Below, in pieces: positions 1-64,000 of a DNA stretch of 64,000 nucleotides; the first letter of the stretch is position 1, and each line of letters begins with the position of its first letter. This DNA is from a virus (lineage: Duplodnaviria > Heunggongvirae > Uroviricota > Caudoviricetes): the IMG/VR virus record IMGVR_UViG_3300032167_000028, one strand, 5' to 3'. The notes below the pieces were generated by a model. That model had not been told where the DNA came from, ran no database searches, and saw only the letters and a list, made by a program, of their open reading frames with translations. The position numbers and the translations under genes were made by a program.

Positions 1-292
1 AATCCTGAATACCACGTTCATTGCACCACTCAAGGACATCTCTATCCTGTTCAATTAGAATATTCCTAATAGCACGAGCAGCATGAACAAACATATCCTC
101 ATGATTACCTTTAATATAAAGAATATTATCATTCTGAAGAATGTCTTTCATAATCATATAACCCTGTTCGCCACGATCACAAGCATCACCAAGAAAAATT
201 GCCTTATGATCACCAGTGTTCAAATGATTTTTAATCTGTTCGTATAATTCCCACACACCATGAATATCGGAAAAAACATAAGTTTTGCCCAT
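1..292 (-). CDS. calcineurin-like metallophosphoesterase (Ser/Thr phosphatase-like); N-terminal part only, C-terminus beyond window edge
   Basis: minus-strand translation from ATG at 290-292: MGKTYVFSDIHGVWELY...LGDACDRGEQG...IKGNHEDMF carries GDxHG, GDxxDRG and GNHE metallophosphatase motifs. Confidence 0.8.
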   Translation of the reverse strand, partial: MGKTYVFSDIHGVWELYEQIKNHLNTGDHKAIFLGDACDRGEQGYMIMKDILQNDNILYIKGNHEDMFVHAARAIRNILIEQDRDVLEWCNERGIQD

Positions 293-293
293 A

Positions 294-869
294 TTAACAC
301 GCTTCTTTCTTACAACATTCGTAAATTTCTTCAACAAACCATTGCATACCAAGACTAGTTTCCTCCATAGGGTCATAGCCCTGTGCTTCTTTATCTGCAA
401 GTCGATCAAAAATGGCATCCAACATTTCAATCTGTTTTGGATGCATAGCAATAGTCTTTCGCTTACTGTGCCACCATTCACGTTCTTTAGCATAGCTAAA
501 ATTGCGGCCCATATATGCTCTGCCAGCACCAAGATAATCGCAAAGCATTTCAACAAAATACTTATAAGGCATAATATTAAAAGTCATGCCCTTATCGAAG
601 TTATCAATCCAATATTCATGATGATGCTTATTGCGGCCGCGATGATGAAACCAAGCCATAGAATAACCATTAGCTTCTTTACAAGCATCAATAGGTGAGC
701 GAGTTCCCTGATAATGCTTTACAGACTCAAGAAACTCAACTGGGTGATACTTACTAAGATCATGTGTCAAACCCTGCCAGTATAACCCCATTTTAAAACA
801 ATAATGCCGCACCCATCTACGATGCTCTGCCACGGTATTCCAATGACCGATAAAATTCTTCCAATTCAT
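294..869 (-). CDS. putative HD-domain phosphohydrolase
   Basis: 191 aa ORF with H...HD...H...D pattern (EHRRW, GLTHDLSKYH, HHRGRNKHHHEYW, IDNFD); one-nt spacing to upstream gene. Confidence 0.5.
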   Translation of the reverse strand: MNWKNFIGHWNTVAEHRRWVRHYCFKMGLYWQGLTHDLSKYHPVEFLESVKHYQGTRSPIDACKEANGYSMAWFHHRGRNKHHHEYWIDNFDKGMTFNIMPYKYFVEMLCDYLGAGRAYMGRNFSYAKEREWWHSKRKTIAMHPKQIEMLDAIFDRLADKEAQGYDPMEETSLGMQWFVEEIYECCKKEAC

Positions 870-877
870 TAAATAAA

Positions 878-1300
878 CTACTCCATTACAAAGTCATGAT
901 GTTCAGACTTATTTTCAGAAACCTTGTCCAGAAAACCTTTTTCAATTTCCTTCTTTAGACGAATAATTTCATCTTCATAACAAACCCATTTACCACTAGT
1001 AAAATGTAAATGTAGAGGGAAATCTTCAAAACTCGCATACTGAGGTAAATCTGGAGCCGCGATTCCATGAGCCATGCAATAATTAGTATAAGCATTTAAG
1101 CCATCTAATGAATTAGCAATAAAACGATTACTATCAAGAAGGGTATACTCACAAGGATTGTCAATTCTAGCTCCATCATTTGTATAATATACAATATGTT
1201 CCGGACTTAAAAGAACTGACTCGCTTTCATATTTTAGACAAGCTTCTTCAGATAGAAACATTCTACCATCAAAAGCAATATAATGAACTTCTTTTCTCAT
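878..1300 (-). CDS. hypothetical protein
   Basis: 140 aa ORF tightly packed in minus-strand operon. Confidence 0.5.
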   Translation of the reverse strand: MRKEVHYIAFDGRMFLSEEACLKYESESVLLSPEHIVYYTNDGARIDNPCEYTLLDSNRFIANSLDGLNAYTNYCMAHGIAAPDLPQYASFEDFPLHLHFTSGKWVCYEDEIIRLKKEIEKGFLDKVSENKSEHHDFVME

Positions 1301-1351
1301 AATGACCTCTCTAACTTTCTTTTGATAATTATATTATACTTTATTTTTTTA

Positions 1352-1381
1352 GAAAAGTCAAAAAATGCGGCTTAGCCGCAT
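1352..1381 (-). terminator. intrinsic terminator after PurA-like gene
   Basis: hairpin TGCGGCTTAGCCGCA followed on the minus strand by a U-tract. Confidence 0.5.
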
Positions 1382-2457
1382 TAAATATCTAGTTTAGACA
1401 TAGTATCTTCTTTCCAACTACCGTGGATATTCGTAATAAAAGATGGCTTCTGAATTTCCGCAAACTCATTCTTACCAACAGCAATACGACCATTGGTATA
1501 ATTCATCTGCGTAAAAACCATATGAGCATTAACATTGTGATAATGCTGAAAGTCACGCTGGACACGATTGTAAAGTGTACGTTCCTTAATATAACCAAAA
1601 CGTAAATCATCCTGCCAATCATTATGCTGGTTAGTCTTATCTACGATTAGAGGGTTAATATCCTCCTTCGCACATTCTGCTTCCATCTCACCAACACCAT
1701 GTCGCGTCATATAGGTGCGAGAAACATAATACACATCTGTCGGTGCTCCAACAGTGCGGATAAGTTCAGCAATATTATAATGACCAACGCTAGAGGGGGT
1801 AAGGTGCTTCGTAAAACCAATCAAAGATTGGTCAAGAAGTAGTCCCTGACCGCCCTCGAAAATAATTGTATCATAATTAATCACTACCTCATCAAAAGTA
1901 GCAATCTTACAGTTAGACACAACCCATCCAATGGCTCGCATCCAATTATCAAGATTATAAAGTTCATCTTCGCCGCAGTCATACTGCTCAAGAATCGCCT
2001 TTACCTTAGGATAGATATTCCATGCATCAGTCATTTCCGCGGCATACAAACTAAACTCCTGCGTAGCATTACGCTTAGAAGCTTCAAAAATGCCCAGACC
2101 ACAAGAACCATGCTTTGATCCACCACGAGCAAGTTCCTTCTTACGATTGCGTACAACATCACAAGGAAGAACAACGCGGCAATGCGGGTCAATAATAGGA
2201 GTTTCCTGCGTTAAAAAAAGAGCAATTGGATCAAGTAGGAACTTTTCGTGGTAAAAGGTGTCGCTACCGACAAGAGCACCAGTGCCAAGGCAATGGAACA
2301 CTTTACCGCCAGCAGTATGGCCACGCTGGACGCCACCATTATAAAGAACGGTAAGAACCTTATGATTCTTTTCCGCCGCTTCCTTTGCTAGACAATAGGA
2401 TACAAGACCCTTTCCTTCGTCACCAAGGTTGGCACCAGTTACCACTTTAATTTCCAT
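1381..2457 (-). CDS. adenylosuccinate synthetase family protein, short form (PurA-like; PurZ candidate)
   Basis: 358 aa. VVTGANLGDEGKG matches the PurA P-loop VVLGTQWGDEGKGK; GGVQRGHT matches GGHNAGHT; IIFEGGQGLLLD matches VMFEGAQGTLLD; YYVSRTYMTRHG matches YSTRVGAGPF. About 70 aa shorter than cellular PurA. Confidence 0.75.
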   Translation of the reverse strand: MEIKVVTGANLGDEGKGLVSYCLAKEAAEKNHKVLTVLYNGGVQRGHTAGGKVFHCLGTGALVGSDTFYHEKFLLDPIALFLTQETPIIDPHCRVVLPCDVVRNRKKELARGGSKHGSCGLGIFEASKRNATQEFSLYAAEMTDAWNIYPKVKAILEQYDCGEDELYNLDNWMRAIGWVVSNCKIATFDEVVINYDTIIFEGGQGLLLDQSLIGFTKHLTPSSVGHYNIAELIRTVGAPTDVYYVSRTYMTRHGVGEMEAECAKEDINPLIVDKTNQHNDWQDDLRFGYIKERTLYNRVQRDFQHYHNVNAHMVFTQMNYTNGRIAVGKNEFAEIQKPSFITNIHGSWKEDTMSKLDI

Positions 2458-2472
2458 ACTTAAATCCTTTCT

Positions 2473-3360
2473 TTACCAAGAAATTTCGCCATTTTCATTA
2501 CGCATTACAGAAGTAGCAAAAGTTTCAGTCTGGGTTTCCATTACAATATTAGTAATAGTTCCCGCAAGCTGGTCAAGAGTACAAATCTTTAGATGATCTC
2601 CCAGTAGTTCGCCCCAGCTGGAATCAATACGATTATCATACCACGCATAAGAATTGCCAGGATCCTTTACTGCAATATGATATACATCATACTTTTCACA
2701 AACCTGCTTGTAAAGATCACGAGTATCTACATCTCCCTGAGAAGGAATACCCGTTAGCTGAGAGAGACGCCCACCCGGCAGATAAGGATTAAGTGGCTCA
2801 TCACCCATGGTAATGATAATACCCTTCTTACCACGCTTCCAACAGTCAAGCTTACACTGATTCAGACCGAAATACCATGTGGCAGTATAAGATTCATAAC
2901 CATTACCACCACCGCCACCTTCAAAGTAGGTTAGCATCATCTGATCCAGAATACGGACATCACTCTCAAACTGACTAGCCTGGATAGGGGCACGATCAAA
3001 AACAAGATCGCCAATACCCATAGTCATAAACTGAACGTCCTTAACCTTTTCATAAAGGCCGGTCATAATTTCATTCAGCTGGGCCGCACACTGCTTTGCT
3101 GTATCACCCATAGAACCAGTAACATCCAGACCAAGAATGACAGGAATGGTATTAGGATGCTCATCACTGTCGCAGCATTCACGAACTACCTTATAAGGAT
3201 TAAGCAGAGGATCAACCTTATGACTGGTATAAACCTCAGAAGTATTCATAGAAGCAAACGTTACAGTACGAATAGAAGCATCCGTTACACTCTTTGCAGA
3301 AAATCCTCTATCAACAAGACTGTCAACATACGCAGTAGTCGTCCATGCACCGCTACCCAT
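2473..3360 (-). CDS. von Willebrand factor A (vWA) domain protein
   Basis: ILGLDVTGSMGD MIDAS-type DxTGS motif; 295 aa. Confidence 0.6.
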   Translation of the reverse strand: MGSGAWTTTAYVDSLVDRGFSAKSVTDASIRTVTFASMNTSEVYTSHKVDPLLNPYKVVRECCDSDEHPNTIPVILGLDVTGSMGDTAKQCAAQLNEIMTGLYEKVKDVQFMTMGIGDLVFDRAPIQASQFESDVRILDQMMLTYFEGGGGGNGYESYTATWYFGLNQCKLDCWKRGKKGIIITMGDEPLNPYLPGGRLSQLTGIPSQGDVDTRDLYKQVCEKYDVYHIAVKDPGNSYAWYDNRIDSSWGELLGDHLKICTLDQLAGTITNIVMETQTETFATSVMRNENGEISW

Positions 3361-3362
3361 AA

Positions 3363-4172
3363 TTACTTATCCTCCTTCTCGTCCTCGGCACCGAAATCAA
3401 ACATGCCATCAAACATATTCTCGAAACCGCCGCCATTCATGAGCATCATCATAGGAAGCATAGAGTTCATATCGGTTCCGCCCTTGCCGCCCTTCATCAT
3501 CTCAGACATAACCATATACTTCATCATGGAGTTCATGCCCTTGGTCTTGCCCTTCATAGAGCCAAACATGGAAACAATCTTGCCATAGAAGTAAGTACGG
3601 CCCATAAACATATTACGCTCAGGAACGATATTAACGATGCTACCATCCTCATAACGCAGAGCCTCAATACGATTATCCTCGGTCTTAATAACGCAATGCG
3701 GCTTGCCAGAAGCAAGAATTACGTCGCCCTTCTCAACCTTGTTAGTTGGAATAATGAAGAAGAACTCAGAACCAATGTCGAAAACAAAGTTGTCGCAATT
3801 AGTAAGAGAGCCATCTTCAACATTGTAAGTCTTGTAACCATTAGAGGTCTTAATAGCCATATCGCCGTTCATAGAAAGACGAACCTGACCGGGAGCAACC
3901 TTACCAAATAGCTTACCAAAAAAATTATTAGAATCGAACATAGTAGTTTCTTTCTCCTTTTCATTTTGTTCTTGACTTTTTACATTCTTATTATATACTG
4001 ATTTTTTAAGTTTGTCAATTTTTTCAATTGTTTCTGTAGCTCGATATGTTAATTCGCCATTATCATACAGATCTTTAATTATATCAGTCGTGTCCCAACC
4101 CCACTTGGTATAGTTGCTAGTTCCCCAAGTATCTCCATCTTTAAACGTTAGTAAATATTCTGGTTTAAGCAT
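3363..4172 (-). CDS. hypothetical protein with Met/Gly-rich low-complexity C-terminus
   Basis: 269 aa ORF; C-terminal tail MMKGGKGGTDMNSMLPMMMLMNGGGFENMFDGMFDF. Confidence 0.5.
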   Translation of the reverse strand: MLKPEYLLTFKDGDTWGTSNYTKWGWDTTDIIKDLYDNGELTYRATETIEKIDKLKKSVYNKNVKSQEQNEKEKETTMFDSNNFFGKLFGKVAPGQVRLSMNGDMAIKTSNGYKTYNVEDGSLTNCDNFVFDIGSEFFFIIPTNKVEKGDVILASGKPHCVIKTEDNRIEALRYEDGSIVNIVPERNMFMGRTYFYGKIVSMFGSMKGKTKGMNSMMKYMVMSEMMKGGKGGTDMNSMLPMMMLMNGGGFENMFDGMFDFGAEDEKEDK

Positions 4173-4173
4173 A

Positions 4174-4548
4174 TTAACTCCTATTTGCTGCTACTGTTCC
4201 TTTAGTAATTGTTTTAATTTCCTCCCAACGATTGGAAAATCTATCAGGAAATTCTTTTGCGGCCATTTCTTTTAATTGTTCAACACAACCAAGCATTTCT
4301 TCTAAAACAACGTCGCGGGGAGTGGCTGGAAATTCTGGGAAAGCAGTGTTTTTACACATAAGTGTCATATTTTCTGTTAAAGACAATTCCAGTAAAACAA
4401 TATCATTAGAAACAGTAATTGTATGATTTTTATCCATATAAAGATACTGTAATAATATTTTAATATCTTCAAAACCATTTACTAAGATGTCTTTAGTCCT
4501 CATTAGTAAACTCCTTATTGTAAACAAGAAAAATGCGGTTGTCATCAT
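4174..4548 (-). CDS. hypothetical small protein
   Basis: ORF track; weak similarity to MazG-like all-alpha NTP pyrophosphatases not established. Confidence 0.35.
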   Translation of the reverse strand: MMTTAFFLFTIRSLLMRTKDILVNGFEDIKILLQYLYMDKNHTITVSNDIVLLELSLTENMTLMCKNTAFPEFPATPRDVVLEEMLGCVEQLKEMAAKEFPDRFSNRWEEIKTITKGTVAANRS

Positions 4549-4837
4549 AAGATACGCGAATTATATCTTCTTCTTGTATTTTATTCTTTTTACAGAAATC
4601 GTTGAAATTTTTTTCTGTTTGTTCCAAGCCCATATTTGGAAAAATTTTACATTGTACCATCTTTTTCCTTACTGAAGGTACGGGTTTGAAGTCAGATAGA
4701 TGCTGCCTTCGGATTATCTCTATACCTTCTGGTGTAGCAACTACTCTTTCATAATCCTGTCGCCGCATCTCTTCACGAACAAAATCTTCAACATTTTCAT
4801 AGCCAAGCTTTTCAATATCAGTCCAACTATAAAACAT
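4493..4837 (-). CDS. hypothetical protein
   Basis: start ATG at 4835-4837 overlaps the upstream stop (TAATG); GGAGG 10 nt upstream. Confidence 0.5.
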   Translation of the reverse strand: MFYSWTDIEKLGYENVEDFVREEMRRQDYERVVATPEGIEIIRRQHLSDFKPVPSVRKKMVQCKIFPNMGLEQTEKNFNDFCKKNKIQEEDIIRVSYDDNRIFLVYNKEFTNED

Positions 4838-5022
4838 TATTTTTTGTCCTCCCACACAAGAAGAATTTGCTGAGTGCTATATTTACCAAGACGACGATGT
4901 GCTTCGGAATCAATAGCAAAATCAACAGAAATGATTTGCTCACGAGTAATTTTATTTTCTTTTATGAAGTTTTGAAAATCATATGTCTGTCCATGTTGAT
5001 CAAAAATTTCTGCTCTAATCAT
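4837..5022 (-). CDS. hypothetical small protein
   Basis: 61 aa, AGGAG RBS. Confidence 0.5.
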   Translation of the reverse strand: MIRAEIFDQHGQTYDFQNFIKENKITREQIISVDFAIDSEAHRRLGKYSTQQILLVWEDKK

Positions 5023-5055
5023 AGAACTCCTTTTTCTTTTTATTATATCATAAAA

Positions 5056-5096
5056 TTAAAAAAAAGTAAAAAAATAAAGAGCGGCCCGAAGGCCGC
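5056..5096 (-). terminator. intrinsic terminator
   Basis: GCGGCCCGAAGGCCGC hairpin with long U-tract on the minus strand. Confidence 0.6.
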
Positions 5097-5102
5097 CCAT
5101 AA

Positions 5103-5465
5103 TTAACCTAGTTTTTCTAAAAGTTTCTCAAGTAAAGAATTAGTTGTAGCAAGCTGATCCTCTACATGAGTTAAACGATCACGAAGATTAGCATTTTCTT
5201 TCTCCTGAATAGAGAACTTATTAGCTAAAACTTCATATTCCTCAAAAGAAATTTTTACAACGCGAACAGAAATCTTTTCATCTGGAAAAGTATTTTTTGT
5301 TCCTTGTAAATGGTAAATAGTATTCTTATCAGAACCCATTACACCATTAGCAGATTGACTGTCCGTTACTACCGCACGCTTTTGCTTAGATAGATAACGA
5401 ACGTAGCAGACCTCCTCAGGGAGGAGGTCTACTACCATATTATTATGAACTAATTTATACATCAT
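5103..5465 (-). CDS. coiled-coil protein
   Basis: 120 aa; AGGAGAG RBS 9 nt after the stop of the giant gene. Confidence 0.55.
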   Translation of the reverse strand: MMYKLVHNNMVVDLLPEEVCYVRYLSKQKRAVVTDSQSANGVMGSDKNTIYHLQGTKNTFPDEKISVRVVKISFEEYEVLANKFSIQEKENANLRDRLTHVEDQLATTNSLLEKLLEKLG

Positions 5466-5476
5466 TATCTCTCCTA

Positions 5477-8400
5477 TTAGATACAGAAGCCGAAGGCAAT
5501 ACCAGCATAGTTACCGCCGCCAAGGTTGCCAACTCGACCAGCAGATTCGATATAACGGAAGAAGTGTTGGCCACCAATACCAGTAGAACGAGTCCAGTAG
5601 ATACCAACAGAACCCTCTTTAACACGACTATTGTCATCTGCATATACTGGATATGGCTCGCCCTGTCCAGCAATTACATAACTGGTATCTTCACAATTAA
5701 GTTCACGATCAGAAGGAATCCATAGGGTATCTACGGTACCTTCATTGAGGCGTTTTGCGTAATAACCATAGTCAGAGATCTTAATTACTGGACGTAAACC
5801 AACTCTTAAATCTTCTGGGAGCGCGCCACGCATTGTACTGTTAATCCAAGTACGAACATCACAGTGTTCCCAACCACCGGTATTATAAGTGGATTGTCCC
5901 TCAAATTCCTTTGGCTGTTCATTTATATGCTTACGTTCATAACCAAGATTTTTAACAATAAAGGTTAGTGCGGCTTTACCAGTACCACCATTATAATTTT
6001 CATCAACAGTAGCAAGATTATCGTGATTCTTACCTACAATTTCAACTTCAACAGTAGAAGTACGACCGTCAAGAGTATATTCAATTACTTTACGACCGCC
6101 CAGACCATAAGCATCAGTATTACCAGTACGACAGGCTTCAATAATAGTAGCCCAATCATCTTCAATATAGCCATCAAAAGCGAACTGAGCATAGTAATAG
6201 GTAGTACCAGTAATTGGAGTATCTGGAGAAGGACTCCAACCAGTGAACTCATAGTAATCAGAAGGCTCACCATTAATAAGCTTATAAATTTCACTTACGT
6301 CACCTGGATATACAGCTTTTTCGCCATAGAATACACGTGTTTCTGCAAGTTTAATGGATTCATTATAGAAATAAACTGGATAATCACGTAAAATAGAATT
6401 GAAGGTTGGTAAGAACTCACATGGTTCTTCAATGTAAGTATAGTCACGATCCCATCCACTCCAAGCATAATCATACTGATCGGTACTTGTCTTGGTTGGC
6501 TTAGACATTAACTTCGCATTAACTGGCTCGACCGCGGAATCACCTTCTGGAATCCATTGTTCGTTTTTCCACTCGCCATTTGCATCACAGAAACGTACAC
6601 GATAAATATTATCATAACGAGCAATGATATCATATGGCTTATGAATATCAGTTGGTAATTCAGACCATCCACGCCAAGTAGAACGAGTATCTTCCGTATC
6701 TTCACGTACAGGTTGTTCAATGAAACCTTCAGTGATTGGATTGATTACGTCATCACCTTCAATTGCAATGTAGCGATAAAGGAGAGTACGATCGTAATTG
6801 AAGTAACGAATGAAGAACTTAGCAGTTCCACCTACTACAACAATTAGTTCTGGGAAAGTATCATTGATTGTCTGTAAGAACTCATCAGTAATAGAATCAA
6901 CATGTACACGACCAGTAACAACTGCCTTAGCTGTGTTTGCGCCAGAAGCATCAAGACCACCACAAGCTTGTAGCTTAGTAATAGTAGCTTCAAGTGCGGC
7001 CTGATCGGTTGCTTCCCATTCTACCGCAGTTAAACGAACACGGTTTAGCTTTGGAGAATTGAGAATGAGAGCTTCAATATCTAAGCCAGGAGTATTCTCA
7101 ATCTGAAGAGTAGAAATATTCTCTTGACTTGCAAGAGTCATATTAGTTAGATTCTTCTGATTTTGAATAGTTAAGTTGGCAATTGTAGCAGGAAGCTCAA
7201 GAGTATGTAGGTGACCACCATTTGGTAAGTTAATACCAGTTAGCTTAGTGTTCTTTGCAAGAACAGTTTCAAGGCCATGGCAACCAGAAGCATCAAGATT
7301 TACAAACTCTGGATTAGTACAATTCTGTACGTTAATAAGAGTAAGTAGCTCATTGTTACCAACAGATAGAGAATATAGATTTGGATTCTCATAACCGTCG
7401 TCGCCGTTACCAACAATAACCTCAGTTAGTTTAGTTGCTGCCGCAAAGTCAGCCATACCAACTTTTAGAGGACTTAAGTCACCAACACTTGCAATACGGT
7501 CTGCGGAATAGATATAAACTTCAGTGTCGTTCATCTTATCGAGAGTACATTCAAGTTCATAAGAATTATTACGCTTACCGCGTACAGTAGCAACATTAGA
7601 GCCATACTTAATACGTGGCCAGATATCAGCATATGGAGTGACGGTGATGTTAGCAATATCATAAGCACGAAGAGTGATGTAATTAGTATTAGCATCGCCG
7701 CACTGATACTTACTATCGCGATAACGGAAGTCGTTGAATAACCACCAGTCACGCTGTGCCTTTTTGTCGCCCTGTAACATATCGAGGTGATCAATCTTTT
7801 GATTGATATATGGACTTAACCATTTCTTCTTAGCATCCTCATTCCAAAGAACTTCTGGCCAAGTTGCTTGATGATTTGCCATCTTAGAATTAATGACATC
7901 ATAAGCAAACTTCTTACCGCTACGAAGAGTGGTATACATATCTTTAATTTCGCTACCAAAGGCATCACGAACATTACACCAAAGTGTACTGTGCTGACCA
8001 TTGAATACATCTGCACCATTTACTTGGTCAGTATCCTCACAGTCATAGTTGAAGACTAGTGCACCTTCGTTATTAATACCAATCGCAGTATCCATATCGT
8101 AAGGAATTGGGAACCAATGATCACCATCAAAAGTGGTAAGGAATAGGTTCTTTGCACGGTTATCAACCATTAGGAAGACTTCGGTAAATAGATAGTAGAA
8201 TAAGCAAGGTTCTTTTACAAAGTACTGTTCAAATTCATCTTTGAATTTCTGTAGACGGGCCGCCTTTTCTTCTTCTGTATCAACTGCGTCGCGATCAGTA
8301 GAAACAACCCAGTCAGTCATACGTTTGAAATTAGTATAATCACGGAATGGATCATCAAGATCTGGGAAGCGAGCCTCAAAGTCATCATACCAAGCAGGAT

Positions 8401-11400
8401 AGGTTTCAGTGGAGCCATCTGGGTTGGTAACAGTAACAGTAGACTCATATTCAGATTCTTTAAAGATTACACGGTTAGAGGTGTTGTTACAGAATTCCCA
8501 GCACTCACAGTTTGGATAAATATCACGATCGAAACCAAATACATTTTCATTAGACTTGTCATCATTGAAATTGTACTTACCAACGAAAGTAGTTTCACCA
8601 GTAGTAGTGTTATTCCAGAATACTACACAAGCAAAGCCGCGAATACCCTGACGTACACGACCATCTTTTTCTTGTGCAACAGTTTTATATGGACAGGTTT
8701 CCTCATAGAAGTCAACAAGCATTACGTTGTTGGCATTTTCAGAAGAAGCATAGTCAGCTTTTAGACAAATAACTTCGCCCTCAAGACCGCCTTCAAAAAT
8801 TGGGAAACCATCAGCGGACTCGCCACTATTGGTGTAAGTGAGACCTTCCTTTAAAGAAACCTTATAGTTCTTTACTGGATAACCAGCAGAGGAAGTACCC
8901 TGAACGTCAAGCTGTACACCAGTTGCAGTGAAGTTGCGCTCTGGATGCATTTGATCAACGAAGGTAACAGACTTCTTTTTCTTCTTATCGCCCTTGTATT
9001 GTGGAAGTTCTTCGCACTCAAGGATGATATAAGGAATGGTCATTGGAAGATCCTGAATAGTTACTTCACCATTCTGCTTACTGAGAATATCATTACGCTC
9101 GTCTGCGGCAATACGATCAGCAAGAGTTGGACGATCACAAATGAAGTTATTTAATTGTTCTGCTTCATTTAGACCCTTATTATAAATACGGAGTACATAT
9201 AGGTCAAGACCACAAGAATCCGCGCCAATAGTAAGTCCAACAGGATTAACTTGGTTAAAGTTATCGCCTTCTGGATATACGGTTACGCCACACATAATAC
9301 CGTTAATGTATACATACACGAAACGATTTAGAGTACGTTGTTCAACAACGAATGTAACACGAACGCGTGTATCTTCACGGAATTGTACGGTAACAGAGGA
9401 TTGCTCAGAATTTAGAGTTGCCTGTTGAGACTTGATGACGAAGCCGCGTCCATTATCATTAGAAGAAACAACTACGCTATCATAGTCTCGGACATTATGT
9501 GTAGCAAGTTCAGCCTCAATGGTATAACCAGTAACACGAAGGTCATTAGTGTTATCAAATGGATAGAAAGGAATAGACATGCTATTACCGGGTAAGAAAC
9601 GAAGAACAGTTTGACCGTTTGCATCATCAATCCAACCATCAACATTAGACCAACCAAAACCATTAAAGGTAGCTTCAATTTCACCATAGCTCCAAGACTC
9701 TGGATTTGCCTCATTATTACTGCGGCCACTTGCATTAAAGTCAAGGACACAACTGTCAGTAATGATGGTCTTATTGAAAGTGGAAGGATTAACAGTTAGT
9801 TGAATATAAGACTTTTTCTCACCACAAGCAATTTGGAACTTTGTTGCACCAGCTGGGTAATCCTGAGTAGTCCAAACCTTTTCACCACGATCAACAGTTA
9901 GGGTTCTTGGAGTGCCATAAACTTCATCATTCTCATCAAGGATGGAAAGAGTGATTTCAGCATTCTCAGTAAATGGATCATAAACCATATAAGCAAGTGC
10001 GAGAGTTTCGCCCTGATTAACCTCTAACTTACTTGGAGTTAGCATTAGTACCGCCGCATCAGTCATTGTAGAGGAGGTATATAACATACCAAGACGTAAG
10101 GTTTCACTAGAAACAGAGGCACCATCAGATTCAGCAACAGCATAAATCTCAAAGATATGTGCACCATCTGGCTGAGCTGGAATACCAAAAGTACGGCTAA
10201 TACCAGAAGTTTCTACAACTTCAGTACCAAGCTCACGACCATCCATTACAAAGTGTACAGTCTTAGAACCTTGACCAGTAACGGTGTAAGGCATAGCAAC
10301 CGCACCACTATATAGACTCATTTCTGGTACTGTGGTAGTAACTGCTAGAGCAAGAACATTTACAGTATAAGCAAGAGTCTTGGAAGAACCTTCAGAGTTC
10401 TCAACCTTAATACGAATTGTATTTTCACCAGCAACAAGATACTTTGTAGCATCGAGTGTATAGCTGCCTTGTGGAATAGATAGAGAAGCTTTACGGACAT
10501 TGTTTACAGTAATAGTTCCAATACCAGGTCCGTCTGGATAGCTGTCATCATCAATAGAATGATAGCTAAACTTTAGAATAACTGGATCTCCTTCTGCTAC
10601 GGAAAGAACACGAGAACTGAGTTCATTTAGTAGAGAAATAGAATAGGTACTGCCACCAGAACCTGTACCGCCGCCAGTACCACCAATGATTTCAACAGAG
10701 TCGCCGACTTGTACACCATTAGCAGTTAACCAAAGTTTATTACCTTCATAAGCAAGGCCATCAACAGCGTTAGCCCCAATGAAGTCTTCAAGTTCATCAT
10801 GTAGAGCTTTTAAGTCATAGCCAATCTGACGTACTGCTCCACCAGCGGTAGTATGAGTAGTACCATCATAACCTACACGAATATCGCGTAGCTCGTAATT
10901 AGAATCATTTTCCTCACCGGTAAGAGTATCAAGAAGATTATCTACACGAGCTTCAGTAAGATCCATCTTTTCAGTTAAACCAGTGGCTGTACCTTCTACG
11001 GTTTCAACACGAGTATTAAGTGCGGCATTATCAGCTATAATAGCTTCATTTGCAGTCTTAATTTCATCTACACTGGTTTGCATTGTAGTTACTGCTTCAG
11101 TAGCCGCATCTACATTAGCTTGCATAGCCTCAACCGCGGCTACAGACTCGGCATTACTTTCTTCAACAGCAGTTACCTTGGCAACCACTTCTTCATTTGA
11201 GGCTTGTAGCGCAGCGATATCAGTATCGTGCTGATCTACACGACCAGTTAAAGCAGTTAGTTCTTCAGAAGAAGCGCCACCGCCATTTTCGCTGCCTTCA
11301 CCACCTGCTTCAAGTTGAGATTTAATACTTTCAATCTCAGTATTAATGGTCTCAATATTAGCTGCGGTAGTAATGTCCGCTTCTTTTAAGGAAGCAATAT

Positions 11401-11998
11401 CTTGTTCTGCAAGATCAACTCGGCCGGTAAGAACTAAGAGTTCCTCAGAGGTAGCTCCGCCTTCACCGCCGCCAGTTCCGCCGCTATTCTTTAAACTTTC
11501 AACTTCTTGAGAAAGAGCATTTACAGTAGTTTGTAGAGTATCTACATTACCTTGGAGAGTAGTAACTTCTCCTTGAACTCCCTCAATAGCAGTGGAAAGA
11601 ACAGCATCTTGCTCGGTTAATTTAGTAATGTCATCTTGGATTACGGCAAGTTCATCTGTATGAGCCGCAAGTAAAGCATCAACAGTTTCAAACTTACCAT
11701 TTTGTTCAGTTAAAGAATTTTCAAGACTTGAAACTCTTTTCTTTAAGGCTTCTACTTCAGCAGAGCTGGCGCCGCCTTCTCCATTATCGGGAGTGGTAGA
11801 GTCAGTGCTTACGCCAGAAGCATATGCGAGGTTACTCCAAGCAGTATTACCGTCGCCGACTTTCATCTTAACAGACCCATCTGTTAAAAATTCTAGGCCC
11901 ATTTCGCCTTTGAGAAGAACAGGGTTCTTTAAATCCCAATTCTCAGTGACGTCATGGCGTAGAACAATTCGGGTAGTTTTAACTTCTGCCATTATCAT
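5477..11998 (-). CDS. giant tail fibre / host-recognition protein (2173 aa) with HylP-type N-terminal anchor, coiled-coil repeats, BspA-like LRR region
   Basis: N-terminus TRIVLRHDVTENWDLKNPVLLKGEMGLEF...KVGDGNTAWSNLAY matches the conserved N-terminal domain of prophage hyaluronidase/tail fibres; repeated GGxSSEEL..LTGRVD coiled-coil units; LRR block NLTNMTLASQENISTLQIENTPGLDIEALILNSPKLNRVRL; no in-frame TAG. Confidence 0.9.
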   Translation of the reverse strand: MIMAEVKTTRIVLRHDVTENWDLKNPVLLKGEMGLEFLTDGSVKMKVGDGNTAWSNLAYASGVSTDSTTPDNGEGGASSAEVEALKKRVSSLENSLTEQNGKFETVDALLAAHTDELAVIQDDITKLTEQDAVLSTAIEGVQGEVTTLQGNVDTLQTTVNALSQEVESLKNSGGTGGGEGGATSEELLVLTGRVDLAEQDIASLKEADITTAANIETINTEIESIKSQLEAGGEGSENGGGASSEELTALTGRVDQHDTDIAALQASNEEVVAKVTAVEESNAESVAAVEAMQANVDAATEAVTTMQTSVDEIKTANEAIIADNAALNTRVETVEGTATGLTEKMDLTEARVDNLLDTLTGEENDSNYELRDIRVGYDGTTHTTAGGAVRQIGYDLKALHDELEDFIGANAVDGLAYEGNKLWLTANGVQVGDSVEIIGGTGGGTGSGGSTYSISLLNELSSRVLSVAEGDPVILKFSYHSIDDDSYPDGPGIGTITVNNVRKASLSIPQGSYTLDATKYLVAGENTIRIKVENSEGSSKTLAYTVNVLALAVTTTVPEMSLYSGAVAMPYTVTGQGSKTVHFVMDGRELGTEVVETSGISRTFGIPAQPDGAHIFEIYAVAESDGASVSSETLRLGMLYTSSTMTDAAVLMLTPSKLEVNQGETLALAYMVYDPFTENAEITLSILDENDEVYGTPRTLTVDRGEKVWTTQDYPAGATKFQIACGEKKSYIQLTVNPSTFNKTIITDSCVLDFNASGRSNNEANPESWSYGEIEATFNGFGWSNVDGWIDDANGQTVLRFLPGNSMSIPFYPFDNTNDLRVTGYTIEAELATHNVRDYDSVVVSSNDNGRGFVIKSQQATLNSEQSSVTVQFREDTRVRVTFVVEQRTLNRFVYVYINGIMCGVTVYPEGDNFNQVNPVGLTIGADSCGLDLYVLRIYNKGLNEAEQLNNFICDRPTLADRIAADERNDILSKQNGEVTIQDLPMTIPYIILECEELPQYKGDKKKKKSVTFVDQMHPERNFTATGVQLDVQGTSSAGYPVKNYKVSLKEGLTYTNSGESADGFPIFEGGLEGEVICLKADYASSENANNVMLVDFYEETCPYKTVAQEKDGRVRQGIRGFACVVFWNNTTTGETTFVGKYNFNDDKSNENVFGFDRDIYPNCECWEFCNNTSNRVIFKESEYESTVTVTNPDGSTETYPAWYDDFEARFPDLDDPFRDYTNFKRMTDWVVSTDRDAVDTEEEKAARLQKFKDEFEQYFVKEPCLFYYLFTEVFLMVDNRAKNLFLTTFDGDHWFPIPYDMDTAIGINNEGALVFNYDCEDTDQVNGADVFNGQHSTLWCNVRDAFGSEIKDMYTTLRSGKKFAYDVINSKMANHQATWPEVLWNEDAKKKWLSPYINQKIDHLDMLQGDKKAQRDWWLFNDFRYRDSKYQCGDANTNYITLRAYDIANITVTPYADIWPRIKYGSNVATVRGKRNNSYELECTLDKMNDTEVYIYSADRIASVGDLSPLKVGMADFAAATKLTEVIVGNGDDGYENPNLYSLSVGNNELLTLINVQNCTNPEFVNLDASGCHGLETVLAKNTKLTGINLPNGGHLHTLELPATIANLTIQNQKNLTNMTLASQENISTLQIENTPGLDIEALILNSPKLNRVRLTAVEWEATDQAALEATITKLQACGGLDASGANTAKAVVTGRVHVDSITDEFLQTINDTFPELIVVVGGTAKFFIRYFNYDRTLLYRYIAIEGDDVINPITEGFIEQPVREDTEDTRSTWRGWSELPTDIHKPYDIIARYDNIYRVRFCDANGEWKNEQWIPEGDSAVEPVNAKLMSKPTKTSTDQYDYAWSGWDRDYTYIEEPCEFLPTFNSILRDYPVYFYNESIKLAETRVFYGEKAVYPGDVSEIYKLINGEPSDYYEFTGWSPSPDTPITGTTYYYAQFAFDGYIEDDWATIIEACRTGNTDAYGLGGRKVIEYTLDGRTSTVEVEIVGKNHDNLATVDENYNGGTGKAALTFIVKNLGYERKHINEQPKEFEGQSTYNTGGWEHCDVRTWINSTMRGALPEDLRVGLRPVIKISDYGYYAKRLNEGTVDTLWIPSDRELNCEDTSYVIAGQGEPYPVYADDNSRVKEGSVGIYWTRSTGIGGQHFFRYIESAGRVGNLGGGNYAGIAFGFCI

Positions 11999-12279
11999 TA
12001 CTCCTTTTAATAAGATGATAGACCATCTTAGTCTCTCAAAAAAAAAGGTAATTTTGAGGAATTTATTTTCAAGATTTATTTTCTATAACTTAAAGAACAT
12101 CTTTCTTTGTTTAAAGACTTGATAATATAAAAAATAAACTGAAACTTTTCTTTAATAAATAAAAGTATTAAAATTTTATTTACATTCTGTAGAAAATTGA
12201 TTTTTTCTATTTTTTATTTTATAATTTCATTAAGATAAGAATATTAGCTATTCTTAAATAATAAATTAGGAGGAATCCT

Positions 12280-13248
12280 ATGAGTGCACAAGTTGCTATT
12301 ATTGTTCCTGCGTATCATGCTCATGATACAATTAAAGACTTATTAAAAACAATTGTAGCGCAAACAAAAGTAGATGTTTGTAAAACAATTCTAATTGATG
12401 ATGCAGATGAACAATCTTATGATTATTTATATGAAGATTTTCCCAGTTTAGATCTTATGATCTTGCGAAATGAAGAAAATAAAGGTCCTAGTACAGCAAG
12501 AAATAAAGGACTTGAAAAAGCTATTGCTTTAGGTATTCCTTATATCATGTTCGCGGACGCAGATGATCTATTTTATAGTAATCTTGCAGTTGAAATCTTA
12601 CTTTATACCCGTGGCAATAATGATGCCGACTTAGTTTGTAGCGGCTTCTTTGAGGAACAAGAGGAAACTTTAGTCCTTCATAATGATTATGATATCTGGC
12701 TTTTTGGTAAGATTTATAAAACTTCACTTATTAAAGAATACAATATTCGTTTTCCAGAAATGAGCGTAAATGAAGATGTATGTTTTAATCTTCATTATTG
12801 GCTTGTTAGTGGCACAAAGAATATGGTAGAAGAAGCTTTATATCTTTGGAAGAATAATCCAAATAGTATTACCAGAAAGAATAACGCCGCGTATACTTGG
12901 GAAAGCTACACTCCTCTTTGTCACAACTTAATTGTGACATATCAAAAGATCATCGAAGATAAGCGTATTTCTGAAGAAAGAATACTAAGTTCTTTTGCAA
13001 ATCGTTTAATCCGCATGTATATGGGATATAACGAATTTAGCATAACAGATGAGCCGCGTATTGATCTAAAGGGAATGATGACCGCCTTACGGTGCTGGAA
13101 TCAAGAAATATTAGAACCATATTGGGACAAACTCACACCCGAATTAATTTACGGGGCATGGAATGAAATTAGTTCTGAACCAGGACATACTTTTATTCCA
13201 AATATTGGACTTACAGAATTTTTTAAGAAAATGAGAGAGGAGCCATAA
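12280..13248 (+). CDS. family 2 glycosyltransferase (GT-A fold), soluble
   Basis: IIVPAYHAHDTIKDLLKTI...ILIDDADEQ...GPSTARNKG...FADADD motifs; AGGAGG RBS; no C-terminal TM helices (unlike GtrB). Confidence 0.85.
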   Translation: MSAQVAIIVPAYHAHDTIKDLLKTIVAQTKVDVCKTILIDDADEQSYDYLYEDFPSLDLMILRNEENKGPSTARNKGLEKAIALGIPYIMFADADDLFYSNLAVEILLYTRGNNDADLVCSGFFEEQEETLVLHNDYDIWLFGKIYKTSLIKEYNIRFPEMSVNEDVCFNLHYWLVSGTKNMVEEALYLWKNNPNSITRKNNAAYTWESYTPLCHNLIVTYQKIIEDKRISEERILSSFANRLIRMYMGYNEFSITDEPRIDLKGMMTALRCWNQEILEPYWDKLTPELIYGAWNEISSEPGHTFIPNIGLTEFFKKMREEP

Positions 13249-13267
13249 GCTCCTCTCTTTTCTTATA

Positions 13268-14587
13268 TTAATCAATTCCGCCTAAAGCAATTGCAGAACC
13301 CCAATAAGTTCCAGATCCATTAAGACACCAATACATAGTAGTACCGGACATATAACATTTTGTTCTCTGGTTACTATCTTCAGTGCAACAAACACCATAA
13401 TAAGAAGGATACCAACCTAAATAATGAGATTGCCAAGAACCTTTAATAATGTAGCCATTACAACCCCAATAATTTAAACATCCTTGTTGTCTGGTAGTTG
13501 TGGTATTATAGAAGGTATATGGATATTCTACGTGATAGTTCTTTGCATTGCCACTTAAACTTACACTAGAAGCAGTAACCTTAATACTCGAATAATATCC
13601 TGCACCACCGCTATAGCTACCACCAGGAGCAATTGTACAACTAACAGCTCCTTTATTAGTCATTGTACCAGAATAATTACCGCTGGTATTCATAAATGTT
13701 TTACCAGAAAGAACATTTCCTTGAGTTGCATTACCATAACGACCAGGAGCTGTAACACTTACAGAAGAATAATAACCTGCTCCACCACTATAAGTTCCAC
13801 CATAGGCTAAAGTACATGTAACGGCACCTTTATTCGCCATAGCTCCGGATTGATTACCACTAGTATTCATAAAGGTATAACCAGTTAAAACCTGGGCATT
13901 AGTAGCATTACCGTAACGTCCCGGAGCAGTTACTTTAACAGAATTATAGTATCCTGAAGTACCATTATAAGTTGCTCCATAGTCTAAACCACATGTAACA
14001 TCCCCTTTATTAGCCATTGTACCAGTCTGGTTTCCTGCCGTATTCATAAAGGTGTAACCTGTTAAAACTCGAGCATTTGTCGCATTACCAAAACGTCCTG
14101 GGGCAGTTACTGTAACGGAAGCATAATATCCTGCAGTGCCGCTATATGTACCACCATATGCTAAAGAACAAGTAACAGTACCCTTATTATTCATACTACC
14201 AGTTTGTGAACCAGAACTGTTCATAAAGGTTTTACCAGTAAGAACTTCCGTAGCAGTGGCATTACCAGTTAAAGATGGTGCGGTAACTGCAATTGATGCA
14301 TAATAGCCCGCAGTCCCAGTATAAGAGCCTCCAGAAGTCAAGGTACAAGTAACTGCACCCTTATTGTTCATTGTACCAGTAACCTTAGCTCCTTTAACAT
14401 ACGCGGTTTTGTCTTTTAAAATTTGTGCCGCAGTTGCGGTAGCATCGGAAGTATCAGTACCAGTAGAAATATTTGAAATAGCAGTAGCCATTTCAGCGGG
14501 AGTATATGTAGTAGTAACTCCCGCTTTATCACGAATAGCCTCTGCGATATTAGTTAATGTTGTACTTTCAATAAAAAGCTTACTCAT
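13268..14587 (-). CDS. tail fibre-like protein with five ~60-aa tandem repeats
   Basis: N-terminus MSKLFIESTTLTNIAEAIRDKAG..YTPAEMATAI typical of Firmicute prophage fibre proteins; repeats GTM(A/N)NKG(A/D)VTC.L..GG.Y.G.AGYY.S..VTAP. Confidence 0.8.
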   Translation of the reverse strand: MSKLFIESTTLTNIAEAIRDKAGVTTTYTPAEMATAISNISTGTDTSDATATAAQILKDKTAYVKGAKVTGTMNNKGAVTCTLTSGGSYTGTAGYYASIAVTAPSLTGNATATEVLTGKTFMNSSGSQTGSMNNKGTVTCSLAYGGTYSGTAGYYASVTVTAPGRFGNATNARVLTGYTFMNTAGNQTGTMANKGDVTCGLDYGATYNGTSGYYNSVKVTAPGRYGNATNAQVLTGYTFMNTSGNQSGAMANKGAVTCTLAYGGTYSGGAGYYSSVSVTAPGRYGNATQGNVLSGKTFMNTSGNYSGTMTNKGAVSCTIAPGGSYSGGAGYYSSIKVTASSVSLSGNAKNYHVEYPYTFYNTTTTRQQGCLNYWGCNGYIIKGSWQSHYLGWYPSYYGVCCTEDSNQRTKCYMSGTTMYWCLNGSGTYWGSAIALGGID

Positions 14588-14736
14588 TAGAAACGAACCT
14601 CCTCAGCATCACCAATGGCAACGAGCTCGTACTTGCCAGAGGAGCCAACTTGTAAAATTTTCCCATTGTCCGCAGTAGTTGGAACTGGGATGCCCAAATC
14701 AGTCTTTGTGATTGGAGCTGGAATAATACCTTTCAT
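14587..14736 (-). CDS. small protein (49 aa)
   Basis: MKGIIPAPITKTDLGIPVPTT...; GAGGTGAG RBS; TAATG overlap with downstream start. Confidence 0.45.
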   Translation of the reverse strand: MKGIIPAPITKTDLGIPVPTTADNGKILQVGSSGKYELVAIGDAEEVRF

Positions 14737-14751
14737 AAAATCTCACCTCAA

Positions 14752-17700
14752 TTAAGTAGTTGAGCAAATAACCCATTGCCCATTAATATAAATATAAGGA
14801 GCGCACTTAATCCATGCACCATCAACATTAACATATACTAAACAATTATGATTGCGGCCGCCCTTACGATAACCAACAGTATGTTTAATTTCACTTGGAA
14901 TATAAGTAAAACTAATGTTACTTGTTTGTGCTGTTAAATTTTGTGGAGAAGCTTTAGTTACCACATAAATAGATGCAGGATTTGTTCCATTCTTTAATAC
15001 AGATTCAAGAACTGTATAAGATGTTTTAGTTAAATTTTTACCTAATAAAGTTCCATTTACATATACATCATATGTAATTGTACCATATGAAATAGAGCCG
15101 GCTGTCCAACTAATGACTGCTTCACTGCCAGAGTTATTGCTGGTAAGATTAGAAGCACCCACAAAAATAGGAGAATAAGTAAAGCTTACAGGACTTGTCG
15201 ATGTAGATGCACCAGTAGTTATATTATGTGTTTGTACGTAAAAAGAAATTGAACTTAAATTATAAATCAAATTCTCTGCTACTAAATAATTTGTACTTGT
15301 TAAATCAGAAACGAGTAATTTATTATTTAAATAAATATCGTAAACTAAATTACCATAAGAAGTTGAACCTGCGGTCCAGGTAAGTGTAGCAGTATTAGTG
15401 CCATTTATTCTTAAATTACTTGCTCCAGTAAAAGAAGCTTCATAAGTAAAAATGACATTATTAGAAGTTGTAGTTAAAGTGCTTCCATTATCAGTATTTG
15501 CTAATCCAGTGGCATTTGCTTGAACACTAATAACAGCTGGACTTAGAGGAGCAATAACTGTTTCGGAAATAGTATAAGTACGACTAGTAGTTGTATCTAA
15601 AACAGTACCGCCAACTAAAATTGAGTAACTAATTGTACCAGTAGTATTGGTTAATGTTGCCGCAGTCCAAGATAATTGTGCTGTTGTACCACTATTACTT
15701 GCTAAAGTTAATGTAGGTGTAGATAAAACGGGTTTAGAGAAAGTTTTTACTGTACTTCCAATAGAATAAGTAACAACTGTGCCATCACTAGAACTGGAAG
15801 CATTATTATAAGTCGCTTTGACTTTAAAAACTTTTTCAATATCGTAACCCGCTTGAGAAACAATACTATAAGTACCTGTTAAAGCTGTAGTTAAGTTACC
15901 AATTGGTGTTCCAGTAGAATCATTCCATAATTGATAATATACACTACCAACACCATAACTACCTGTCGCAGCAGTCCATGTCGCAGTATAAGTACCATTA
16001 TTGTTTTGTACTATTGTGGGAGCACCCGGATTAGTTAATGCTGGAGCATGAAAGGTTACTGTTGTATTGTTGGAATAAGTTGTAAAATAACCATCTGAAC
16101 TACTTGAAGCATTGCCATAAGTGGCCCTTATTCTAAAGGTAATAGGAGTACCATATGCTGGGATACTTAATGTAGCAGATGTTCCAGTAGAACGACTAGT
16201 TAAGTAGATGTTACCAGTAACGTTTTGTACTTGATAATAAACGTTACCAGTATTATTTGTACCTGTCGCCGCAGCCCAACTAATGTCAAAGGTGCCGTTA
16301 TTATTCTAGGTAATTACAGGAGCTCCTGGTTCAGTTAAACTACCAGTATATAAGGTAGCCTAAGTTGTACTGGAAAGCATTGACAGTGTACCTGCGGTAC
16401 TACTTGAGGCATTGTTATAAGTAGCTTCTACTGCAATTGAGAATGTGCCACTACTTGGAATTGCTGCGGTATAGGTTCTACCTGTCTACCAATCAGTAGT
16501 TGTATTATAAGAACCATCGGTTTTTACTATAATAACACGATAATAAATACTACCTGTACCACCAGAAGCTGTTGCCGCGGTCCAACTTACAGTAAAGGTA
16601 TCATTGCCATTATTCGTAACAGTTGGTTTACCTGGAGCACTTAGTTCTGCCTAAATAAAAGTGTACGTAGTTGAGCTGGAAAAAGATTCAGCATAACCGT
16701 CTGCCGTAGAAGAAGCTCCACCATAGGTAGCTCGAACTTTATATTGTAAAGCTTGGCCATAAGTAGAAATTGGAAGAATAACACTTGTACTTAAACTTCG
16801 ACTGCTTAAAGCAAGTCCATCTGTTAAACTCCATAATTGATAATAAACATTACCAGTACCATAAGAGCCTGTTGCCGCAGTCCAAGATGCCGTATAAGTT
16901 CCATCACTATTCTAAACAATTGTTGGTGCTCCGGGAGCAGTTACTGTCGGTGCAGTAAAGGTTTTAGAAACAGTAGAAGACCAAGATTCTACAGAACCCT
17001 CAGAAGAAGCGGAAGCTCCATCATAAGTGGCTCTTACTTTAAATTCATATTTATATCCATAACTTGGAACCCTTAATGTTACCTAAGTAGCTGTAGACCA
17101 ATTAGACCAGTAACCACCGTTAGTTACATCCCACCATTGATAATAAACACTACCAGAACCGCCACTTCCTGTCGCTGCGGACCATCTTGCTGTGTAGGTG
17201 CCATCATAGTTCTCTGTAATGGTTGGGGTACCAGGAGCTGTTAAGGTTGCTGCATTAGTATTATATCCTAAATAAAGAGTAATTTCAGCTGAACTATCAA
17301 AAGCCGCGACCTTTGTACTAATAGGATTATCAGCACTATTTACTGCATAAGCTTTAAGATAAATATAAGAAGGAGTAGAAGCTGTAAGTAAATCAAAACC
17401 TCTTGGACAATCATCTTCATCTAAATTAATTGAAACGCCTGTTTCACTTAAACTATTAATACCATCGGGTATACCAACCGTAGAAGCATCATAATCATCG
17501 GTTTTATTCCAATAAATATTAAACCAGCTATGATAAGAAGTACCTCCGTTCAAGCCATCAATTTGAAGTTTTGAATAAGAAATACCATCTCCATTGGCTC
17601 CACCACTACTGGTATATTTATCATAATTTAAATCAGAACCGGAAATACTGCTAGAACTAACTGGACCTGTATCAGATGTGACAGTAAATTTTACGCCTTC

Positions 17701-17769
17701 ATCATAATAAAGTTCTACACCATATCCAGTAGATATTCTTGCAGTAATTATTCTTTGATTAACTGCCAT
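14752..17769 (-). CDS. tail fibre protein with multiple FN3/Ig-like repeats, containing several in-frame TAG codons (recoded)
   Basis: Start MAVNQRIITARISTGYG with GGAGG RBS. The ORF track shows no minus ORF of 60 aa or more in 15271-17082, although the repeat sequence (YTA.W.AATGS.GSG.VYYQLW) is continuous. Reading frame checked across 15270-15480 and across the TAG at 17083-17085. Confidence 0.7.
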
Positions 17770-17773
17770 CGTA

Positions 17774-18382
17774 TCAATCCTCCGGCTTTAGCCAAATAAC
17801 TCCTTCTACTGCTTCAGGCTCAGTTTCACTATAAATAAAGGTGTTAATATTACCTGTTGCGTCTGGCATAATATTATTTACGGTTGCCACTGCCGCAGTT
17901 TGAAGTGCACCACTTGTGCCACACATAATTAAAGTAATTTCTAATGTACCGGCTGGCTTAGTAGCAGTAGTAAAGGTAATACGACCATTAAAGGTTTCCC
18001 AGTCAATTGCGGCTAGTTGATTACCTTGTGTTGCAGAAGTTGGTAAAAATTCTACTACAGCCATCTCTGCGGTAATACCAGAATTAGTATAAGTATAAGT
18101 ATAGCCGCCATTTGCACTTGTCCAATCAGAAGTGGCAATACTAATTGGGCCAAAAGTAGAAATTAAATTACCAGTATTTTCATCTAATACTGCTTTTACG
18201 AAAGGAAGATTATTTACATATGTAGCACCATCACCCACTTTCATACGAGGAGCGGTATTATTAGAATCAATATTGTAAACAATAATTTCGCCCGCTTTAG
18301 GAATAAAATTAGTAGCTTTTAGCCAATTGGCTTCAACATCATTTTTACAAGAAATGCGGGCATTAAGTTGTTTCTCAGCCAT
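17774..18382 (-). CDS. tail fibre-like protein with HylP-type N-terminal anchor domain
   Basis: MAEKQLNARISCKNDVEANWLKATNFIPKAGEIIVY...MKVGDGATYVNNLPF. Confidence 0.75.
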   Translation of the reverse strand: MAEKQLNARISCKNDVEANWLKATNFIPKAGEIIVYNIDSNNTAPRMKVGDGATYVNNLPFVKAVLDENTGNLISTFGPISIATSDWTSANGGYTYTYTNSGITAEMAVVEFLPTSATQGNQLAAIDWETFNGRITFTTATKPAGTLEITLIMCGTSGALQTAAVATVNNIMPDATGNINTFIYSETEPEAVEGVIWLKPED

Positions 18383-18583
18383 AAAGTCACCCCATTATAA
18401 TAAAAAAATAAAGAGCTTTCGAAAACGAAAGCTCTGATGGAGAAATAATGTTATATTCCTCCATCAAATTATCGTTTTCAAATTTTATAGGAGTAGTGAT
18501 AAATCTTTTCATTATCACTCTATCTATATTTTAGGTAATTATTTAACGCCTAATATAAATAGTTTTTTTCCAGATAATAAAAA

Positions 18584-18638
18584 TAAGGGAGGACAAATGT
18601 CCTCCCTTGAAAAAGAGGAGGGTATTCACCCTCCTCTG
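18584..18638 (-). terminator. tandem intrinsic terminators after fibre gene
   Basis: two hairpins GGGAGGACAAATGTCCTCCC and GAGGAGGGTATTCACCCTCCTC with U-tracts on the minus strand. Confidence 0.6.
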
Positions 18639-18644
18639 ATTTTA

Positions 18645-20522
18645 TTACATTACAGTGCTAGCAGTACCGCAATTGAAGACTAGAATATCGCTTTCGGTCT
18701 GGATTAGATCGTTTACATTGCCAGTATGAGCAATAGTGGCAAGGCCGCTAATATCCTCATAAGTTGGCTGTGCACGATTAACAGCAATGATACCATTAGC
18801 CTCACTAACAGAGGTAACGAACTGCTTTGCAACAACTTCATCAGTCTTGTCAAGAGCCTCGATAGCATCGGTAACGGTCTTCTTAGTAGCAACTGGGTTA
18901 GAAGCTGCATCATAAGTACCGTTAAAGGTTAGATTATCCTGCTTAGAAGCAAGCTTGTCGATAAGACCATTGACCTGGCTCTGCTCAATGTTTGGAATAT
19001 CGGTAGCCTTTAGAGCTGCACGAGAAATAGTGATAACACCGTCTTCCTGAGAAACAGCAGTAACAAACTGCTTTTCAACAGCGGCGTCGGACTTATCTAG
19101 GCCGCCAACAGTAGTGGTGATAGCATTATCAACGTAGCTCTTGGTGGTTACCTTATTGGAAGTAGCATTGTACTTGCCTTCGAAAGCAAGATTATCCTGC
19201 TTATTTTCTTCAAGATCGTCGATCTGACCCTGCATTTTTGCATCGAGATCATCAAGATCCTTAGCAACGTCAACCTTTAGAGCATAGATGGACTCGTTGC
19301 CTAAGGTATGCCAAGCATTACCATCATAGACATACTCGTCAACGCCAAATAGAACAACGTCACCAGCTTCATAGGTGTTATCTGGATTTGGATCTTCCCA
19401 AGTGGTTGGATCAGTTGGTACAGCACCCTTGAAGTGCATTGCGCCAGTGACATCAGCCATAACTTCGTCAACATAATCCTTTAGAGCAACTGGGTTAGTG
19501 CCCTTATTGTACTCGCCAGTGAAGCCAAGTAGATCCTGCTTTGCATCAATGCGAGCAGTGAGGCCATTAACTTGAGACTCGTCGATAGTTGGGATATCTT
19601 CCTTAACTAGTGCACGCTTCTCAACTGCGATAACACCATCGGCCTGGGAAACAGAACTAATGATTTCGCCCTGATCAACAGTCTTGCCAGCATTGTTAAG
19701 AGCGTTGATAGCAGAAGTTACGGTTTCCTGAGTAGCAACCTTATTGGTGTCAGAAGGAGTGCCATCAATTGGGAGATTATCCTGCTTGGTGTCTTCTAGA
19801 TCCTGTAAAGCATCTTTAAGACCAGTTACCTTGCTCTGTGGAAGCTCTGGGATATCAGAAACTGCTAGAGCCGCACGACTTACGGAAATAACACCATCAG
19901 TCTGAGAAACAGCAGTTACGAACTTACCAGCCTAGGCCGCATCGGTCTTGTCAAGAGCCTTAATGGCGTCGGTGATCTGCTTATTAACAGTTTCCTCACC
20001 AACAAGACCTTCAAGTGCGGTTAGACGGCTGTTGATTTCGGTGAAATCAATAGTGGCAACAAGAGTATTAAAAGTTGTGTCGTTCTTAGCTGGATCGGTA
20101 GCCATTAACTTAAAGCTATAAGGATTGGCATCATCACGAACAACAGTGTAACGGGTATCGGTATCCTGAATCTCATCGTGGTCAGCGATAACTTCATCAA
20201 CGAACTCCTTGAGGAGATTGATTTCGCTAGCAGTATACTCTGGCTTGACCGCGGCCTTTGCCCAAGCATATACATCTGCAGCAAGAGCAGATACGAATTT
20301 TAGATCATTGTAATGGTCAGTGCCATTACCAACCTTCATTACGATGTTTGGAAGGTTTTGAAATTCATTATTGCTATTATTATTAGTGGTATTTGCCTTA
20401 TCGCTAGTCTCAACAGTAGCAAAGGCAACTTCGCCCATCTTTAAGATTGGGTTCTTAGAAGTCCAGTTAGCAAAACTGTCATACTTTAGTTGAATTCTTG
20501 TGTTAAGAACTTTCTCAGCCAT
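18645..20522 (-). CDS. tail fibre protein with HylP-type N-terminus and repeat region; one in-frame TAG at about 19933-19935
   Basis: ORFs 19932..20522 and 18645..19460 are in one frame; the ~150 aa between them have no other stop and continue the same repeats (KQDNL..G.....NPVATK..V..AI.ALDKTD..V.KQFVT.VS...G.I). Confidence 0.75.
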
Positions 20523-20551
20523 GTTTAAAACACCTCAAAAAGATAGTTTGT

Positions 20552-22006
20552 TTAATAATTACTAGTACCACCATAAAGGACGAGTTCTTCGCCTTCTGGA
20601 ATATAAAGGTTACTAGTGGAGATCTGATTTACACTCATGATACCAGTGGCATCAACGAAAACTTGGTTAACTTCAAGACTACTCTTAACACCACCGAGAG
20701 TAGTTTCAGAAGCAATTGGAAGAGTATAACCGCTTCCATCTCCAGAACCACCAACTGCGGAAAGTACACCAGATTCATCAAGAGTTAAACCATTACCGAT
20801 AACAGCAATAGGCGGCATAGCCGCGAGTTTATCAACATCATATTGACTTAATACTGGTATGGCCGCAATATCTTTAGTATTTTGTTCTACTAAAGCCTCA
20901 AGACCATTCCACTTATCACGCTCTGCCGCAGTGATATGAACAGTATTATTAGCAAGATGATTCTTTAAACTGCTAACTGGAATACCTGCACTAACAAGTA
21001 TACCGCCAGCTGCGATTTCAGGTAAATCACCTTCATCATAAGTTTCAACAACAGGAATATAATTAGATAGATCAACTTGAGTGTCTCCGATAAATTCAAA
21101 GGCACCATTGATAACCATATACTCATTATATTTATCAGTTTCAGACATTGGATTATTTAATACCATATAAATAGTATTAACATCCGCATCTTCTGGCGCA
21201 GGAAGTACATCAACGACTTCACGCTTTAATGTTCCCGCAGAAGCAACTGCTGTTGCAATTTTTTCTTCAACAACTTTTTCAGAAGCAGCAACTGAACCAT
21301 CTTGTAAAACAAGATTTCCAGTTAGTACGCCACCAGTTGCATCAATCTTACTAGCAAGTTCATTTTCAAGTTCTTGTGTCTTTTCAGATTGTTGCTCTGT
21401 TGTAGCTCTTAGTGCGGCAATGCTGCCGTAAATTGTATCTGCTTCCGCCGCATCTTCTTTGTTACCAATAGAAGCTGCGAGGTTATCTACTGTAGTTTGT
21501 AAACCAGTAAGTGCGGGACCAATGTCTTCTACTGTAATAGCAGAAGGCTCATACCAAGCAAGTTCTGGTTCACCATTAGTTGTGTCTACACGTGGTTCAA
21601 GGCCAGTCATCCAAGGATTGGATTCACTTACCTCAACAAGAACATGAGTTTCAGATTCTGCATCCCATTTATAGTATTTAACGCCCCAGTTCTTTAAAGA
21701 CAAAGTTTCTTTATTAAGAACTATTGTACGATTATCACCAAAAATTGCTTCTGTTCCAGAAGCAACACCAGTACCAACTTCAATTAGTTCGCCTTCGATG
21801 TTTTTGATGATATAGGCAGTGGCTTCGCCCTTTTCATCAATGAGACTTAAAATTTGACCAACATATGCGGTGGGGTTGCTTGCCGCATAATTGGCCATTT
21901 CGCCATAACTATACCATACTGCACTTGCATCAAGGGGAAAAGCATTACTGCGTCGTACAGCTCGTGGTATAGCAGTGCTAGCCACATTTTTTCTTATAGT
22001 AGCCAT
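20552..22006 (-). CDS. tail / baseplate-associated structural protein
   Basis: 484 aa, GGGGTGG RBS, position in fibre module. Confidence 0.65.
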   Translation of the reverse strand: MATIRKNVASTAIPRAVRRSNAFPLDASAVWYSYGEMANYAASNPTAYVGQILSLIDEKGEATAYIIKNIEGELIEVGTGVASGTEAIFGDNRTIVLNKETLSLKNWGVKYYKWDAESETHVLVEVSESNPWMTGLEPRVDTTNGEPELAWYEPSAITVEDIGPALTGLQTTVDNLAASIGNKEDAAEADTIYGSIAALRATTEQQSEKTQELENELASKIDATGGVLTGNLVLQDGSVAASEKVVEEKIATAVASAGTLKREVVDVLPAPEDADVNTIYMVLNNPMSETDKYNEYMVINGAFEFIGDTQVDLSNYIPVVETYDEGDLPEIAAGGILVSAGIPVSSLKNHLANNTVHITAAERDKWNGLEALVEQNTKDIAAIPVLSQYDVDKLAAMPPIAVIGNGLTLDESGVLSAVGGSGDGSGYTLPIASETTLGGVKSSLEVNQVFVDATGIMSVNQISTSNLYIPEGEELVLYGGTSNY

Positions 22007-22074
22007 TACTTACCACCCCTTATGCTAAAACTACAGCTAATGGCAATCCTAGTAGTCAACATTGCCATATCGCA

Positions 22075-22602
22075 TTATACCTCCTTTGCGGAACCACCGT
22101 AGATAATTGGAGAACCGTCGCCGATAAGTACTGTGCGATAAATAGCGGTTAAGGTACCTTCACTAACAGACATTGTATTAGTGCCCTTGAAAGACATAAT
22201 GTTGTGATAATTTAATTGAGCTACGGCCCCACTTGGTAATACAAATTCACCAGTACTCCAGTTATATGTGCCAGCACATGGAATAACAGTGATGTATTGG
22301 GTCGCTTCACCGCTGGAGGACTCGTGTGTAAGGGTAAGTGTAGTTTCTCCGGCTACGGGTGTTTCTACCATTACTGGTGTGCCTGCAACTGGAATGAAAG
22401 ATACGCTTGCTCCCTCTACAGAGGCTGGAGTGGTGAAGGAGTCGATCATTTTAGAACTACTCCAAATACGATCTTCGCAAGTGACGTTATCGTCAATAAA
22501 TGCTTTATCGGCTTTTGCCATTAGCTGACTAATATCACGAAGTGTGCTATTAATGCTTTTACCTGTTGTGTCTAGGAGAATTGGACTTGTAATCTTACCC
22601 AT
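22075..22602 (-). CDS. hypothetical structural protein
   Basis: 175 aa, AGGAGA RBS. Confidence 0.55.
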   Translation of the reverse strand: MGKITSPILLDTTGKSINSTLRDISQLMAKADKAFIDDNVTCEDRIWSSSKMIDSFTTPASVEGASVSFIPVAGTPVMVETPVAGETTLTLTHESSSGEATQYITVIPCAGTYNWSTGEFVLPSGAVAQLNYHNIMSFKGTNTMSVSEGTLTAIYRTVLIGDGSPIIYGGSAKEV

Positions 22603-22608
22603 AACTTA

Positions 22609-23025
22609 TCATTCTCCTTCATTATAAGTTATATTAAGTTTGCCGTCAACTACGCTCAAGCCAAGATCTTCAAATTCGGCTGTGAGTGTACTATGGGCTT
22701 CATAAAGATTGTTGTGGGCCTCGCTAAGTTCTGAATAAAAAGTTTCCAGAACTTCTACTTTTTCTTCAACTGCGGCCAAGTCTTCTTTGGTAGCAGCTGC
22801 AAAAATGAGGTTTGTACCATCATTAAATTTAACGACGAGTGCTCCCTCTTCATTTAAGGAAATACTTTTTACATCGGAACCTTGGATATCCAAAGGAGTT
22901 TCTATAAGGGTTCCATCTGCAAGAGTAAAAACAAGCTTGCCATCTACGTATTCTACTTTGCTTATGCCGGTGGCGGCTTGTCCTATGGTTTTCTTTAGTA
23001 GGGCATATGTAACTACATCAAACAT
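22609..23025 (-). CDS. hypothetical structural protein
   Basis: 138 aa, GGGGTG RBS. Confidence 0.55.
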   Translation of the reverse strand: MFDVVTYALLKKTIGQAATGISKVEYVDGKLVFTLADGTLIETPLDIQGSDVKSISLNEEGALVVKFNDGTNLIFAAATKEDLAAVEEKVEVLETFYSELSEAHNNLYEAHSTLTAEFEDLGLSVVDGKLNITYNEGE

Positions 23026-23031
23026 AGTTTA

Positions 23032-23214
23032 TCACCCCAACTTATACCAGGTCTTTTTACCATCTACCATATATACTTCAGAGGTTGGAACAATAAGGGC
23101 ACAAGTGCCTTGCTCATCATAACCATCCTTTAGTAGTTTAGGAAGATCATCCACACTATCAATTGCAAAGGTGGGGGTAATATCACTGGGGTTAGAAATC
23201 ATTCTGTAAGACAA
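23032..23214 (-). CDS. hypothetical small protein
   Basis: 60 aa, GGAGG RBS. Confidence 0.5.
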   Translation of the reverse strand: MSYRMISNPSDITPTFAIDSVDDLPKLLKDGYDEQGTCALIVPTSEVYMVDGKKTWYKLG

Positions 23215-23523
23215 AATAATTACCTCCCGGAAAATAAAAATAAGGAAAGGAAAACATAGAAGGACATCCTATCTGAAATTAAGAGAGGAAATATATAAAA
23301 GAAGAAGGAAGGTCATCAGAATTTTACGATAGGGAGGATGGAGGATGGGACGTACTACAACGGTGGGTGGCTCTTGAGGGGAGATGGCCAGCCCTGGAAG
23401 ATTGGTGCCCATACCATCCGAGATTTGTCAAATTTTTAAAATAAAATTTTCCTTTCTAAAACATAAGTGAAAATCCCCATCCACAATGAAAAGAAAAATT
23501 CCCAAACAATCAAAAAAAATAAC

Positions 23524-23553
23524 GCGGTCTGGCGATTGCTCGCCAGACCGCAT
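23524..23553. terminator. bidirectional intrinsic terminator
   Basis: GCGGTCTGGCG-ATTGCT-CGCCAGACCGC, 11-bp GC stem, T-tracts on both sides. Confidence 0.7.
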
Positions 23554-23557
23554 TTTC

Positions 23558-23977
23558 TTATACAATTACCCACACTCTATCTTCTTCTTCACTGTAGATT
23601 ATATTATCTTCTTGATATAACGGTAATTCTGATTCTATTAATAATCTTTCTGCCTCCAGCGGACTGACCTCTTCTTGGTTCAAAATGTCGTTGATAGTTT
23701 TGACCTGTGTTTTGAGCTCATTTACAACTGTCGAGTTTTGACCTTCTAATGGTTCAGAATTTTCCGTTGTTTTGAACTCCTCTAATGGGTCAGATTTCTT
23801 ATGTTTTGAACTGCTGGAGGGGTCACTACACTGATGTTTTGAACCATCAAGGTTCAAAACTCCCTCAGACCTTAAAAGTTCATTTTCATTTACATTTACA
23901 TTTACATTTACATTAAGGTTTTGACCGCTTTTGAACCCTTTTGACCTTTTGACCTCTTTTTGTGAATCGTTTAACAA
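23558..23977 (-). CDS. questionable ORF (low-complexity product) overlapping an iteron-like repeat array
   Basis: product has NVNVNVNVN from a (GTAAAT)n tandem, plus S-rich tracts; the DNA carries 7 or more GTTTTGAAC/GGTTCAAAAC copies. Confidence 0.3.
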   Translation of the reverse strand: MLNDSQKEVKRSKGFKSGQNLNVNVNVNVNENELLRSEGVLNLDGSKHQCSDPSSSSKHKKSDPLEEFKTTENSEPLEGQNSTVVNELKTQVKTINDILNQEEVSPLEAERLLIESELPLYQEDNIIYSEEEDRVWVIV

Positions 23978-23990
23978 ATTTGGTTCAAAA
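23690..23990. repeat. iteron-like repeat array (GTTTTGAAC / GGTTCAAAAC in both orientations, TTTTGACC x3, (ATTTAC)x4 at 23886-23914)
   Basis: direct reading of the sequence; includes the perfect inverted repeat GTTTTGAACC-ATCAA-GGTTCAAAAC near 23835. Confidence 0.7.
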
Positions 23991-23992
23991 CC

Positions 23993-24397
23993 CTATTGAG
24001 ACTTTTGAGCTTCACTGATACGCCGCTTTACAGTGCTTTCGCTAATATTAAGCATGCCCGCAATTTCCTTGTATGTCATACCTTGATTCTTCATATTAAG
24101 AATTGTTTCAGCATCAACAGAAGTGCGGGGTCTGCCGCCTTTTTTGCCATTAGCGATTTGTTTATCTCGACGTTCTTGTGCATGAGATATGGCGGTCCGC
24201 ACCTGCTCGAATCCATACAACCATGCGGGGTTGGATTCATCGGGAAGTAGCCCATAGCATCCATATTCCATAATGGACATTAGATAATCATATGCCGCTT
24301 CCTTACCTGCAAATCTTTCTACATTCTGAATAGTTTTGAGGAAACTTTCGTAAAAAACAAATGCACTATCATTTGTCATTCTGCTCACGCTCCTCAA
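23993..24397 (-). CDS. DNA-binding protein with C-terminal HTH (resolvase/sigma-region-4-like)
   Basis: C-terminus GRPRTSVDAETILNMKNQGMTYKEIAGMLNISESTVKRRI. Confidence 0.7.
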   Translation of the reverse strand: MRSVSRMTNDSAFVFYESFLKTIQNVERFAGKEAAYDYLMSIMEYGCYGLLPDESNPAWLYGFEQVRTAISHAQERRDKQIANGKKGGRPRTSVDAETILNMKNQGMTYKEIAGMLNISESTVKRRISEAQKSQ

Positions 24398-24548
24398 TAT
24401 ATTCAGTCATCGCAGCTGTCAATGCGGGAGTATCCTGAAATACGTATGCATTCATCCAAGGCTTATACGGATGTGGCACCACCTTTTCACAATAAAAGCC
24501 TCTGTCGATTAGGAAACGTGCTAACTTTAGGGAGTAGATAGTTTTCAT
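24369..24548 (-). CDS. hypothetical small protein (59 aa)
   Basis: internal ATG at 24546-24548 with GGTGA RBS; MKTIYSLKLARFLIDRGFY... Confidence 0.45.
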   Translation of the reverse strand: MKTIYSLKLARFLIDRGFYCEKVVPHPYKPWMNAYVFQDTPALTAAMTEYIEEREQNDK

Positions 24549-24639
24549 GGTATCACCTGTGTATTTGAAATTGGTAATGAGGGGTAGTCCTCGTTTAAGT
24601 TGTAGTTTAAGGGGGTTATTTGTCAATTGGTTTATTCTA

Positions 24640-25560
24640 AAAATGAAATTAAATTGCGGGGTAGGTTTTGAAAATGAAATTGCCTTTTTATAATTGTAAT
24701 TGTAGCTGGAGGTACAAAATGAAATTGCCAAAGCAACTACGGAATAACTATTCTCCTATCCCATTATAGTATAATATATTTTTTTGCAATTGTCAAAAAT
24801 TGGTGAAAGATTGTTCTATGTCATGTGCGGCGGAATGATTTAACGTTTGCAGCTGTTTTAATATGTTGAATAGTATTTTCATCGGACAAAAATTTTTATC
24901 AGTATGAGTATTAAGAAGACTTTTCGTTTGCTAAAAATACAGTTGTTTTTTGAAAATGAGAGTTGATTTTTTCAACTGTATTTTGACGATATAATCCAAG
25001 TCTGAGAGTTCCAAAAAAATTTTTAAAAAATTTTTTTCAGCTTATATTGACAATTCTAAACTGCGGCGGTATGATTAATGGTAGAGAAACAACAGAAAAG
25101 ATAACTCTCATGTGCCTCCAGCAACGACAGTTGCTGGAGGCGTATTGGTCCGCAGCTCTGTGTATAATTAAGATACCAATCTAATGAAACATATAAACCT
25201 TCCAGCTTTTTGATTTCTCACTATTTGTTTACAATTGTTTTTTAGTTTATATAATCCAAGATTTTCGAATTCTCTGGCTTCGATTATATCGTTAAAATAC
25301 AATTGTATTTTGAAGATGAAAGTTCATTTTTACAACTGTAAAATTAGCAATCGAAAAGGCTTTGGTATGAGTGTTAGTAAAAAAATTTTTTCATCTATTT
25401 TTCTTTCTCCTCGTTTTTAATTTCCAGATAATAGACAAGAAAGATGCGGTCAAATTTTTGTGGTGTCAAATTCATACTTCTAAAATTTCAACTGTTTTTG
25501 TAGTTGCTAAAATTTGAAAAAACTGAAAATCTATTCTATAATATATACATAAGGTTGAGA
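24640..25560. other. about 0.9 kb non-coding control region with duplicated elements
   Basis: 3x AAAATGAAATTGC; duplicated ACAGTTG..ttttgaa(a/g)atga(g/a)agtt..CAACTGT units at about 24925 and 25290; duplicated TGCGGCGG(A/T)ATGATT(T)AA at about 24825 and 25063; 11-bp-arm hairpin CCTCCAGCAAC-GACA-GTTGCTGGAGG at 25117-25144. Confidence 0.6.
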
Positions 25561-25562
25561 GA
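25508..25562 (+). promoter_or_regulatory. sigma70-type promoter TTGAAA-17-TATAAT with conserved leader start AAGGTTGAGAGA
   Basis: hexamers at 25508-25513 and 25531-25536; the motif AAGGTTGAGAGA recurs at two minus-strand promoters upstream of the tRNA island. Confidence 0.55.
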
Positions 25563-25717
25563 GAAAAGAGAATGATAAGACAAGCCAGCTTGATATATTT
25601 GGTGGTGTCCCACAACCTTTTCCTCCAGCCTAACTAATATTAAGGGAAGGAAAACCCTGTAAACCAGTGTGGGTAGCAAATACGCCCACAGGGCAAATAG
25701 CCCAAGGAGATAATAAT

Positions 25718-26233
25718 ATGTCTGTTGAAACTCGTGAGGCACTCCGTTCTAAGGTAATGGATACTCTTATGTCTACTTTCCCAGGCGCCCAGAAGGTTGT
25801 TGGCGGCGTCGCGTTCCTCTCTGATGTTGTTGATGAGGCTACCGGTATGCTCTTCCCAGTTGAGCTAAAGGTAACTGTTAAGAACACTCAGGATACTGCT
25901 CGTTCCAAGGCTTATGACCTTGATGCCGAGGTTGCTAAGGCTGCTGAGCGTCCCGGCCGTCGTGTTGCTGATCCAGCTAAGAAGGCTCAGAAGGATGCTG
26001 AAAAGGCTGCTGCCGCGGAGCGTAAGGCTGCTAATGTTGCGATCCTCCGTGAGTGGGTTAAGACCAATCTTCCAGCTGAGGGCATGATTCCTTCTGTTAT
26101 CGCTGCGAATGTTCCTGAGTTTGCTGGCCTCAACCAGATGCAGGTTGGTACCTACCTAAAGGCTCTTGTTGAAGAGGGCGTGCTTAAGTTCGAGCTTGAC
26201 GAGAAGCGTCATAAGGTTTACACCCTAGCGTGA
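25718..26233 (+). CDS. paralog-family protein A1 (VKNT / DLDA / KA-rich linker / MQVGTYLK motifs)
   Basis: 171 aa; GGAGA RBS; shares motifs with CDS 27859..28383 and 36220..36717; GC-rich island. Confidence 0.75.
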   Translation: MSVETREALRSKVMDTLMSTFPGAQKVVGGVAFLSDVVDEATGMLFPVELKVTVKNTQDTARSKAYDLDAEVAKAAERPGRRVADPAKKAQKDAEKAAAAERKAANVAILREWVKTNLPAEGMIPSVIAANVPEFAGLNQMQVGTYLKALVEEGVLKFELDEKRHKVYTLA

Positions 26234-26339
26234 AAACCGCTTAATGTGAGAATTCAGGTGAAAGAGGATGACCCAGCTTGTTGGACGACTCAATGCCCGG
26301 TAATTCTTCACACATAATTTAATCCAATGAGGAAGCGAA

Positions 26340-26650
26340 GTAATTCGCTTCTTTTTTTATTTGTGGGAAATTTTTAAAACAAAATTAATTTTATTTATTT
26401 AAAATAAATAATGAATTATAAAAAATAAAATAAAATAATAAAATATTTTTAAATAAATTTTATTAAAATAAATAAAATAAAATTATAAAATATAAAATAA
26501 AATTTTAAAATAAATTTATTTAAAATAAATAAAAATTAAAATAAGTAAAATAAAATTATAAATTATAAAATAAAAATTAAAATAATAAAATAAATTTCTT
26601 TAAAATAAAATTTATTTAAAATAAACAAAATTTTTATTTAAAATTCTCCA
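26340..26650. repeat. ~300 bp near-pure A/T low-complexity tract of degenerate AAAATAAA / TTTATTTAAAATAAA units
   Basis: direct reading; candidate DNA-unwinding element. Confidence 0.8.
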
Positions 26651-26790
26651 GCTTATACAAACAAATCCTCCAGCTTGCTGGAGGGGCGCGGCCCAGGGTG
26701 CAGGGCACCCAGGGCCTCCAGCTTACCTACTTCCAGCTTCCAACCCAGCTTGTTCCAGCTTTCCAGCTTGTGTCAAATTTTGACATCCGT
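26647..26790. repeat. GC-rich array of CCAGCTT direct repeats (8 copies) including inverted repeat CCTCCAGC-TT-GCTGGAGG
   Basis: direct reading; immediately follows the AT-rich tract. Confidence 0.75.
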
Positions 26791-26892
26791 GGAGGGGTGC
26801 GGCACGGCCGCGAGGGGAAGGTGGGAGGGATCGCTGGAGGGTAGTTATAGAGGGATAATAGTTTGTTAGTCATAACTAACACCGGTGGGAGA

Positions 26893-26911
26893 TTAGATGT
26901 TGAACATCTAA
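26893..26911. repeat. 19-bp palindrome TTAGATGTTGAACATCTAA (copy 1)
   Basis: exact match; 9 bp upstream of TTGACT -35. Confidence 0.95.
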
Positions 26912-26920
26912 AAACGTGAC

Positions 26921-26949
26921 TTGACTTTTTAGTGGGTATCCTGTATAAT
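26921..26949 (+). promoter_or_regulatory. sigma70-type promoter TTGACT-17-TATAAT
   Basis: hexamers at 26921-26926 and 26944-26949; AGGAGG RBS and ATG at 26992. Confidence 0.7.
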
Positions 26950-26991
26950 AATACTTGCAAGGAGTCCTATAAACAAGAAGGAGGAAAACTT

Positions 26992-27219
26992 ATGAAGATT
27001 TGGATTGTAATGGTATGGGATTGCGATGACTGGGAGATTCTGGACGTTCTGTTCGATAGTGATGCGATTGCACCGCGTGTCACCGAACTGTTCAAAGAGG
27101 AAGAAGGCCGCACTGAAATCAAAGTAGAATGCTGGTATAAGGATCCCACTAATGAAGTCAATGGGTATTTTCTTGATGTTGATGCATATTGGCGGGATGA
27201 TTGGCTGGAGGGTGAGTAA
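26992..27219 (+). CDS. hypothetical small protein (75 aa)
   Basis: MKIWIVMVWDCDDWEILDV...; strong RBS. Confidence 0.6.
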   Translation: MKIWIVMVWDCDDWEILDVLFDSDAIAPRVTELFKEEEGRTEIKVECWYKDPTNEVNGYFLDVDAYWRDDWLEGE

Positions 27220-27233
27220 TCACCCTAATATAA

Positions 27234-27252
27234 TTAGATGTTCAACATCTAA
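27234..27252. repeat. 19-bp palindrome TTAGATGTTCAACATCTAA (copy 2)
   Basis: exact; followed by TTGACA(27262)-17-TGgTATACT(27285). Confidence 0.95.
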
Positions 27253-27320
27253 AAATTAAAATTGACATATGGTCATATTTGTGGTATACTATCCATAGAA
27301 ATAGAAAAGGAGTTGTCTGC

Positions 27321-27488
27321 ATGAAAGTTCTTCTTACTTGGATGTATACGCATCCGCATGAGTTTATTCGTATTGTGTTTTTAATCATCATTGCGGCAAT
27401 CTTTTCTCCTTGGCGTGTAGAGATTCTTTCTGTGTTGTTGTGCTTTGACTTGGTGTTGTTGTATCTGGTTAGAAATTGGAAGGAGTAA
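27321..27488 (+). CDS. small hydrophobic membrane peptide (55 aa)
   Basis: AGGAG RBS; MKVLLTWMYTHPHEFIRIVFLIIIAAIF... Confidence 0.55.
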   Translation: MKVLLTWMYTHPHEFIRIVFLIIIAAIFSPWRVEILSVLLCFDLVLLYLVRNWKE

Positions 27489-27492
27489 AATT

Positions 27493-27771
27493 ATGACCAT
27501 TACTGTTGTTATCGAAGAAAATCATGGCCCTATCATTTATGCTAAGAATGATGACGCGGCAAAGCGTGCCCTGTTGGAAACGAATTGGGTAGACCAGTTC
27601 TCTGATGTATGGTGTCCTGATATGAGTGAAGATGCTCTCATGGATGCCGGAGACTTCCGTGCATTGAAGGATGTCTATGGTGATAATTGGGAAGAGCAGT
27701 ATCTTTCCTTTGATCATACTAAGCTGGAATTGATGGGTTATCATTTTTATACCGTAGAGTTGTACGAATAA
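27493..27771 (+). CDS. hypothetical protein (92 aa)
   Basis: GGAAGGAG RBS; MTITVVIEENHGPIIYAKNDD... Confidence 0.6.
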   Translation: MTITVVIEENHGPIIYAKNDDAAKRALLETNWVDQFSDVWCPDMSEDALMDAGDFRALKDVYGDNWEEQYLSFDHTKLELMGYHFYTVELYE

Positions 27772-27789
27772 TCGTACACTCCTTTTTTA

Positions 27790-27808
27790 TTAGATGTTGA
27801 ACATCTAA
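27790..27808. repeat. 19-bp palindrome (copy 3, G centre)
   Basis: exact; this copy has no adjacent promoter. Confidence 0.95.
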
Positions 27809-27827
27809 AAATCGCCTACAAAAAAAT

Positions 27828-27858
27828 AACAGGGGATTTGCATCCCCTGTTATTTCCA
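27828..27858. terminator. bidirectional intrinsic terminator
   Basis: AACAGGGGA-TTTGC-ATCCCCTGTT with T-tracts on both strands, between convergent genes. Confidence 0.7.
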
Positions 27859-28383
27859 TCAGGCACGGCTGTAATACGGCTTGCCCTTCACGACTTCACG
27901 CTTGACCGTCTCGGCGTTGTCCGCGGCGATGTTCTTGAGGTAAGTACCCACCTGCATGACACTGACTTCGGCAAGCTCCGGAATCGCCGCCTTGATGTCG
28001 GTGGTGGTCATCGGCTCGTCAGTCAGATTGACCATGCACCAGTCCTTGACAAGCTCCTGCTCCGCGTTACGCTTCGCACGCTTCGCTTCGGCTTCGGGAT
28101 CGACTTCCTTCGCCTTCTTCTCGGTCTTGGGTTTCGCGTCATTCTCCGCACGGGCGGTGATGGCGGCATCCAGATCGAAAGCCGGAGAAGTCTTGGTGGC
28201 TTCAGTGTTCTTCACGGTGATTTCCACGGTGGCGAACACGGTGTTGCCGTTCTCGTCCTTCACGCCGGTGTCAATGGCGTAGCAGTCCTTCTTGGCAACG
28301 CGAACCGGAATCAGACCAGCAACGGAAGCGGCGATCAGGTTCTCAACAGCGGCATTGGCGGCAACACGAATCTCGTTCTTCAT
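27859..28383 (-). CDS. paralog-family protein A2
   Basis: 174 aa; ITVKNTEATKTSPAFDLDAAI ... KA-rich ... SVMQVGTYLKNI; ~58% GC; two tandem consensus promoters upstream (28455-28484 and 28553-28581). Confidence 0.75.
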   Translation of the reverse strand: MKNEIRVAANAAVENLIAASVAGLIPVRVAKKDCYAIDTGVKDENGNTVFATVEITVKNTEATKTSPAFDLDAAITARAENDAKPKTEKKAKEVDPEAEAKRAKRNAEQELVKDWCMVNLTDEPMTTTDIKAAIPELAEVSVMQVGTYLKNIAADNAETVKREVVKGKPYYSRA

Positions 28384-28590
28384 AGGGTATCCCTTTCTGC
28401 TTTTTAGGTGGTCGCATCACCTGTCGTTTTGTTTTCCTCTCTTGAGGATGTATTCATTATACCAGAAGATTTGGAATCTGTCAAGAGTTTTTTGAAACTT
28501 TTTTCAATTTCTTTTTTCTCTTGTTCTGTTCCTCTCTCTCAGGTACGAATATAGTATACATCAAATTTTAGAAAAAGTCAATGCTTAATA

Positions 28591-28609
28591 TTAGATGTTC
28601 AACATCTAA
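28591..28609. repeat. 19-bp palindrome (copy 4) centred between divergent promoters
   Basis: minus -35 at 28576-28581 and plus -35 at 28619-28624, each about 10 bp from the palindrome. Confidence 0.95.
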
Positions 28610-28618
28610 AAATGGTTA

Positions 28619-28647
28619 TTGACTTTTTGTTTTAGGTGTGCTATACT
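28619..28647 (+). promoter_or_regulatory. sigma70-type promoter TTGACT-17-TATACT
   Basis: drives exonuclease gene. Confidence 0.7.
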
Positions 28648-28677
28648 ATCAGTACCAACTGAAAGGAAGTGCATAAA

Positions 28678-29436
28678 ATGAATGTCGTTGTATTCGACAC
28701 CGAAACCGCAAACATGCAGAAACGTTTCTGCTATAATGTCGGGTATGTTATCCTTGACATTTCTACTGGTGAAAAGCTGGTGGAGCGTGACTTTGTAGTG
28801 GAGCAGATTTGGCATAATGTTGAACTGTTTGCAACTGCCTATTATGCGGACAAGCGTGAACTGTATGTCAAGAAAATGCGTTCGCGTAAAGCGGTCATGG
28901 ATAAATGGGGTTATATCATGCAAACTATGATGCGTGATTTCAAGCGGCATGAAGTGGTTTGTGCGTATGCGTATAACTCTCCATTCGATGACAAAGTGTT
29001 TACCTTTAACTGTGATTGGTTCAAAACTCAGAATCCTTTTGACACGATTCCCATTTACGATCTTATGGGACTTGCCTGCGACTGTATCACGCAGTATGAT
29101 ACCTATCATAGTTACTGCGAAGAACACGAGTTTTTCACCGAATCCGAAACCGAGTATTCCATCACCGCAGAAACAGTCTATAGGTTCATCACCGATGACC
29201 CGACTTTTGTAGAAGAACACACCGCCCTTGCGGATGCACGAATTGAAGCAACCATTTTGATGCATTGTCTGAATATGGGGGCATATCCTGACCGAGAATA
29301 TCCGGTTGTGCATCAGAAACGAGTGATTGAACGTCCGTTCAAAGTGACCGTTGATGGACAAGTTGTCGCAGAAGGAAAGTACATCAAGAAGTGGCGGCGA
29401 GGGGACATTGTTAAATATACGACAAAGAACGGATAA
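28678..29436 (+). CDS. DnaQ-like (DEDD) 3'-5' exonuclease
   Basis: MNVVVFDTETANMQ (Exo I motif), 252 aa. Confidence 0.7.
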   Translation: MNVVVFDTETANMQKRFCYNVGYVILDISTGEKLVERDFVVEQIWHNVELFATAYYADKRELYVKKMRSRKAVMDKWGYIMQTMMRDFKRHEVVCAYAYNSPFDDKVFTFNCDWFKTQNPFDTIPIYDLMGLACDCITQYDTYHSYCEEHEFFTESETEYSITAETVYRFITDDPTFVEEHTALADARIEATILMHCLNMGAYPDREYPVVHQKRVIERPFKVTVDGQVVAEGKYIKKWRRGDIVKYTTKNG

Positions 29437-29453
29437 CATCCGTTCTTTCTTTA
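29426..29453 (+). terminator. intrinsic terminator
   Basis: AGAACGGAT-AAC-ATCCGTTCT + TTCTTTAT. Confidence 0.6.
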
Positions 29454-29462
29454 TGCGTGATT

Positions 29463-29481
29463 TTAGATGTTCAACATCTAA
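29463..29481. repeat. 19-bp palindrome (copy 5)
   Basis: exact; lies between two convergent terminators, no promoter. Confidence 0.95.
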
Positions 29482-29501
29482 TATATAAAAAATAAGGATG
29501 A

Positions 29502-29897
29502 TTATTCATCATCCTTGAACATGTTTCGCATGGTTTCGTAAGTGTGCTCAAACTCCTTGAAGTCCTTCCACTCCGAATCATCGCAGTCGTAATAGTAACA
29601 ACCTGCACCGTATTCAAAGGCATCCTGCCAACCATGTTTGTCCCACGGAGAGCCATAACCAACGGTACGCAGAATTTCGTGCAAGGTCGCCGCCTCTTCT
29701 GCACTGTGCGTCTTGATGTAATAGAAGTCCTCATAAACGAGATTGTCCTCGTTCAGAAGTGGCATCGGTTCGCCGTAGCGGTCGAACAACTTGAATCCAA
29801 GATGTTCTTTGGGAATGGTGGAAACGGTTTCATACAGTTCGCAATCTTCCTCAGAATCGAACTCTTTGCCGTCATAAGCACGATAAACGATATCCAT
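29502..29897 (-). CDS. hypothetical protein (131 aa)
   Basis: AAAGGAG RBS; terminator hairpin AAGGATGAT-TATTC-ATCATCCTT at its 3' end. Confidence 0.6.
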   Translation of the reverse strand: MDIVYRAYDGKEFDSEEDCELYETVSTIPKEHLGFKLFDRYGEPMPLLNEDNLVYEDFYYIKTHSAEEAATLHEILRTVGYGSPWDKHGWQDAFEYGAGCYYYDCDDSEWKDFKEFEHTYETMRNMFKDDE

Positions 29898-29925
29898 ATT
29901 TTTCTCCTTTCATTTGTGGAAGGTT

Positions 29926-30087
29926 TTACCCTTCCACAATCTTCCATCCATCTTTGTCAAGGTTTTCCATTAGATTGGCGGCGAAGGTTACACATTCTTC
30001 ATCCGACCATCCAAGGTTGTTGCGAAGGTTGTCGCACGCCGCTTCAATCGCCGCGTTGAGTACGGTTGTCGTGATAGTCTTTTCCAT
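29926..30087 (-). CDS. hypothetical small protein (53 aa)
   Basis: AGGAG RBS; MEKTITTTVLNAAIEAACDNLRNNLGWSDEE... Confidence 0.5.
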   Translation of the reverse strand: MEKTITTTVLNAAIEAACDNLRNNLGWSDEECVTFAANLMENLDKDGWKIVEG

Positions 30088-30155
30088 GTTGTTCGCTCCT
30101 TTTCTTTTTGTGATTATATTCTATCATAAAAAAGAGAATTTGTCAACAAATACTA

Positions 30156-30174
30156 TTAGATGTTCAACATCTAA
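30156..30174. repeat. 19-bp palindrome (copy 6)
   Basis: exact; minus -35 TGTCAA 30141-30146. Confidence 0.95.
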
Positions 30175-30214
30175 AAATCTTTGAAAATAAAATAAAATAA
30201 TTTCAAAAAACCTA

Positions 30215-30243
30215 TTGACAAAAGTGGCAACATAGTATATACT
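30215..30243 (+). promoter_or_regulatory. sigma70-type promoter TTGACA-17-TATACT
   Basis: upstream of CDS 30292. Confidence 0.65.
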
Positions 30244-30291
30244 ATAATTGTTCCAAGGAACAAAACAAATAAAAGAAAAGAGGAAACAAAC

Positions 30292-30879
30292 ATGACTAAC
30301 AAGAACTTCATCAACCTGCGTTCCCACTATGTACCGGATGAAATCCGCGTCAATCCGTTGTTCAACAATGCTCAGGAGTGCTTTGATGCTATGATGCTGA
30401 GCATGGTTCAGAGATGGTATGACCGTTTGACTGACGATGCCCACAAGGCAATCAGGATTCTGAAGTTTAATCCTACTGTGGTGACTGGTATGATGTTCTT
30501 CACCGACGGTTCTATGGATGAAAAGCCGCAGTACTTCGGTAGCGACTATGAGGACATCGGCACCGAAATGAAGAACTTCGCCCTGTCTCTTGCCCAGAAT
30601 GATGAAGAATACGAGAAGTGTCAGACCCGTGGTTATGTCCGCTGGTATAGCCGCATGGCTCAGTCGATCCGCTGGTATCAGAAGGGTATCGAAGATATCG
30701 AAAAGACGCACGAACTGACGCTTTCCATTCTGCCGCACGAACTGAAAGAAAAGGTTATCGAACAGATTGTGTCTACCGATCCTGTCTGTCAGATGGCGGC
30801 ACGCAACTACTATGAAGCACTGGAAGATGGACGCAAGGACATGCTTCGCAATGCTTTGCAGAAGATGAGGGGTGTATAA
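30292..30879 (+). CDS. hypothetical protein (195 aa)
   Basis: ORF track; own promoter; terminator hairpin 30863-30885. Confidence 0.65.
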   Translation: MTNKNFINLRSHYVPDEIRVNPLFNNAQECFDAMMLSMVQRWYDRLTDDAHKAIRILKFNPTVVTGMMFFTDGSMDEKPQYFGSDYEDIGTEMKNFALSLAQNDEEYEKCQTRGYVRWYSRMAQSIRWYQKGIEDIEKTHELTLSILPHELKEKVIEQIVSTDPVCQMAARNYYEALEDGRKDMLRNALQKMRGV

Positions 30880-30901
30880 CCCCTCTTTCTTTTGCTGGAG
30901 G

Positions 30902-30920
30902 TTAGATGTTGAACATCTAA
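30902..30920. repeat. 19-bp palindrome (copy 7, G centre)
   Basis: exact; GCTGGAGG at 30893-30900 abuts it. Confidence 0.95.
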
Positions 30921-30943
30921 TAATTAGAAATGAAAAAGAGGTC

Positions 30944-31354
30944 TTAATAGACCTCAATGGAGTAGATATACTGTTCTTCTTCCTTGACGAAGGTGTTAAG
31001 CACCATGCCGGTGTCATCAACTTCAAGGAAACGACGAGTGACCCTCTTAGAATCACGACGCATTTCAGGCATGGTCGGCTTCTTCACGGTCGGATACTTG
31101 CGGCGGCTATCATGGGAAGCATAACCAAGTCCGGCGACGCTTGCCTTGATGCTGGTGCGTTCGGTTTCATCGTCAGTCATGAGAGCGGCAATCTGAGCGG
31201 CGGTTTTGTTGGGATGATTCACCATTACGCCGCGAAGCTGTTGCAGATATTCACGATGCTCGATTTCATCTCGGACGCGGAGATCATGCAACTGCATACG
31301 AAGAATGTCCATCTCGTGGTTAGCCTTCTTGCGATTCTGGAAGTGATTTGCCAT
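30944..31354 (-). CDS. hypothetical protein (136 aa)
   Basis: ORF track; promoter TTGACT-17-TATACT at 31399-31427 on minus. Confidence 0.6.
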   Translation of the reverse strand: MANHFQNRKKANHEMDILRMQLHDLRVRDEIEHREYLQQLRGVMVNHPNKTAAQIAALMTDDETERTSIKASVAGLGYASHDSRRKYPTVKKPTMPEMRRDSKRVTRRFLEVDDTGMVLNTFVKEEEQYIYSIEVY

Positions 31355-31436
31355 GTTTATTTACCTTCTTTCTTTTATTATCCCCTTGGGATGATTAGAG
31401 TATATCATAGTATAGAAAGAAAGTCAATACCTTTTA

Positions 31437-31455
31437 TTAGATGTTCAACATCTAA
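31437..31455. repeat. 19-bp palindrome (copy 8)
   Basis: exact. Confidence 0.95.
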
Positions 31456-31480
31456 AAGTTTCCAATAAAAAAGGGGAGGA

Positions 31481-32473
31481 TTACTCCTCACCCATAGGAA
31501 TGTCGATAATCGGAAGAGCACCAGAACCACCCATCATATAAGTCGGGAGAGTACCTTCCCAACGCTGGGCATATTCATAAGCGACGATTTCATCAGTAAT
31601 TGCGGCGGCCTGTGCGGCAATGGCTTCGGCTTCCTTCTGACCCTTATATGCGATTGCATCGGCCTCAAGCTGGGCGACTTCATAATCTGCCTGTGCCTTT
31701 ACCTTTGCGGCTTCGGCATCTGCGTCGGCGTTAATCTTACGAATAGCCGCGTCATTTTCTGCCTGAATCTTGGTACGCTCGGCAAGCTGACGGGAACGCT
31801 CGGTTTCCATTGCCTGCTGGGTCTTATCGCGAAGGGCTTCCTGCTCTGCAACCTGCTTGGCTTCGATGGCATTGGTGTATGCATCGGTGAAGTCAAAGTC
31901 ATCAAGGAACACCATTGCTTCAATGCCATAGTTCTGGGCATACGCAGAAACATGCTCATTGATTTCAGACTGAATCAGAGTACGAGTTTCGGTCATGTCT
32001 TCGGCTTCACGCAGACCAAACGCGGCCTTAACAGAGTTATTTACCTGCGGCTTGATAAGGATATTAAAGTAATCTACGCCGACAGTCTTGTAAATATTCG
32101 GTGCGGCAGAGGGAAGCAGATTATACTTTACAGTATAAGTATAAGTCACTTCCTGAAGATCCTTACTGAAAGAGACATTAGATTCAGTAAAGGTCTGTTC
32201 CTTATTGGTCATGGTAACAATCGTCTGCCACGGCTTGTGGAAATTCAGACCATTACCAAGTGAAACATCTTCGACCCTACCGAACGTAGAAAGGATGCCC
32301 GTATGGCCGGTTGGAACGGTAGAAGTGCAAGCAAGGAACATGGTAATGCCTGCAACAACGAGACATGCAACCATTACGATAGTACCAAGACCCTTGGCCT
32401 TCATCTTACGCAGAATCATCATGGCACACAGACCGCCGACAAGAAGGATAACGGAAAAGATAATTGCGAACAT
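31481..32473 (-). CDS. SPFH / band-7 (prohibitin-like) domain membrane protein
   Basis: N-terminal TM helices, TGHTGILSTFGRVEDVSLGNGLNFHKPW SPFH core, Ala/Glu/Gln-rich coiled-coil tail. Confidence 0.7.
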   Translation of the reverse strand: MFAIIFSVILLVGGLCAMMILRKMKAKGLGTIVMVACLVVAGITMFLACTSTVPTGHTGILSTFGRVEDVSLGNGLNFHKPWQTIVTMTNKEQTFTESNVSFSKDLQEVTYTYTVKYNLLPSAAPNIYKTVGVDYFNILIKPQVNNSVKAAFGLREAEDMTETRTLIQSEINEHVSAYAQNYGIEAMVFLDDFDFTDAYTNAIEAKQVAEQEALRDKTQQAMETERSRQLAERTKIQAENDAAIRKINADADAEAAKVKAQADYEVAQLEADAIAYKGQKEAEAIAAQAAAITDEIVAYEYAQRWEGTLPTYMMGGSGALPIIDIPMGEE

Positions 32474-32520
32474 TGGGATATTCTCCTTTTCTTTTTGTTC
32501 TGTTCTCTTGGAACGATATT

Positions 32521-32549
32521 AGTATAGCATAGGAATATGAAATTGTCAA
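32521..32549 (-). promoter_or_regulatory. sigma70-type promoter TTGACA-17-TATACT (minus strand)
   Basis: plus-strand AGTATA 32521-32526 and TGTCAA 32544-32549; AAGGAG RBS before SPFH gene. Confidence 0.7.
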
Positions 32550-32558
32550 TAATAATTA

Positions 32559-32577
32559 TTAGATGTTAAACATCTAA
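32559..32577. repeat. 19-bp palindrome variant TTAGATGTTAAACATCTAA (copy 9, A centre)
   Basis: one-base variant. Confidence 0.9.
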
Positions 32578-32598
32578 TATTTCAAAGGAAAGGAAGAT

Positions 32599-33030
32599 TT
32601 AATCTTCCAGTCCGATGATGCTCATATAGTCGCAGTCCTGACCATGAACCGCACGACAGTGAGCGATGGCCTGACCGATGATAGGATCATAACGATCTTC
32701 ATCCACGTTCAGACGGGCAGTGCCCACATGCTTCTTAAGCTTGCCCCAAGTGTTAGGGATATAACCCACACAAGTGGTAATGTAGTTGGAGTGCATGTAG
32801 CGGATGTCCTGCATATGCGGACGCTCATGAATCTTCTCAACATACTTAGCACAAGCGTCGTGCCAAGCGTCGGCAACATCCTGACGATACTTCTTAAGGA
32901 CAACGCTTCCATTGTCAAGGAAGATTTCAAGCGGCTCGCCTTCCTTGATCTTCATAACCTTGCGGATTTCCTTCGGAATAACCACACGACCGAGTTCATC
33001 AATGCGACGCACGATACCAGTACACTTCAT
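32599..33030 (-). CDS. AbrB/SpoVT-family DNA-binding regulator (N-terminal swapped-hairpin domain) with C-terminal extension
   Basis: MKCTGIVRRIDELGRVVIPKEIRKVMKIKEGEPLEIFLDNGSVVLKK. Confidence 0.7.
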   Translation of the reverse strand: MKCTGIVRRIDELGRVVIPKEIRKVMKIKEGEPLEIFLDNGSVVLKKYRQDVADAWHDACAKYVEKIHERPHMQDIRYMHSNYITTCVGYIPNTWGKLKKHVGTARLNVDEDRYDPIIGQAIAHCRAVHGQDCDYMSIIGLED

Positions 33031-33046
33031 AATTCATTTTCCTTTC

Positions 33047-33205
33047 TTACTTCTTCTTATAGGCAGTATAGGGACAGGTAGGACAGGAACAGGAATAGCC
33101 CTTCTTGGTGTTACTCCAACTCGGATAACTTGCAAGGAAGGTTGTGCCGCACTTGTAGCACTTAAATTCGATTACCTTAGGTGCGCCCGTAACTACGATA
33201 GACAT
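33047..33205 (-). CDS. small zinc-ribbon protein (52 aa)
   Basis: MSIVVTGAPKVIEFKCYKCGTTF...CSCPTCPY; 2x CxxC; AAGGAAAA RBS. Confidence 0.5.
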   Translation of the reverse strand: MSIVVTGAPKVIEFKCYKCGTTFLASYPSWSNTKKGYSCSCPTCPYTAYKKK

Positions 33206-33253
33206 GATACATTTTCCTTTCTGTTAGTTGTTGTGTTCCTTACTGACAAACAT

Positions 33254-33282
33254 AGTATAGCATAATGCTGGAGGTTTGTCAA
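33254..33282 (-). promoter_or_regulatory. sigma70-type promoter TTGACA-17-TATACT with GCTGGAGG/CCTCCAGC inside the spacer
   Basis: plus-strand AGTATA 33254-33259, GCTGGAGG 33267-33274, TGTCAA 33277-33282. Confidence 0.65.
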
Positions 33283-33291
33283 TTCTTTTTA

Positions 33292-33310
33292 TTAGATGTA
33301 TTACATCTAA
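33292..33310. repeat. palindrome variant TTAGATG-TATTA-CATCTAA (copy 10)
   Basis: arms conserved, centre changed; overlaps the 3' end of the tRNA-like element. Confidence 0.85.
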
Positions 33311-33378
33311 TATTGTGAGGGTGTGGAAGGATTTGAACCTTCCATTTAACTTCGCCCCTTAGGCAGGGCTACTATAAC
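33305..33378 (-). tRNA. degenerate tRNA-like element with canonical T-arm; anticodon region contains CUA (possible amber-suppressor tRNA or pseudo-tRNA)
   Basis: minus strand GGGTGAGCAGGTTATAGTAGCCCTGCCTAAGGGGCGAAGTTAAATGGAAGGTTCAAATCCTTCCACACCCTCA: acceptor 6/7 bp, GGAAGG-TTCAAAT-CCTTCC T-arm; D and anticodon arms do not fold into a regular 5-bp/7-nt cloverleaf by hand. Confidence 0.4.
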
Positions 33379-33380
33379 CT

Positions 33381-33456
33381 GCTCACCCATATGGTGCCCG
33401 TGGAGGGGATCGAACCCTCGACACCCAGATTAAAAGTCTGGTGCTCTACCGACTGA
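33381..33456 (-). tRNA. tRNA-Lys (anticodon UUU)
   Basis: minus strand GCTCGTGTAGCTCAGTCGGTAGAGCACCAGACTTTTAATCTGGGTGTCGAGGGTTCGATCCCCTCCACGGGCACCA; anticodon stem CCAGA/TCTGG, loop CTTTTAA; CCA encoded. Confidence 0.9.
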
Positions 33457-33648
33457 GCTACACGAGCAAGGAAACGGGGTCTGGCTATGCCACGTACCCC
33501 GACGTGACCGGGCGGTTGCTGTTCCTGCCCTGATGACGATTAGACTTTAACCGGCCTTCGCCGTGTTGCAACCTTCTCTCATGCAGTTCCTTTCGCGGCC
33601 AAGGTGCGCACCGTCTTGCCGCATGGTGCCGAACTCTACCCTATATAC
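33457..33648 (-). ncRNA. GC-rich structured spacer between tRNAs (unassigned RNA element)
   Basis: about 58% GC in an AT-rich context; hairpins CGGGGT-N14-ACCCCG (33472-33500); remnant tRNA 3' end TGGTGCCGAAC at 33613; no convincing ORF. Confidence 0.35.
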
Positions 33649-33732
33649 ATAAGAGAATTTGGTGCCGATGGTGGGATTTGAACCCACACGCTTTAGGCCG
33701 CAGATTTTGAGTCTGCTGTGTCTGCCGTTCCA
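33649..33732 (-). tRNA. tRNA-Leu (anticodon CAA), type II with long variable arm
   Basis: minus strand GCCGGTG...GCAGA-CTCAAAA-TCTGC...GTGGGTTCAAATCCCACCATCGGCACCA. Confidence 0.85.
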
Positions 33733-33918
33733 CCACACCGGCGTAGTCTGGGATCGTTGCCCAGTGCGGATCTCAGGAGTATTTCGGGACGCGTCCTGAG
33801 TTGGCTAAGCGCGTAGTAGCGAATTAACAACTGCTACCCCATCGGTAAGCGTTGAGAGTTTCAAAGGTCTTAGGAAATTCATCCGACTAGGCTTTTCCTC
33901 TCTCAACCTTACATACTT

Positions 33919-34041
33919 ATTATACATCAGATTTTGAGATTTGTCAATAGTTTTTTTGAAATTCTTTTTTCTTTTTTCAACTGTTGTTTTCATCTCTCAA
34001 CCTTGTAAATATAGTATACACTAAATTTTTGAAATTGTCAA
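33919..34041 (-). promoter_or_regulatory. two tandem duplicated sigma70-type promoters (TTGACA-17-TATAAT and TTGACA-17-TATACT), each followed by AAGGTTGAGAGA, driving the tRNA island
   Basis: plus-strand ATTATA 33919-33924 / TGTCAA 33942-33947 and AGTATA 34013-34018 / TGTCAA 34036-34041; TCTCTCAACCTT at 33899-33910 and 33994-34005. Confidence 0.65.
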
Positions 34042-34050
34042 TATTTAATT

Positions 34051-34069
34051 TTAGATGTTCAACATCTAA
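34051..34069. repeat. 19-bp palindrome (copy 11)
   Basis: exact. Confidence 0.95.
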
Positions 34070-34087
34070 TATCAAAAGGAAGGTGCT

Positions 34088-34588
34088 TTACAGCACCAAT
34101 CCTTCAATCGCTCGGTGAAAACTGCGGCTTGCGTCAATAGTTTTGAAATTACATTTGATATTGTCGCCAAACTTACGCCATGCCGAACGGACTTCCTTAT
34201 TGTCATCGACCAAATAAGAAACATCATACGGACAATAGTTGTTGTGCATGTCCCACATAAACTGTCCCTTGTCACATCCATAGGGGATGCAAGCAAACTT
34301 ACCATCAGCAAGAGCAGGGAAGAAGCGGCAAAGCCAAGCGAATTTTGTCTCGGTAATGGCGTCCAGTTCCTCACCCCAATCAATGCCCTTGCTTGCCCAA
34401 GTGATAACGCCTACTTGCCAACCATTTTCGATCAGTGCTTCGATGGCGGCGTTGATGCGTTCAAAGTGGGCACGCGGCAAGCATTTGTCATAGACGCTCC
34501 AATCATTAGAGCGGAGAGCAGGCAACCAATCCTTGACCTTATACAGTTCCGCGATAGTGCCATCCATGTCAAACCAAATGCTGTTCAT
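34088..34588 (-). CDS. HAD-superfamily 5'(3')-deoxyribonucleotidase-like phosphatase
   Basis: MNSIWFDMDGTIAELY (DxDGT motif I), 166 aa. Confidence 0.65.
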   Translation of the reverse strand: MNSIWFDMDGTIAELYKVKDWLPALRSNDWSVYDKCLPRAHFERINAAIEALIENGWQVGVITWASKGIDWGEELDAITETKFAWLCRFFPALADGKFACIPYGCDKGQFMWDMHNNYCPYDVSYLVDDNKEVRSAWRKFGDNIKCNFKTIDASRSFHRAIEGLVL

Positions 34589-34691
34589 TGTGTAACCTTC
34601 TTTCTTTGTTTTTGTAATTAGATTATAGCATACCTTTGTACCGTTGTCAATACTGTTTTTAATATTTCTTGCGTTATTTGCTGGAGGAGAA

Positions 34692-34710
34692 CTAGATGTT
34701 CAACATCTAA
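34692..34710. repeat. palindrome copy 12 (CTAGATGTTCAACATCTAA, first base changed)
   Basis: GCTGGAGG at 34679-34686 just upstream. Confidence 0.9.
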
Positions 34711-34729
34711 AACAGAAAGAAGGGGATGA

Positions 34730-34969
34730 TTAAATCATCCCTGTACGATGGTATGCGGACTGCTGGCGACCTTGTATATACTCTTCCGCACTGATAGCAA
34801 TGCAACTCATAACGCCGCGGCTATGCTTCACGCCCGGCATACGCCTTGCGATATTCGACGCGTGAAGGGCATTCTTTGCCGCAATGTAAAAAGTGATAGA
34901 GGACGAGCGACCGCGTCCCTGATGGGCACGATGAGTAGTAACGCGATAGTATTTCTGTCCAAGTTCCAT
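34730..34969 (-). CDS. hypothetical protein (79 aa)
   Basis: internal ATG 34967-34969 with AGGAG RBS; MELGQKYYRVTTHRAHQGRGR... Confidence 0.5.
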   Translation of the reverse strand: MELGQKYYRVTTHRAHQGRGRSSSITFYIAAKNALHASNIARRMPGVKHSRGVMSCIAISAEEYIQGRQQSAYHRTGMI

Positions 34970-35038
34970 TGTTTTTGCTCCTTTCGTTCTTTGTGAATAC
35001 ATTATAGCATAGATTTTTTTATTTGTCAACAATTGATT

Positions 35039-35057
35039 TTAGATGTTGAACATCTAA
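35039..35057. repeat. 19-bp palindrome (copy 13, G centre)
   Basis: exact; minus promoter TGTCAA 35024-35029 / ATTATA 35001-35006. Confidence 0.95.
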
Positions 35058-35081
35058 TTCTTGTGCGAAAAAGATGGGATG

Positions 35082-36086
35082 TTATACATCCCATGTTGTA
35101 TACATAAACTGTTCCAGTTCGTCAATCTTGCGGAGAATCTGCTTTTGATAGTTACTACATTCTTCATACTCGATGTTATCCGGCAGATAATCTTTCATCT
35201 GATTAAGAACCATGTTTGCCATTTCCCAAGTAACGCCGCGTCCTTTCATTACGAATTCAACGGTATCACCAAGCATCTTATATGGAAAGAAGACGATGCC
35301 TTGAATCAGTTTGCCACGCTTGAGAGAAGCGAACAAAAGTTCGGTTTCGATTTCAGCATCACTCAATGCGGTATGATCTTCGATGAAGTCAAACTTCTTA
35401 GAAAAGAATTGCATTGCACTTTCCGCACTAGTCGAAAAGTAAATGCCTGTATTGCTGACACGCTTGTTTTCGAGACAAGACTTTTTGTATGCCGCACAAT
35501 TCAAAATGTACGTACAAGCCAGACCCCAAATATCAATCATCGGATAAGATACGCCGCGAAGAATGAAGTTGTCCTTGTCAAAGTTATGGGATTCACGCTT
35601 TGACTTTGTGCGGAGAATTTTTGCACACGCTTCCTTTTGCTGTTCTTCCCATTCGTAGTAAGAGGGGGAGTAGAGACGCTTGATATACTGTTCCGTAAAG
35701 ATGATTGCTTTCTTGAAGTCAAACATTGCGTTATACGCACAAATCCAAGAACACTTGCTCAAGTCCTGAATCAGGATTTCCATAATAGTATTCCATGGCA
35801 AGATTTCGATTTCTCCACGCTCAAGCATTCCAAGATAGAGAGGACGCTTTTCGTGATAGTAAGCGGTATTGAAGATAGCAGGAACAGCGAACGTCTCAGC
35901 AACAAGATAGCTCCTACGCTCAATGATACCATGAGAACGGGTAGCAATAGTCCATCCGATATCATAAACAAGCGGCTTTGCAATAGCAATCTTCTTCTTA
36001 TCATCAGAAGACAGATTCCATTCGTTCACAAAAGGAAGGGTGCAGGTCTCAGTATCGAGAATCATGTAATAAATGGGCTTGCTCAT
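35082..36086 (-). CDS. DnaQ-like (DEDD) exonuclease domain protein, second paralog
   Basis: MSKPIYYMILDTETCTL...VYDIGWTIA; 334 aa. Confidence 0.65.
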   Translation of the reverse strand: MSKPIYYMILDTETCTLPFVNEWNLSSDDKKKIAIAKPLVYDIGWTIATRSHGIIERRSYLVAETFAVPAIFNTAYYHEKRPLYLGMLERGEIEILPWNTIMEILIQDLSKCSWICAYNAMFDFKKAIIFTEQYIKRLYSPSYYEWEEQQKEACAKILRTKSKRESHNFDKDNFILRGVSYPMIDIWGLACTYILNCAAYKKSCLENKRVSNTGIYFSTSAESAMQFFSKKFDFIEDHTALSDAEIETELLFASLKRGKLIQGIVFFPYKMLGDTVEFVMKGRGVTWEMANMVLNQMKDYLPDNIEYEECSNYQKQILRKIDELEQFMYTTWDV

Positions 36087-36118
36087 GGTGATTACCTTCT
36101 TTCTTAATTTCTAATAAG

Positions 36119-36147
36119 ATTATACCATAGGCAACACCATTTGTCAA
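36119..36147 (-). promoter_or_regulatory. sigma70-type promoter TTGACA-17-TATAAT (minus)
   Basis: plus ATTATA 36119-36124, TGTCAA 36142-36147; followed upstream by an A-tract, GCTGGAGG (36166-36173) and the palindrome. Confidence 0.7.
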
Positions 36148-36177
36148 CAACAATTTTTTATATTTGCTGGAGGGGAA

Positions 36178-36196
36178 TTAGATGTTGAACATCTAA
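36178..36196. repeat. 19-bp palindrome (copy 14, G centre)
   Basis: exact. Confidence 0.95.
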
Positions 36197-36219
36197 ATTT
36201 CCCAAAGGGGAAAGGGCGA

Positions 36220-36717
36220 TTACTCGCCCTTGTAGAAGTAGTAGTTCTTGCCCTTTTCGGTACGCTTGTCAAGCACGCCAGCGGTGAACAGTTCCTTGGC
36301 ATCAGAACCGACCGTCATGATGACGCACTCACCGTAGACCTCCGGCATCGCTTCCTTGATCTCGGTACAGGTATGCTCGCCGGGGTTGTCCTTCATCCAC
36401 TCGGTCAGAGCCGCCTTGCGTGCTTCCTTCGCCGCCTGCTTGGCAGGGTCAGCACCAGAGGACTTCTTGGGGGTAGCCGCCTTTTCCGCCTGCTTAGCGG
36501 AAAACTCGGCGTACTCAGCGACAGCGGCATCGAAATCAAATGCCTTGTTGACCTTGGTATCCTTGGCAAGCAGGGCGGATACCTTAACCGCGTAGTAGGT
36601 CTGAACGCCGTCAACCACATCGCCCGGAACAGCGAGGAAATTGGAGTTAGAGCGGCGGCACATGGTAGCACCAGTGCAAGCGGTAGAGATGGTGTCGATC
36701 AGGTTCTGCATAGTCAT
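36220..36717 (-). CDS. paralog-family protein A3
   Basis: 165 aa; KAFDFDAAV ... KA-rich ... ; ~58% GC. Confidence 0.7.
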   Translation of the reverse strand: MTMQNLIDTISTACTGATMCRRSNSNFLAVPGDVVDGVQTYYAVKVSALLAKDTKVNKAFDFDAAVAEYAEFSAKQAEKAATPKKSSGADPAKQAAKEARKAALTEWMKDNPGEHTCTEIKEAMPEVYGECVIMTVGSDAKELFTAGVLDKRTEKGKNYYFYKGE

Positions 36718-36857
36718 AGGTTTCCTCTCTTTCTGCCCTTATCAGGGCGGTCGAAGTATTTTTGTCTTACTCCCTTGGAGTGATTATAGTATACCAAATC
36801 TTTTAGAATTTGTCAACACTTATTTTAATATTTCTTTTGTTATTTGAGGAAAGAATA

Positions 36858-36876
36858 TTAGATGTTCAACATCTAA
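36858..36876. repeat. 19-bp palindrome (copy 15)
   Basis: exact; minus promoter AGTATA 36788-36793 / TGTCAA 36811-36816. Confidence 0.95.
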
Positions 36877-36898
36877 TAATGAGAAAAGAAAACAAGGG

Positions 36899-37300
36899 TT
36901 ATTCACCCTTGTTTTCCTCTGCCTTGCGTGCGGCTCGGGCGGCTTCTTCGGCTTCCTTCTTTGCCTTTGCCGCGGCGGCCTTCTCTGCACGCTTCTTGGC
37001 GGCTTCCTGCTTTTCCTTTTCCTTGCGTGCCTTGTTCGCGGCTACATCTTCGAGATGTTCCTGATACTGCTGGGCTTCACCATAAGCATCATAGGCTTCG
37101 CCGGAACGATCACCACGCGGAATGGAGAGCGTGAGCTTTGCAAAGATTTCGTTACCCTCTGCATCAACAGTCGGGAAAGCAATCGCGTTACCGCTGACGC
37201 GGAGAACTTCTTCTCCTTCATCAGTAAGGAACTGTGCAAGCTGAGCAAGGATTTCGTCGCGTCGCATGTTGGTGAGCTGGGTCTTGGTGAGCTTTGCCAT
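36899..37300 (-). CDS. Lys/Ala/Glu-rich small protein (133 aa), possible distant member of family A
   Basis: ATG at 37298-37300 with GGAAGGAG RBS; C-terminus ARKEKEKQEAAKKRAEKAAAAKAKKEAEEAARAARKAEE. Confidence 0.6.
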   Translation of the reverse strand: MAKLTKTQLTNMRRDEILAQLAQFLTDEGEEVLRVSGNAIAFPTVDAEGNEIFAKLTLSIPRGDRSGEAYDAYGEAQQYQEHLEDVAANKARKEKEKQEAAKKRAEKAAAAKAKKEAEEAARAARKAEENKGE

Positions 37301-37407
37301 GTTGGTTGTCTCCTTCCTTGTTCCTTTGGAACAATAACAGTATAGCATAGTTACAGAAGTTTGTCAATAGAAAAATGAAAAAAGTTTTTAAGAAAGTCAA
37401 TTCTTTA

Positions 37408-37426
37408 TTAGATGTTCAACATCTAA
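37408..37426. repeat. 19-bp palindrome (copy 16)
   Basis: exact. Confidence 0.95.
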
Positions 37427-37547
37427 TTTTCTCAATTTTCATTTTCTATATATATTATACCACACTTGGAAACATTTTTCAATTCGCCATTTAGACAAAT
37501 ATTCAAATCTGTTTTTGTAAAAAATATACAAAAGGGTGTTGCCGCCC

Positions 37548-37931
37548 TTATGTTACATAATAGTCATAAAGTGCCGGAATATGTTCGGACATGAGACGTT
37601 CTTTCGTTTCCCATCTTGGGAAGTCAAACACGCGGAAGGATGACCCATACCATTGAATACGGATATGTTCCCAATCTTTTGTTTCGATCATTCGCATAGA
37701 AGAAACAGGGAACTTTCCACAAATAATTCCTTTTTCTTCAAAGAAACGCCAATTTTCACGCGGTTCCTTGCTTCCATAAATGGTAAACAGATTTGGAGTA
37801 TATTCTTCTACGTCTCCATTAAGGAAGGTAAACACAAAGGTCGGACGAGAATAGTACGCAGTATTCAGAGGCAAGAAGATTTTTTTAATTTTTTCCCACA
37901 TATTCAACGCTCCTTTCAGGGATTGCGGCAA
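37548..37931 (-). CDS. hypothetical protein (127 aa)
   Basis: ORF track. Confidence 0.55.
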   Translation of the reverse strand: MPQSLKGALNMWEKIKKIFLPLNTAYYSRPTFVFTFLNGDVEEYTPNLFTIYGSKEPRENWRFFEEKGIICGKFPVSSMRMIETKDWEHIRIQWYGSSFRVFDFPRWETKERLMSEHIPALYDYYVT

Positions 37932-38110
37932 ACTGTCGCAGTTTCATGTGTCCAATAGAATGTAGCCATCAGATCATTATTGGGGCTTACCCAGTGTTCC
38001 CACCAAAAACGCGGAGAGCCGCCAATATTGCCAGATTCTTCCAGATGCCAATTATTAGCAATCAATTCGTCGCGGCTTGCCTGATAGCCGTCAAAAGGTA
38101 CGATACTCAT
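37916..38110 (-). CDS. hypothetical small protein (64 aa)
   Basis: ATG 38108-38110, AAGGAG RBS. Confidence 0.5.
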   Translation of the reverse strand: MSIVPFDGYQASRDELIANNWHLEESGNIGGSPRFWWEHWVSPNNDLMATFYWTHETATVCRNP

Positions 38111-38178
38111 GTTGTGCAACTCCTTTGCTTTGTTTTCTATATTGTATCATATATGCTTTAATTTGTCAACAAGATTTA

Positions 38179-38197
38179 TTAGATGTTCAACATCTAA
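38179..38197. repeat. 19-bp palindrome (copy 17)
   Basis: exact; GCTGGAGG at 38201-38208. Confidence 0.95.
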
Positions 38198-38219
38198 AAC
38201 GCTGGAGGAGAAGAGGGGA

Positions 38220-38810
38220 TTATTCAATCCCCTCAATTGCTTCCATGATTGCTTGATGAATCTTGTGTACATTGGCGGTGATGAACTTCTGTGCCTGTTC
38301 TTCATCGCACTCATAGTAGTCCTTCTTATTCTGACAACGGTTCATGCAACGTGCGTGGTCAAAGATATTGTGCAGTGCATGTTCTGCCGCCTGTGCCTGT
38401 GCCTTGTTGGCAACTTCCATATACCACATCTTCTGAACAGGAGTAGCACGGTTGATGGTGTTATAACGCTGAATGATATCCTTGGTTTCACCCGGCTTCA
38501 CGCCGCCGGAGATGATGGAGAAGTATACCACATGCTGACCACGAAGCGGCTGACCCTGACTGCGAACCAGCTCCACGATCTCAGCCCATTCAGAGCGACA
38601 AGCCAGCTCCCACAGACGAGCTTCTTCCGGTTCCAGCATCATGGAACAGATGTCATAGGTACTCAGCTTTTCGCGGCTGTACTCGATATAGTCCTTAGTA
38701 CGCGGCTCAGCTTTACCAGAGAAACGAGACACAGCGTTATAGACCAGCTGAGCACGGGCGGTTTCAAGGTTCTGGGACTTGGTGGCAGGAGTGTAACGGT
38801 TGAAATACAT
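38220..38810 (-). CDS. T5orf172 (GIY-YIG-like) domain protein
   Basis: ATG 38808-38810 with AAGAGGT RBS; VVYFSIISGGVKPGETKDIIQRY...AEHALHNIFDHARCM...EDYYE pattern. Confidence 0.6.
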   Translation of the reverse strand: MYFNRYTPATKSQNLETARAQLVYNAVSRFSGKAEPRTKDYIEYSREKLSTYDICSMMLEPEEARLWELACRSEWAEIVELVRSQGQPLRGQHVVYFSIISGGVKPGETKDIIQRYNTINRATPVQKMWYMEVANKAQAQAAEHALHNIFDHARCMNRCQNKKDYYECDEEQAQKFITANVHKIHQAIMEAIEGIE

Positions 38811-38898
38811 AGCATTTACCTCTTTCTTTCTGGGGTGCTTCCCCTTAATTCGTATGACTAATTCTACCACAGAAACAGATAATTGTCAATAAGGTTTT

Positions 38899-38917
38899 TT
38901 AGATGTTCAACATCTAA
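38899..38917. repeat. 19-bp palindrome (copy 18)
   Basis: exact; minus promoter ATTCTA 38861-38866 / TGTCAA 38884-38889. Confidence 0.95.
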
Positions 38918-38943
38918 AAACTATAAAAGAGGAATAACTCTCG

Positions 38944-39090
38944 TTATTCCTCCATGGGTGTGACTGTGACAACCGGATCACGCATTGCCCAAAATTCGAG
39001 GGCGGTTTCGATTGCCATTTCTTCATCTTCTGCAACGCCATCCGGCAATTCGTAGTCAACACAATCTTCGATTCTGATATTAAATCTCAT
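38944..39090 (-). CDS. hypothetical small acidic protein (48 aa)
   Basis: GGGGAGG RBS; MRFNIRIEDCVDYELPDGVAEDEE... Confidence 0.45.
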   Translation of the reverse strand: MRFNIRIEDCVDYELPDGVAEDEEMAIETALEFWAMRDPVVTVTPMEE

Positions 39091-39323
39091 CTGATATATC
39101 CTCCCCTGTAAATGTTACGGTTCTTTTTTCTCTGCTCACGCTTCCACTCACGCCATGCAAGCCACGCATAATAGATGACCAGAAGCACAGTACCGATGGA
39201 CATAGACCACATGATGATGGTTAGAATCATTTCACGCGGTTCTACGAACTGACCAACCACAAGGCCGCAGAAAGCGGAAATAAGCCAAGTAAGAATGATG
39301 TCCCAAATAGTGTCATTAAGCAT
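39087..39323 (-). CDS. small membrane protein (78 aa)
   Basis: ATG 39321-39323 with AAGGGAG RBS; two predicted TM helices. Confidence 0.55.
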   Translation of the reverse strand: MLNDTIWDIILTWLISAFCGLVVGQFVEPREMILTIIMWSMSIGTVLLVIYYAWLAWREWKREQRKKNRNIYRGGYIR

Positions 39324-39390
39324 GTTTGTCAACTCCCTTTAAGTTATGATTTATTATAGCATCTATTTTTGTTTTTGTCAAGAATTAAAA

Positions 39391-39409
39391 TTAGATGTTG
39401 AACATCTAA
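39391..39409. repeat. 19-bp palindrome (copy 19, G centre)
   Basis: exact. Confidence 0.95.
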
Positions 39410-39429
39410 AAAAAGAAAGAAGTTTCTTT

Positions 39430-39696
39430 TCAGAAACTTCTACCCGCTCCACCACCGCGAGAACTGCCGCCCTTAAAACCGCTGGAGGAAGAACGATGAC
39501 GATGAGAACGATGGGAAGAATGACTGATAACATCAGACCAGAACTCAAGCATGACAATAAACTTATCAGTCCAATCCCATTCACGATTGAAAAGCCAATC
39601 GAAGATTGCCCAAATGGTTGCACATGCAACACTAAGACCAAGCAATAGACCAAAAAGAATTGCAAATGCTTTGATGAGTCCGATGAACGTTTCCAT
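39430..39696 (-). CDS. small membrane protein with Ser/Gly/Arg-rich tail (88 aa)
   Basis: AAGGGAG RBS. Confidence 0.55.
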   Translation of the reverse strand: METFIGLIKAFAILFGLLLGLSVACATIWAIFDWLFNREWDWTDKFIVMLEFWSDVISHSSHRSHRHRSSSSGFKGGSSRGGGAGRSF

Positions 39697-39763
39697 TTTA
39701 ATTGCTCCCTTCTTTTATTGATTATAGTGTAACATAATTTTTTCTTTTTGTCAATAATAAAAA

Positions 39764-39782
39764 TTAGATGTTCAACATCTAA
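39764..39782. repeat. 19-bp palindrome (copy 20)
   Basis: exact. Confidence 0.95.
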
Positions 39783-39807
39783 TAATAAAAAGAAGGTTGA
39801 CATTATG

Positions 39808-40224
39808 TCAACCCCTGTGCTTGCGAAGGAACGGATGTGCATTTACAATTGCATTAACTCTCTCCCACTTTTCCGCGGCGTCATCACGCATAGACTGATA
39901 ATTGGTATAGTATACCAAGCGTTGTTTCTTGAGAGTTTCGATTTCCTCAACAATTTCATCGCGTTCTGCTTTGGGCAACCATCGCAGTTCACTTTCTTTC
40001 TTCTCAATTTCCTTCTCATACTTGCGAACGTGCTTCATAAAATATGCACCTGCTTCCTTGTCACAAGTAGAAGCAACATGACAAGCACGAAGATATTCCG
40101 GATATTCCTTTTCAATTTTCTTGTCGATATGCTTGTAATACAAGACCATACCTACACCGCTAAGAATACCACAAAGAACAATGCCGCCAAGGATAACGAG
40201 GAAGATTACATTTTCGTAACTCAT
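39808..40224 (-). CDS. membrane-anchored protein (138 aa)
   Basis: ATG 40222-40224; N-terminal TM helix. Confidence 0.5.
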   Translation of the reverse strand: MSYENVIFLVILGGIVLCGILSGVGMVLYYKHIDKKIEKEYPEYLRACHVASTCDKEAGAYFMKHVRKYEKEIEKKESELRWLPKAERDEIVEEIETLKKQRLVYYTNYQSMRDDAAEKWERVNAIVNAHPFLRKHRG

Positions 40225-40225
40225 A

Positions 40226-40600
40226 TTATTTATCCGTCCTTTCATAATTGTAATGTTCATGAAGTTTGAAGTTGTAACCGCTGGTGGACCGAGAATCAAG
40301 CACTTTAATTTCAAGCGGCATTGTTTCTGCATCTCTATATTTTGCATAGCACGCAGAACAGACTTTCATAATGTCGGTGGCGTGGTCATTCTCCCACATA
40401 AGATAGTAAGAGTTATAACCATCGTCATCGGTAGTATAGAAGGTTTCTACAATGGTGACGTTCTCAGTATAACTTTCAACTTCTTTCATACTGTAATCAA
40501 CCACGAAGTCAAACGCGGCCTTGCCCATACAAAAGACACAAAGAAGAATACCAAGAGTACAAAGAATACTAATAAGTGTTGGGCGGTTGGTTGTTCTCAT
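40226..40600 (-). CDS. membrane-anchored protein (124 aa)
   Basis: ATG 40598-40600 with AAAGGAG RBS. Confidence 0.55.
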   Translation of the reverse strand: MRTTNRPTLISILCTLGILLCVFCMGKAAFDFVVDYSMKEVESYTENVTIVETFYTTDDDGYNSYYLMWENDHATDIMKVCSACYAKYRDAETMPLEIKVLDSRSTSGYNFKLHEHYNYERTDK

Positions 40601-40666
40601 GTTTTCAATCTCCTTTCTTGATGATAATAGTATACAATAAAATTTCAAATTTGTCAATAAATAATT

Positions 40667-40685
40667 TTAGATGTTGAACATCTAA
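40667..40685. repeat. 19-bp palindrome (copy 21, G centre)
   Basis: exact. Confidence 0.95.
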
Positions 40686-40706
40686 TTATAAAAAAGATAA
40701 GAGAGT

Positions 40707-40973
40707 TTAATCTCTCTTATCCCAACCAGTGTACATCCATGCCAACAGGATAGGCCGCACAAGGTCATCACCCGTTTCAACATCTTCAAAGGTCATGATT
40801 TCCTGTGTGTCGATGTTGCGTACAACCAACTGACAATTACTGCGATTCCACCAGAAAGACAGGTGAGCATCAGAGCACTTGAAATCCATGATGTTATTCT
40901 TGATAAGAACATCAGTAAACAGATGAGCATCGTTGATAGTGAGGAAGTTAATACGAGAATAGCTGGTGACCAT
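40707..40973 (-). CDS. hypothetical protein (88 aa)
   Basis: ORF track. Confidence 0.5.
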   Translation of the reverse strand: MVTSYSRINFLTINDAHLFTDVLIKNNIMDFKCSDAHLSFWWNRSNCQLVVRNIDTQEIMTFEDVETGDDLVRPILLAWMYTGWDKRD

Positions 40974-41039
40974 GTTTTACAACTCCTTTGTTCTTTTGAT
41001 GGTTTTATTATACCATGAGATTAGGGATTTGTCAACCCC

Positions 41040-41285
41040 TTATCTCAAAAAATATACATTTAATATTATCAGAGCGATTTGAATAATGTACAGATTCAAA
41101 TGGGTTTTGTGCCGCGTGTTTAATGCAATGCTGAGAATAGAATTTATCAAGCCCAGTATAGGTGCCCACCAATAACCCAGTACGACGAATATTACATTCA
41201 ACACGGTGAACAGGGCAGAAACGTCGCCCCATTCAAATACATACTTTTTCTTTTCAATTCCAAAGAACTCTTTTATGCTTCCCAT
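41040..41285 (-). CDS. small membrane protein (81 aa)
   Basis: hydrophobic; ORF track. Confidence 0.45.
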   Translation of the reverse strand: MGSIKEFFGIEKKKYVFEWGDVSALFTVLNVIFVVLGYWWAPILGLINSILSIALNTRHKTHLNLYIIQIALIILNVYFLR

Positions 41286-41413
41286 TCTTCTTCACATCCA
41301 TCATACCATACACGTTTAATAGTCTTGCCATCTGCGGAAATGAAATCTTCATATCCCATCCAAGAAGATTCTGCTTGCTGTTCGTCAATTTTGATCCAGT
41401 TATCAGAAGTCAT
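41273..41413 (-). CDS. hypothetical small protein (46 aa)
   Basis: ATG 41411-41413 with GAAAGGAAGG RBS. Confidence 0.4.
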   Translation of the reverse strand: MTSDNWIKIDEQQAESSWMGYEDFISADGKTIKRVWYDGCEEEWEA

Positions 41414-41564
41414 ACACAGTACCTTCCTTTCCATCCTCAAAGCCCACGCCATAGCAACCGCAAGGACTTTCATACTCTGTCCAGTTCTTGCCTGCCGCGG
41501 TCAGTTCCCATCCATCCGCGAGCATCTGAGATTCGGTGACCTTCATGCCTTTTTCATATTTCAT
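41403..41564 (-). CDS. hypothetical small protein (53 aa)
   Basis: MKYEKGMKVTESQMLADGWELTAAGKNW... Confidence 0.4.
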   Translation of the reverse strand: MKYEKGMKVTESQMLADGWELTAAGKNWTEYESPCGCYGVGFEDGKEGTVYDF

Positions 41565-41655
41565 TTATTCATCCCCTTTTTTCTTTATTCTATCATATGC
41601 TGGAGGAAATGTCAAGGGGTTATTGAAAAATATTTTTACTTCTTCTAAAAGTATA

Positions 41656-41674
41656 TTAGATGTTCAACATCTAA
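41656..41674. repeat. 19-bp palindrome (copy 22)
   Basis: exact; GCTGGAGG 41599-41606 and TGTCAA 41610-41615 about 40 bp away. Confidence 0.95.
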
Positions 41675-41694
41675 AGATGAAATTGTGGGACTGA

Positions 41695-41937
41695 TTAACA
41701 GTCCCATGTATAGCCGCCAACATAGGGGTCGAATCCTAACTCCAAATCATCCGCGGATTCAGAGCATCCATACTCTTCTTCCACATCGAAATCATCATCC
41801 CAATCCTCATAGGGATCATCGTCATCCTGATCGCACGGAGCCGGGAACATCGGGTCATCGTAGTGGCAACGCGGATAGGCTTCGTTCTCGTCCTTCCAGA
41901 AGTAGCCGCAGTTGCGGCGTTCGCATTCACTCATCAT
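41695..41937 (-). CDS. Cys-rich, highly acidic small protein (80 aa)
   Basis: ATG 41935-41937 with GGAGG RBS; MMSECERRNCGYFWKDENEAYPRCHYDDPMFPAPCDQDDDDPYEDWDDDFD. Confidence 0.55.
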   Translation of the reverse strand: MMSECERRNCGYFWKDENEAYPRCHYDDPMFPAPCDQDDDDPYEDWDDDFDVEEEYGCSESADDLELGFDPYVGGYTWDC

Positions 41938-42092
41938 GGTTTTCGTCCTCCTCTTCGTTCGTCGGGTACATCTCGTCAACCCATTCAAAACCAAATTCTT
42001 CGTATTCGGGGTGCTTCATGTTTATCGCTCCTTGCTTTCTTTTGATGGTTATATTGTACCACAGAAAAATGAAATTGTCAACACTTTTTTAT

Positions 42093-42111
42093 TAGATGTT
42101 CAACATCTAAT
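42093..42111. repeat. 19-bp palindrome (copy 23)
   Basis: exact. Confidence 0.95.
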
Positions 42112-42134
42112 TATGTCGGGGTGGTTAACCCCTG

Positions 42135-42359
42135 TTAGAAATCGTTTGTTTCATAATGTCTGAATGTACCATCGAATCTGTAATACATCACCACGAAACA
42201 ACCATTATCAAACCAAATATCAATTTCAAAGAAATCATCCTCATTACCGGTAGTATATACATCAACAACGTCCGTCATGTATTCGTAACCGTTAGCATGA
42301 AGTCGATCTGAAAGTTCCTTGAAACTGTATTGCGTAAGTTGTTCAACGAACTCTTTCAT
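42135..42359 (-). CDS. hypothetical small protein (74 aa)
   Basis: ATG 42357-42359 with AAGGAG RBS. Confidence 0.5.
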   Translation of the reverse strand: MKEFVEQLTQYSFKELSDRLHANGYEYMTDVVDVYTTGNEDDFFEIDIWFDNGCFVVMYYRFDGTFRHYETNDF

Positions 42360-42587
42360 TTTGATAACTCCTTCTAAAAGCATATTCTTCCGGCGTAAGG
42401 TTGCGAACCTTAACCACTCGGCCGCACAATCCCCGTGATACTTTAACCGCATTCAAAATGCAATCACTCTTAATATAGTACGTCAAACCATTTTGAAATG
42501 TAAGGGCGTAGTACTTCATGGAATCATCTTCTTTCCTTTTGTTGTTTATAGTCTAACATAAAAAATGAAATTTGTCAATACTTGAAA

Positions 42588-42606
42588 TTAGATGTTCAAC
42601 ATCTAA
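42588..42606. repeat. 19-bp palindrome (copy 24)
   Basis: exact. Confidence 0.95.
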
Positions 42607-42624
42607 TTATAAAAGGATTTGGTA

Positions 42625-42804
42625 TTAAACCAAATCCGCGAGTTTATTTTCTACAAAGGCGGCATCTTCAACACGGCAAGTCACCGTGATTTCACCATTG
42701 CGGAAATAAGCAAAGCAAGGAATGCGTTCTGCGATTTCATCAAGGCGTTCGTGAATCAGAGAGGAAAGGATGGTGGGATCGGCGTAAACAGAGATGGTCT
42801 TCAT
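42625..42804 (-). CDS. hypothetical small protein (59 aa)
   Basis: AAGGAGG RBS; MKTISVYADPTILSSLIHERLDEIAE... Confidence 0.5.
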   Translation of the reverse strand: MKTISVYADPTILSSLIHERLDEIAERIPCFAYFRNGEITVTCRVEDAAFVENKLADLV

Positions 42805-43132
42805 GGGGTTGCCTCCTTTAGTTTGTTTTCTTTTCTTTTTGTAATTATATTATAGCACACAAAAATGAAATTGTCAACCCCTAAAATAAAAAATTTCCCG
42901 ATGGAGTTAGCTACTCTCCATCGGGTCGCACCTCAATATATTTATCGCCCGAATCACCGCGAGGCCGTGCAGTGACCGTTTGGAACAGTTATCAAATTAT
43001 AAGGTGGGTTCGTGCGTTGGCTGTTCCCCTTCGCAAGTTGCCCTTACACTAAATCAAGTTTCATCAACTACCTTTCTTTCCTTTCGACATGTATATAATA
43101 ACACAAAATGCTGGAGGTGTCAATAGTCTTTT

Positions 43133-43151
43133 TTAGATGTTGAACATCTAA
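43133..43151. repeat. 19-bp palindrome (copy 25, G centre)
   Basis: exact; promoter spacer contains GCTGGAGG (43110-43117). Confidence 0.95.
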
Positions 43152-43172
43152 AAATAAAAAGGAAAGATGACG

Positions 43173-43445
43173 TTAGTCATCTTCCGCATTCCAACCAACA
43201 TTCACTGCAGAAACATTGGAGCAATCAATGAAGATTTCTCCTGCTTCATTGCGAATGCTCATCAGGCCATAATCAGCAACAAACTGGTCAATCAGAGTGA
43301 TGATTTCAGCTGCCGCACGACTACGCTCATTCTTCTGCTTTTCACGTTCATCCTTGAGCCTTTCAGCCGCTTCAATGAATGCGGCCAATTCATCATCAGA
43401 GCCAACAGAGAAGATGTATTCACCAATACGAACAGAGCTTTCCAT
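43173..43445 (-). CDS. hypothetical protein (90 aa)
   Basis: ATG 43443-43445 with GAGGT RBS. Confidence 0.5.
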   Translation of the reverse strand: MESSVRIGEYIFSVGSDDELAAFIEAAERLKDEREKQKNERSRAAAEIITLIDQFVADYGLMSIRNEAGEIFIDCSNVSAVNVGWNAEDD

Positions 43446-43517
43446 AGAGACTACCTCATTTCTTTCTTTTGATAGCATTATTGTAGCATATTGCAGGCTG
43501 TTTGTCAATGCAGGTTC

Positions 43518-43536
43518 TTAGACGTTCTACATCTAA
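43518..43536. repeat. degenerate palindrome TTAGACGTTCTACATCTAA (copy 26)
   Basis: 2 mismatches. Confidence 0.8.
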
Positions 43537-43559
43537 CTTTTATAAAAAAAGGATTCGCT

Positions 43560-43817
43560 TTACAGCGAATCCGTAGACAGATAACAGCTCCTAACAACAG
43601 CGTTGGCAACCTCACCAGAAAACTCAACATCTTCGAACTCGAAGATCTCTTCGCTATGCAGGTTCTCACAATGCAGCAGCAGGTTCTCATCCCACGAAAA
43701 GACCAGCACAACGTCAGTCGTTTCCAGTCGCAGGTTGTAGTGTTCATACAGTTCATCAGCAGCAGCCAGCATTTCACGCATGGTCAGGTCGAGCAGGCTC
43801 TTCTCAAAGTTCTTCAT
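43560..43817 (-). CDS. hypothetical protein (85 aa)
   Basis: GAGGT RBS. Confidence 0.5.
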   Translation of the reverse strand: MKNFEKSLLDLTMREMLAAADELYEHYNLRLETTDVVLVFSWDENLLLHCENLHSEEIFEFEDVEFSGEVANAVVRSCYLSTDSL

Positions 43818-43847
43818 AGCTTAAACCTCACTTTCAATTCTTAAGAA

Positions 43848-43871
43848 GGTGGAGAGCCTCAGCTCTCCACC
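43848..43871. terminator. hairpin GGTGGAGAGC-CTCA-GCTCTCCACC between genes
   Basis: 10-bp GC stem; overlaps gene 3' end. Confidence 0.45.
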
Positions 43872-44194
43872 ACGATATCCCAGTCCTCCAGCTGTGCGTA
43901 GATTGCACAGCACTCGGAAGCCCACACTTCCCGCGTCGTCGGCTCATAGCAGCCGAACTCGTCAGGGTCAGGAGCCCACACCTTGACCATGCCATAGCAC
44001 CAGTCGACGTAAGCCTTGACAGCCTTCTCAGCTTCATCAGCTTTTACCATGTAGAAACGGCTGTTGCTGTCGTCCATCACAGTGCAGTCATCGCCAGCTT
44101 TGAGAACACGGACGGTGATTTCTTCAGACTCAAGGTCAAAGGAAGCCAGCTTGCCTTCGCGAGTATTGAAGGTGTACTTGTTGATATTCATCAT
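43859..44194 (-). CDS. hypothetical protein (111 aa)
   Basis: AGAGAGGT RBS. Confidence 0.55.
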   Translation of the reverse strand: MMNINKYTFNTREGKLASFDLESEEITVRVLKAGDDCTVMDDSNSRFYMVKADEAEKAVKAYVDWCYGMVKVWAPDPDEFGCYEPTTREVWASECCAIYAQLEDWDIVVES

Positions 44195-44266
44195 AATAGA
44201 AACCTCTCTTTCATGTCGTAGCTTTTTGAAGGGGGAAGGGGGGGAAGGGGCTTTCGCCCCTTCCTG

Positions 44267-45025
44267 TCAGCCGTTAATCTTGACCTTTACGAGCTTGCCG
44301 GTGTCGCGGAACGTCGGCCAGTCATAGGAGTGTTCGTCGTAGATGTGGTAGAGCCAGCTGAGCTTCTTGCCAGAGTTGGCAACCGACTGGAAGTTGATGC
44401 AGGTTTCACCGTTGACCTTAAACCATGTCAGCATGTCGCCCTTGAACTCTTCCAGCCGATAAACCAGCTCATCCATCGGAAGGAAGATGCAGGGATTTTC
44501 GTCGAACTTTTCCCAGCCACGCATGGACGGGTCAAAGTACCAGACCAGCCACTTGCCAGCGTCGCAAGCGTCTGCCAGCACTTGCCAGCATTCATCAATG
44601 CTGATGCCGTTGGCAACGCAACCGCCGCCGCTTTTCAGCTCAACCACGATGCGAGACTTTTCCAGCATATCCGCCGCGTCGTCGTCGCACTGAATCGTAA
44701 TATCAGGCTGACCAGCCGGACGGCAGGCGATATCAACGATATCGAGAGCCAGCCCACGAGCCGCCGCCTTTTTGCAACGGTTGAAAGAATCAGCCGCTTT
44801 TCCGAACGTGCCAGTTGAGCCTTTTTCAGCCTGTCGGCTCAATTCGCCGCTGACGTAATTTTCCCACGCCATGCGGATTGCGTCGCCGCTAATCTGACGC
44901 TGAGAAGTGTGCTTGATGATTCCATGCTCAAACAGATCAACCGCGATTTTCGCCGCTCTGTTTTCCTTCTCTGCCTTTGCTTTTTCGCGGAGCTTTTTGC
45001 TCATCTCAAAATTCGTGTATGCCAT
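44267..45025 (-). CDS. hypothetical protein (252 aa)
   Basis: AGAAGG RBS; terminator hairpin GAAGGGGC-TTTC-GCCCCTTC downstream. Confidence 0.6.
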   Translation of the reverse strand: MAYTNFEMSKKLREKAKAEKENRAAKIAVDLFEHGIIKHTSQRQISGDAIRMAWENYVSGELSRQAEKGSTGTFGKAADSFNRCKKAAARGLALDIVDIACRPAGQPDITIQCDDDAADMLEKSRIVVELKSGGGCVANGISIDECWQVLADACDAGKWLVWYFDPSMRGWEKFDENPCIFLPMDELVYRLEEFKGDMLTWFKVNGETCINFQSVANSGKKLSWLYHIYDEHSYDWPTFRDTGKLVKVKING

Positions 45026-45649
45026 GGTATAACCTTCTTTCTGTTAAATGTTTGTCAATGTGTTCATGAGTGACTATGATCCCGTCAGTGGTCTTGACTC
45101 CGGCGGTTGAGCATCGTCGGCAACTGTTGATCTCTATCAACTGTATTCATTATAAGGGATACAAGGCTATTTGTCAACGGCTTTTTTGAATTTTTTTCAG
45201 ATTTTTTCAAAGAAATTTTTGCAGGATATTTTGCAGGATTGCTTGCATTTTACTTTCACACTTTAGCGTGCTAAATCCTACTAAGGGGCAGGGGTTTCAG
45301 GCGTCTGTTAGCCCTCCCTAACGACCGACCCCGTGGTCTCCACATTATCCGATAGAATTCAATTTTAAAAAATCAGCACCCATCTCACCAATCAAAAAAT
45401 TTCACTACAACTGTAATTCAATCAAATTTCCCCGCACTCTATTTTCCCCAAATTTTACTTTTTTGTAAAAAAGTGATAAAATTTTAGTATAAGAAAAAAC
45501 TAGACAGAAATAAACTGTCAAGGAGCAAAGACGTGAAGAAACCCTACTCACTAAATTTTGAAATAAAGACGGCAGTGGATAGAAATTAGGCCGTAATAGA
45601 TATTCTCGATTCACTCGAAACCGATCCTTCGTAGAAAGAAATAGAACAA

Positions 45650-46798
45650 ATGACCGACTATATTCTTTTTGGTAAGGATGAAAAGTTTTTGTCGGCCGTC
45701 GACACCAAAGACATTTTATAGCCCGAACGCCGTTTCAATTCTTGGAAAACCAAAGCAGAAAAAACCGAATCTCTTGATGCCCTGCTGGAAGACCCAGTAA
45801 CAGCCCCCGAGATAGAATCAAAAACCGCCGACCGCGGGCCACGTTACAAGGTAGTTAAGCCCGAGATTAAGCGTCCCACCTACGATGCTGATGGCAACAT
45901 GATTGATCCCGGTGACTCCGATGTACCCGGCATGGTGGAGTTATGGGAGATTATTGATGACCTCCAGAAACGCTATGATATGTATAGGGGTAAAATTCCT
46001 CCGGATGACAACATTAGGGCACATCCAATAAATAGTTATCAGTTGTATAAGATGGGCCACATGCTAATAGACATTAGACGTCACCAATACTATTTAAAAG
46101 ACTATTGGAAACCCACAATCAAATTCTTCAACATCCAGCCACCCGGAAAACCCATACTAGATTTCAATGGCAACACCGGTCTATGGTTGTCGCCCGAAGA
46201 ATGGTGCGAACGAAAACGCAACCCTAAAGAATTTGACCTTGAACAGCCGCCACTACAAGATACACCTACAGATGAGCAAGGCCACATTTATTGGAAAATC
46301 AGTGATAACGAAATAGATTATGAAAATCCCGATCACATTTTAGCAATTTTAGATAACTATTGCTCATTATTAAAACATTCCTATGGCGACCTTCACAGTC
46401 CTACTCGCATCATGTGTTGGGACATAGAATGGTTAATTGAAAACGCTGGTCTCACCGATTTAGAACATTTCCTTCTTACCCAACGTGTAGCACATAGAAA
46501 CATATTTAGAATACAAAAAGCCCTATTGGAAGACGACATCGTAATGAGCGACGTTCAAATCCGTACCTATACAAGAAATAAAATCCCAAAGAAGCTCGCC
46601 CAAACCGCCACCCGCCTACGCCTAGAGTGTCAGATGCGTAATGGTGAAATAGAAACACTCAAGTGTTCCAAGTGCGGCAAGTCCTATCCAAAAGATCCTT
46701 TCTACTTTGCACGTTCTCGCGACAAGCGTACCGGCTACTGTAGTCAATGTAAGGCTTGTCAGAAAGCAAAACGTGATGCGGCTAAGGAGGCGAAGTAA
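45650..46798 (+). CDS. putative DNA-binding protein with C-terminal zinc ribbon; N-terminal extension reads through one TAG (45719-45721)
   Basis: ATG 45650 in frame with ORF 45899..46798; 83 upstream codons have no stop except one TAG and read protein-like; C-terminus CSKCGKSYPKDP...CSQCKAC. The alternative start at 45899 cannot be excluded. Confidence 0.45.
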
Positions 46799-46800
46799 TT

Positions 46801-47733
46801 ATGCCTGTATGCGGCAAATGTAAGATAGATAAACCTATTACAGAATTTGTACCTACCAAATCACCATTTCATCCCAAGGATCGCTCCTTGATGTGTTTAA
46901 CTTGTTTGGAGAAATTGGTTGATCCCAAAGACTTAAATTAGGTCGACAAAATGTGCCAGTGGCTAGACATTCCTTTCTTTGTCAATGAATGGACCCGGAT
47001 ATGGAACGCGGCGAAAGAACGCACATTACACGTATATGTAAAGCTACTATCAGACAACCCTTCCTACACGTCCCTTGATTGGTCAACCGTAAATGAAAAA
47101 TGGCAAGATGCAGAAACATGCGGCACCCTAATTGATAATGTGCCTGTTGTTGCCGAAGGCTGGCGACGCGAAATGATGCGTAAATGGCCATCCGACCAAG
47201 AACGTGATGATGAAGACTATCATTATTTAGAAAATTTCTATAACGATCTTTGCACCACCCAAAATCTTGTAAGTGCTACCCAACGTGACGATGCCAAACG
47301 CTTGTGCGAAGTTGGACTGTTAGCTACCAAAAAAATTCGTGCCGGTCTTGATGCCAAGAATGAAATGGCAATTTACCACAACATCGTTAAGACCGAAGGT
47401 TTTGAACCGAAAAACGCCAAAAATATTGGAGACTTCGACAGCGTAGGAGAACTCTACACTTGGCTTGAAAAACGTGGCTGGAAACCAAAGTGGCACACCG
47501 AGCCGCAAGATAGCGTGGACTTTACTATAAAGAATATACAAAAATATCTACAACGTCTTGTTACGGGCGAGGGTGCCCTAGCAGACCAAGTAGAAAATCG
47601 CCGTAAGCAACTTGAACTTGCTAACCGTCTTGAGGAAGACTACGATACTCCACTTGAAGATGAGGACGTCGAAATCGAGTATGAAGGTGCGGCCGAGCTG
47701 GAGGATGAGTTAGATGACGGAGCTCTTAACTAA
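46801..47733 (+). CDS. putative terminase small subunit-like protein with N-terminal zinc ribbon; in-frame TAG at 46939-46941
   Basis: AAGGAGG RBS + ATG 46801; MPVCGKCKIDKP...CLTCLEKL then TAG then in-frame continuation into ORF 46951..47733; sits immediately upstream of TerL. Confidence 0.5.
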
Positions 47734-47857
47734 CACTACCTCCCGCCCCATTTAGGGGGAATTAAGAGATGGAGTCCCTATTGAAAAAGGTGTAGTAGTT
47801 ACTGAAGATTTCCTAGAGAGAAACGAAAATCTTTTTTAGCAATATAGTGCCTACTTT

Positions 47858-49498
47858 ATGTTGTATCCAGATTTATTTTTGGATCTGATCGCAACCAAAG
47901 ATTGTCCAATTAAATTCTACTACTACCAGCGAATTATGTTGCGTGCGATGATGCGTTTCCGTTATTTTTACGGAACCTTTACTCGTGCGACATCTAAATC
48001 GTTCTTAGCAATTATTTCACAGTATCTTGCTTGTATGTTCCTGCCGCGTTCTAAGCGATTTGTAGTATCTCAATTCAAGAAAGCTTCTCTAAGTATTACG
48101 AAGCAGAAGCTCGAAGAAATTTGGACATACTGGCCACTACTGAAAACAGAAATTCTTACTCAACATATGTCAACAGACTATATTGAGCTTATCTTTAAAA
48201 ATAGTTCTACCCTACAAATTCTTTCTCTCAGTGCCTCCAGCCGTGGACAACGTGCTTCTGGCGGTCTGATAGAAGAGGCTGCTCTTATTGATGGTGACCT
48301 GTTGGCAGAAGTTATCATTCCTATGATGAACATTCCTCGTCAACATTCTTCTGGCGGTTCGAATCCAGAAGAACCGCACTCTCAGCAGGTGTATATTACA
48401 TCGGCTGGCAGTAAGAATACTTTCGCCTATGAACGTTTGATAGAACTTACAACATTGGCTGTACTTGAACCACAAGATTACTTCATATGCGGTGCAAGTT
48501 ATGAACTACCGTTGAAATATGGATTATTCGATAAAAAAACAATTCAAGACCAAAAGCTTAGCTCTACTTTCTCTAGTGATGGTTTCGCTCGTGAGTCTAT
48601 GAGTATTTGGACAGGTGGTTCAAGTGATTCTTGGTTTAATACAAATAAGCTAAATAAGTCTCGTTCTCTAATGCATTGTGAGAGAGATTACAATCTCACT
48701 CAGAAGCAAGTAGATGCGGGCTGGTTCTATCTAATGTCTGTCGACGTTGCTCGCTATGGTGAGAATGATACTTCTGTATTCGTCTTTAAGGTGCGGCCTA
48801 GGGATAACGGCTGGAAAAAGGACGTTGTATATACAGAGAACCTTACTAAGATGAATCTTCTCACACAAGCCGCGAGATTAAAAGAACTTAATCGTATTTA
48901 TCGTCCAAAAGAAATCGTTATCGACGGTAACGGCGTTGGTGCCGGTTTAATTGACGCGATGGTTGTTCCTTCTTTCGGTAAGAATGGTGAAACCTATGAA
49001 CCAATATACGTAACTAACGATCCTGATAATTATCCTATTCCACGCGGTATGGATAGGCTTGCTTCTATTTATAACATTAAAGCCAATGCAACTCTTAACG
49101 GTGAAATTTATTCTAATCTCTATGTTCAAATAAACAGTGGTAATGTTGGACTATTAGCTGCTGAGCGTATCGTCAAAGAAAAACTACTTGCAACTAAAAA
49201 AGGACAACGAATGAATTATTTAGCAAGAGAAAAATTTCTCTTACCTTATATCATGACTTCGCGACTTATAGATGAGATGAATAATCTAAAATTAAAAGTT
49301 GGTGGAGCTGCCGGAACTGTTGCCGTCGAACAAATTTCTCGACGTATTAACAAAGACCGTGTATCCGCCCTCTCTTATGGATTATATCGTATCAAATACT
49401 ATGAAGATAAAGAAGTGCGGAGAAAGCGTACCGGAATAACGGATGCCTCAAAGTTAGCTTTCTTTTCTTCTTCTAAAAAATCTAAACGGAGGCATTGA
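47858..49498 (+). CDS. terL: terminase large subunit
   Basis: deviant Walker A GTFTRATSKS, Walker B LIEEAALIDGD, coupling motif ITSAGS, nuclease-domain Asp cluster DVARYGENDTSVFVF; 546 aa. Confidence 0.8.
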   Translation: MLYPDLFLDLIATKDCPIKFYYYQRIMLRAMMRFRYFYGTFTRATSKSFLAIISQYLACMFLPRSKRFVVSQFKKASLSITKQKLEEIWTYWPLLKTEILTQHMSTDYIELIFKNSSTLQILSLSASSRGQRASGGLIEEAALIDGDLLAEVIIPMMNIPRQHSSGGSNPEEPHSQQVYITSAGSKNTFAYERLIELTTLAVLEPQDYFICGASYELPLKYGLFDKKTIQDQKLSSTFSSDGFARESMSIWTGGSSDSWFNTNKLNKSRSLMHCERDYNLTQKQVDAGWFYLMSVDVARYGENDTSVFVFKVRPRDNGWKKDVVYTENLTKMNLLTQAARLKELNRIYRPKEIVIDGNGVGAGLIDAMVVPSFGKNGETYEPIYVTNDPDNYPIPRGMDRLASIYNIKANATLNGEIYSNLYVQINSGNVGLLAAERIVKEKLLATKKGQRMNYLAREKFLLPYIMTSRLIDEMNNLKLKVGGAAGTVAVEQISRRINKDRVSALSYGLYRIKYYEDKEVRRKRTGITDASKLAFFSSSKKSKRRH

Positions 49499-49503
49499 TA
49501 AGC

Positions 49504-50997
49504 ATGGCTGAAGAGACCAACAAAAAAGTTCGTCAACTAACGGATTTCGAAAGTTTCGCCAAGAAAGTCGCTTTGAAAGTGCCACAACAATCTACGAGCT
49601 ATCGTAACAGATTCGGTAGAAGCTATACCTCCATTTCGTCTGACGGATTCTCCAAAGAGGAGATCCGCCAGATTTTAGAATCTGGAGATCCTAATAGCAT
49701 ACGTGAATTATCGAAATATTTTAGTAGATTTTGCGGTACCTATTCTCGACCTTTGCAATACTATGCAACGTTACTTAATTACGGTTATGTAATTGTTCCG
49801 CATTATGACATTGATTCAAAACCTAAGAAAATAAAGGCTGCGTACAAGAAAATCTCTTAGTATATTAAGAACTTTAATTTTGATTATATTCTTCCTAAGA
49901 TCAATTATATTGTTCTTACTGAAGGTATATACTATGCTTTGTTAATTGAAGATTCTGAAGAACGTCCAGTTTTCTATCGTTTACCGGCAAAGTATTGCCG
50001 CACTCGTTTCGCCGATAGTTACGGATTACCAATTCTTGAACTTCATACTTCTTATTTTGAGTACATCACTGACTCTGATGTTGAACGAAAAGAAATTTTA
50101 AAGCTATTTCCTAAATATGTTCAACAATCCTATAACAGTCGTAAAGAAAAATTAAAGTGGGTAGAAATTCCTCCCTCCGAGGGCGGTTTCTGTTTCTACT
50201 TTACAGAGGATCAAACTCCTCCCTTTGTTTCTTCCACTTTAGCCGCGGCTGAGTTAGAAAATGCTCGTGATCGCGAAACGGAACGAGATAACAATGAGTT
50301 GGAGAAGATTTTAATTCATAAGCTTCCAATTAATAAGGAAGATGGTGAATTACTTTTTACACTTCCCGAAGCAGAAGTTTTACACCAAAGTATTTGTAAT
50401 ATGCTAGAAGATAACGAGACTATTAATGTATTAACTACTTATGGTGAAGTTAGCTTAGAGGGTGTACAGGATACCGAAGCTTCTTCTACTGCTTCTTCTA
50501 CTCGTTTAGAGAAATACCTTAATAGTGTTTATGATGAGTTGGGTACTTCTTCCGCAATCTTTAATGCAGATAGTGCTACCACCGCTCTAACTTTCTCTAT
50601 TAAGAAAGATATTTCTTTAATGTATGCTTGGAGTAAGCAATACGAATTAGCTGTTAATTCTATTCTTCGTCGCAAGGCAAAGAATGATCAACTTTATTTC
50701 TCTATAAAGTTCCTTGCTACATCTTCTATTTTCCGTAAAGAAGATGCGGACATGTATCTAAAGATGGCACAGTATGGTTATCCACGTTCTACTGTATCTG
50801 CGACAATTGGTCTTGATATGGTTGATTTGGCTCAAGTTACCGACTTTGAAAATAATGTACTACATCTTGAAAAATCTATGATTCCTCTACAATCTTCTTA
50901 TACAACTCCTGGTGGAGAAAATTCTACAGGTTCGGGAAAAATTTCTGAAAAGAAAACAACTGGTCAAGACCTTACAAATGAAGGCGGAAGGCCATAG
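49504..50997 (+). CDS. portal protein, with in-frame TAG at 49858-49860
   Basis: GGAGG RBS + ATG 49504. ORFs 49495..49860 and 49939..50997 share one frame, and the 26 codons between them have no other stop. Size (~497 aa) and position after TerL fit a portal. Confidence 0.7.
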
Positions 50998-51065
50998 AAA
51001 AGTGTAGAAGAACGTGCGGACCGAACCAATGCAAATATTGACGGTTCAACGTAAGGAGTGAAATA

Positions 51066-52487
51066 ATGTCACGAGAGATACCAACTCGTTTTGATGCATC
51101 CTTCGTAGAAGGTAGCTTTCATTCCACTGAAGACCCAGAAATACAGCTCGGTAGGGTAAGAGCGTTCTATAAGTATTCTAATCGCAATGGCAGTTATATT
51201 ACCGACGAATATGCGGAAAAGCTTGCTTTATCCGCTTATATGAAGCCGGTATTTGGCTGTTATAGTCATGAGCACAAAGACTTTTTAGGGCATGAGGGGC
51301 CTGAGAATGTCAAGGGTTACGGTTTCGTAATTCCAGGCTCACTTAAATGGGAAGACCATTTAGATGATGACGGCGTAGTTCGCACTTATGCTACATATGA
51401 TGTATTGGTTTGGGCAGAATATTGGGAAGAAGCTAAGTATATTTTCCAAAAAGCTCAAAGCATGGAAATTGACAAAAATACTGTTCAGGGTGAATGGCGC
51501 TTTATGAACAATGGCCCCATGGAAGAATTTGTTTATACAAAGGGTGTTATGGCTGGCTTTTGTGTTTTAGGAGACATGAAGACTCCTTGTTTTGAAGGTG
51601 CGGCATTCTTCTCTATGGACGACGAAAGCTATGTGAAATTCACAAAGGCTCTCGAAAAATACTATTCCAATAATGGAGGTAAGAACGCTATGAACGTAAA
51701 GGTAGCGGGACTTGAGCATGAGAAGTTCAATGCAATTTTTGCCGCTCTAAATCCCAACTTTAATGAAGAAGGCGCTTACTCACTCAATTTTATTCCTTGT
51801 GAAATCGCTGACGAGTACTTCTATGCTCTCGCTTGCGACAAGGCTGGCAAGGTAAATAAGTATTCTTACTCTTTCAATGAGGAGAATGAGCTAACTGTCG
51901 AATTAGTTGAGGAAACTGACTATCAAGCGGCAGTTGCTGATTTTGAGATTGTTAAGGGTCAGCTCGCAACCGTACAGGCCGAGTTCGAAACTTTCAAGAC
52001 TGAAAATGCTACTGCGCTAAGTGAAGCAGAGGGCCGTTATAATGAGCTAAATACTCAGTATGAAGCTCTCATGGGTGAGAAGTCTACTCTCGCAACTGAG
52101 TTCGAAAATCTTCAGGCTCAGTTTAATGAACTACAGGCTCAGTTTAATGAGCAACAAATTAGCTTTAATAATCAGGCTGCCGTAATTGCTGAGAAGGATG
52201 CTACTATTGCTACTCAGTCTGCGACTATTACTGATTATGAAAATAAAGAAAAGGATGCCCTAATTAATAAGTTCTCTACTTGCATGCCTACTGATATTAT
52301 TCAGGAGATTGTTGAGAAGAAGGACACCCTAACTATTAATGAATTAAATACTGCTCTTTCTATTGAGTATACTAATTTCTCAATGGCAAAGGAACAGAAG
52401 CAGGAGCTACGTATTCCAAACAATAATCCTCCTTCCGATCCTTCTAAAGAGAAGCTATTTAATATTTTAAATGCCTACAAGAAGTAA
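51066..52487 (+). CDS. putative scaffolding / prohead maturation protein with C-terminal coiled coil
   Basis: AAGGAG RBS; C-terminal heptad repeats LATVQAEFETFKTENATALSEAEGRYNELNTQYEALMGEKSTLATEFENLQAQFNELQAQFNE. Confidence 0.5.
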   Translation: MSREIPTRFDASFVEGSFHSTEDPEIQLGRVRAFYKYSNRNGSYITDEYAEKLALSAYMKPVFGCYSHEHKDFLGHEGPENVKGYGFVIPGSLKWEDHLDDDGVVRTYATYDVLVWAEYWEEAKYIFQKAQSMEIDKNTVQGEWRFMNNGPMEEFVYTKGVMAGFCVLGDMKTPCFEGAAFFSMDDESYVKFTKALEKYYSNNGGKNAMNVKVAGLEHEKFNAIFAALNPNFNEEGAYSLNFIPCEIADEYFYALACDKAGKVNKYSYSFNEENELTVELVEETDYQAAVADFEIVKGQLATVQAEFETFKTENATALSEAEGRYNELNTQYEALMGEKSTLATEFENLQAQFNELQAQFNEQQISFNNQAAVIAEKDATIATQSATITDYENKEKDALINKFSTCMPTDIIQEIVEKKDTLTINELNTALSIEYTNFSMAKEQKQELRIPNNNPPSDPSKEKLFNILNAYKK

Positions 52488-52506
52488 ATTACGGAGGTAA
52501 TTGTTT

Positions 52507-53052
52507 ATGGCTCGTTTTATGATTGACAAGTACGGCGTTCTCGAAATGAACCGTGCTGAATATTTAAAGACAGGCATGATCGTCTCCCAGACTCCACTAA
52601 GTGAGGAATTCACTGAGGCCGCTCCTTGCGAGAACGGTATGTGGGTAGATGCCAATAAGGCTAATGACGCGATCAAGCTAATTTCTGACGAAACCGAAAT
52701 CTACGGTATCGTTTATACTACTGAGAAGGATTACACTGGTCTACGTCCAGCCCTAAAGTGGTTCCATCAGGTTGCTGGCGACTATCCACGTGTAGGTATT
52801 CTAAATAAGGGCGACACCTTTACTACCAACACCTTCCATTATGATTTCGCAAGTGAAACTGTTGCTGAACAGTGGGCAGAGCTAAAGAAAGCTTTCAAAG
52901 CTGGTGCCCTATATGTTGTTCCAACCGTTGACGATGGTGCTCCAACTGTAACTGCTGAGAAGCCAGCTGAGGGTCCATATGCTGAAGTCGTTAAGCTCTA
53001 TACTGTTCCTGCTGGAACCCCTGGTATTAAGTACGTAATGGTACGCGTCTAA
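52507..53052 (+). CDS. head protein (decoration or scaffold-associated), 181 aa
   Basis: GGAGG RBS; position between scaffold-like gene and major capsid. Confidence 0.45.
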   Translation: MARFMIDKYGVLEMNRAEYLKTGMIVSQTPLSEEFTEAAPCENGMWVDANKANDAIKLISDETEIYGIVYTTEKDYTGLRPALKWFHQVAGDYPRVGILNKGDTFTTNTFHYDFASETVAEQWAELKKAFKAGALYVVPTVDDGAPTVTAEKPAEGPYAEVVKLYTVPAGTPGIKYVMVRV

Positions 53053-53068
53053 TTTGGAGGTAAATATT

Positions 53069-54100
53069 ATGGATATGACATTACAACAGCTACATGACTG
53101 TGCGATGGGTCGTAATATTCCAGCCGAGTTCGCTAACCAGAACGTTGATTACGAATCCGCCCTTCGCGATGAAATTAAGAAACTCGTAGGTACCTATTCC
53201 CTCTATCGCAAGAATAAGTACGAGTTATTTGATCTACTCCAGCAGAATGCTGAAGAGATTCTCCCACGCAAGGTTCTTGACCTAATTGGTTCTTTTGCTG
53301 AGGTTGCTCAGTATGGTAATAATGATCGTCTAAGCTTCAAGGTAAAGCGTGGCGCACAGCGCGGCAAGCAGTTCGTTACCCGTGCTACTGAGTCCGGTGT
53401 CTACGAGACCTTCCGTCTCGATTACGACTACATGGAACTCACCAGCCACACCATCGGAGGCGCTGGTATCATTGATTTCGAGCGCTACCTCGATGGTCTT
53501 GAGGACATCGCTGAGATCTATGATATTATCCTTGATGGTATGATGACCGCTATCTTCCGTGACATTCAGGGCTGTCTAGCTGCTTCTTGGAATGATACTG
53601 GCCGTCCAGCCAAGAATAAGGCTTCTGCTAATACTTTCGACTGGCAGAAGATGAGTCAGCTCGTTCAGGTTGTAAGTGCATATGGCGCTCCAGTTATCTA
53701 CTGCTCCGCTCTATTCGCTGCTACCATGCTAAATGTTGTTGCTACTCCAGATGGTTGCAAGGTTTCTGATAAGGAAATCGACGAGATTCGTGAGTATGGC
53801 TACATTGGTAAGTTTGCTGGTGCTCCAGTTGTCGTTATGCCAAATTCCTTCGAGGATGAGACTAACGAGAAGCTAGTATTCGACCCACGTTTTGCTTATG
53901 TAATTCCAGCTGGCAAGGAGAAGATCGTTAAGGTTGCTCTAGTTGGCCAGACCATCATCGACGAGTGGAAGAACACCGATCGTTCCCTCGAGATTCAGGG
54001 TTACAAGAAGCTCGGCGTCGGCATTGTTGCCGCACCACACTATTGGGGAATCTATTACAACTCCGGCATTGATGCTTGGGGTCATCCAGAAATCGCCTAA
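53069..54100 (+). CDS. major capsid protein (putative, HK97-fold size class)
   Basis: GGAGG RBS; 343 aa; followed by the strongest hairpin in the operon. Confidence 0.6.
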   Translation: MDMTLQQLHDCAMGRNIPAEFANQNVDYESALRDEIKKLVGTYSLYRKNKYELFDLLQQNAEEILPRKVLDLIGSFAEVAQYGNNDRLSFKVKRGAQRGKQFVTRATESGVYETFRLDYDYMELTSHTIGGAGIIDFERYLDGLEDIAEIYDIILDGMMTAIFRDIQGCLAASWNDTGRPAKNKASANTFDWQKMSQLVQVVSAYGAPVIYCSALFAATMLNVVATPDGCKVSDKEIDEIREYGYIGKFAGAPVVVMPNSFEDETNEKLVFDPRFAYVIPAGKEKIVKVALVGQTIIDEWKNTDRSLEIQGYKKLGVGIVAAPHYWGIYYNSGIDAWGHPEIA

Positions 54101-54120
54101 TTTACTATTAATATAAATTT

Positions 54121-54146
54121 CGGGGAGGGCCTCCGCCCTCCCCTCG
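54121..54146 (+). terminator. GC hairpin CGGGGAGGGC-CTCC-GCCCTCCCCTCG after capsid gene (attenuator/terminator)
   Basis: 10-bp GC stem; weak T-tract. Confidence 0.45.
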
Positions 54147-54167
54147 GAGTTAAAAGGAGTAATTATT

Positions 54168-54617
54168 ATGAGTAAGATGAAAATTAAAAACGTCAGCAAC
54201 TTTGCTATTAGTATCATTCTTAATAACGTTCGTTATCGCCGAGATCTAAATCCTGGTCAGGAGACTTCTCTTCCAGAAGATGTAGTTGAGGAATTTAATT
54301 TTGATCCCGGCTGCCGCTCTTATGTAAAGTCCGGTTATATCAAGGTTATTACTGAAGACCAGGAAATTAAGGATGTCTTTGGAGACACTCCAAAGGATGT
54401 AGATATTGATATTGCGGACCTTCTAACTAATAAGTCTGTAAATGAACTTGCAATTGCTCTAAAGAATGGCTCTCCTGCTTTTAAGGAAAAAGTTGTTTCT
54501 GAAGCAATTCGTCTATCTATTACTGATGCTGCTCGTTGTTCTTTAATCAAGCACAATTGCAATGTAGATGTACTAAATGCTATTACTCTACAGCGCTCTG
54601 TTGAAACCAACCGATAA
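54168..54617 (+). CDS. hypothetical head protein (149 aa)
   Basis: AAAGGAG RBS. Confidence 0.5.
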   Translation: MSKMKIKNVSNFAISIILNNVRYRRDLNPGQETSLPEDVVEEFNFDPGCRSYVKSGYIKVITEDQEIKDVFGDTPKDVDIDIADLLTNKSVNELAIALKNGSPAFKEKVVSEAIRLSITDAARCSLIKHNCNVDVLNAITLQRSVETNR

Positions 54618-54631
54618 GGAGGTGCGGCCTC

Positions 54632-55075
54632 ATGGCTACTCCTTTACAAAAAGTTTACGATGCCTTTCTGGCTAAACTTGAAGAAGACGAGTGGATGCTA
54701 GCAGAGGACGTGAACGTCGTAGAAGATGATTGGAGATAGATTTTGGACGCGGCAATTTTCCGCGTTCGCTATCCACATGTGTCGTTAGACTACGATGCTG
54801 AAACTGGCATTTTTATCGACACTCTTGGTAATGATGAAATTCAATTACTTGCAAATCTTATGAAGTCTGAATGGATTAATCGTACTATTGCAGTATGGGA
54901 TAATTTAAGACAATTATATAGTGATAAAGATTTCTCTCAAGCTAATTTCCTTGACAAGCTTAATAAAACAGGAGCGCAGGTTGATGATACTTGTCGCCTA
55001 ATGTTAGATAGGTACGGCCGTGCTGTACGTTATAAACCTAACAAAATCTTCGGCAAGTTAGCCGGAAAGGGTTAA
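54632..55075 (+). CDS. head-tail connector / adaptor-like protein with in-frame TAG at 54737-54739
   Basis: AAGGAGG RBS + ATG 54632; MATPLQKVYDAFLAKLEEDEW... then TAG, then same frame as ORF 54743..55075. Confidence 0.55.
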
Positions 55076-55082
55076 GTTTGGT

Positions 55083-55343
55083 ATGGAAGGCTATTATAAT
55101 AAATTAAAGGGCCGCCTTTATGGGCTGCTCTGTGAAAAGGAAAAAGAAGGAGCTTGGGAAAAATTTTTGGATACAATTATAATTGAGCTTATGGGATTTC
55201 AATCTCACAATAAGACAATTAATTATTGGACTTTAATTGGTAAATTAGGTTCATTACGTTATCTGAGTTATGAATATTTTCGTAAAACAGTTTTTGAATG
55301 TATGAACTTAGTTACTGAATTAAGTAAAAATGAGTTACTTTGA
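55083..55343 (+). CDS. head-tail joining protein (putative)
   Basis: 86 aa, position. Confidence 0.4.
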   Translation: MEGYYNKLKGRLYGLLCEKEKEGAWEKFLDTIIIELMGFQSHNKTINYWTLIGKLGSLRYLSYEYFRKTVFECMNLVTELSKNELL

Positions 55344-55893
55344 AACCTATAAAAAGCGTGCTTCTTTTTTAGGTATAACACCTCAAGAACGTGCTTTTCA
55401 ATCTGGTATATTAGAATTTCGTCGTTATCTTAAATACAATTCTCATACCGTAAGAGGTTTGATTTGTGAAACAACCGGCCAAATATTTGACGGTGTTATC
55501 TTAACGGATAAAGAAGATGAAAATCGTGTATCACAAATTCTTTTGGTGGATTTAGAAACACCTTTAAAAAAGGGAGATTTAATTCTTTGGAATAATGAGC
55601 ATTGGCTCATTTATCGTTCTACTACTTCTTCTTATCAACCGCATCAAAAGTTCTATATGGTTCGCTGTAATCACTATATTAAATGGGTAGATAATGGTGA
55701 ACTTAAAGAAAGTTGGATTTATCTCTTAGGATCTAAAGATTCTAAGATTAAAGATAATTTCCGTACATGGCACAATGTAATTACTCCTCAGCCAAACAAA
55801 TATATTCAAATTATTTTGCCGCATGTATTAATGCCAATAAATACTGAGATTATTGTTATGGATGAAGCTTGGTATCTTGTTGATTATGATTAG
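55330..55893 (+). CDS. head closure / tail completion protein (putative)
   Basis: 187 aa, position. Confidence 0.4.
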   Translation: MSYFETYKKRASFLGITPQERAFQSGILEFRRYLKYNSHTVRGLICETTGQIFDGVILTDKEDENRVSQILLVDLETPLKKGDLILWNNEHWLIYRSTTSSYQPHQKFYMVRCNHYIKWVDNGELKESWIYLLGSKDSKIKDNFRTWHNVITPQPNKYIQIILPHVLMPINTEIIVMDEAWYLVDYD

Positions 55894-55917
55894 AATTCAG
55901 TTCCTGGTGTAATTTTT

Positions 55918-56271
55918 ATGTCTTTTACTGAAACTAAAGTCAATGAACAACGTGATGACCTTGAAAATAAAATTGCAAACGCTGACCAAATTATTATAGA
56001 AGAACCTGAAGATACCACAGGTATCGTAGGTAAAGATATGATTAAGGTTGGTTATAGTGCTAAATATGAACTTTTAAACGCGGAAGGAGATATTAAATTT
56101 AGTATCTCTGATAAGAAGCTGGCTACAATAGAATATAAAACTGGTTCTAACATTTGTACTGTTAAAGCTAATGAAAACAACAAACTTGGTTTTATAACTT
56201 TAACAGCTGAGTACAATGAAGCAGTTTTTACCAAACAAATTGAAATTATTCCTTTGTGGAAGGTGAATTAA
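55918..56271 (+). CDS. hypothetical tail protein (117 aa)
   Basis: position. Confidence 0.4.
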   Translation: MSFTETKVNEQRDDLENKIANADQIIIEEPEDTTGIVGKDMIKVGYSAKYELLNAEGDIKFSISDKKLATIEYKTGSNICTVKANENNKLGFITLTAEYNEAVFTKQIEIIPLWKVN

Positions 56272-56760
56272 ATGGAAAGTCAGCGTCGATTTGCAGTAAT
56301 GGGTATTAATTTGTTTAAGATATTAAATAAATTATGCCATAATCAAAAGCTTTGTCGTTTATTAAAATATCAAAGCCCAAATCCTTTTAGTGAAGAATTT
56401 GAAGATGTAGATGGTTCTGAACTACTTACAAAACAAATTCTTTATGTTCCTAAATACCCAGAAGACGAAGTTGAAAGCTCTTATGTAATGGCTGTATTTA
56501 ATAATTTTATAATTAATCCTACTAATCCCGATTTTAAATTAACGACAATTCGATTTGAAGTTGTTTGTCCTTATACTGAATGGATTATAGATGAAGGTAA
56601 TCTACGTCCATATTTATTAATGCAAGAAATTGACGATATGTTTAATCAAGCAAAATTAAATGGTTTGGGCAATCTTCAATTTGTTAAATGTGAACCGCTA
56701 ACTTTATCACCACAGATGGGTGGCTACTCTATGGTGTATCAAATCAATGAGTTCAATTGA
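56272..56760 (+). CDS. tail terminator-like protein (putative)
   Basis: 162 aa, position before major tail protein. Confidence 0.4.
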   Translation: MESQRRFAVMGINLFKILNKLCHNQKLCRLLKYQSPNPFSEEFEDVDGSELLTKQILYVPKYPEDEVESSYVMAVFNNFIINPTNPDFKLTTIRFEVVCPYTEWIIDEGNLRPYLLMQEIDDMFNQAKLNGLGNLQFVKCEPLTLSPQMGGYSMVYQINEFN

Positions 56761-57517
56761 TTCTAAAGTAATGCGTTATCTTCATGGGCTTCCTGTGATA
56801 TTTGATGATATTTGTGTAATTCATTCTCCTCGTTTACATGATATAGCCACTGCAGGATTGGATAAATTTTATCAATATATATCTGCGACCTAGATCTCTA
56901 AACCAACTAAGTTAGAAGATCCAGAAATTAAAAAGCTACTATCTCCGCTTTCTGATTTTGAGTATTTGCTACTTTTAACTTAGATGGATAAAGAGGATAA
57001 TAAGTTAATAAAGGATGCCTTTGAATTTTTCACGAAAGAAAAAATTACCATTCTTATAAATCCGCCTAGTATTGTTTTCGGTCCTATAAACGAGAAACGT
57101 ATTCTTACTAAAGAAAAGTTTTATAATTTTTAGGAAGAGGTCAAACTTGCGTGTGCTATGAGAGATCCTCATGAATCTACAATTGAATTTCTTGACTCTG
57201 ATACTCCTCGGGTAAGGGCTTTAAAAGAACAAATGCTTCGAGGGCGAAGAGAACGAGAAGAGGCTAAACGTAGATAGCGTTAGAAAAGTGGGGATGGTAA
57301 TTTAGAACTTTCAGACTTAATTGCTTCTTTAGCAATTGGGAATAATTCCTACAATTTAATAAATATTTGGGATTTATCATATTATGCTTTTCAAGATCAA
57401 TTCAAAAGAATGAGTTGGCATGAAGAGTTTGATATAAATACCCGAGCGTCTCTTGCAGGCGCGAAACTTGATAAAAACAAACTTTCTCATTGGATAAAGA
57501 CAATGTCTTTTAATTAA
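56747..57517 (+). CDS. hypothetical tail-associated protein containing six in-frame TAG codons
   Basis: ATG 56747 to TAA 57515-57517 = 256 codons in one frame, with TAA as the only non-TAG stop; sequence reads protein-like throughout (…KEQMLRGRREREEAKRR…). Confidence 0.55.
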
Positions 57518-57531
57518 GGAGGAAAATTAAC

Positions 57532-58437
57532 ATGGCTGTAAATATTTTTGAGCGCTATGGTATTAAGGAAGTTGCTAACGTATACTTCGAAGCTCTCGCT
57601 GACGAACCAAAGGCGGGTATTACCAAGGGCGATATCGTACTATACCTAGATACTCTAAAGGTTTCTACTGTTGAGACCACTGCTGAGAACGTTTCTGCTC
57701 AGGGTGGTTGGGGCAATCCAAAGCTCGTTACTTGGGATTACGGCAAGGACATTAACGTTACCCTAGAGGACGCTGTTATTTCTTGGGAAGAGATGCGTAT
57801 CCTAATGGGTGCGGTTATGAACAAGGCTACCGCTGATAAGCCTGTTAAGATTCGTAAGAATGCTCAGGTTATTATTGAGAAGCCAGCTGATTGGGCTGCT
57901 GCTGAGCTCAAGTATGTACCAGTTGAGGGTGAAACCAACCGTGCCGGCCTAACCGATAATGGTAAGCATAATCTACCAGAAGCTGGCCTTGCTGGCGTTC
58001 CATTTAAGTGGGTTGATATGTCTCGTGGCCTCCGTGGTACTCAGGCCAATTTTGCTGCTAACGCTCCTGTTGAAGGAGAAGATTATGATAGCGTTGACGA
58101 GACTTCTGGTGCATTCCTCGATGAAAACGGTAACGTAGTAACCTTTAAGGTCCGTGTATTCTGGGAAGATAATGCTACCGCAGAAGCTCAGGGTGCTACC
58201 GAGCTCGTCATTTCTCCAGATCGTTATCCAGGTACCTATCGTGTTGTTGGCGACTCCCTCATTCGTTCCGAGAAGACTGGTATGGACGAGGCCTTCCAGT
58301 TCGTTATCAACAAGGCTAAGATGCTATCTGAAGTTACTCTTACCATGCAGGCAGAGGGCGATCCTTCTACCTTCAATATGACCCTCAACGTCCTTCGTGA
58401 CGATGACGGCAACATGATGAGCCTAATTAAGTACTAA
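57532..58437 (+). CDS. major tail protein
   Basis: AAGGAGG RBS; 301 aa; position before chaperone and tape measure; followed by a strong terminator. Confidence 0.65.
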   Translation: MAVNIFERYGIKEVANVYFEALADEPKAGITKGDIVLYLDTLKVSTVETTAENVSAQGGWGNPKLVTWDYGKDINVTLEDAVISWEEMRILMGAVMNKATADKPVKIRKNAQVIIEKPADWAAAELKYVPVEGETNRAGLTDNGKHNLPEAGLAGVPFKWVDMSRGLRGTQANFAANAPVEGEDYDSVDETSGAFLDENGNVVTFKVRVFWEDNATAEAQGATELVISPDRYPGTYRVVGDSLIRSEKTGMDEAFQFVINKAKMLSEVTLTMQAEGDPSTFNMTLNVLRDDDGNMMSLIKY

Positions 58438-58464
58438 TAAATTGCTCCTTGTGAGCATTTCCAA

Positions 58465-58492
58465 GGGGAAGCTTCGGCTTCCCCTATTTTTT
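58465..58492 (+). terminator. intrinsic terminator after major tail gene
   Basis: GGGGAAGC-TTCG-GCTTCCCC + TATTTTTT. Confidence 0.75.
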
Positions 58493-58510
58493 GTACCCGG
58501 AGGTTTTATA

Positions 58511-59326
58511 ATGAATTTTTTACAGGAAATGGGTATAAAAGACTTAGAACATGTTGTATTAAAGGCTAAACAACGCATGTCTCTGGGACGTAGAACTTAC
58601 GAACCAGGAGAACCAATTCTTTATTTTGAAAATATTTAGATTGCAGTATTATCAGAAAACGCACGAATGGTCGCGGCCTAGGGTGGTTATTTAAATCAAC
58701 CACGGGTTGTGTGGGAAGATAGAGATAATACAACATTTTAGTTTTCTAATGGCACTTTAAATCAATTGAGTTTAAATATGCTTTTAGAAGCAAATATGTT
58801 ACATGAAATGAAAGTGTTTGTGCCGCATCATGGTGTCTATGAATTAGATGAAGAAGGAAAGCTATGGTTACCATATGAGATAAATAAATCTCGAAAACGT
58901 TTTTATTCTATTTTTGAAAGAGAAAATCTTCAAGATAAAATAACCCCTATTTCTGAAGAAATTATAGATGGTCAAACTTTAGTAACTTTTGATTCTATAT
59001 ATGAAAATAAAACTATTGTCGCGGATTACTATTTTATCCCAAAAAATGGCGCAATAACTTATACAATGGACAGGGAACGCAGACCGAACTTATATACTTT
59101 GGAAGCGACCTTCTATTTGAAGGATGAAAATGAAGGGCTTCTTCATACTGGAATTTTAGAGATGCCTAAAGTTTATATAATGAGTAATATTAACTTGCGT
59201 ATGGGAGAAAGAGCTGACCCCACTGTGGGCACGTTCCGGATAGTGGCAATGCCAGATGACTTAGATAATCATGAAGCAACAGTATGTAGAATAACATATT
59301 TAGACGAAGATATCTATGGTTTATAA
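58511..59326 (+). CDS. tail assembly chaperone-like protein with three in-frame TAG codons
   Basis: GGAGG RBS + ATG 58511 is in frame with ORF 58766..59326; only TAG stops in between. Confidence 0.5.
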
Positions 59327-59330
59327 TATA

Positions 59331-59364
59331 AGAGCTCCCGTTAACGCGGGAGCTCTTTTTTTGT
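59331..59364 (+). terminator. intrinsic terminator
   Basis: AGAGCTCCCG-TTAA-CGCGGGAGCTCT + TTTTTTT. Confidence 0.75.
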
Positions 59365-59385
59365 TATAAGGAGGGAAAAGGAAAT

Positions 59386-62300
59386 ATGGCAGTAAAGATT
59401 ACAATACCTGTTAATTTTCAAGATAGTGCTTAGTCGTATAAGAAAATTATAGCTTCTTTGCAGTCTGAATTAAAAAAGGTTAAACCTGGTACTGCGATAT
59501 ATGAAAATATATCATCTTAGTTAAAAAAGGCCAACAGTTTAATTTTAAAACTGGAAGGAAGTATTGGCTAGGGCGTGGCCTCTCATGCTGAAATTGAAAG
59601 AATGATTAAAGATTTTTCTTCTTTACAGACAGTGGTAGAAAGTGTTAATGATGCCTATACTACAATGTCTATTAAGAATTTAAATATAAATTCTGAAAAT
59701 TTTGGCAATTTAGCAAAAGATTTAGTTGATGCTGCATCACAATTAACTAAAGCTAAGAAGGCTTTAACAGATGCCGAAAGCCTTAATATTGGAGAGCTTT
59801 TTTAGGGTGATGCTAATATTGGCAAGTTTACTGCAAAACAACTTACCAGTAAAGGTAAAAGTTTTTATGATAATTTGGCTGCTCAAATTGAACGTCTTGG
59901 AATAAAATCTAATGAAGCAGAACAAGAAATAAAAACTCTTGAACAAAGTTTATTAGATTTATAGCAATAGGCTAATAATTTAAAAAGCGATTCTTTAGCA
60001 GAATCTGTCACAGGAATTGTTGGAACTGCAGGAAGTAAGACAGCTAAAAAAGGCCAATTTGTTTCATTGGCGGATGCACAAACAAATTTATTAAACATTA
60101 CTCAAAATAAATTTTTCACTAAGAAAGGTCTTTTAAAAGCGGGAGTAAGTCAAGATTAGGTAGAAGATTGGTTAAAAGTTTTTGGTATTTCAGATGAATC
60201 AATTGCAAAAATTCTTGAAACCAGTAAAGATCGAATTGAACGTTTACGTCAAGCCATTAATACTGAATTTACCAATACTAAAAAAAATGAATTAACCATT
60301 AAATATCGCGATGCCGCAGCAGAATCTGTTCAACGATAGGCTGTTGAAAGACAAATTGCAGAAGTTAATGCAAATTTAGCAACTGCTCGTTCTACTGCAA
60401 AAGATTATGGTGGAGAATTAAAAGGTATCCAAGAACAATTTAATTTATTAAAAGATAAATTAATTAAACGTGGTGTTCTTGGAGCCACTGAAGGAGAAGC
60501 TGGAGATTTATAGAAATAGATTGATGCTATTGAATAGCAAATGGCTTCTTTACAATCAGCTATTGTAGCACAAGGACCGAGGGCGGAGCATAATTTACCA
60601 GATACTCCAAGTAGAGAAGCAACTGATTACGTTTTTGATGCTGAACGTAATGCTCAACAATTTAAAGATAATTTAAAATCGGCCATTGCTCATTGGCTAA
60701 GTGCTTAGCAAATTATTACAATGGTCAAAGAGGGTATTCGTCAAGCTTGGACAGATATTCAAGGTCTTGATAAGGCAATGACGAATATTGCAGTAGTTAC
60801 AGATATGTCGGTATCTGACCTTTGGGGAAAAATTAACGATTATATGGCAATTGCCCAAGAATATGGTGTAACTACTCAAGGTGTTTATGAAGTTTCTTAG
60901 CTCTATTATCAACAAGGTTTAAATACTAATGAGGTAATGGAAGCAACTACAGAAACTCTTAAAATGGCTCGTATCGCAGGTATGGACTATGCTGAAGCCG
61001 CTGATGCAATGACTGTAGCAATTCGTGCATTTAAGATGGAAATGTCTGATGCATAGATAATCACTGATGTTTATTCTAAAGTTGCAGCAGTTACGGCATC
61101 TGATAGCCAAGAACTTGCTATTGCTATGAGTAAGACAGCTTCTTCTGCTGAAAGTGTAGGAAGTAGTTTTGAAAATACCACTGCTATGTTAGCTGTTATG
61201 ATTGAAACTACTCGTGAATCTGCTCAAAACTTAGGTAGCGCGTTAAAGTCTATTATTTCTCGTTATGGTGAAATGAAAACCGGTCTTACTATTGACAGTG
61301 AGGGCGAAGCAATTGACTACAATAAAGTAGATACTGCTTTACAATCTGTAGGTATTTCTATTAAGGATGCTCAAGGTCAATTCCGTGATTTTGATGATGT
61401 AATTTTCGAACTTTCTAAAAAGTGGGATAGCCTTGATAAAAATACTCAACGTTACATTGCTACAATTATGGCAGGTAACCGTCAACAGTCCCGTTTCATT
61501 GCTTTGGTTGATAACTGGGAACGTTTAGAGGAAGTAAGCGCAGCAGCATATGATAGTGAGGATGCGGGTTTATTACAATATGCTAAAACACTCGATAGTC
61601 TTGAAACTAAATTAAATGCTCTTTCTACAAGTTTTTAGCAATTTTATATGAGTATAATTAATGGTGATACTTTTAAAGGTGCCATTGATTTTATTACTAA
61701 ATTACTAGACGGATTAAATAAGATTGGCTCTTGGACTTCAATTTTTAATATAGCTCTTTTAGCACAGAGTTTAAAAACAGTTGGAACTCTTTTAGTTAAT
61801 GGTTTTTCTGAACCAATGTCTAAAGTTATTTCAGTTTATAGATAGCGTTTTGATGAAATAACAAATTTAGCTTTTATTAAAGGTAGGGAAGCAGGAGAAG
61901 CACATTATAAAGGTTTTCTTACTGCCACCGATAAAACCATACCAAATTCTATTCCTACATAGACTTCTATACCAATACCTTCGACAAAAATTGATTGGTC
62001 TTAGGGTATTGGAAAAGGATTAATTAATTGGATTAAAAAAAATCCAGCAAAATTTAGTTTGGGTGCTTCTGCCGTAGGAAGTCTTGCCACTATAGCAGGT
62101 ACTAAAACGGCTGAAAAAAATTAGAGAGCTGGTTCACTATTATCAATGCTTGGTAGTTCCGCGTCTGGGGCTAGCATGGGAATGTCAATTGCTGGTCTTA
62201 AGGGAGCACTTGTAGGAGCTATTGCTGGAGCATTAGCTAATCTTCCTGCCGTAATAAATAGTTTCGAATTAGACACAATTCTACAAGAAAAAATAGATAA

Positions 62301-64000
62301 AGCTAAGGAAGTTTTTGATGATGCTGAAATTGTAAGAGCTACGAAAAAAGAAGAAGCTCGTAATTTAGCCGCGACAATTGATAATTTAAAAAAATTACAA
62401 CAAGCACGCTATTCTAGTGAAGAGGCTGAAAAAGCTTTTATTGAAGCTTCTAATGCCGCATTTGAATAGTTTCCTCAATTAACCGCCACTTTTGATGAAA
62501 CTGGTAATGCAATTGTAGACGTAATTTCTAAATCTTCTAATGCAGAATATTTATTAATGAAAGCTCGTCAACAATCAGCAAATGCGACCTTAGATGCAGC
62601 TGAGAAAGAGGGTTATTTAAGAACTCAAGAAGAGAAATAGTCTAAAAATGAATATGCACGTTTTTATACTACTGATGTTGCTTCAAGACAATTTTATGAT
62701 ACATTATATGGTAATTTAAGTTTTGCAGATAGAGAAGTTATTAGTTTTGATGCTAATAAATATCGTGAAACCAATGTTTATTCAATGATTAAAGGCTACA
62801 TTGAAGAAATTTATTAGGCATATGGTACAGAAGATATACGTAGTATTAATTTAATTAATGCTCTTAAAAAATCCTTAAAAAGTAGATATAATGTTGATTT
62901 AACTAATAGTAATGATATTTGGTCTGATTTTGAAGGGATAATAGCTGAAGCTAGAAAAGCTTGGACTACTGACTAGAGTCAAATAGATTCAAATAATGCT
63001 TCAATTATTTCTAGTTACTTAACTCAATTAGATTATGAAATTGATCCAACTCAAAGCGAAAGTTGGAAAACCTTATAGGGCGTAAATGACTATTTTGAAA
63101 AATATATTATTGATAAGGTTACAACTGCGGAAGAGTTATTTACTATTGATGAAAAAAATAATAAAAAAATATTAAATGAACAAGGTAAAGCTGCAATTTA
63201 GAAAGCTTATAATGACTTTACAAAATAGATTACTGAAGTATAGACATATTTAAAGAAAAATTTACAAACTGATGAATATGAAAAAGTTATTAAAGATATA
63301 CAAAGTAAAAAAGTTTCTCCTAAATTAATTTAGGAAAGTTTAAACAAGATTTTTAATAATTAGATTCCAAAGGTAATTTAGCAATACTTAGATTCTTATA
63401 GTAAAGAAATAGAAGAACAAGCCAAGTATATTGCACAGTATGCTATTACAAATCTTCCTACACTTTTTGAATGGACTGATGAAGAAAACTTAACCGAAAT
63501 TTTTACAAATCAAGCCGGTTATTCAAGTGGTATTTCTAATGTAATTAAAGATGTTGGAAATCTTGTTGATTCTGGAACAATTGACACTTTATCAGGTTAG
63601 GAATGGATTAAAGCATATATTGATATTTTTGATTCTATTGATACAAATACAAGTTTAACAGAAAAATAGATACATGAAGCAAAAGCTATTCTTACAAATG
63701 AGTCTTCTGATCTTTTTAGTATTAGTGGTTTATTTGATATAGTAACTGCTTTAAAAGATATTGGTATTAGTCCAGAATCAATTGGTTTAAATAATTTAAA
63801 CGCACTGTCTAATAATTTTAATACAGAATTTGCTTCTTTATCAGAGAAAATTGGTAAAGGACTGGAGTCTCTTACTAAAGTATTAAAAAATGCTGCTGAT
63901 GGTTTTGATACTGAAACTGCATCTAACTTAGCAAAATAGTTAAATACAACTTTAAATGATACTAGTAAATTCGAATTTATTGACGGTAAGTGGTTTATAA
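59386..64000 (+). CDS. tail tape measure protein (5' ~4.6 kb; continues past window end), densely populated with in-frame TAG codons
   Basis: AAGGAGG RBS + ATG 59386; TMP core motifs ...VSxLYYQQGLNTNEVMEATTETLKMARIAGMDYAEAADAMTVAIRAFKMEMSDAxIITDVYSKVAAVTASDSQELAIAMSKTASSAESVG (x = TAG); more than 25 TAGs in frame and no TAA/TGA. Confidence 0.8.

Follow-up and report, generated by a model that had tools for sequence, protein, structure and literature searches.

Which tRNA reads the TAG codons of a phage that has recoded them, and is it the tRNA-like element with a CUA triplet that lies beside two ordinary tRNA genes in the Caudoviricetes record IMGVR_UViG_3300032167_000028? The question arose from a first-pass annotation of a 64,000-nt stretch of this record (the whole of which is called the window below), in which TAG recoding was taken as given and the element was named as a candidate amber suppressor or its remnant. 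Recoding of the late genes was confirmed: coverage of the window by open reading frames (ORFs) of at least 150 amino acids rose from 67% to 86% with TAG as a sense codon, the densest recoding in the window was found in an ORF at 59332-64000(+), which runs off the window end and has 33 in-frame TAGs in 1556 codons, and the ORF of the terminase large subunit (TerL) was continuous only with its in-frame TAGs read through. Genes of the early region (28-44 kb) had almost no TAG codons. The phage is distantly related to the phAss-1/Enterococcus EF1 group (38% identity to phAss-1 in the major capsid protein and 35% in TerL), and phAss-1 itself decodes TAG as Gln with ordinary tRNA-Sup-CTA genes that tRNAscan detects (PMC10607447). 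In the present phage, few TAG positions that would be informative about the encoded amino acid lie within conserved proteins.

The tRNA-like unit was located at 33388..33318(-), where it comprises 71 nt including the discriminator U and has no encoded CCA; the interval to which it had first been assigned (33305-33378, 74 nt) is offset from this unit by about 10-13 nt. It starts 3 nt past the CCA of tRNA-Lys(UUU), on the same strand, so that its place directly 3' of this tRNA on the minus strand had been described correctly. The RNA reads, from 5' to 3', GGGUGAG CA GGUU AUAGU AGCC C UGCCUAAGGGGCGAAGUUAAAUG GAAGG UUCAAAU CCUUC CACACCC U. The acceptor 5' strand GGGUGAG (33382..33388) pairs at 6/7 positions with CACACCC (33319-33325); the sixth pair is an A.A mismatch, and five pairs have an ensemble probability of 0.76. 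The discriminator U (33318) is followed by CAC, not CCA, and both neighbouring tRNAs encode CCA. The T-arm GAAGG-UUCAAAU-CCUUC (33326..33342) is canonical (5 bp, extendable to 7), has a pairing probability of ~1.0 in the ensemble and matches the 5-bp T-stem with UUCRANY loop of RF00005; it is the sole part of the element that aligns confidently to phage tRNAs. Both of these arms were found as the first-pass annotation had given them, and the irregular D and anticodon regions, the C at position 8 and the loop of 6 or 8 nt that it had reported were seen again in the sequence and in the fold.

Between the two intact arms, a possible 4-bp D-stem GGUU/AGCC (33376-33379 with 33367-33370) lies exactly at the place of a D-stem, with C8 instead of U8 and a D-loop (AUAGU) of 5 nt that has a single G and no G18G19. 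The CUA noted earlier in the presumed anticodon region is indeed present, at 33362-33360(-) within GCCCUGCCUAAGGGGC. In the minimum-free-energy fold it is displayed by a central hairpin, GCCCU-GCCUAA-GGGGC (33354..33369), as positions 3-5 of a 6-nt loop (8 nt once a U.G pair opens), and is preceded by C where U33 would be expected. The hairpin takes the 3' strand of the D-stem, and the two are thus mutually exclusive, with ensemble probabilities of ~0.70 for the hairpin vs ~0.24 for the D-stem. The fold of minimum free energy (-25.4 kcal/mol, z=-1.97) consists of the acceptor stem, the GCCCU/GGGGC hairpin and the T-arm, and a forced cloverleaf-like fold reached -12.6 kcal/mol, 13 kcal/mol worse. 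When the D-stem was kept in register, the best 17-nt anticodon arm paired at 3/5 positions around the loop UAAGGGG; when the hairpin was read as the anticodon arm, the D-arm was absent and the variable region had 11 nt.

Likeness to a tRNA was weighed against chance by searching the 64 kb, on either strand, for T-arms, defined as a perfect 5-bp stem around UU[CU][AG]AN[UC]. There were 3 sites only, all in this tRNA cluster and on the same strand, and 2/3 were the real tRNAs. The distance from the acceptor 5' end to the T-stem is 46 nt in the element vs 48 nt in tRNA-Lys. The chance of a third T-arm site at most 80 nt from a tRNA with an acceptor of at least 6/7 pairs at tRNA spacing was estimated, roughly and from the scan counts, at ~5e-5, which argues that the element is tRNA-derived or a tRNA mimic and not noise. 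Acceptor, T-arm, spacing and operon position likewise indicate tRNA origin or mimicry, and on this point the pseudo-tRNA or remnant option of the first-pass annotation held.

A coincidental origin would require that the 'T-arm' be the terminator-type hairpin of a repeated intergenic module (hairpin, palindrome, promoter); the 3' hairpin of the next gene, GGAAGAUUAAAUCUUCC, does precede the same palindrome and a promoter, and the two modules align at 75% identity over 69 nt (blastn). However, the element hairpin is followed by ACACCCUCACAAUA instead of a U-tract, its loop is exactly UUCAAAU, and a 6/7 acceptor and a 4-bp D-stem stand at tRNA spacing 3 nt past a real tRNA, a combination covered by the joint chance of ~5e-5. 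The likeness of the module hairpins appears real but partial, leaving T-loop, acceptor and D-stem unexplained, and coincidence is given a very slim chance. An attP site, for which the phage would have copied the 3' half of a host tRNA gene in order to integrate there, would account for the fact that the intact part is the 3' half (T-arm and acceptor strand), as in attP sites that target tRNA genes, but the 5' acceptor strand is present in the element as well. The exact 25-mer of T-arm and acceptor strand occurred in 0 of 185,579 bacterial and archaeal species genomes (one each, GTDB) and was also absent from IMG/VR and JGI metagenomes; a 21-mer had 2 matches, one to a tRNA-Tyr in the tRNA array of a Deinococcales MAG and one outside tRNA genes in an Opitutia MAG. 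This is about as many as chance would give, and neither of the two is a credible host for the phage. As the ten flanking ORFs that were scanned (28606-36717) also contained no integrase, an attP origin is barely credible.

The first-pass annotation had proposed ARAGORN and covariance models for deciding whether the element is a tRNA, and none of these made a call. ARAGORN reported two tRNAs only in the window, left the element uncalled and found no tmRNA; Rfam at gathering threshold gave tRNA-Lys and tRNA-Leu only, and a permissive Rfam scan of the full window (E<=1) added no tRNA-like match. In an Infernal search of 100 nt centred on the element, the top match was tRNA-Sec with 13.1 bits (E=2.6; gathering score 47), aligned with high posterior only at the T-arm and acceptor, and RF00005 scored below 13.1 bits (gathering score 29). 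A 5-bp anticodon stem that closes a 7-nt loop is absent from the element, as are U33 and U8. By brute force, no canonical CUA arm was found in the window, and no contiguous or split CUA arm of 5 bp and 7 nt in the cluster. From the lack of a usable anticodon arm, U8 and U33, together with model scores at noise level, we infer that the element is unable to read UAG or any other codon. Asked whether it is the tRNA that decodes TAG in this phage, we answer in the negative for this element, which should not be annotated as tRNA-Sup.

A non-canonical amber suppressor, which would use the GCCCU/GGGGC hairpin as its anticodon arm (a 6- or 8-nt loop with CUA) and do without a D-arm, is highly improbable, even though TAG is recoded in the late genes, CUA is followed by A within the hairpin loop, other irregular tRNA genes exist in the same genome and neither the window nor ~20 kb of flank yielded a canonical tRNA(CUA). 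In either form the loop has C or G at the place of U33, and CUA does not stand at positions 34-36. The missing D-arm, the 11-nt variable region, C8, the acceptor mismatch and the noise-level scores of the tRNA models all speak against it, as do G1-C72 and U73, which we take to be unlike tRNA-Gln. An 8-nt loop, the version of a suppressor that the first-pass annotation had offered as an example, would imply quadruplet reading, and this conflicts with in-frame TAGs that keep the reading frame. Moreover, the phAss-1 group uses ordinary tRNA-Sup-CTA genes (PMC10607447).

The search for the suppressor was extended beyond the window into a flank made up of contig L014 (same genome, 10 kb past the left end of the window) and contig L171 (a relative, YqeY protein 95% identical, ~10 kb further). 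The clean tRNA-Sup(CUA) elsewhere in the genome, on which the first-pass annotation had let the case for a degenerate remnant depend, did not appear in the window and this flank of ~20 kb, about half of the genome. The tRNAs of L014 and L171 were Glu(CUC), Ile(UAU), an odd Leu(UAG)-like one, and Asn, Tyr and Asp genes that bear insertions. The suppressor is either encoded in the genome half beyond window and flank or present in a form that standard tools miss; the latter is conceivable because insertion-bearing tRNA genes of the same genome escape ARAGORN, and a suppressor tRNA could be hidden by an insertion in the same way.

These interrupted genes are tRNA-Asn(GUU) (L014:15438-15552, 44-nt insertion) and tRNA-Tyr(GUA) (L014:15300-15431, 50-nt insertion), which belong to the same genome and lie 4-10 kb beyond the left end of the window, and tRNA-Asp(GUC) (L171:233-344, 41-nt insertion) of the close relative. 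In all three the insertion is placed between anticodon-stem positions 29 and 30, its removal leaves a perfect cloverleaf, and the anticodon is of the G34-U35 (queuosine) type. A hairpin with compensatory changes and the motif GUGUCUGCAAUGA are common to the insertions in Asn and Asp, to which the Tyr insertion is only loosely similar (...UGCAA...AAUU). ARAGORN misses the interrupted tRNAs, the Rfam tRNA model gives 45-48 bits for Asn and Asp, and the Tyr gene was recognised only via its T-arm and acceptor and by removal of the insert. The 41-50-nt insertions matched no ribozyme family, and to our knowledge short introns of such a kind have not been described from bacterial or phage tRNAs.

Other irregular units were seen on L014. 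A 1.3-kb non-coding stretch with abundant GNRA loops (L014:14285-15573) surrounds tRNA-Glu(CUC), and 38 nt before this tRNA lies a unit (L014:14702-14806) with a tRNA-like T-arm and acceptor (6/7) and an aberrant 80-nt body, which by its arms would be the same kind of object as the tRNA-like element of the window. The Leu-like tRNA (L014:19021-19114, 94 nt; Rfam 53.9 bits, '???' in ARAGORN) has normal acceptor, D and T arms, the loop CUUAGAA (UAG), a bulged and mismatched anticodon stem and a variable arm of 22 nt. A GatB/YqeY-domain gene extends from L014:20291 onward. Near the left end of the window, the ORF at 1381-2457(-) encodes a homologue of adenylosuccinate synthetase (PF00709) whose best match is the PurZ-type PHROG 1211 (E=1.5e-33), and the phage may accordingly be one that replaces adenine with 2-aminoadenine in its DNA.

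Within the window, the element is the last unit of a tRNA operon on the minus strand. tRNA-Leu(CAA) (33660-33742(-), Rfam 56.7 bits) and tRNA-Lys(UUU) (33392-33467(-), Rfam 73.7 bits) were both called by ARAGORN, both have an encoded CCA, and the CAA anticodon of the former, which the first-pass annotation had read as one change away from CUA, was confirmed here and is CAA in every relative as well. They are separated by a G+C-rich structured spacer of 192 nt (33468-33659(-)), which is conserved in several relatives and partly in L011 and L169, and is replaced in others. Several loops of the GNRA type and a conserved motif, GGCGAAGGCCGGUUAAAGUCUAAUCGU, occur in this spacer, which matched no Rfam family; its YrlA (Y RNA-like) matches were rejected, as they use the D-arm of tRNA-Lys and, at 18-24 bits, stay well short of the gathering score of 69. 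Structure and conservation are also seen in the leader that precedes tRNA-Leu (33743-33918). Two tandem sigma-70-type promoters, recognised by consensus match only (34041-34013(-) and 33947-33919(-); 11/12 and 12/12 positions), would drive a transcript of tRNA-Leu, tRNA-Lys and the element.

On its 3' side the element is followed, in this order, by CACAAUA, by a 15-bp palindrome AGATGTATTACATCT (33294-33308(-)), which forms the downstream cassette boundary, and by the promoter of the next gene (TTGACA-17-TATACT, 33282-33254(-), a consensus match). No intrinsic terminator was found between tRNA-Lys and this promoter; the element hairpin was considered as one and rejected for want of a U-tract after it. 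The palindrome, AGATGT-N3-ACATCT (mostly AGATGTTSAACATCT), has 25 copies in the window between 26895 and 43149 vs 0.03 expected, and in relatives takes the variant form ACATGTTAAACATGT. Four intergenic regions (32400-34700) were checked, and in each of them it precedes a consensus sigma-70-type promoter, with ~12 nt between palindrome and -35 hexamer in three of the four; at two of the four it comes after the terminator hairpin of the previous gene. Probably it serves the early region as an operator or regulatory module. The palindrome and the tRNA genes interrupted by 41-50 nt are more unusual than the element itself.

Just upstream of the tRNA operon, a gene at 34088-34588(-) encodes a 166-aa protein that is weakly like the phosphatase domain of polynucleotide kinase (PNKP; PHROG 415 at E=8e-5, Pfam PF25109 under its cutoff). 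tRNA-Lys(UUU) is a classic target of anticodon nucleases, and its proximity to a PNKP-like protein hints at a module for tRNA repair or counter-defence.

Homologues of this adjacent 166-aa gene led to contigs of nine related lineages. The same genes are also carried by the JGI contigs Ga0257090_10018110 and Ga0187911_10002027 and by Logan/ENA contigs of 50-200 kb. No close relative was present in the cultured-phage collection or in IMG/VR; the 166-aa protein alone, used as query, retrieved no IMG/VR locus, and an alignment of its homologues retrieved ~150 loci, almost all of them distant, at 28-41% identity, with rumen samples as a frequent source. No further copy of the element was found in 165 related loci (0.8 Mb). 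Gene content and the tRNA-Leu/tRNA-Lys pair are kept across the related lineages, and tRNA-Lys itself scarcely varies. Directly 3' of tRNA-Lys(UUU) (window 33312-33391), by comparison, there are at least five alleles, namely four unrelated structured cassettes and an empty site. Allele A is the tRNA-like element, present in the window (L001 is identical) and in L009; allele B, an unrelated cassette of ~88 nt, is found in L004, L005, L006, L013 and L166; allele C, a different cassette of ~150 nt, in L011 and L012; and allele D, a fourth sequence, in L175. In L169 and L170 the site is empty and reads CACCA-UCUUUUAU-palindrome-promoter. No allele matched Rfam, and folding of allele B gave hairpins and no covariation.

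The spread of the alleles does not follow the phylogeny of the flanking proteins, which implies that the position has been exchanged by recombination: the 166-aa homologues P0005 (L166, allele B) and P0007 (L009, allele A), for instance, are 90% identical. To judge from these contigs, the site downstream of tRNA-Lys has the look of a hot spot at which small non-coding cassettes recombine. The element is absent from 7/9 related lineages, represented by short contigs and one of them with an empty site, and since other lineages have replacements or nothing at this position, it is dispensable. Provided that these relatives are recoded as well, a suppressor that is essential for the late genes would hardly be so dispensable, and this weighs further against the amber suppressor option of the first-pass annotation.

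The two copies of allele A are, at the same time, identical. Between the window and L009, tRNA-Lys and the element form an identical run of 156 nt, although flanking genes differ by 22-24% and the non-tRNA parts of the operon by 7-13%; there are zero substitutions in the 78 nt of the element region, and divergence resumes ~5 nt past the acceptor end. The upstream spacer of L009 is non-homologous to that of the window, which shows that recombination took place at that border. With two independent copies, the identity could reflect either purifying selection or recent transfer of the cassette.

This identity in two lineages would be compatible with a functional tRNA mimic that selection maintains and that phages exchange among themselves as an accessory cassette, an idea that we regard as unlikely but worth keeping in view. 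Such a mimic would consist of the acceptor/T-arm 'top half' and a hairpin displaying CUAAG, and would be one of several interchangeable cassettes after tRNA-Lys(UUU). As a decoy or sponge it could draw off host enzymes or defence nucleases that respond to the shape of a tRNA, or it could shield the 3' end of the tRNA transcript as a processing or stability module; in this specific form, too, the proposal is a doubtful one. In its favour, no substitution separates the 78 nt of lineages whose adjacent non-coding sequence differs by 7-13%, conservation stops at the 3' boundary of the element, several alternative structured cassettes occupy the same position, and the neighbours (tRNA-Lys(UUU) and the weakly PNKP phosphatase-like gene) hint at tRNA damage and repair. 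However, two copies only are known, and their identity would follow just as well from recent recombination; the element is lacking in most relatives, one of which has nothing at the site, and it matches no known family.

The reading that we prefer, with a probability of roughly 0.6, is that the element is a tRNA-derived cassette unable to decode, be it a tRNA gene that has decayed or a 'top-half' module of a tRNA, which stands last in the tRNA-Leu/tRNA-Lys unit; its identity in L009 counts against a freely decaying relic, in which changes would have been expected. As such a cassette, the element would come last in a transcript driven by the two tandem promoters in front of tRNA-Leu. The acceptor/T-arm half of a tRNA is what RNase P, RNase Z and the CCA-adding enzyme recognise, and because the element has kept this half, its RNA is probably still cut at the 5' end. 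The RNase P cut would probably fall at G33388, leaving tRNA-Lys with a 3-nt trailer and freeing a tRNA-like RNA of ~71 nt. The small RNA so released would be non-decoding, and we favour an inert relic over a selected mimic.

Comparison with known systems places the element as follows. With the suppressors of TAG-recoded gut phages (phAss-1, crAss-like) it shares its context, namely a gut phage with late genes full of in-frame TAG and a CUA in the tRNA cluster, but the phAss-1 suppressors fold as canonical cloverleaves that tRNAscan-SE picks up, with CUA at 34-36 (PMC10607447), and the element fails every tRNA model. tRNA-Pyl has a 5-nt D-loop without G18G19 and a CUA, as the element does, yet differs from it in having a 6-bp anticodon stem and the 7-nt loop CUCUAAA, and it needs PylS. 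The tRNA-like domain of tmRNA and mascRNA resemble the element in that an acceptor is stacked on a T-arm and no anticodon arm serves for decoding. In contrast to them, the element scored 12.6 bits with the permuted tmRNA model, which is noise, gave no match to mascRNA, and has no G3.U70 pair, no encoded CCA and no tag reading frame.

T4 provides a further parallel. Species 1 and 2 (rnaC/rnaD) are small, stable, non-decoding RNAs of unknown function at the end of the T4 tRNA cluster, which are co-transcribed with the tRNAs and whose tRNA-like ends are handled by tRNA processing enzymes. The element is like them in its position at the end of a tRNA cluster and in its mimicry of acceptor and T-arm; it is unlike them in that there is no sequence similarity, and the T4 RNAs are experimentally stable whereas the element is known from sequence alone. 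For tRNA pseudogenes and remnants of phages the agreement extends to several features, as these lie head-to-tail with real tRNAs, keep the acceptor and T-arm while the body degenerates, and are gained and lost among relatives. The element departs from a neutral tRNA relic in being perfectly conserved between two diverged lineages, and a blastn search of 50,697 phage records for its parent tRNA gave generic T-arm matches at E>=0.05 and no parent. Judged by arms and position, it appears to be a degenerate tRNA-like unit of the sort known from tRNA clusters of phages, and the cassette position that it marks, at the 3' end of the tRNA operon, is hypervariable.

Follow-up and report, generated by a model that had tools for sequence, protein, structure and literature searches.

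The window, by which we mean the whole stretch of 64,000 nucleotides analysed here, is part of a tailed-phage genome of roughly 174 kb in full, with an SPbeta-type virion module (YonG, TerL, portal, YonD, YonB capsid, YomW, YomV, YomU tube and a TP901-type tape measure). We identified 56 in-frame TAG codons across 11 late genes, and all gene ends were TAA or TGA. TAG was carried by 11 of ~75 genes and by none of the ~38 early genes (codon table). Independent JGI and ENA assemblies of numerous samples contained this DNA at 99.99-100% identity, so the TAGs are not an assembly artefact.

Nine of the TAG-bearing genes lie in the rightward late operon on the plus strand. Its first gene (45650..46798) codes for a sigma-factor-like protein of 382 aa (phrog_5767, 'sigma factor', E 9.7e-14) whose C terminus carries a zinc-ribbon/HNH-like region, and has a single TAG at 45719 (codon 24), the counterpart of which is CAG in L009, a relative with 71-77% nucleotide identity. 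It is followed by a YonG-like gene (46801..47733, 310 aa; Pfam YonG_N in the ENA call), in which the match to phrog_3314 (E 2.7e-36) runs across the TAG at 46939; this gene occupies the position that the original prediction labelled TerS. The large terminase TerL (47714..49498, 594 aa, as in the ENA call; phrog_15503, phrog_24618 and phrog_2) showed 31-40% identity to terminases of SPbeta-like phages (tblastn). It had been listed as TAG-free; however, the ORF from 47714 holds TAGs at 47753 (codon 14) and 47837 (codon 42), both kept as TAG in L009 with conserved flanking residues, and the PHROG match begins before the second TAG, at residue 25. In the portal gene (49504..51054, 516 aa), the match to phrog_2739 (E 9e-69, residues 16-514) covers both TAGs, 49858 and 50995, and the latter faces CAG in L009.

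The head genes at 51066..54617 lack TAG (codon table) and almost always use CAG for Gln. They comprise a YonD-like gene (51066-52487, Pfam YonD_N), the major capsid gene YonB (53069-54100, Pfam YonB) and two further genes (52507-53052 and 54168-54617). TAG reappears in a small head/neck gene (54632..55075, 147 aa), where the match to phrog_3853 (E 1.9e-21, residues 1-128) crosses the TAG at 54737, and in a virion gene (55330..56271, 313 aa) whose TAG at 55891, overlooked in the original prediction, is also TAG in L009 within the identical context YLVDYDxNSVPGV. The YomV-like gene (56747..57517, 256 aa; phrog_4051, E 6.6e-34, residues 9-253; Pfam YomV_2nd) had been credited with six TAGs and contains five (56891, 56981, 57131, 57275 and 57281), which account for 56% of its Gln-type codons. 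The tail tube gene (57532..58437, 301 aa; phrog_2729, E 4e-49; Pfam YomU_Tube) is TAG-free and is followed by a strong terminator-like hairpin (58464-58485, terminator scan). The next gene (58511..59326, 271 aa) indeed has the three TAGs reported for it (58637, 58679 and 58739; in L009 the first is CAA and the last TAG); it had been called chaperone-like and is a tube-protein paralog, both genes matching phrog_2729 (here with E 5.6e-13). A 12-bp terminator-like hairpin lies 3' of it (59330-59357, terminator scan). Abundant virion proteins (capsid, tube and YonD-like) avoid TAG and use CAG, as in the capsid gene (CAA 1, CAG 13, TAG none). Contrary to the proposed rise of TAG density toward the tape measure, density is not monotonic, with zero TAGs in the capsid, tube, YonD-like and YomW genes.

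The window ends within the tape measure gene (59386..64000, plus strand; phrog_4211, E 3.5e-52, residues 271-1502; 505 homologs with PF10145), of which it contains the first 1,538 of 4,022 codons. The expectation of more than 25 TAGs without TAA or TGA was borne out: this frame has 33 TAG, 0 TAA and 0 TGA codons, compared with 65 TAA and 9 TGA (74 in total) in the +1 frame and 105 and 109 (214 in total) in the +2 frame. Within the 10 codons after each of the 33 TAGs there was no in-frame start with a Shine-Dalgarno-like motif. Gln-type codons in this stretch were CAA 54, CAG 5 and TAG 33.

Two additional TAG-bearing genes, with seven TAGs, were found on the minus strand, outside the range of the original prediction. 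One (14752..17769) codes for a fibre-like protein of 1,005 aa and has six TAGs (first bases 17085, 16914, 16653, 16488, 16362 and 16308). It is composed of ~100-aa repeats, FN3-like by eye only, which stay in frame over the TAGs and whose sister copies have Q, E or N at these positions; the JGI standard-code calls leave a 1.8-kb gene-less gap at this locus. The other (18645..20522, 625 aa) shares its N-terminal domain with other fibres (phrog_19976) and has one TAG (first base 19934), at which the standard-code call ends and beyond which the frame stays open for 428 codons. A third minus-strand fibre-like gene (5477..11992, 2,171 aa; phrog_14959, E 2e-147, with tail-fibre and hyaluronidase-type N-terminal matches) is free of TAG, as predicted.

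The reading frames of these genes thus continue through TAG, as the original prediction held for the late plus-strand genes, including the TAGs at 45719, 46939, 49858 and 54737. PHROG profile matches cross TAGs in TerL, the portal, the YonG-like and YomV-like genes and the tape measure. ENA gene calls, which read TAG as sense, gave intact proteins of 382, 310, 594, 516, 147, 313 and 271 aa and the 4,022-aa tape measure; JGI standard-code calls on the identical DNA are broken into fragments. This fragmentation is what would be expected if the TAGs were true stops in split or decayed genes, or sequencing or assembly errors. Such an explanation is effectively refuted, because the frames are interrupted by TAG alone and never by TAA or TGA, same-frame homology flanks every TAG tested, the tape measure lacks start signals after its TAGs, the same sequence was assembled independently many times and a diverged relative keeps TAG positions.

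TAA and TGA still terminate genes. Among standard-code calls in 1-45 kb, stop usage was TAA 42, TGA 15 and TAG 5, and two of the five TAG ends are the internal sense codons in fibre genes. The remaining three are a read-through in a Sigma70-region-4/HTH gene, a TAG with TAA two codons on, and a doubtful ORF in the tRNA leader. The Sigma70-region-4 gene (23558..24379, minus strand; Pfam Sigma70_r4_2, JGI call) has a TAG (first base 23995) after 128 codons, followed by 144 open codons to a TAA that lies right before a strong bidirectional terminator (23521-23554).

The early block (25301..45200) consists of ~38 short genes, most of them minus-strand and none with an in-frame TAG. A promoter scan detected nine perfect TTGACA-17-TATAAT sites in it and 19 more matching at 11 of 12 positions. 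We found 86 sigma-70-type sites (including the 9 perfect ones) in 25.3-45.3 kb versus 39.8 +/- 5.3 expected, compared with 53 versus 56.8 in 45.3-64 kb and 59 versus 58.5 in 5.3-25.3 kb. Terminator-like sites in the early block were also about twice as frequent as after shuffling (40 versus 18.1). The TAG-bearing genes are set apart from this promoter-rich block, which sharpens the predicted restriction of TAG to late genes.

We then considered which amino acid TAG specifies. In conserved contexts, CAA or CAG stood opposite TAG in 23 of the 46 non-TAG pairs with L009, against a Gln background of 3.5% (binomial p 1.4e-21), and five TAG positions were common to both phages. In the tape measure, the columns in VS-x-LYYQQ and SF-x-QFY (residues 505 and 751) had Q in all 13 closest homologs, and in the SDA-x-II column Q was the commonest residue, present in 80 of 120 homologs. 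The fibre gene's internal repeats gave a similar picture, with PTIVxNSDGTYTASW alongside PTIVQNNNGTYTATW. These three independent lines (L009 codon pairs, tape measure homologs and fibre repeats) indicate that TAG is a sense codon and that it most likely stands for Gln, in agreement with the original proposal. Another residue, such as pyrrolysine, Glu, Lys or Leu, would be compatible with distant cultured relatives, which have K, S, E, Q or T at TAG columns and are uninformative on the amino acid; Glu codons are the second commonest L009 partners (5/46), and V faces TAG in one repeat comparison of the 625-aa fibre. However, a BLOSUM62-based likelihood placed Gln ahead of the runner-up Glu by 23 natural-log units and of Arg or Lys by 30 or more, the conserved tape measure core columns are invariably Q in the closest homologs, and no pyl genes were present among called genes, which makes a residue other than Gln highly improbable.

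A dedicated decoder was sought in the window and ~18 kb of flank (~82 of ~174 kb), the flank consisting of 8.6 kb on the left from the same phage and ~10 kb on a contig with a 95%-identical marker protein. The sole tRNA cluster in the window (33317..33742, minus strand; ARAGORN, Rfam and folding) contains tRNA-Leu(CAA) (33660-33742), tRNA-Lys(UUU) (33392-33467) and a weak tRNA-like element lacking a D arm (33317-33388), and about five further tRNA genes in the left flank include no CUA anticodon. ARAGORN, the Rfam tRNA model and a custom anticodon-arm scan detected no tRNA(CUA) in these ~82 kb, nor was one present in the scanned tRNA arrays of eleven relatives. No release-factor gene was found in the window or flank, and called genes of the window matched no release-factor or aminoacyl-tRNA-synthetase Pfam families. 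The suppressor tRNA and release factor whose detection had been proposed were therefore found in neither.

The lack of a phage suppressor tRNA or release factor in this region would fit a host that itself reads UAG as sense, with the phage matching the host code and no switch during infection. We consider this very unlikely. In phages whose code matches that of a recoded host, ~90% of genes contain the recoded codon (10.1101/2021.08.26.457843), far from the 11 of ~75 observed here with none in the early block; moreover, abundant proteins avoid TAG entirely, and the hosts of cultured phages with this virion module are standard-code Bacillota. A different view, which concerns the purpose of TAG and leaves the code itself undisputed, is that TAG is read as Gln late without any regulatory role, CAG-to-TAG transitions having been fixed by drift in weakly expressed late genes, where a late suppressor makes them readable, and purged from early and highly expressed ones. 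The TAG distribution could simply mirror where TAG is tolerated: TAG-rich genes such as the tape measure are nearly without CAG, abundant TAG-free genes use it, TAGs sit in variable polar columns of distant relatives, and turnover between relatives is rapid, given how few positions are shared with L009. On the other hand, the two TerL TAGs and three others were kept across 25% nucleotide divergence, and TAGs in genes other than the tape measure were non-uniformly placed (KS p 0.014, n 16, in a small-sample, post-hoc test), with a tendency toward the N-terminal third. Drift of this kind is possible, although we give it clearly less than even odds.

We favor, with a probability of roughly 0.88, a reading in which UAG in the late genes is a sense codon for Gln (genetic code 15), UAA and UGA are the sole terminators, early genes are standard-code and late decoding would depend on a suppressor. 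In the proposed mechanism, each short early gene would be served by a consensus host sigma-A promoter and a terminator of its own; these genes have no in-frame TAG and are therefore translatable by host ribosomes under the standard code. The late modules, namely the head-tail operon running rightward and the fibre genes running leftward, are without host-type promoters, and 11 of their genes contain TAG. As TAGs outside the tape measure tend toward the N-terminal third, only short fragments would be made without a UAG decoder. Based on published work on recoded phages, a phage suppressor tRNA(CUA), probably encoded outside the ~82 kb searched, may be charged with Gln and outcompete release factor 1 late in infection, and such suppression would time or insulate late-gene expression. 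Because the decoding agent was not found in the window and flanks searched, we infer this gating of late translation from the published models.

A matching pattern and model have been published for gut phages (10.1101/2021.08.26.457843; PMC10607447). Since late-gene recoding is already well described for phages, this locus is a fresh example and not a new phenomenon; what is new here is a TAG-free block at 25-45 kb with 28 near-consensus sigma-A promoters, next to TAG-bearing modules with none above chance. Compared by description, the closest systems are the code-15 gut phages of Borges et al. (10.1101/2021.08.26.457843), especially the large Firmicutes-infecting 'Agate' clade. As in those phages, in-frame TAGs accumulate in the structural genes, which form more than one recoded module, early genes are standard-compatible, and TAG hardly ever serves as a terminator. 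The genome is likewise large, at ~174 kb here, compared with ~127 kb for named Agate lineages and mean sizes of large clades listed up to 154 +/- 27 kb, and close relatives are unequally recoded (L009 heavily and L012 almost not at all). The terminase of one of our relatives is interrupted by an endonuclease-like insert reminiscent of the Agate intron endonuclease. One difference is that the ~82 kb searched here yielded neither a suppressor tRNA nor RF2; in the Borges study, suppressors were detected in only 40% of the TAG-recoded genomes. Another is the dense sigma-A promoter array over a TAG-free block, of which we found no description in that study.

Another similar system is phAss-1 of the proposed Phassvirus group (PMC10607447; OQ749652), a large gut phage of the siphovirus type (136 kb) that has kinship to Enterococcus and Bacillus-type phages, as here, and whose genes for TerL, portal, tape measure and fibre contain TAG read as Gln. 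Its TerL, annotated as three fragments, is a detectable homolog, but with an identity of only 34.7%, and no match between the two phages at the nucleotide level, phAss-1 does not belong to the same genus. Three of the 36 tRNA genes of phAss-1 are tRNA-Sup(CTA), in contrast to the small, CUA-free set found here. The crAss-like phages also use UAG as Gln in late and structural genes, with code 15 confirmed by proteomics (PMC9523058), and differ from our phage, the code of which is deduced from sequence, in belonging to an unrelated lineage with different virion genes that infects Bacteroidetes. Finally, standard-code SPbeta-like phages (Geobacillus virus E3, Alicyclobacillus phage KKP_3916, Brevibacillus phage Sundance, Bacillus phage FADO and Enterococcus phage VRE9_4) share with this phage the order YonG-like, TerL (YonF), portal, YonD-like, capsid, tube and very long tape measure, the related TerL, and the Pfam families YonB, YonD_N, YonG_N, YomU, YomV and YomW. 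However, their genes are annotated intact in the standard code, whereas here TAG must be sense.

Reading TAG as sense restored continuous genes across much of the window. In this DNA (G+C content 39.6%), the summed length of ORFs longer than 100 aa rose from 23,752 to 34,122 codons once TAG was treated as a sense codon, and a 1,556-codon open frame appeared at the right end. A total of 56 in-frame TAGs were found in 11 genes. Nine of the 16 plus-strand genes between 45650 and the end of the window held 49 of them: genes 45650-46798 (TAG at 45719), 46801-47733 (46939), 54632-55075 (54737) and 55330-56271 (55891), the large terminase TerL (47714-49498; 47753 and 47837), the portal (49504-51054; 49858 and 50995), a YomV-like gene (56747-57517; 56891, 56981, 57131, 57275 and 57281), a paralog of the tube gene (58511-59326; 58637, 58679 and 58739) and the tape measure gene (59386 to the window end), with 33 TAGs. 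The remainder occurred in two fibre-like genes on the minus strand, 14752-17769 (six TAGs) and 18645-20522 (one TAG).

The original prediction, that TAG is a sense codon in late genes, is correct in substance, and several of its details need revision. The late-gene TAGs it listed by coordinate are all present, yet the list omitted the one at 55891. TerL had been described as free of TAG; its ORF begins at 47714 and contains TAGs at codons 14 and 42, both of which are also TAG, with conserved neighbours, in L009, a recoded relative (IMGVR_UViG_3300018475_000110). The YomV-like gene has five TAGs rather than six, and the codon is not limited to 45650-64000, since both minus-strand fibre-like genes, which lie outside that range, carry it. 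Finally, there is no steady increase in TAG density toward the tape measure, as TAG is absent from the capsid, tube, YonD-like and YomW genes. In L009, the terminase is split (L009:3175-4482) by an insert of ~1.1-1.3 kb with a 194-aa cysteine-rich ORF, which looks like an intron or a homing-endonuclease insertion; TerL in the window is uninterrupted.

The conserved genes are continuous in a single frame only if TAG is read as sense, and homology is found on both sides of the TAGs. The 1,538-codon frame of the tape measure has no TAA, no TGA and 33 TAGs, compared with 65/9/38 and 105/109/27 (TAA/TGA/TAG) in the other two frames. If TAG were a true stop, homologs might be expected to end there, or separate genes with their own ribosome-binding sites to begin after it. 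Neither was observed: PHROG profile matches cross the TAG positions in the portal (residues 16-514), the YomV-like protein (9-253) and the tape measure (271-1502), as do homolog alignments, and in the 10 codons after each of the 33 tape measure TAGs there is no in-frame start that has a Shine-Dalgarno-like motif. The pieces between these TAGs have a median length of ~40 codons. Public gene calls on the same DNA gave a similar picture. ENA calls, in which TAG is sense, have the same gene lengths as ours (382, 310, 594, 516, 147, 313 and 271 aa) and a tape measure of 4,022 aa, whereas JGI standard-code calls on identical DNA are small fragments. Contigs from numerous independent samples, in JGI and in ENA, contain this DNA at 99.99-100% identity; therefore, the TAG pattern is not an artefact.

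TAG columns match Gln in homologs. L009 is 71-77% identical to the window at the nucleotide level (88% identity for the capsid) and is itself full of in-frame TAGs. When only columns whose ±6 flanking residues were at least 50% identical were compared, TAGs of the window and of L009 were opposite TAG five times and opposite other codons 46 times. CAA or CAG accounted for 23 of these 46 partner codons, against a Gln background of 3.5% in the same columns (binomial p 1.4e-21), and in a BLOSUM62-based likelihood comparison Gln scored best, with a lead of 23 natural-log units over Glu and of at least 30 over Arg and Lys. Among 505 tape measure homologs, all of the 13 closest have Gln at two core columns, residues 505 (VS-x-LYYQQ, nt 60898) and 751 (SF-x-QFY, nt 61636), and Gln is the commonest residue at positions 441 and 557. 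In a minus-strand repeat protein, the sister repeats are PTIVxNSDGTYTASW, PTIVQNNNGTYTATW, PVITxNNNGTFDISW and PTITENYDGTYTARW. Distant cultured SPbeta-like relatives (30-40% identity) have K, S, E, Q or T at TAG columns and do not discriminate. The proposal that TAG means Gln thus agrees with both the codon-level and the homolog-level comparisons. In crAss-like phages, Gln at UAG in code 15 (TAG read as Gln) was confirmed by proteomics (PMC9523058).

Codon choice also differs between TAG-rich and TAG-free genes. TAG makes up 56% of Gln-type codons in the YomV-like gene, 33% in the tube paralog and 36% in the tape measure (54 CAA, 5 CAG and 33 TAG), and the TAG-rich genes are nearly devoid of CAG. 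In contrast, the capsid gene, which is TAG-free and encodes an abundant protein, uses one CAA and 13 CAG. Because CAG is the codon of TAG-free abundant genes and is almost missing from TAG-rich ones, the codon table fits an origin of TAG from CAG by C-to-T change. Outside the tape measure, TAGs favour the N-terminal third of genes, with a mean relative position of 0.34 (Kolmogorov-Smirnov test against uniform, p 0.014; n = 16, post hoc). Such a bias is expected if TAGs serve early abortion of translation, and in this small sample, tested post hoc, it may be taken as a hint. The base after sense TAGs resembles general codon first-base usage, with no clear context signal by inspection.

In the window, which contains no lysis genes, recoding falls mainly in late structural genes, and the early genes can be read with the standard code. 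Between 25.3 and 45.3 kb, ~38 short genes, mostly on the minus strand, contain no in-frame TAG. Matches to TTGACA-17-TATAAT in this block include nine perfect and 19 eleven-of-twelve sites; an extended -10 TG accompanies most of them, and almost all are on the minus strand. Promoter-like sites number 86 here versus 39.8 ± 5.3 in shuffled sequences, and terminator-like sites 40 versus 18.1. The promoter array is exceptionally regular and amounts to about one promoter for each short gene. In the rightward late region (53 promoter-like sites versus 56.8 expected) and the fibre region (59 versus 58.5), promoter-like sites were not in excess and none was perfect. At the divergent junction, a perfect promoter (45177-45149) points leftward and the rightward operon has weak matches only. 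In all, ~28 near-consensus host-type promoters delimit the TAG-free block and none occurs in the TAG modules. Given this excess, the TAG-free genes look transcribable at once by host polymerase, and from promoter type we infer that the TAG-free block is early and the TAG modules late. The restriction of TAG to late genes, as originally suggested, is thus in line with the lack of TAG in the ~38 early-block genes and with a promoter excess in that block alone. Within the late region, strong terminator-like hairpins are located directly after the tube gene (58464-58485, plus strand) and directly before the tape measure (59330-59357, plus strand), and would lower the amount of transcription that reaches the TAG-rich tail genes.

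Gene ends are still marked by TAA and TGA, and TAG hardly serves this purpose. Standard-code gene calls in the first 45 kb end with TAA in 42 cases, TGA in 15 and TAG in five. Among the five TAG ends, two are internal to fibre genes, one is a possible read-through in a sigma70_r4 gene, one is followed by TAA two codons on and one belongs to a doubtful ORF in a tRNA leader; at most two act as real gene ends. Gene 869-1300 (minus strand) ends with ...MEx FI*, with TAG and then TAA two codons later, which gives a safe stop under either reading of TAG. In the sigma70-region-4/HTH gene (23558-24379, minus strand), TAG comes after 128 codons, and a further 144 codons follow in the same open frame until a TAA immediately ahead of a strong bidirectional terminator (23521-23554). 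Judging from the sequence, this gene could yield a short protein in the standard code and, with UAG read, one of 273 aa. Alternatively, the extension is a separate TTG-started gene, as called by JGI. No homolog of the 144-codon extension was detected in the relatives' loci.

In both TAG-bearing fibre-like genes, 14752-17769 and 18645-20522, standard-code calls end at the first TAG and the frames run on for 776 and 428 codons, respectively. An N-terminal domain of their products recurs in the 2,171-aa fibre and in further neighbours (phrog_19976; tail-fibre/hyaluronidase-type matches). The minus strand of 5477-22006 has at least four consecutive fibre-like genes (2,171, 202, 625 and 484 aa), whose products share a similar N-terminal domain of ~60-80 aa (MAEK..N.RI..K.D...NW) and differ in their C-terminal parts. 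Three of them match phrog_19976; the 484-aa protein matches phrog_33094 and its start departs from the literal motif. A glycosyltransferase gene (12280-13248) lies on the opposite strand to these genes.

We also searched for a decoder of UAG. ARAGORN and Rfam identified tRNA-Leu(CAA) and tRNA-Lys(UUU) in the window, plus a weak tRNA-like element at 33317-33388, and neither ARAGORN nor the Rfam tRNA model found a tRNA(CUA) in these 64 kb. The left flank, represented by 8.6 kb of a second sequence of the same phage (L017), likewise had no tRNA(CUA); it contained tRNA-Glu(CUC), tRNA-Ile(UAU), a class II tRNA-Leu(UAG), a tRNA with an insert that was detected by Rfam only and a Tyr(GUA)-like gene. 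The insert-bearing tRNA (L017:17026-17140; 45 bits with the Rfam model) has 44 extra nt in the anticodon stem, and removal of the insert leaves a perfect 5-bp stem with the loop CUGUUAA (Asn, GUU). The Tyr(GUA)-like gene (L017:~16888-17022) has a class II tRNA fold in which an additional hairpin follows the D arm, and its CCA is encoded. Because ARAGORN misses both of these insertion-bearing tRNAs, which lie ~4.4-4.7 kb left of window position 1, tRNA counts for this phage are underestimates. A ~10 kb extension, on a contig with a 95%-identical marker protein, added no further tRNAs. No CUA anticodon occurred in the arrays of 3-11 tRNAs that eleven relatives have at the position of the window's cluster, adjoining a Band_7 gene, and a custom search for the combination of a CUA anticodon arm and a downstream T arm retrieved nothing in any sequence examined. 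In addition, no RF-1/PCRF or aminoacyl-tRNA synthetase Pfam family was found on called genes covering the window; such accessory genes are optional in code-15 phages. The window and ~18 kb of flank represent only part of the ~174-kb genome, and TAG suppressors were detected in only 40% of TAG-recoded genomes (10.1101/2021.08.26.457843); a tRNA(CUA) may be encoded elsewhere in the genome.

The element at 33317-33388 (minus strand) lies 3 nt after tRNA-Lys(UUU) and is predicted to share a transcript with tRNA-Leu and tRNA-Lys, driven by perfect early promoters. Its acceptor stem is good and its T arm canonical; the D arm is missing, and a 5-bp stem (GCCCU/GGGGC) encloses a 6-nt loop, GCCUAA, that includes CUA. 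ARAGORN needed a lowered threshold to report the element, as Leu(AAG), and no homolog was found in relatives' loci or by pattern in IMG/VR. Two G+C-rich stretches of ~190 nt each on the minus strand (33468-33659 and 33743-33930), a leader and a spacer, flank tRNA-Leu(CAA). Their predicted folds are stable in absolute terms (-48 and -65 kcal/mol), and two promoters from which they would be transcribed, one perfect and one eleven-of-twelve, are located at 33947 and 34041. In these stretches Rfam gave only a weak Y-RNA-like match (YrlA, E 1.4); a similar weak YrlA match (E 0.049) adjoins the unusual tRNAs of L017. Around the tRNAs, Rfam detected no HDV-like or theta ribozyme and no other family.

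Relatives' loci beyond the left end of the window (L065:5538-8404 and L066:1407-10030) have a cluster of genes with tRNA-related functions, which encode a YqeY-domain protein (PF09424), an RNA-ligase-like protein and NADAR, and L066 also encodes a Thg1-like protein (PF04446). The relative with the YqeY-domain protein and RNA ligase immediately to the left of the window is a close one; a more distant one adds the Thg1-like enzyme. YqeY domains are tRNA(Gln)-binding accessory domains and, if this holds, the protein could bear on charging of a UAG decoder with Gln. Since the tRNAs seen are either ordinary or oddly built (two left-flank tRNAs with 40-50-nt insertions in the cloverleaf and one window element without a D arm) and relatives encode tRNA-handling genes, the decoder could be a non-canonical or processed tRNA served by a phage tRNA-handling toolkit. 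We consider decoding of UAG without a canonical suppressor tRNA to be very improbable; if true, it would bear on the more than half of TAG-recoded phages that seem to lack a suppressor.

The virion genes were assigned by homology. PHROG profiles named the large terminase, portal, tube protein and its paralog, virion proteins and tape measure, and precomputed Pfam annotations of public gene calls on the same DNA include YonG_N, YonD_N, YonB, YomW, YomV_2nd, YomU_Tube and PhageMin_Tail. The gene order is YonG, YonF (TerL), YonE (portal), YonD, YonB (capsid), YomW, YomV, YomU (tube) and a long TP901-type tape measure, which is the order in Brevibacillus phage Sundance, Geobacillus virus E3, Bacillus phage FADO, Alicyclobacillus phage KKP_3916 and Enterococcus phage VRE9_4. 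Because both families and order match those of SPbeta-like phages, the module is of SPbeta type. One JGI contig of 173,889 bp contains the whole window, extending from about -43 kb to +131 kb in window coordinates, and IMG/VR relatives are 132-181 kb long. The right end of the window, used as an exact pattern against IMG/VR, gave no match.

These data add a ~174-kb SPbeta-type phage to the phages with TAG-to-Gln recoding. As the JGI standard-code calls of identical DNA fall apart, the locus needs translation table 15; the standard code breaks the terminase, portal, tape measure and two fibre genes. The recoding phenomenon itself was already known and its understanding is unchanged; the main added value is correct annotation and a sharply delimited early/late partition. 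With its unusually clear boundary, this phage is well suited as a natural test of whether recoding really times late translation.

The same recoding is known in large gut siphoviruses related to Enterococcus/Bacillus-type phages, such as phAss-1, and Phassvirus members have nucleotide similarity of at least 80% and synteny with phAss-1 (PMC10607447). The phage described here is a distant relative of phAss-1 (34.7% TerL identity), and a megablast search of the late region against GenBank phages gave no match; both results rule out membership in Phassvirus. TAG-to-Gln recoding of late genes with standard-code early genes is the central result of Borges et al., whose survey includes large Firmicutes-infecting clades from animal guts (10.1101/2021.08.26.457843). 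Among these, the Agate clade, as described, agrees with the present phage in genome size, recoding pattern and Firmicutes-phage-like virion genes.
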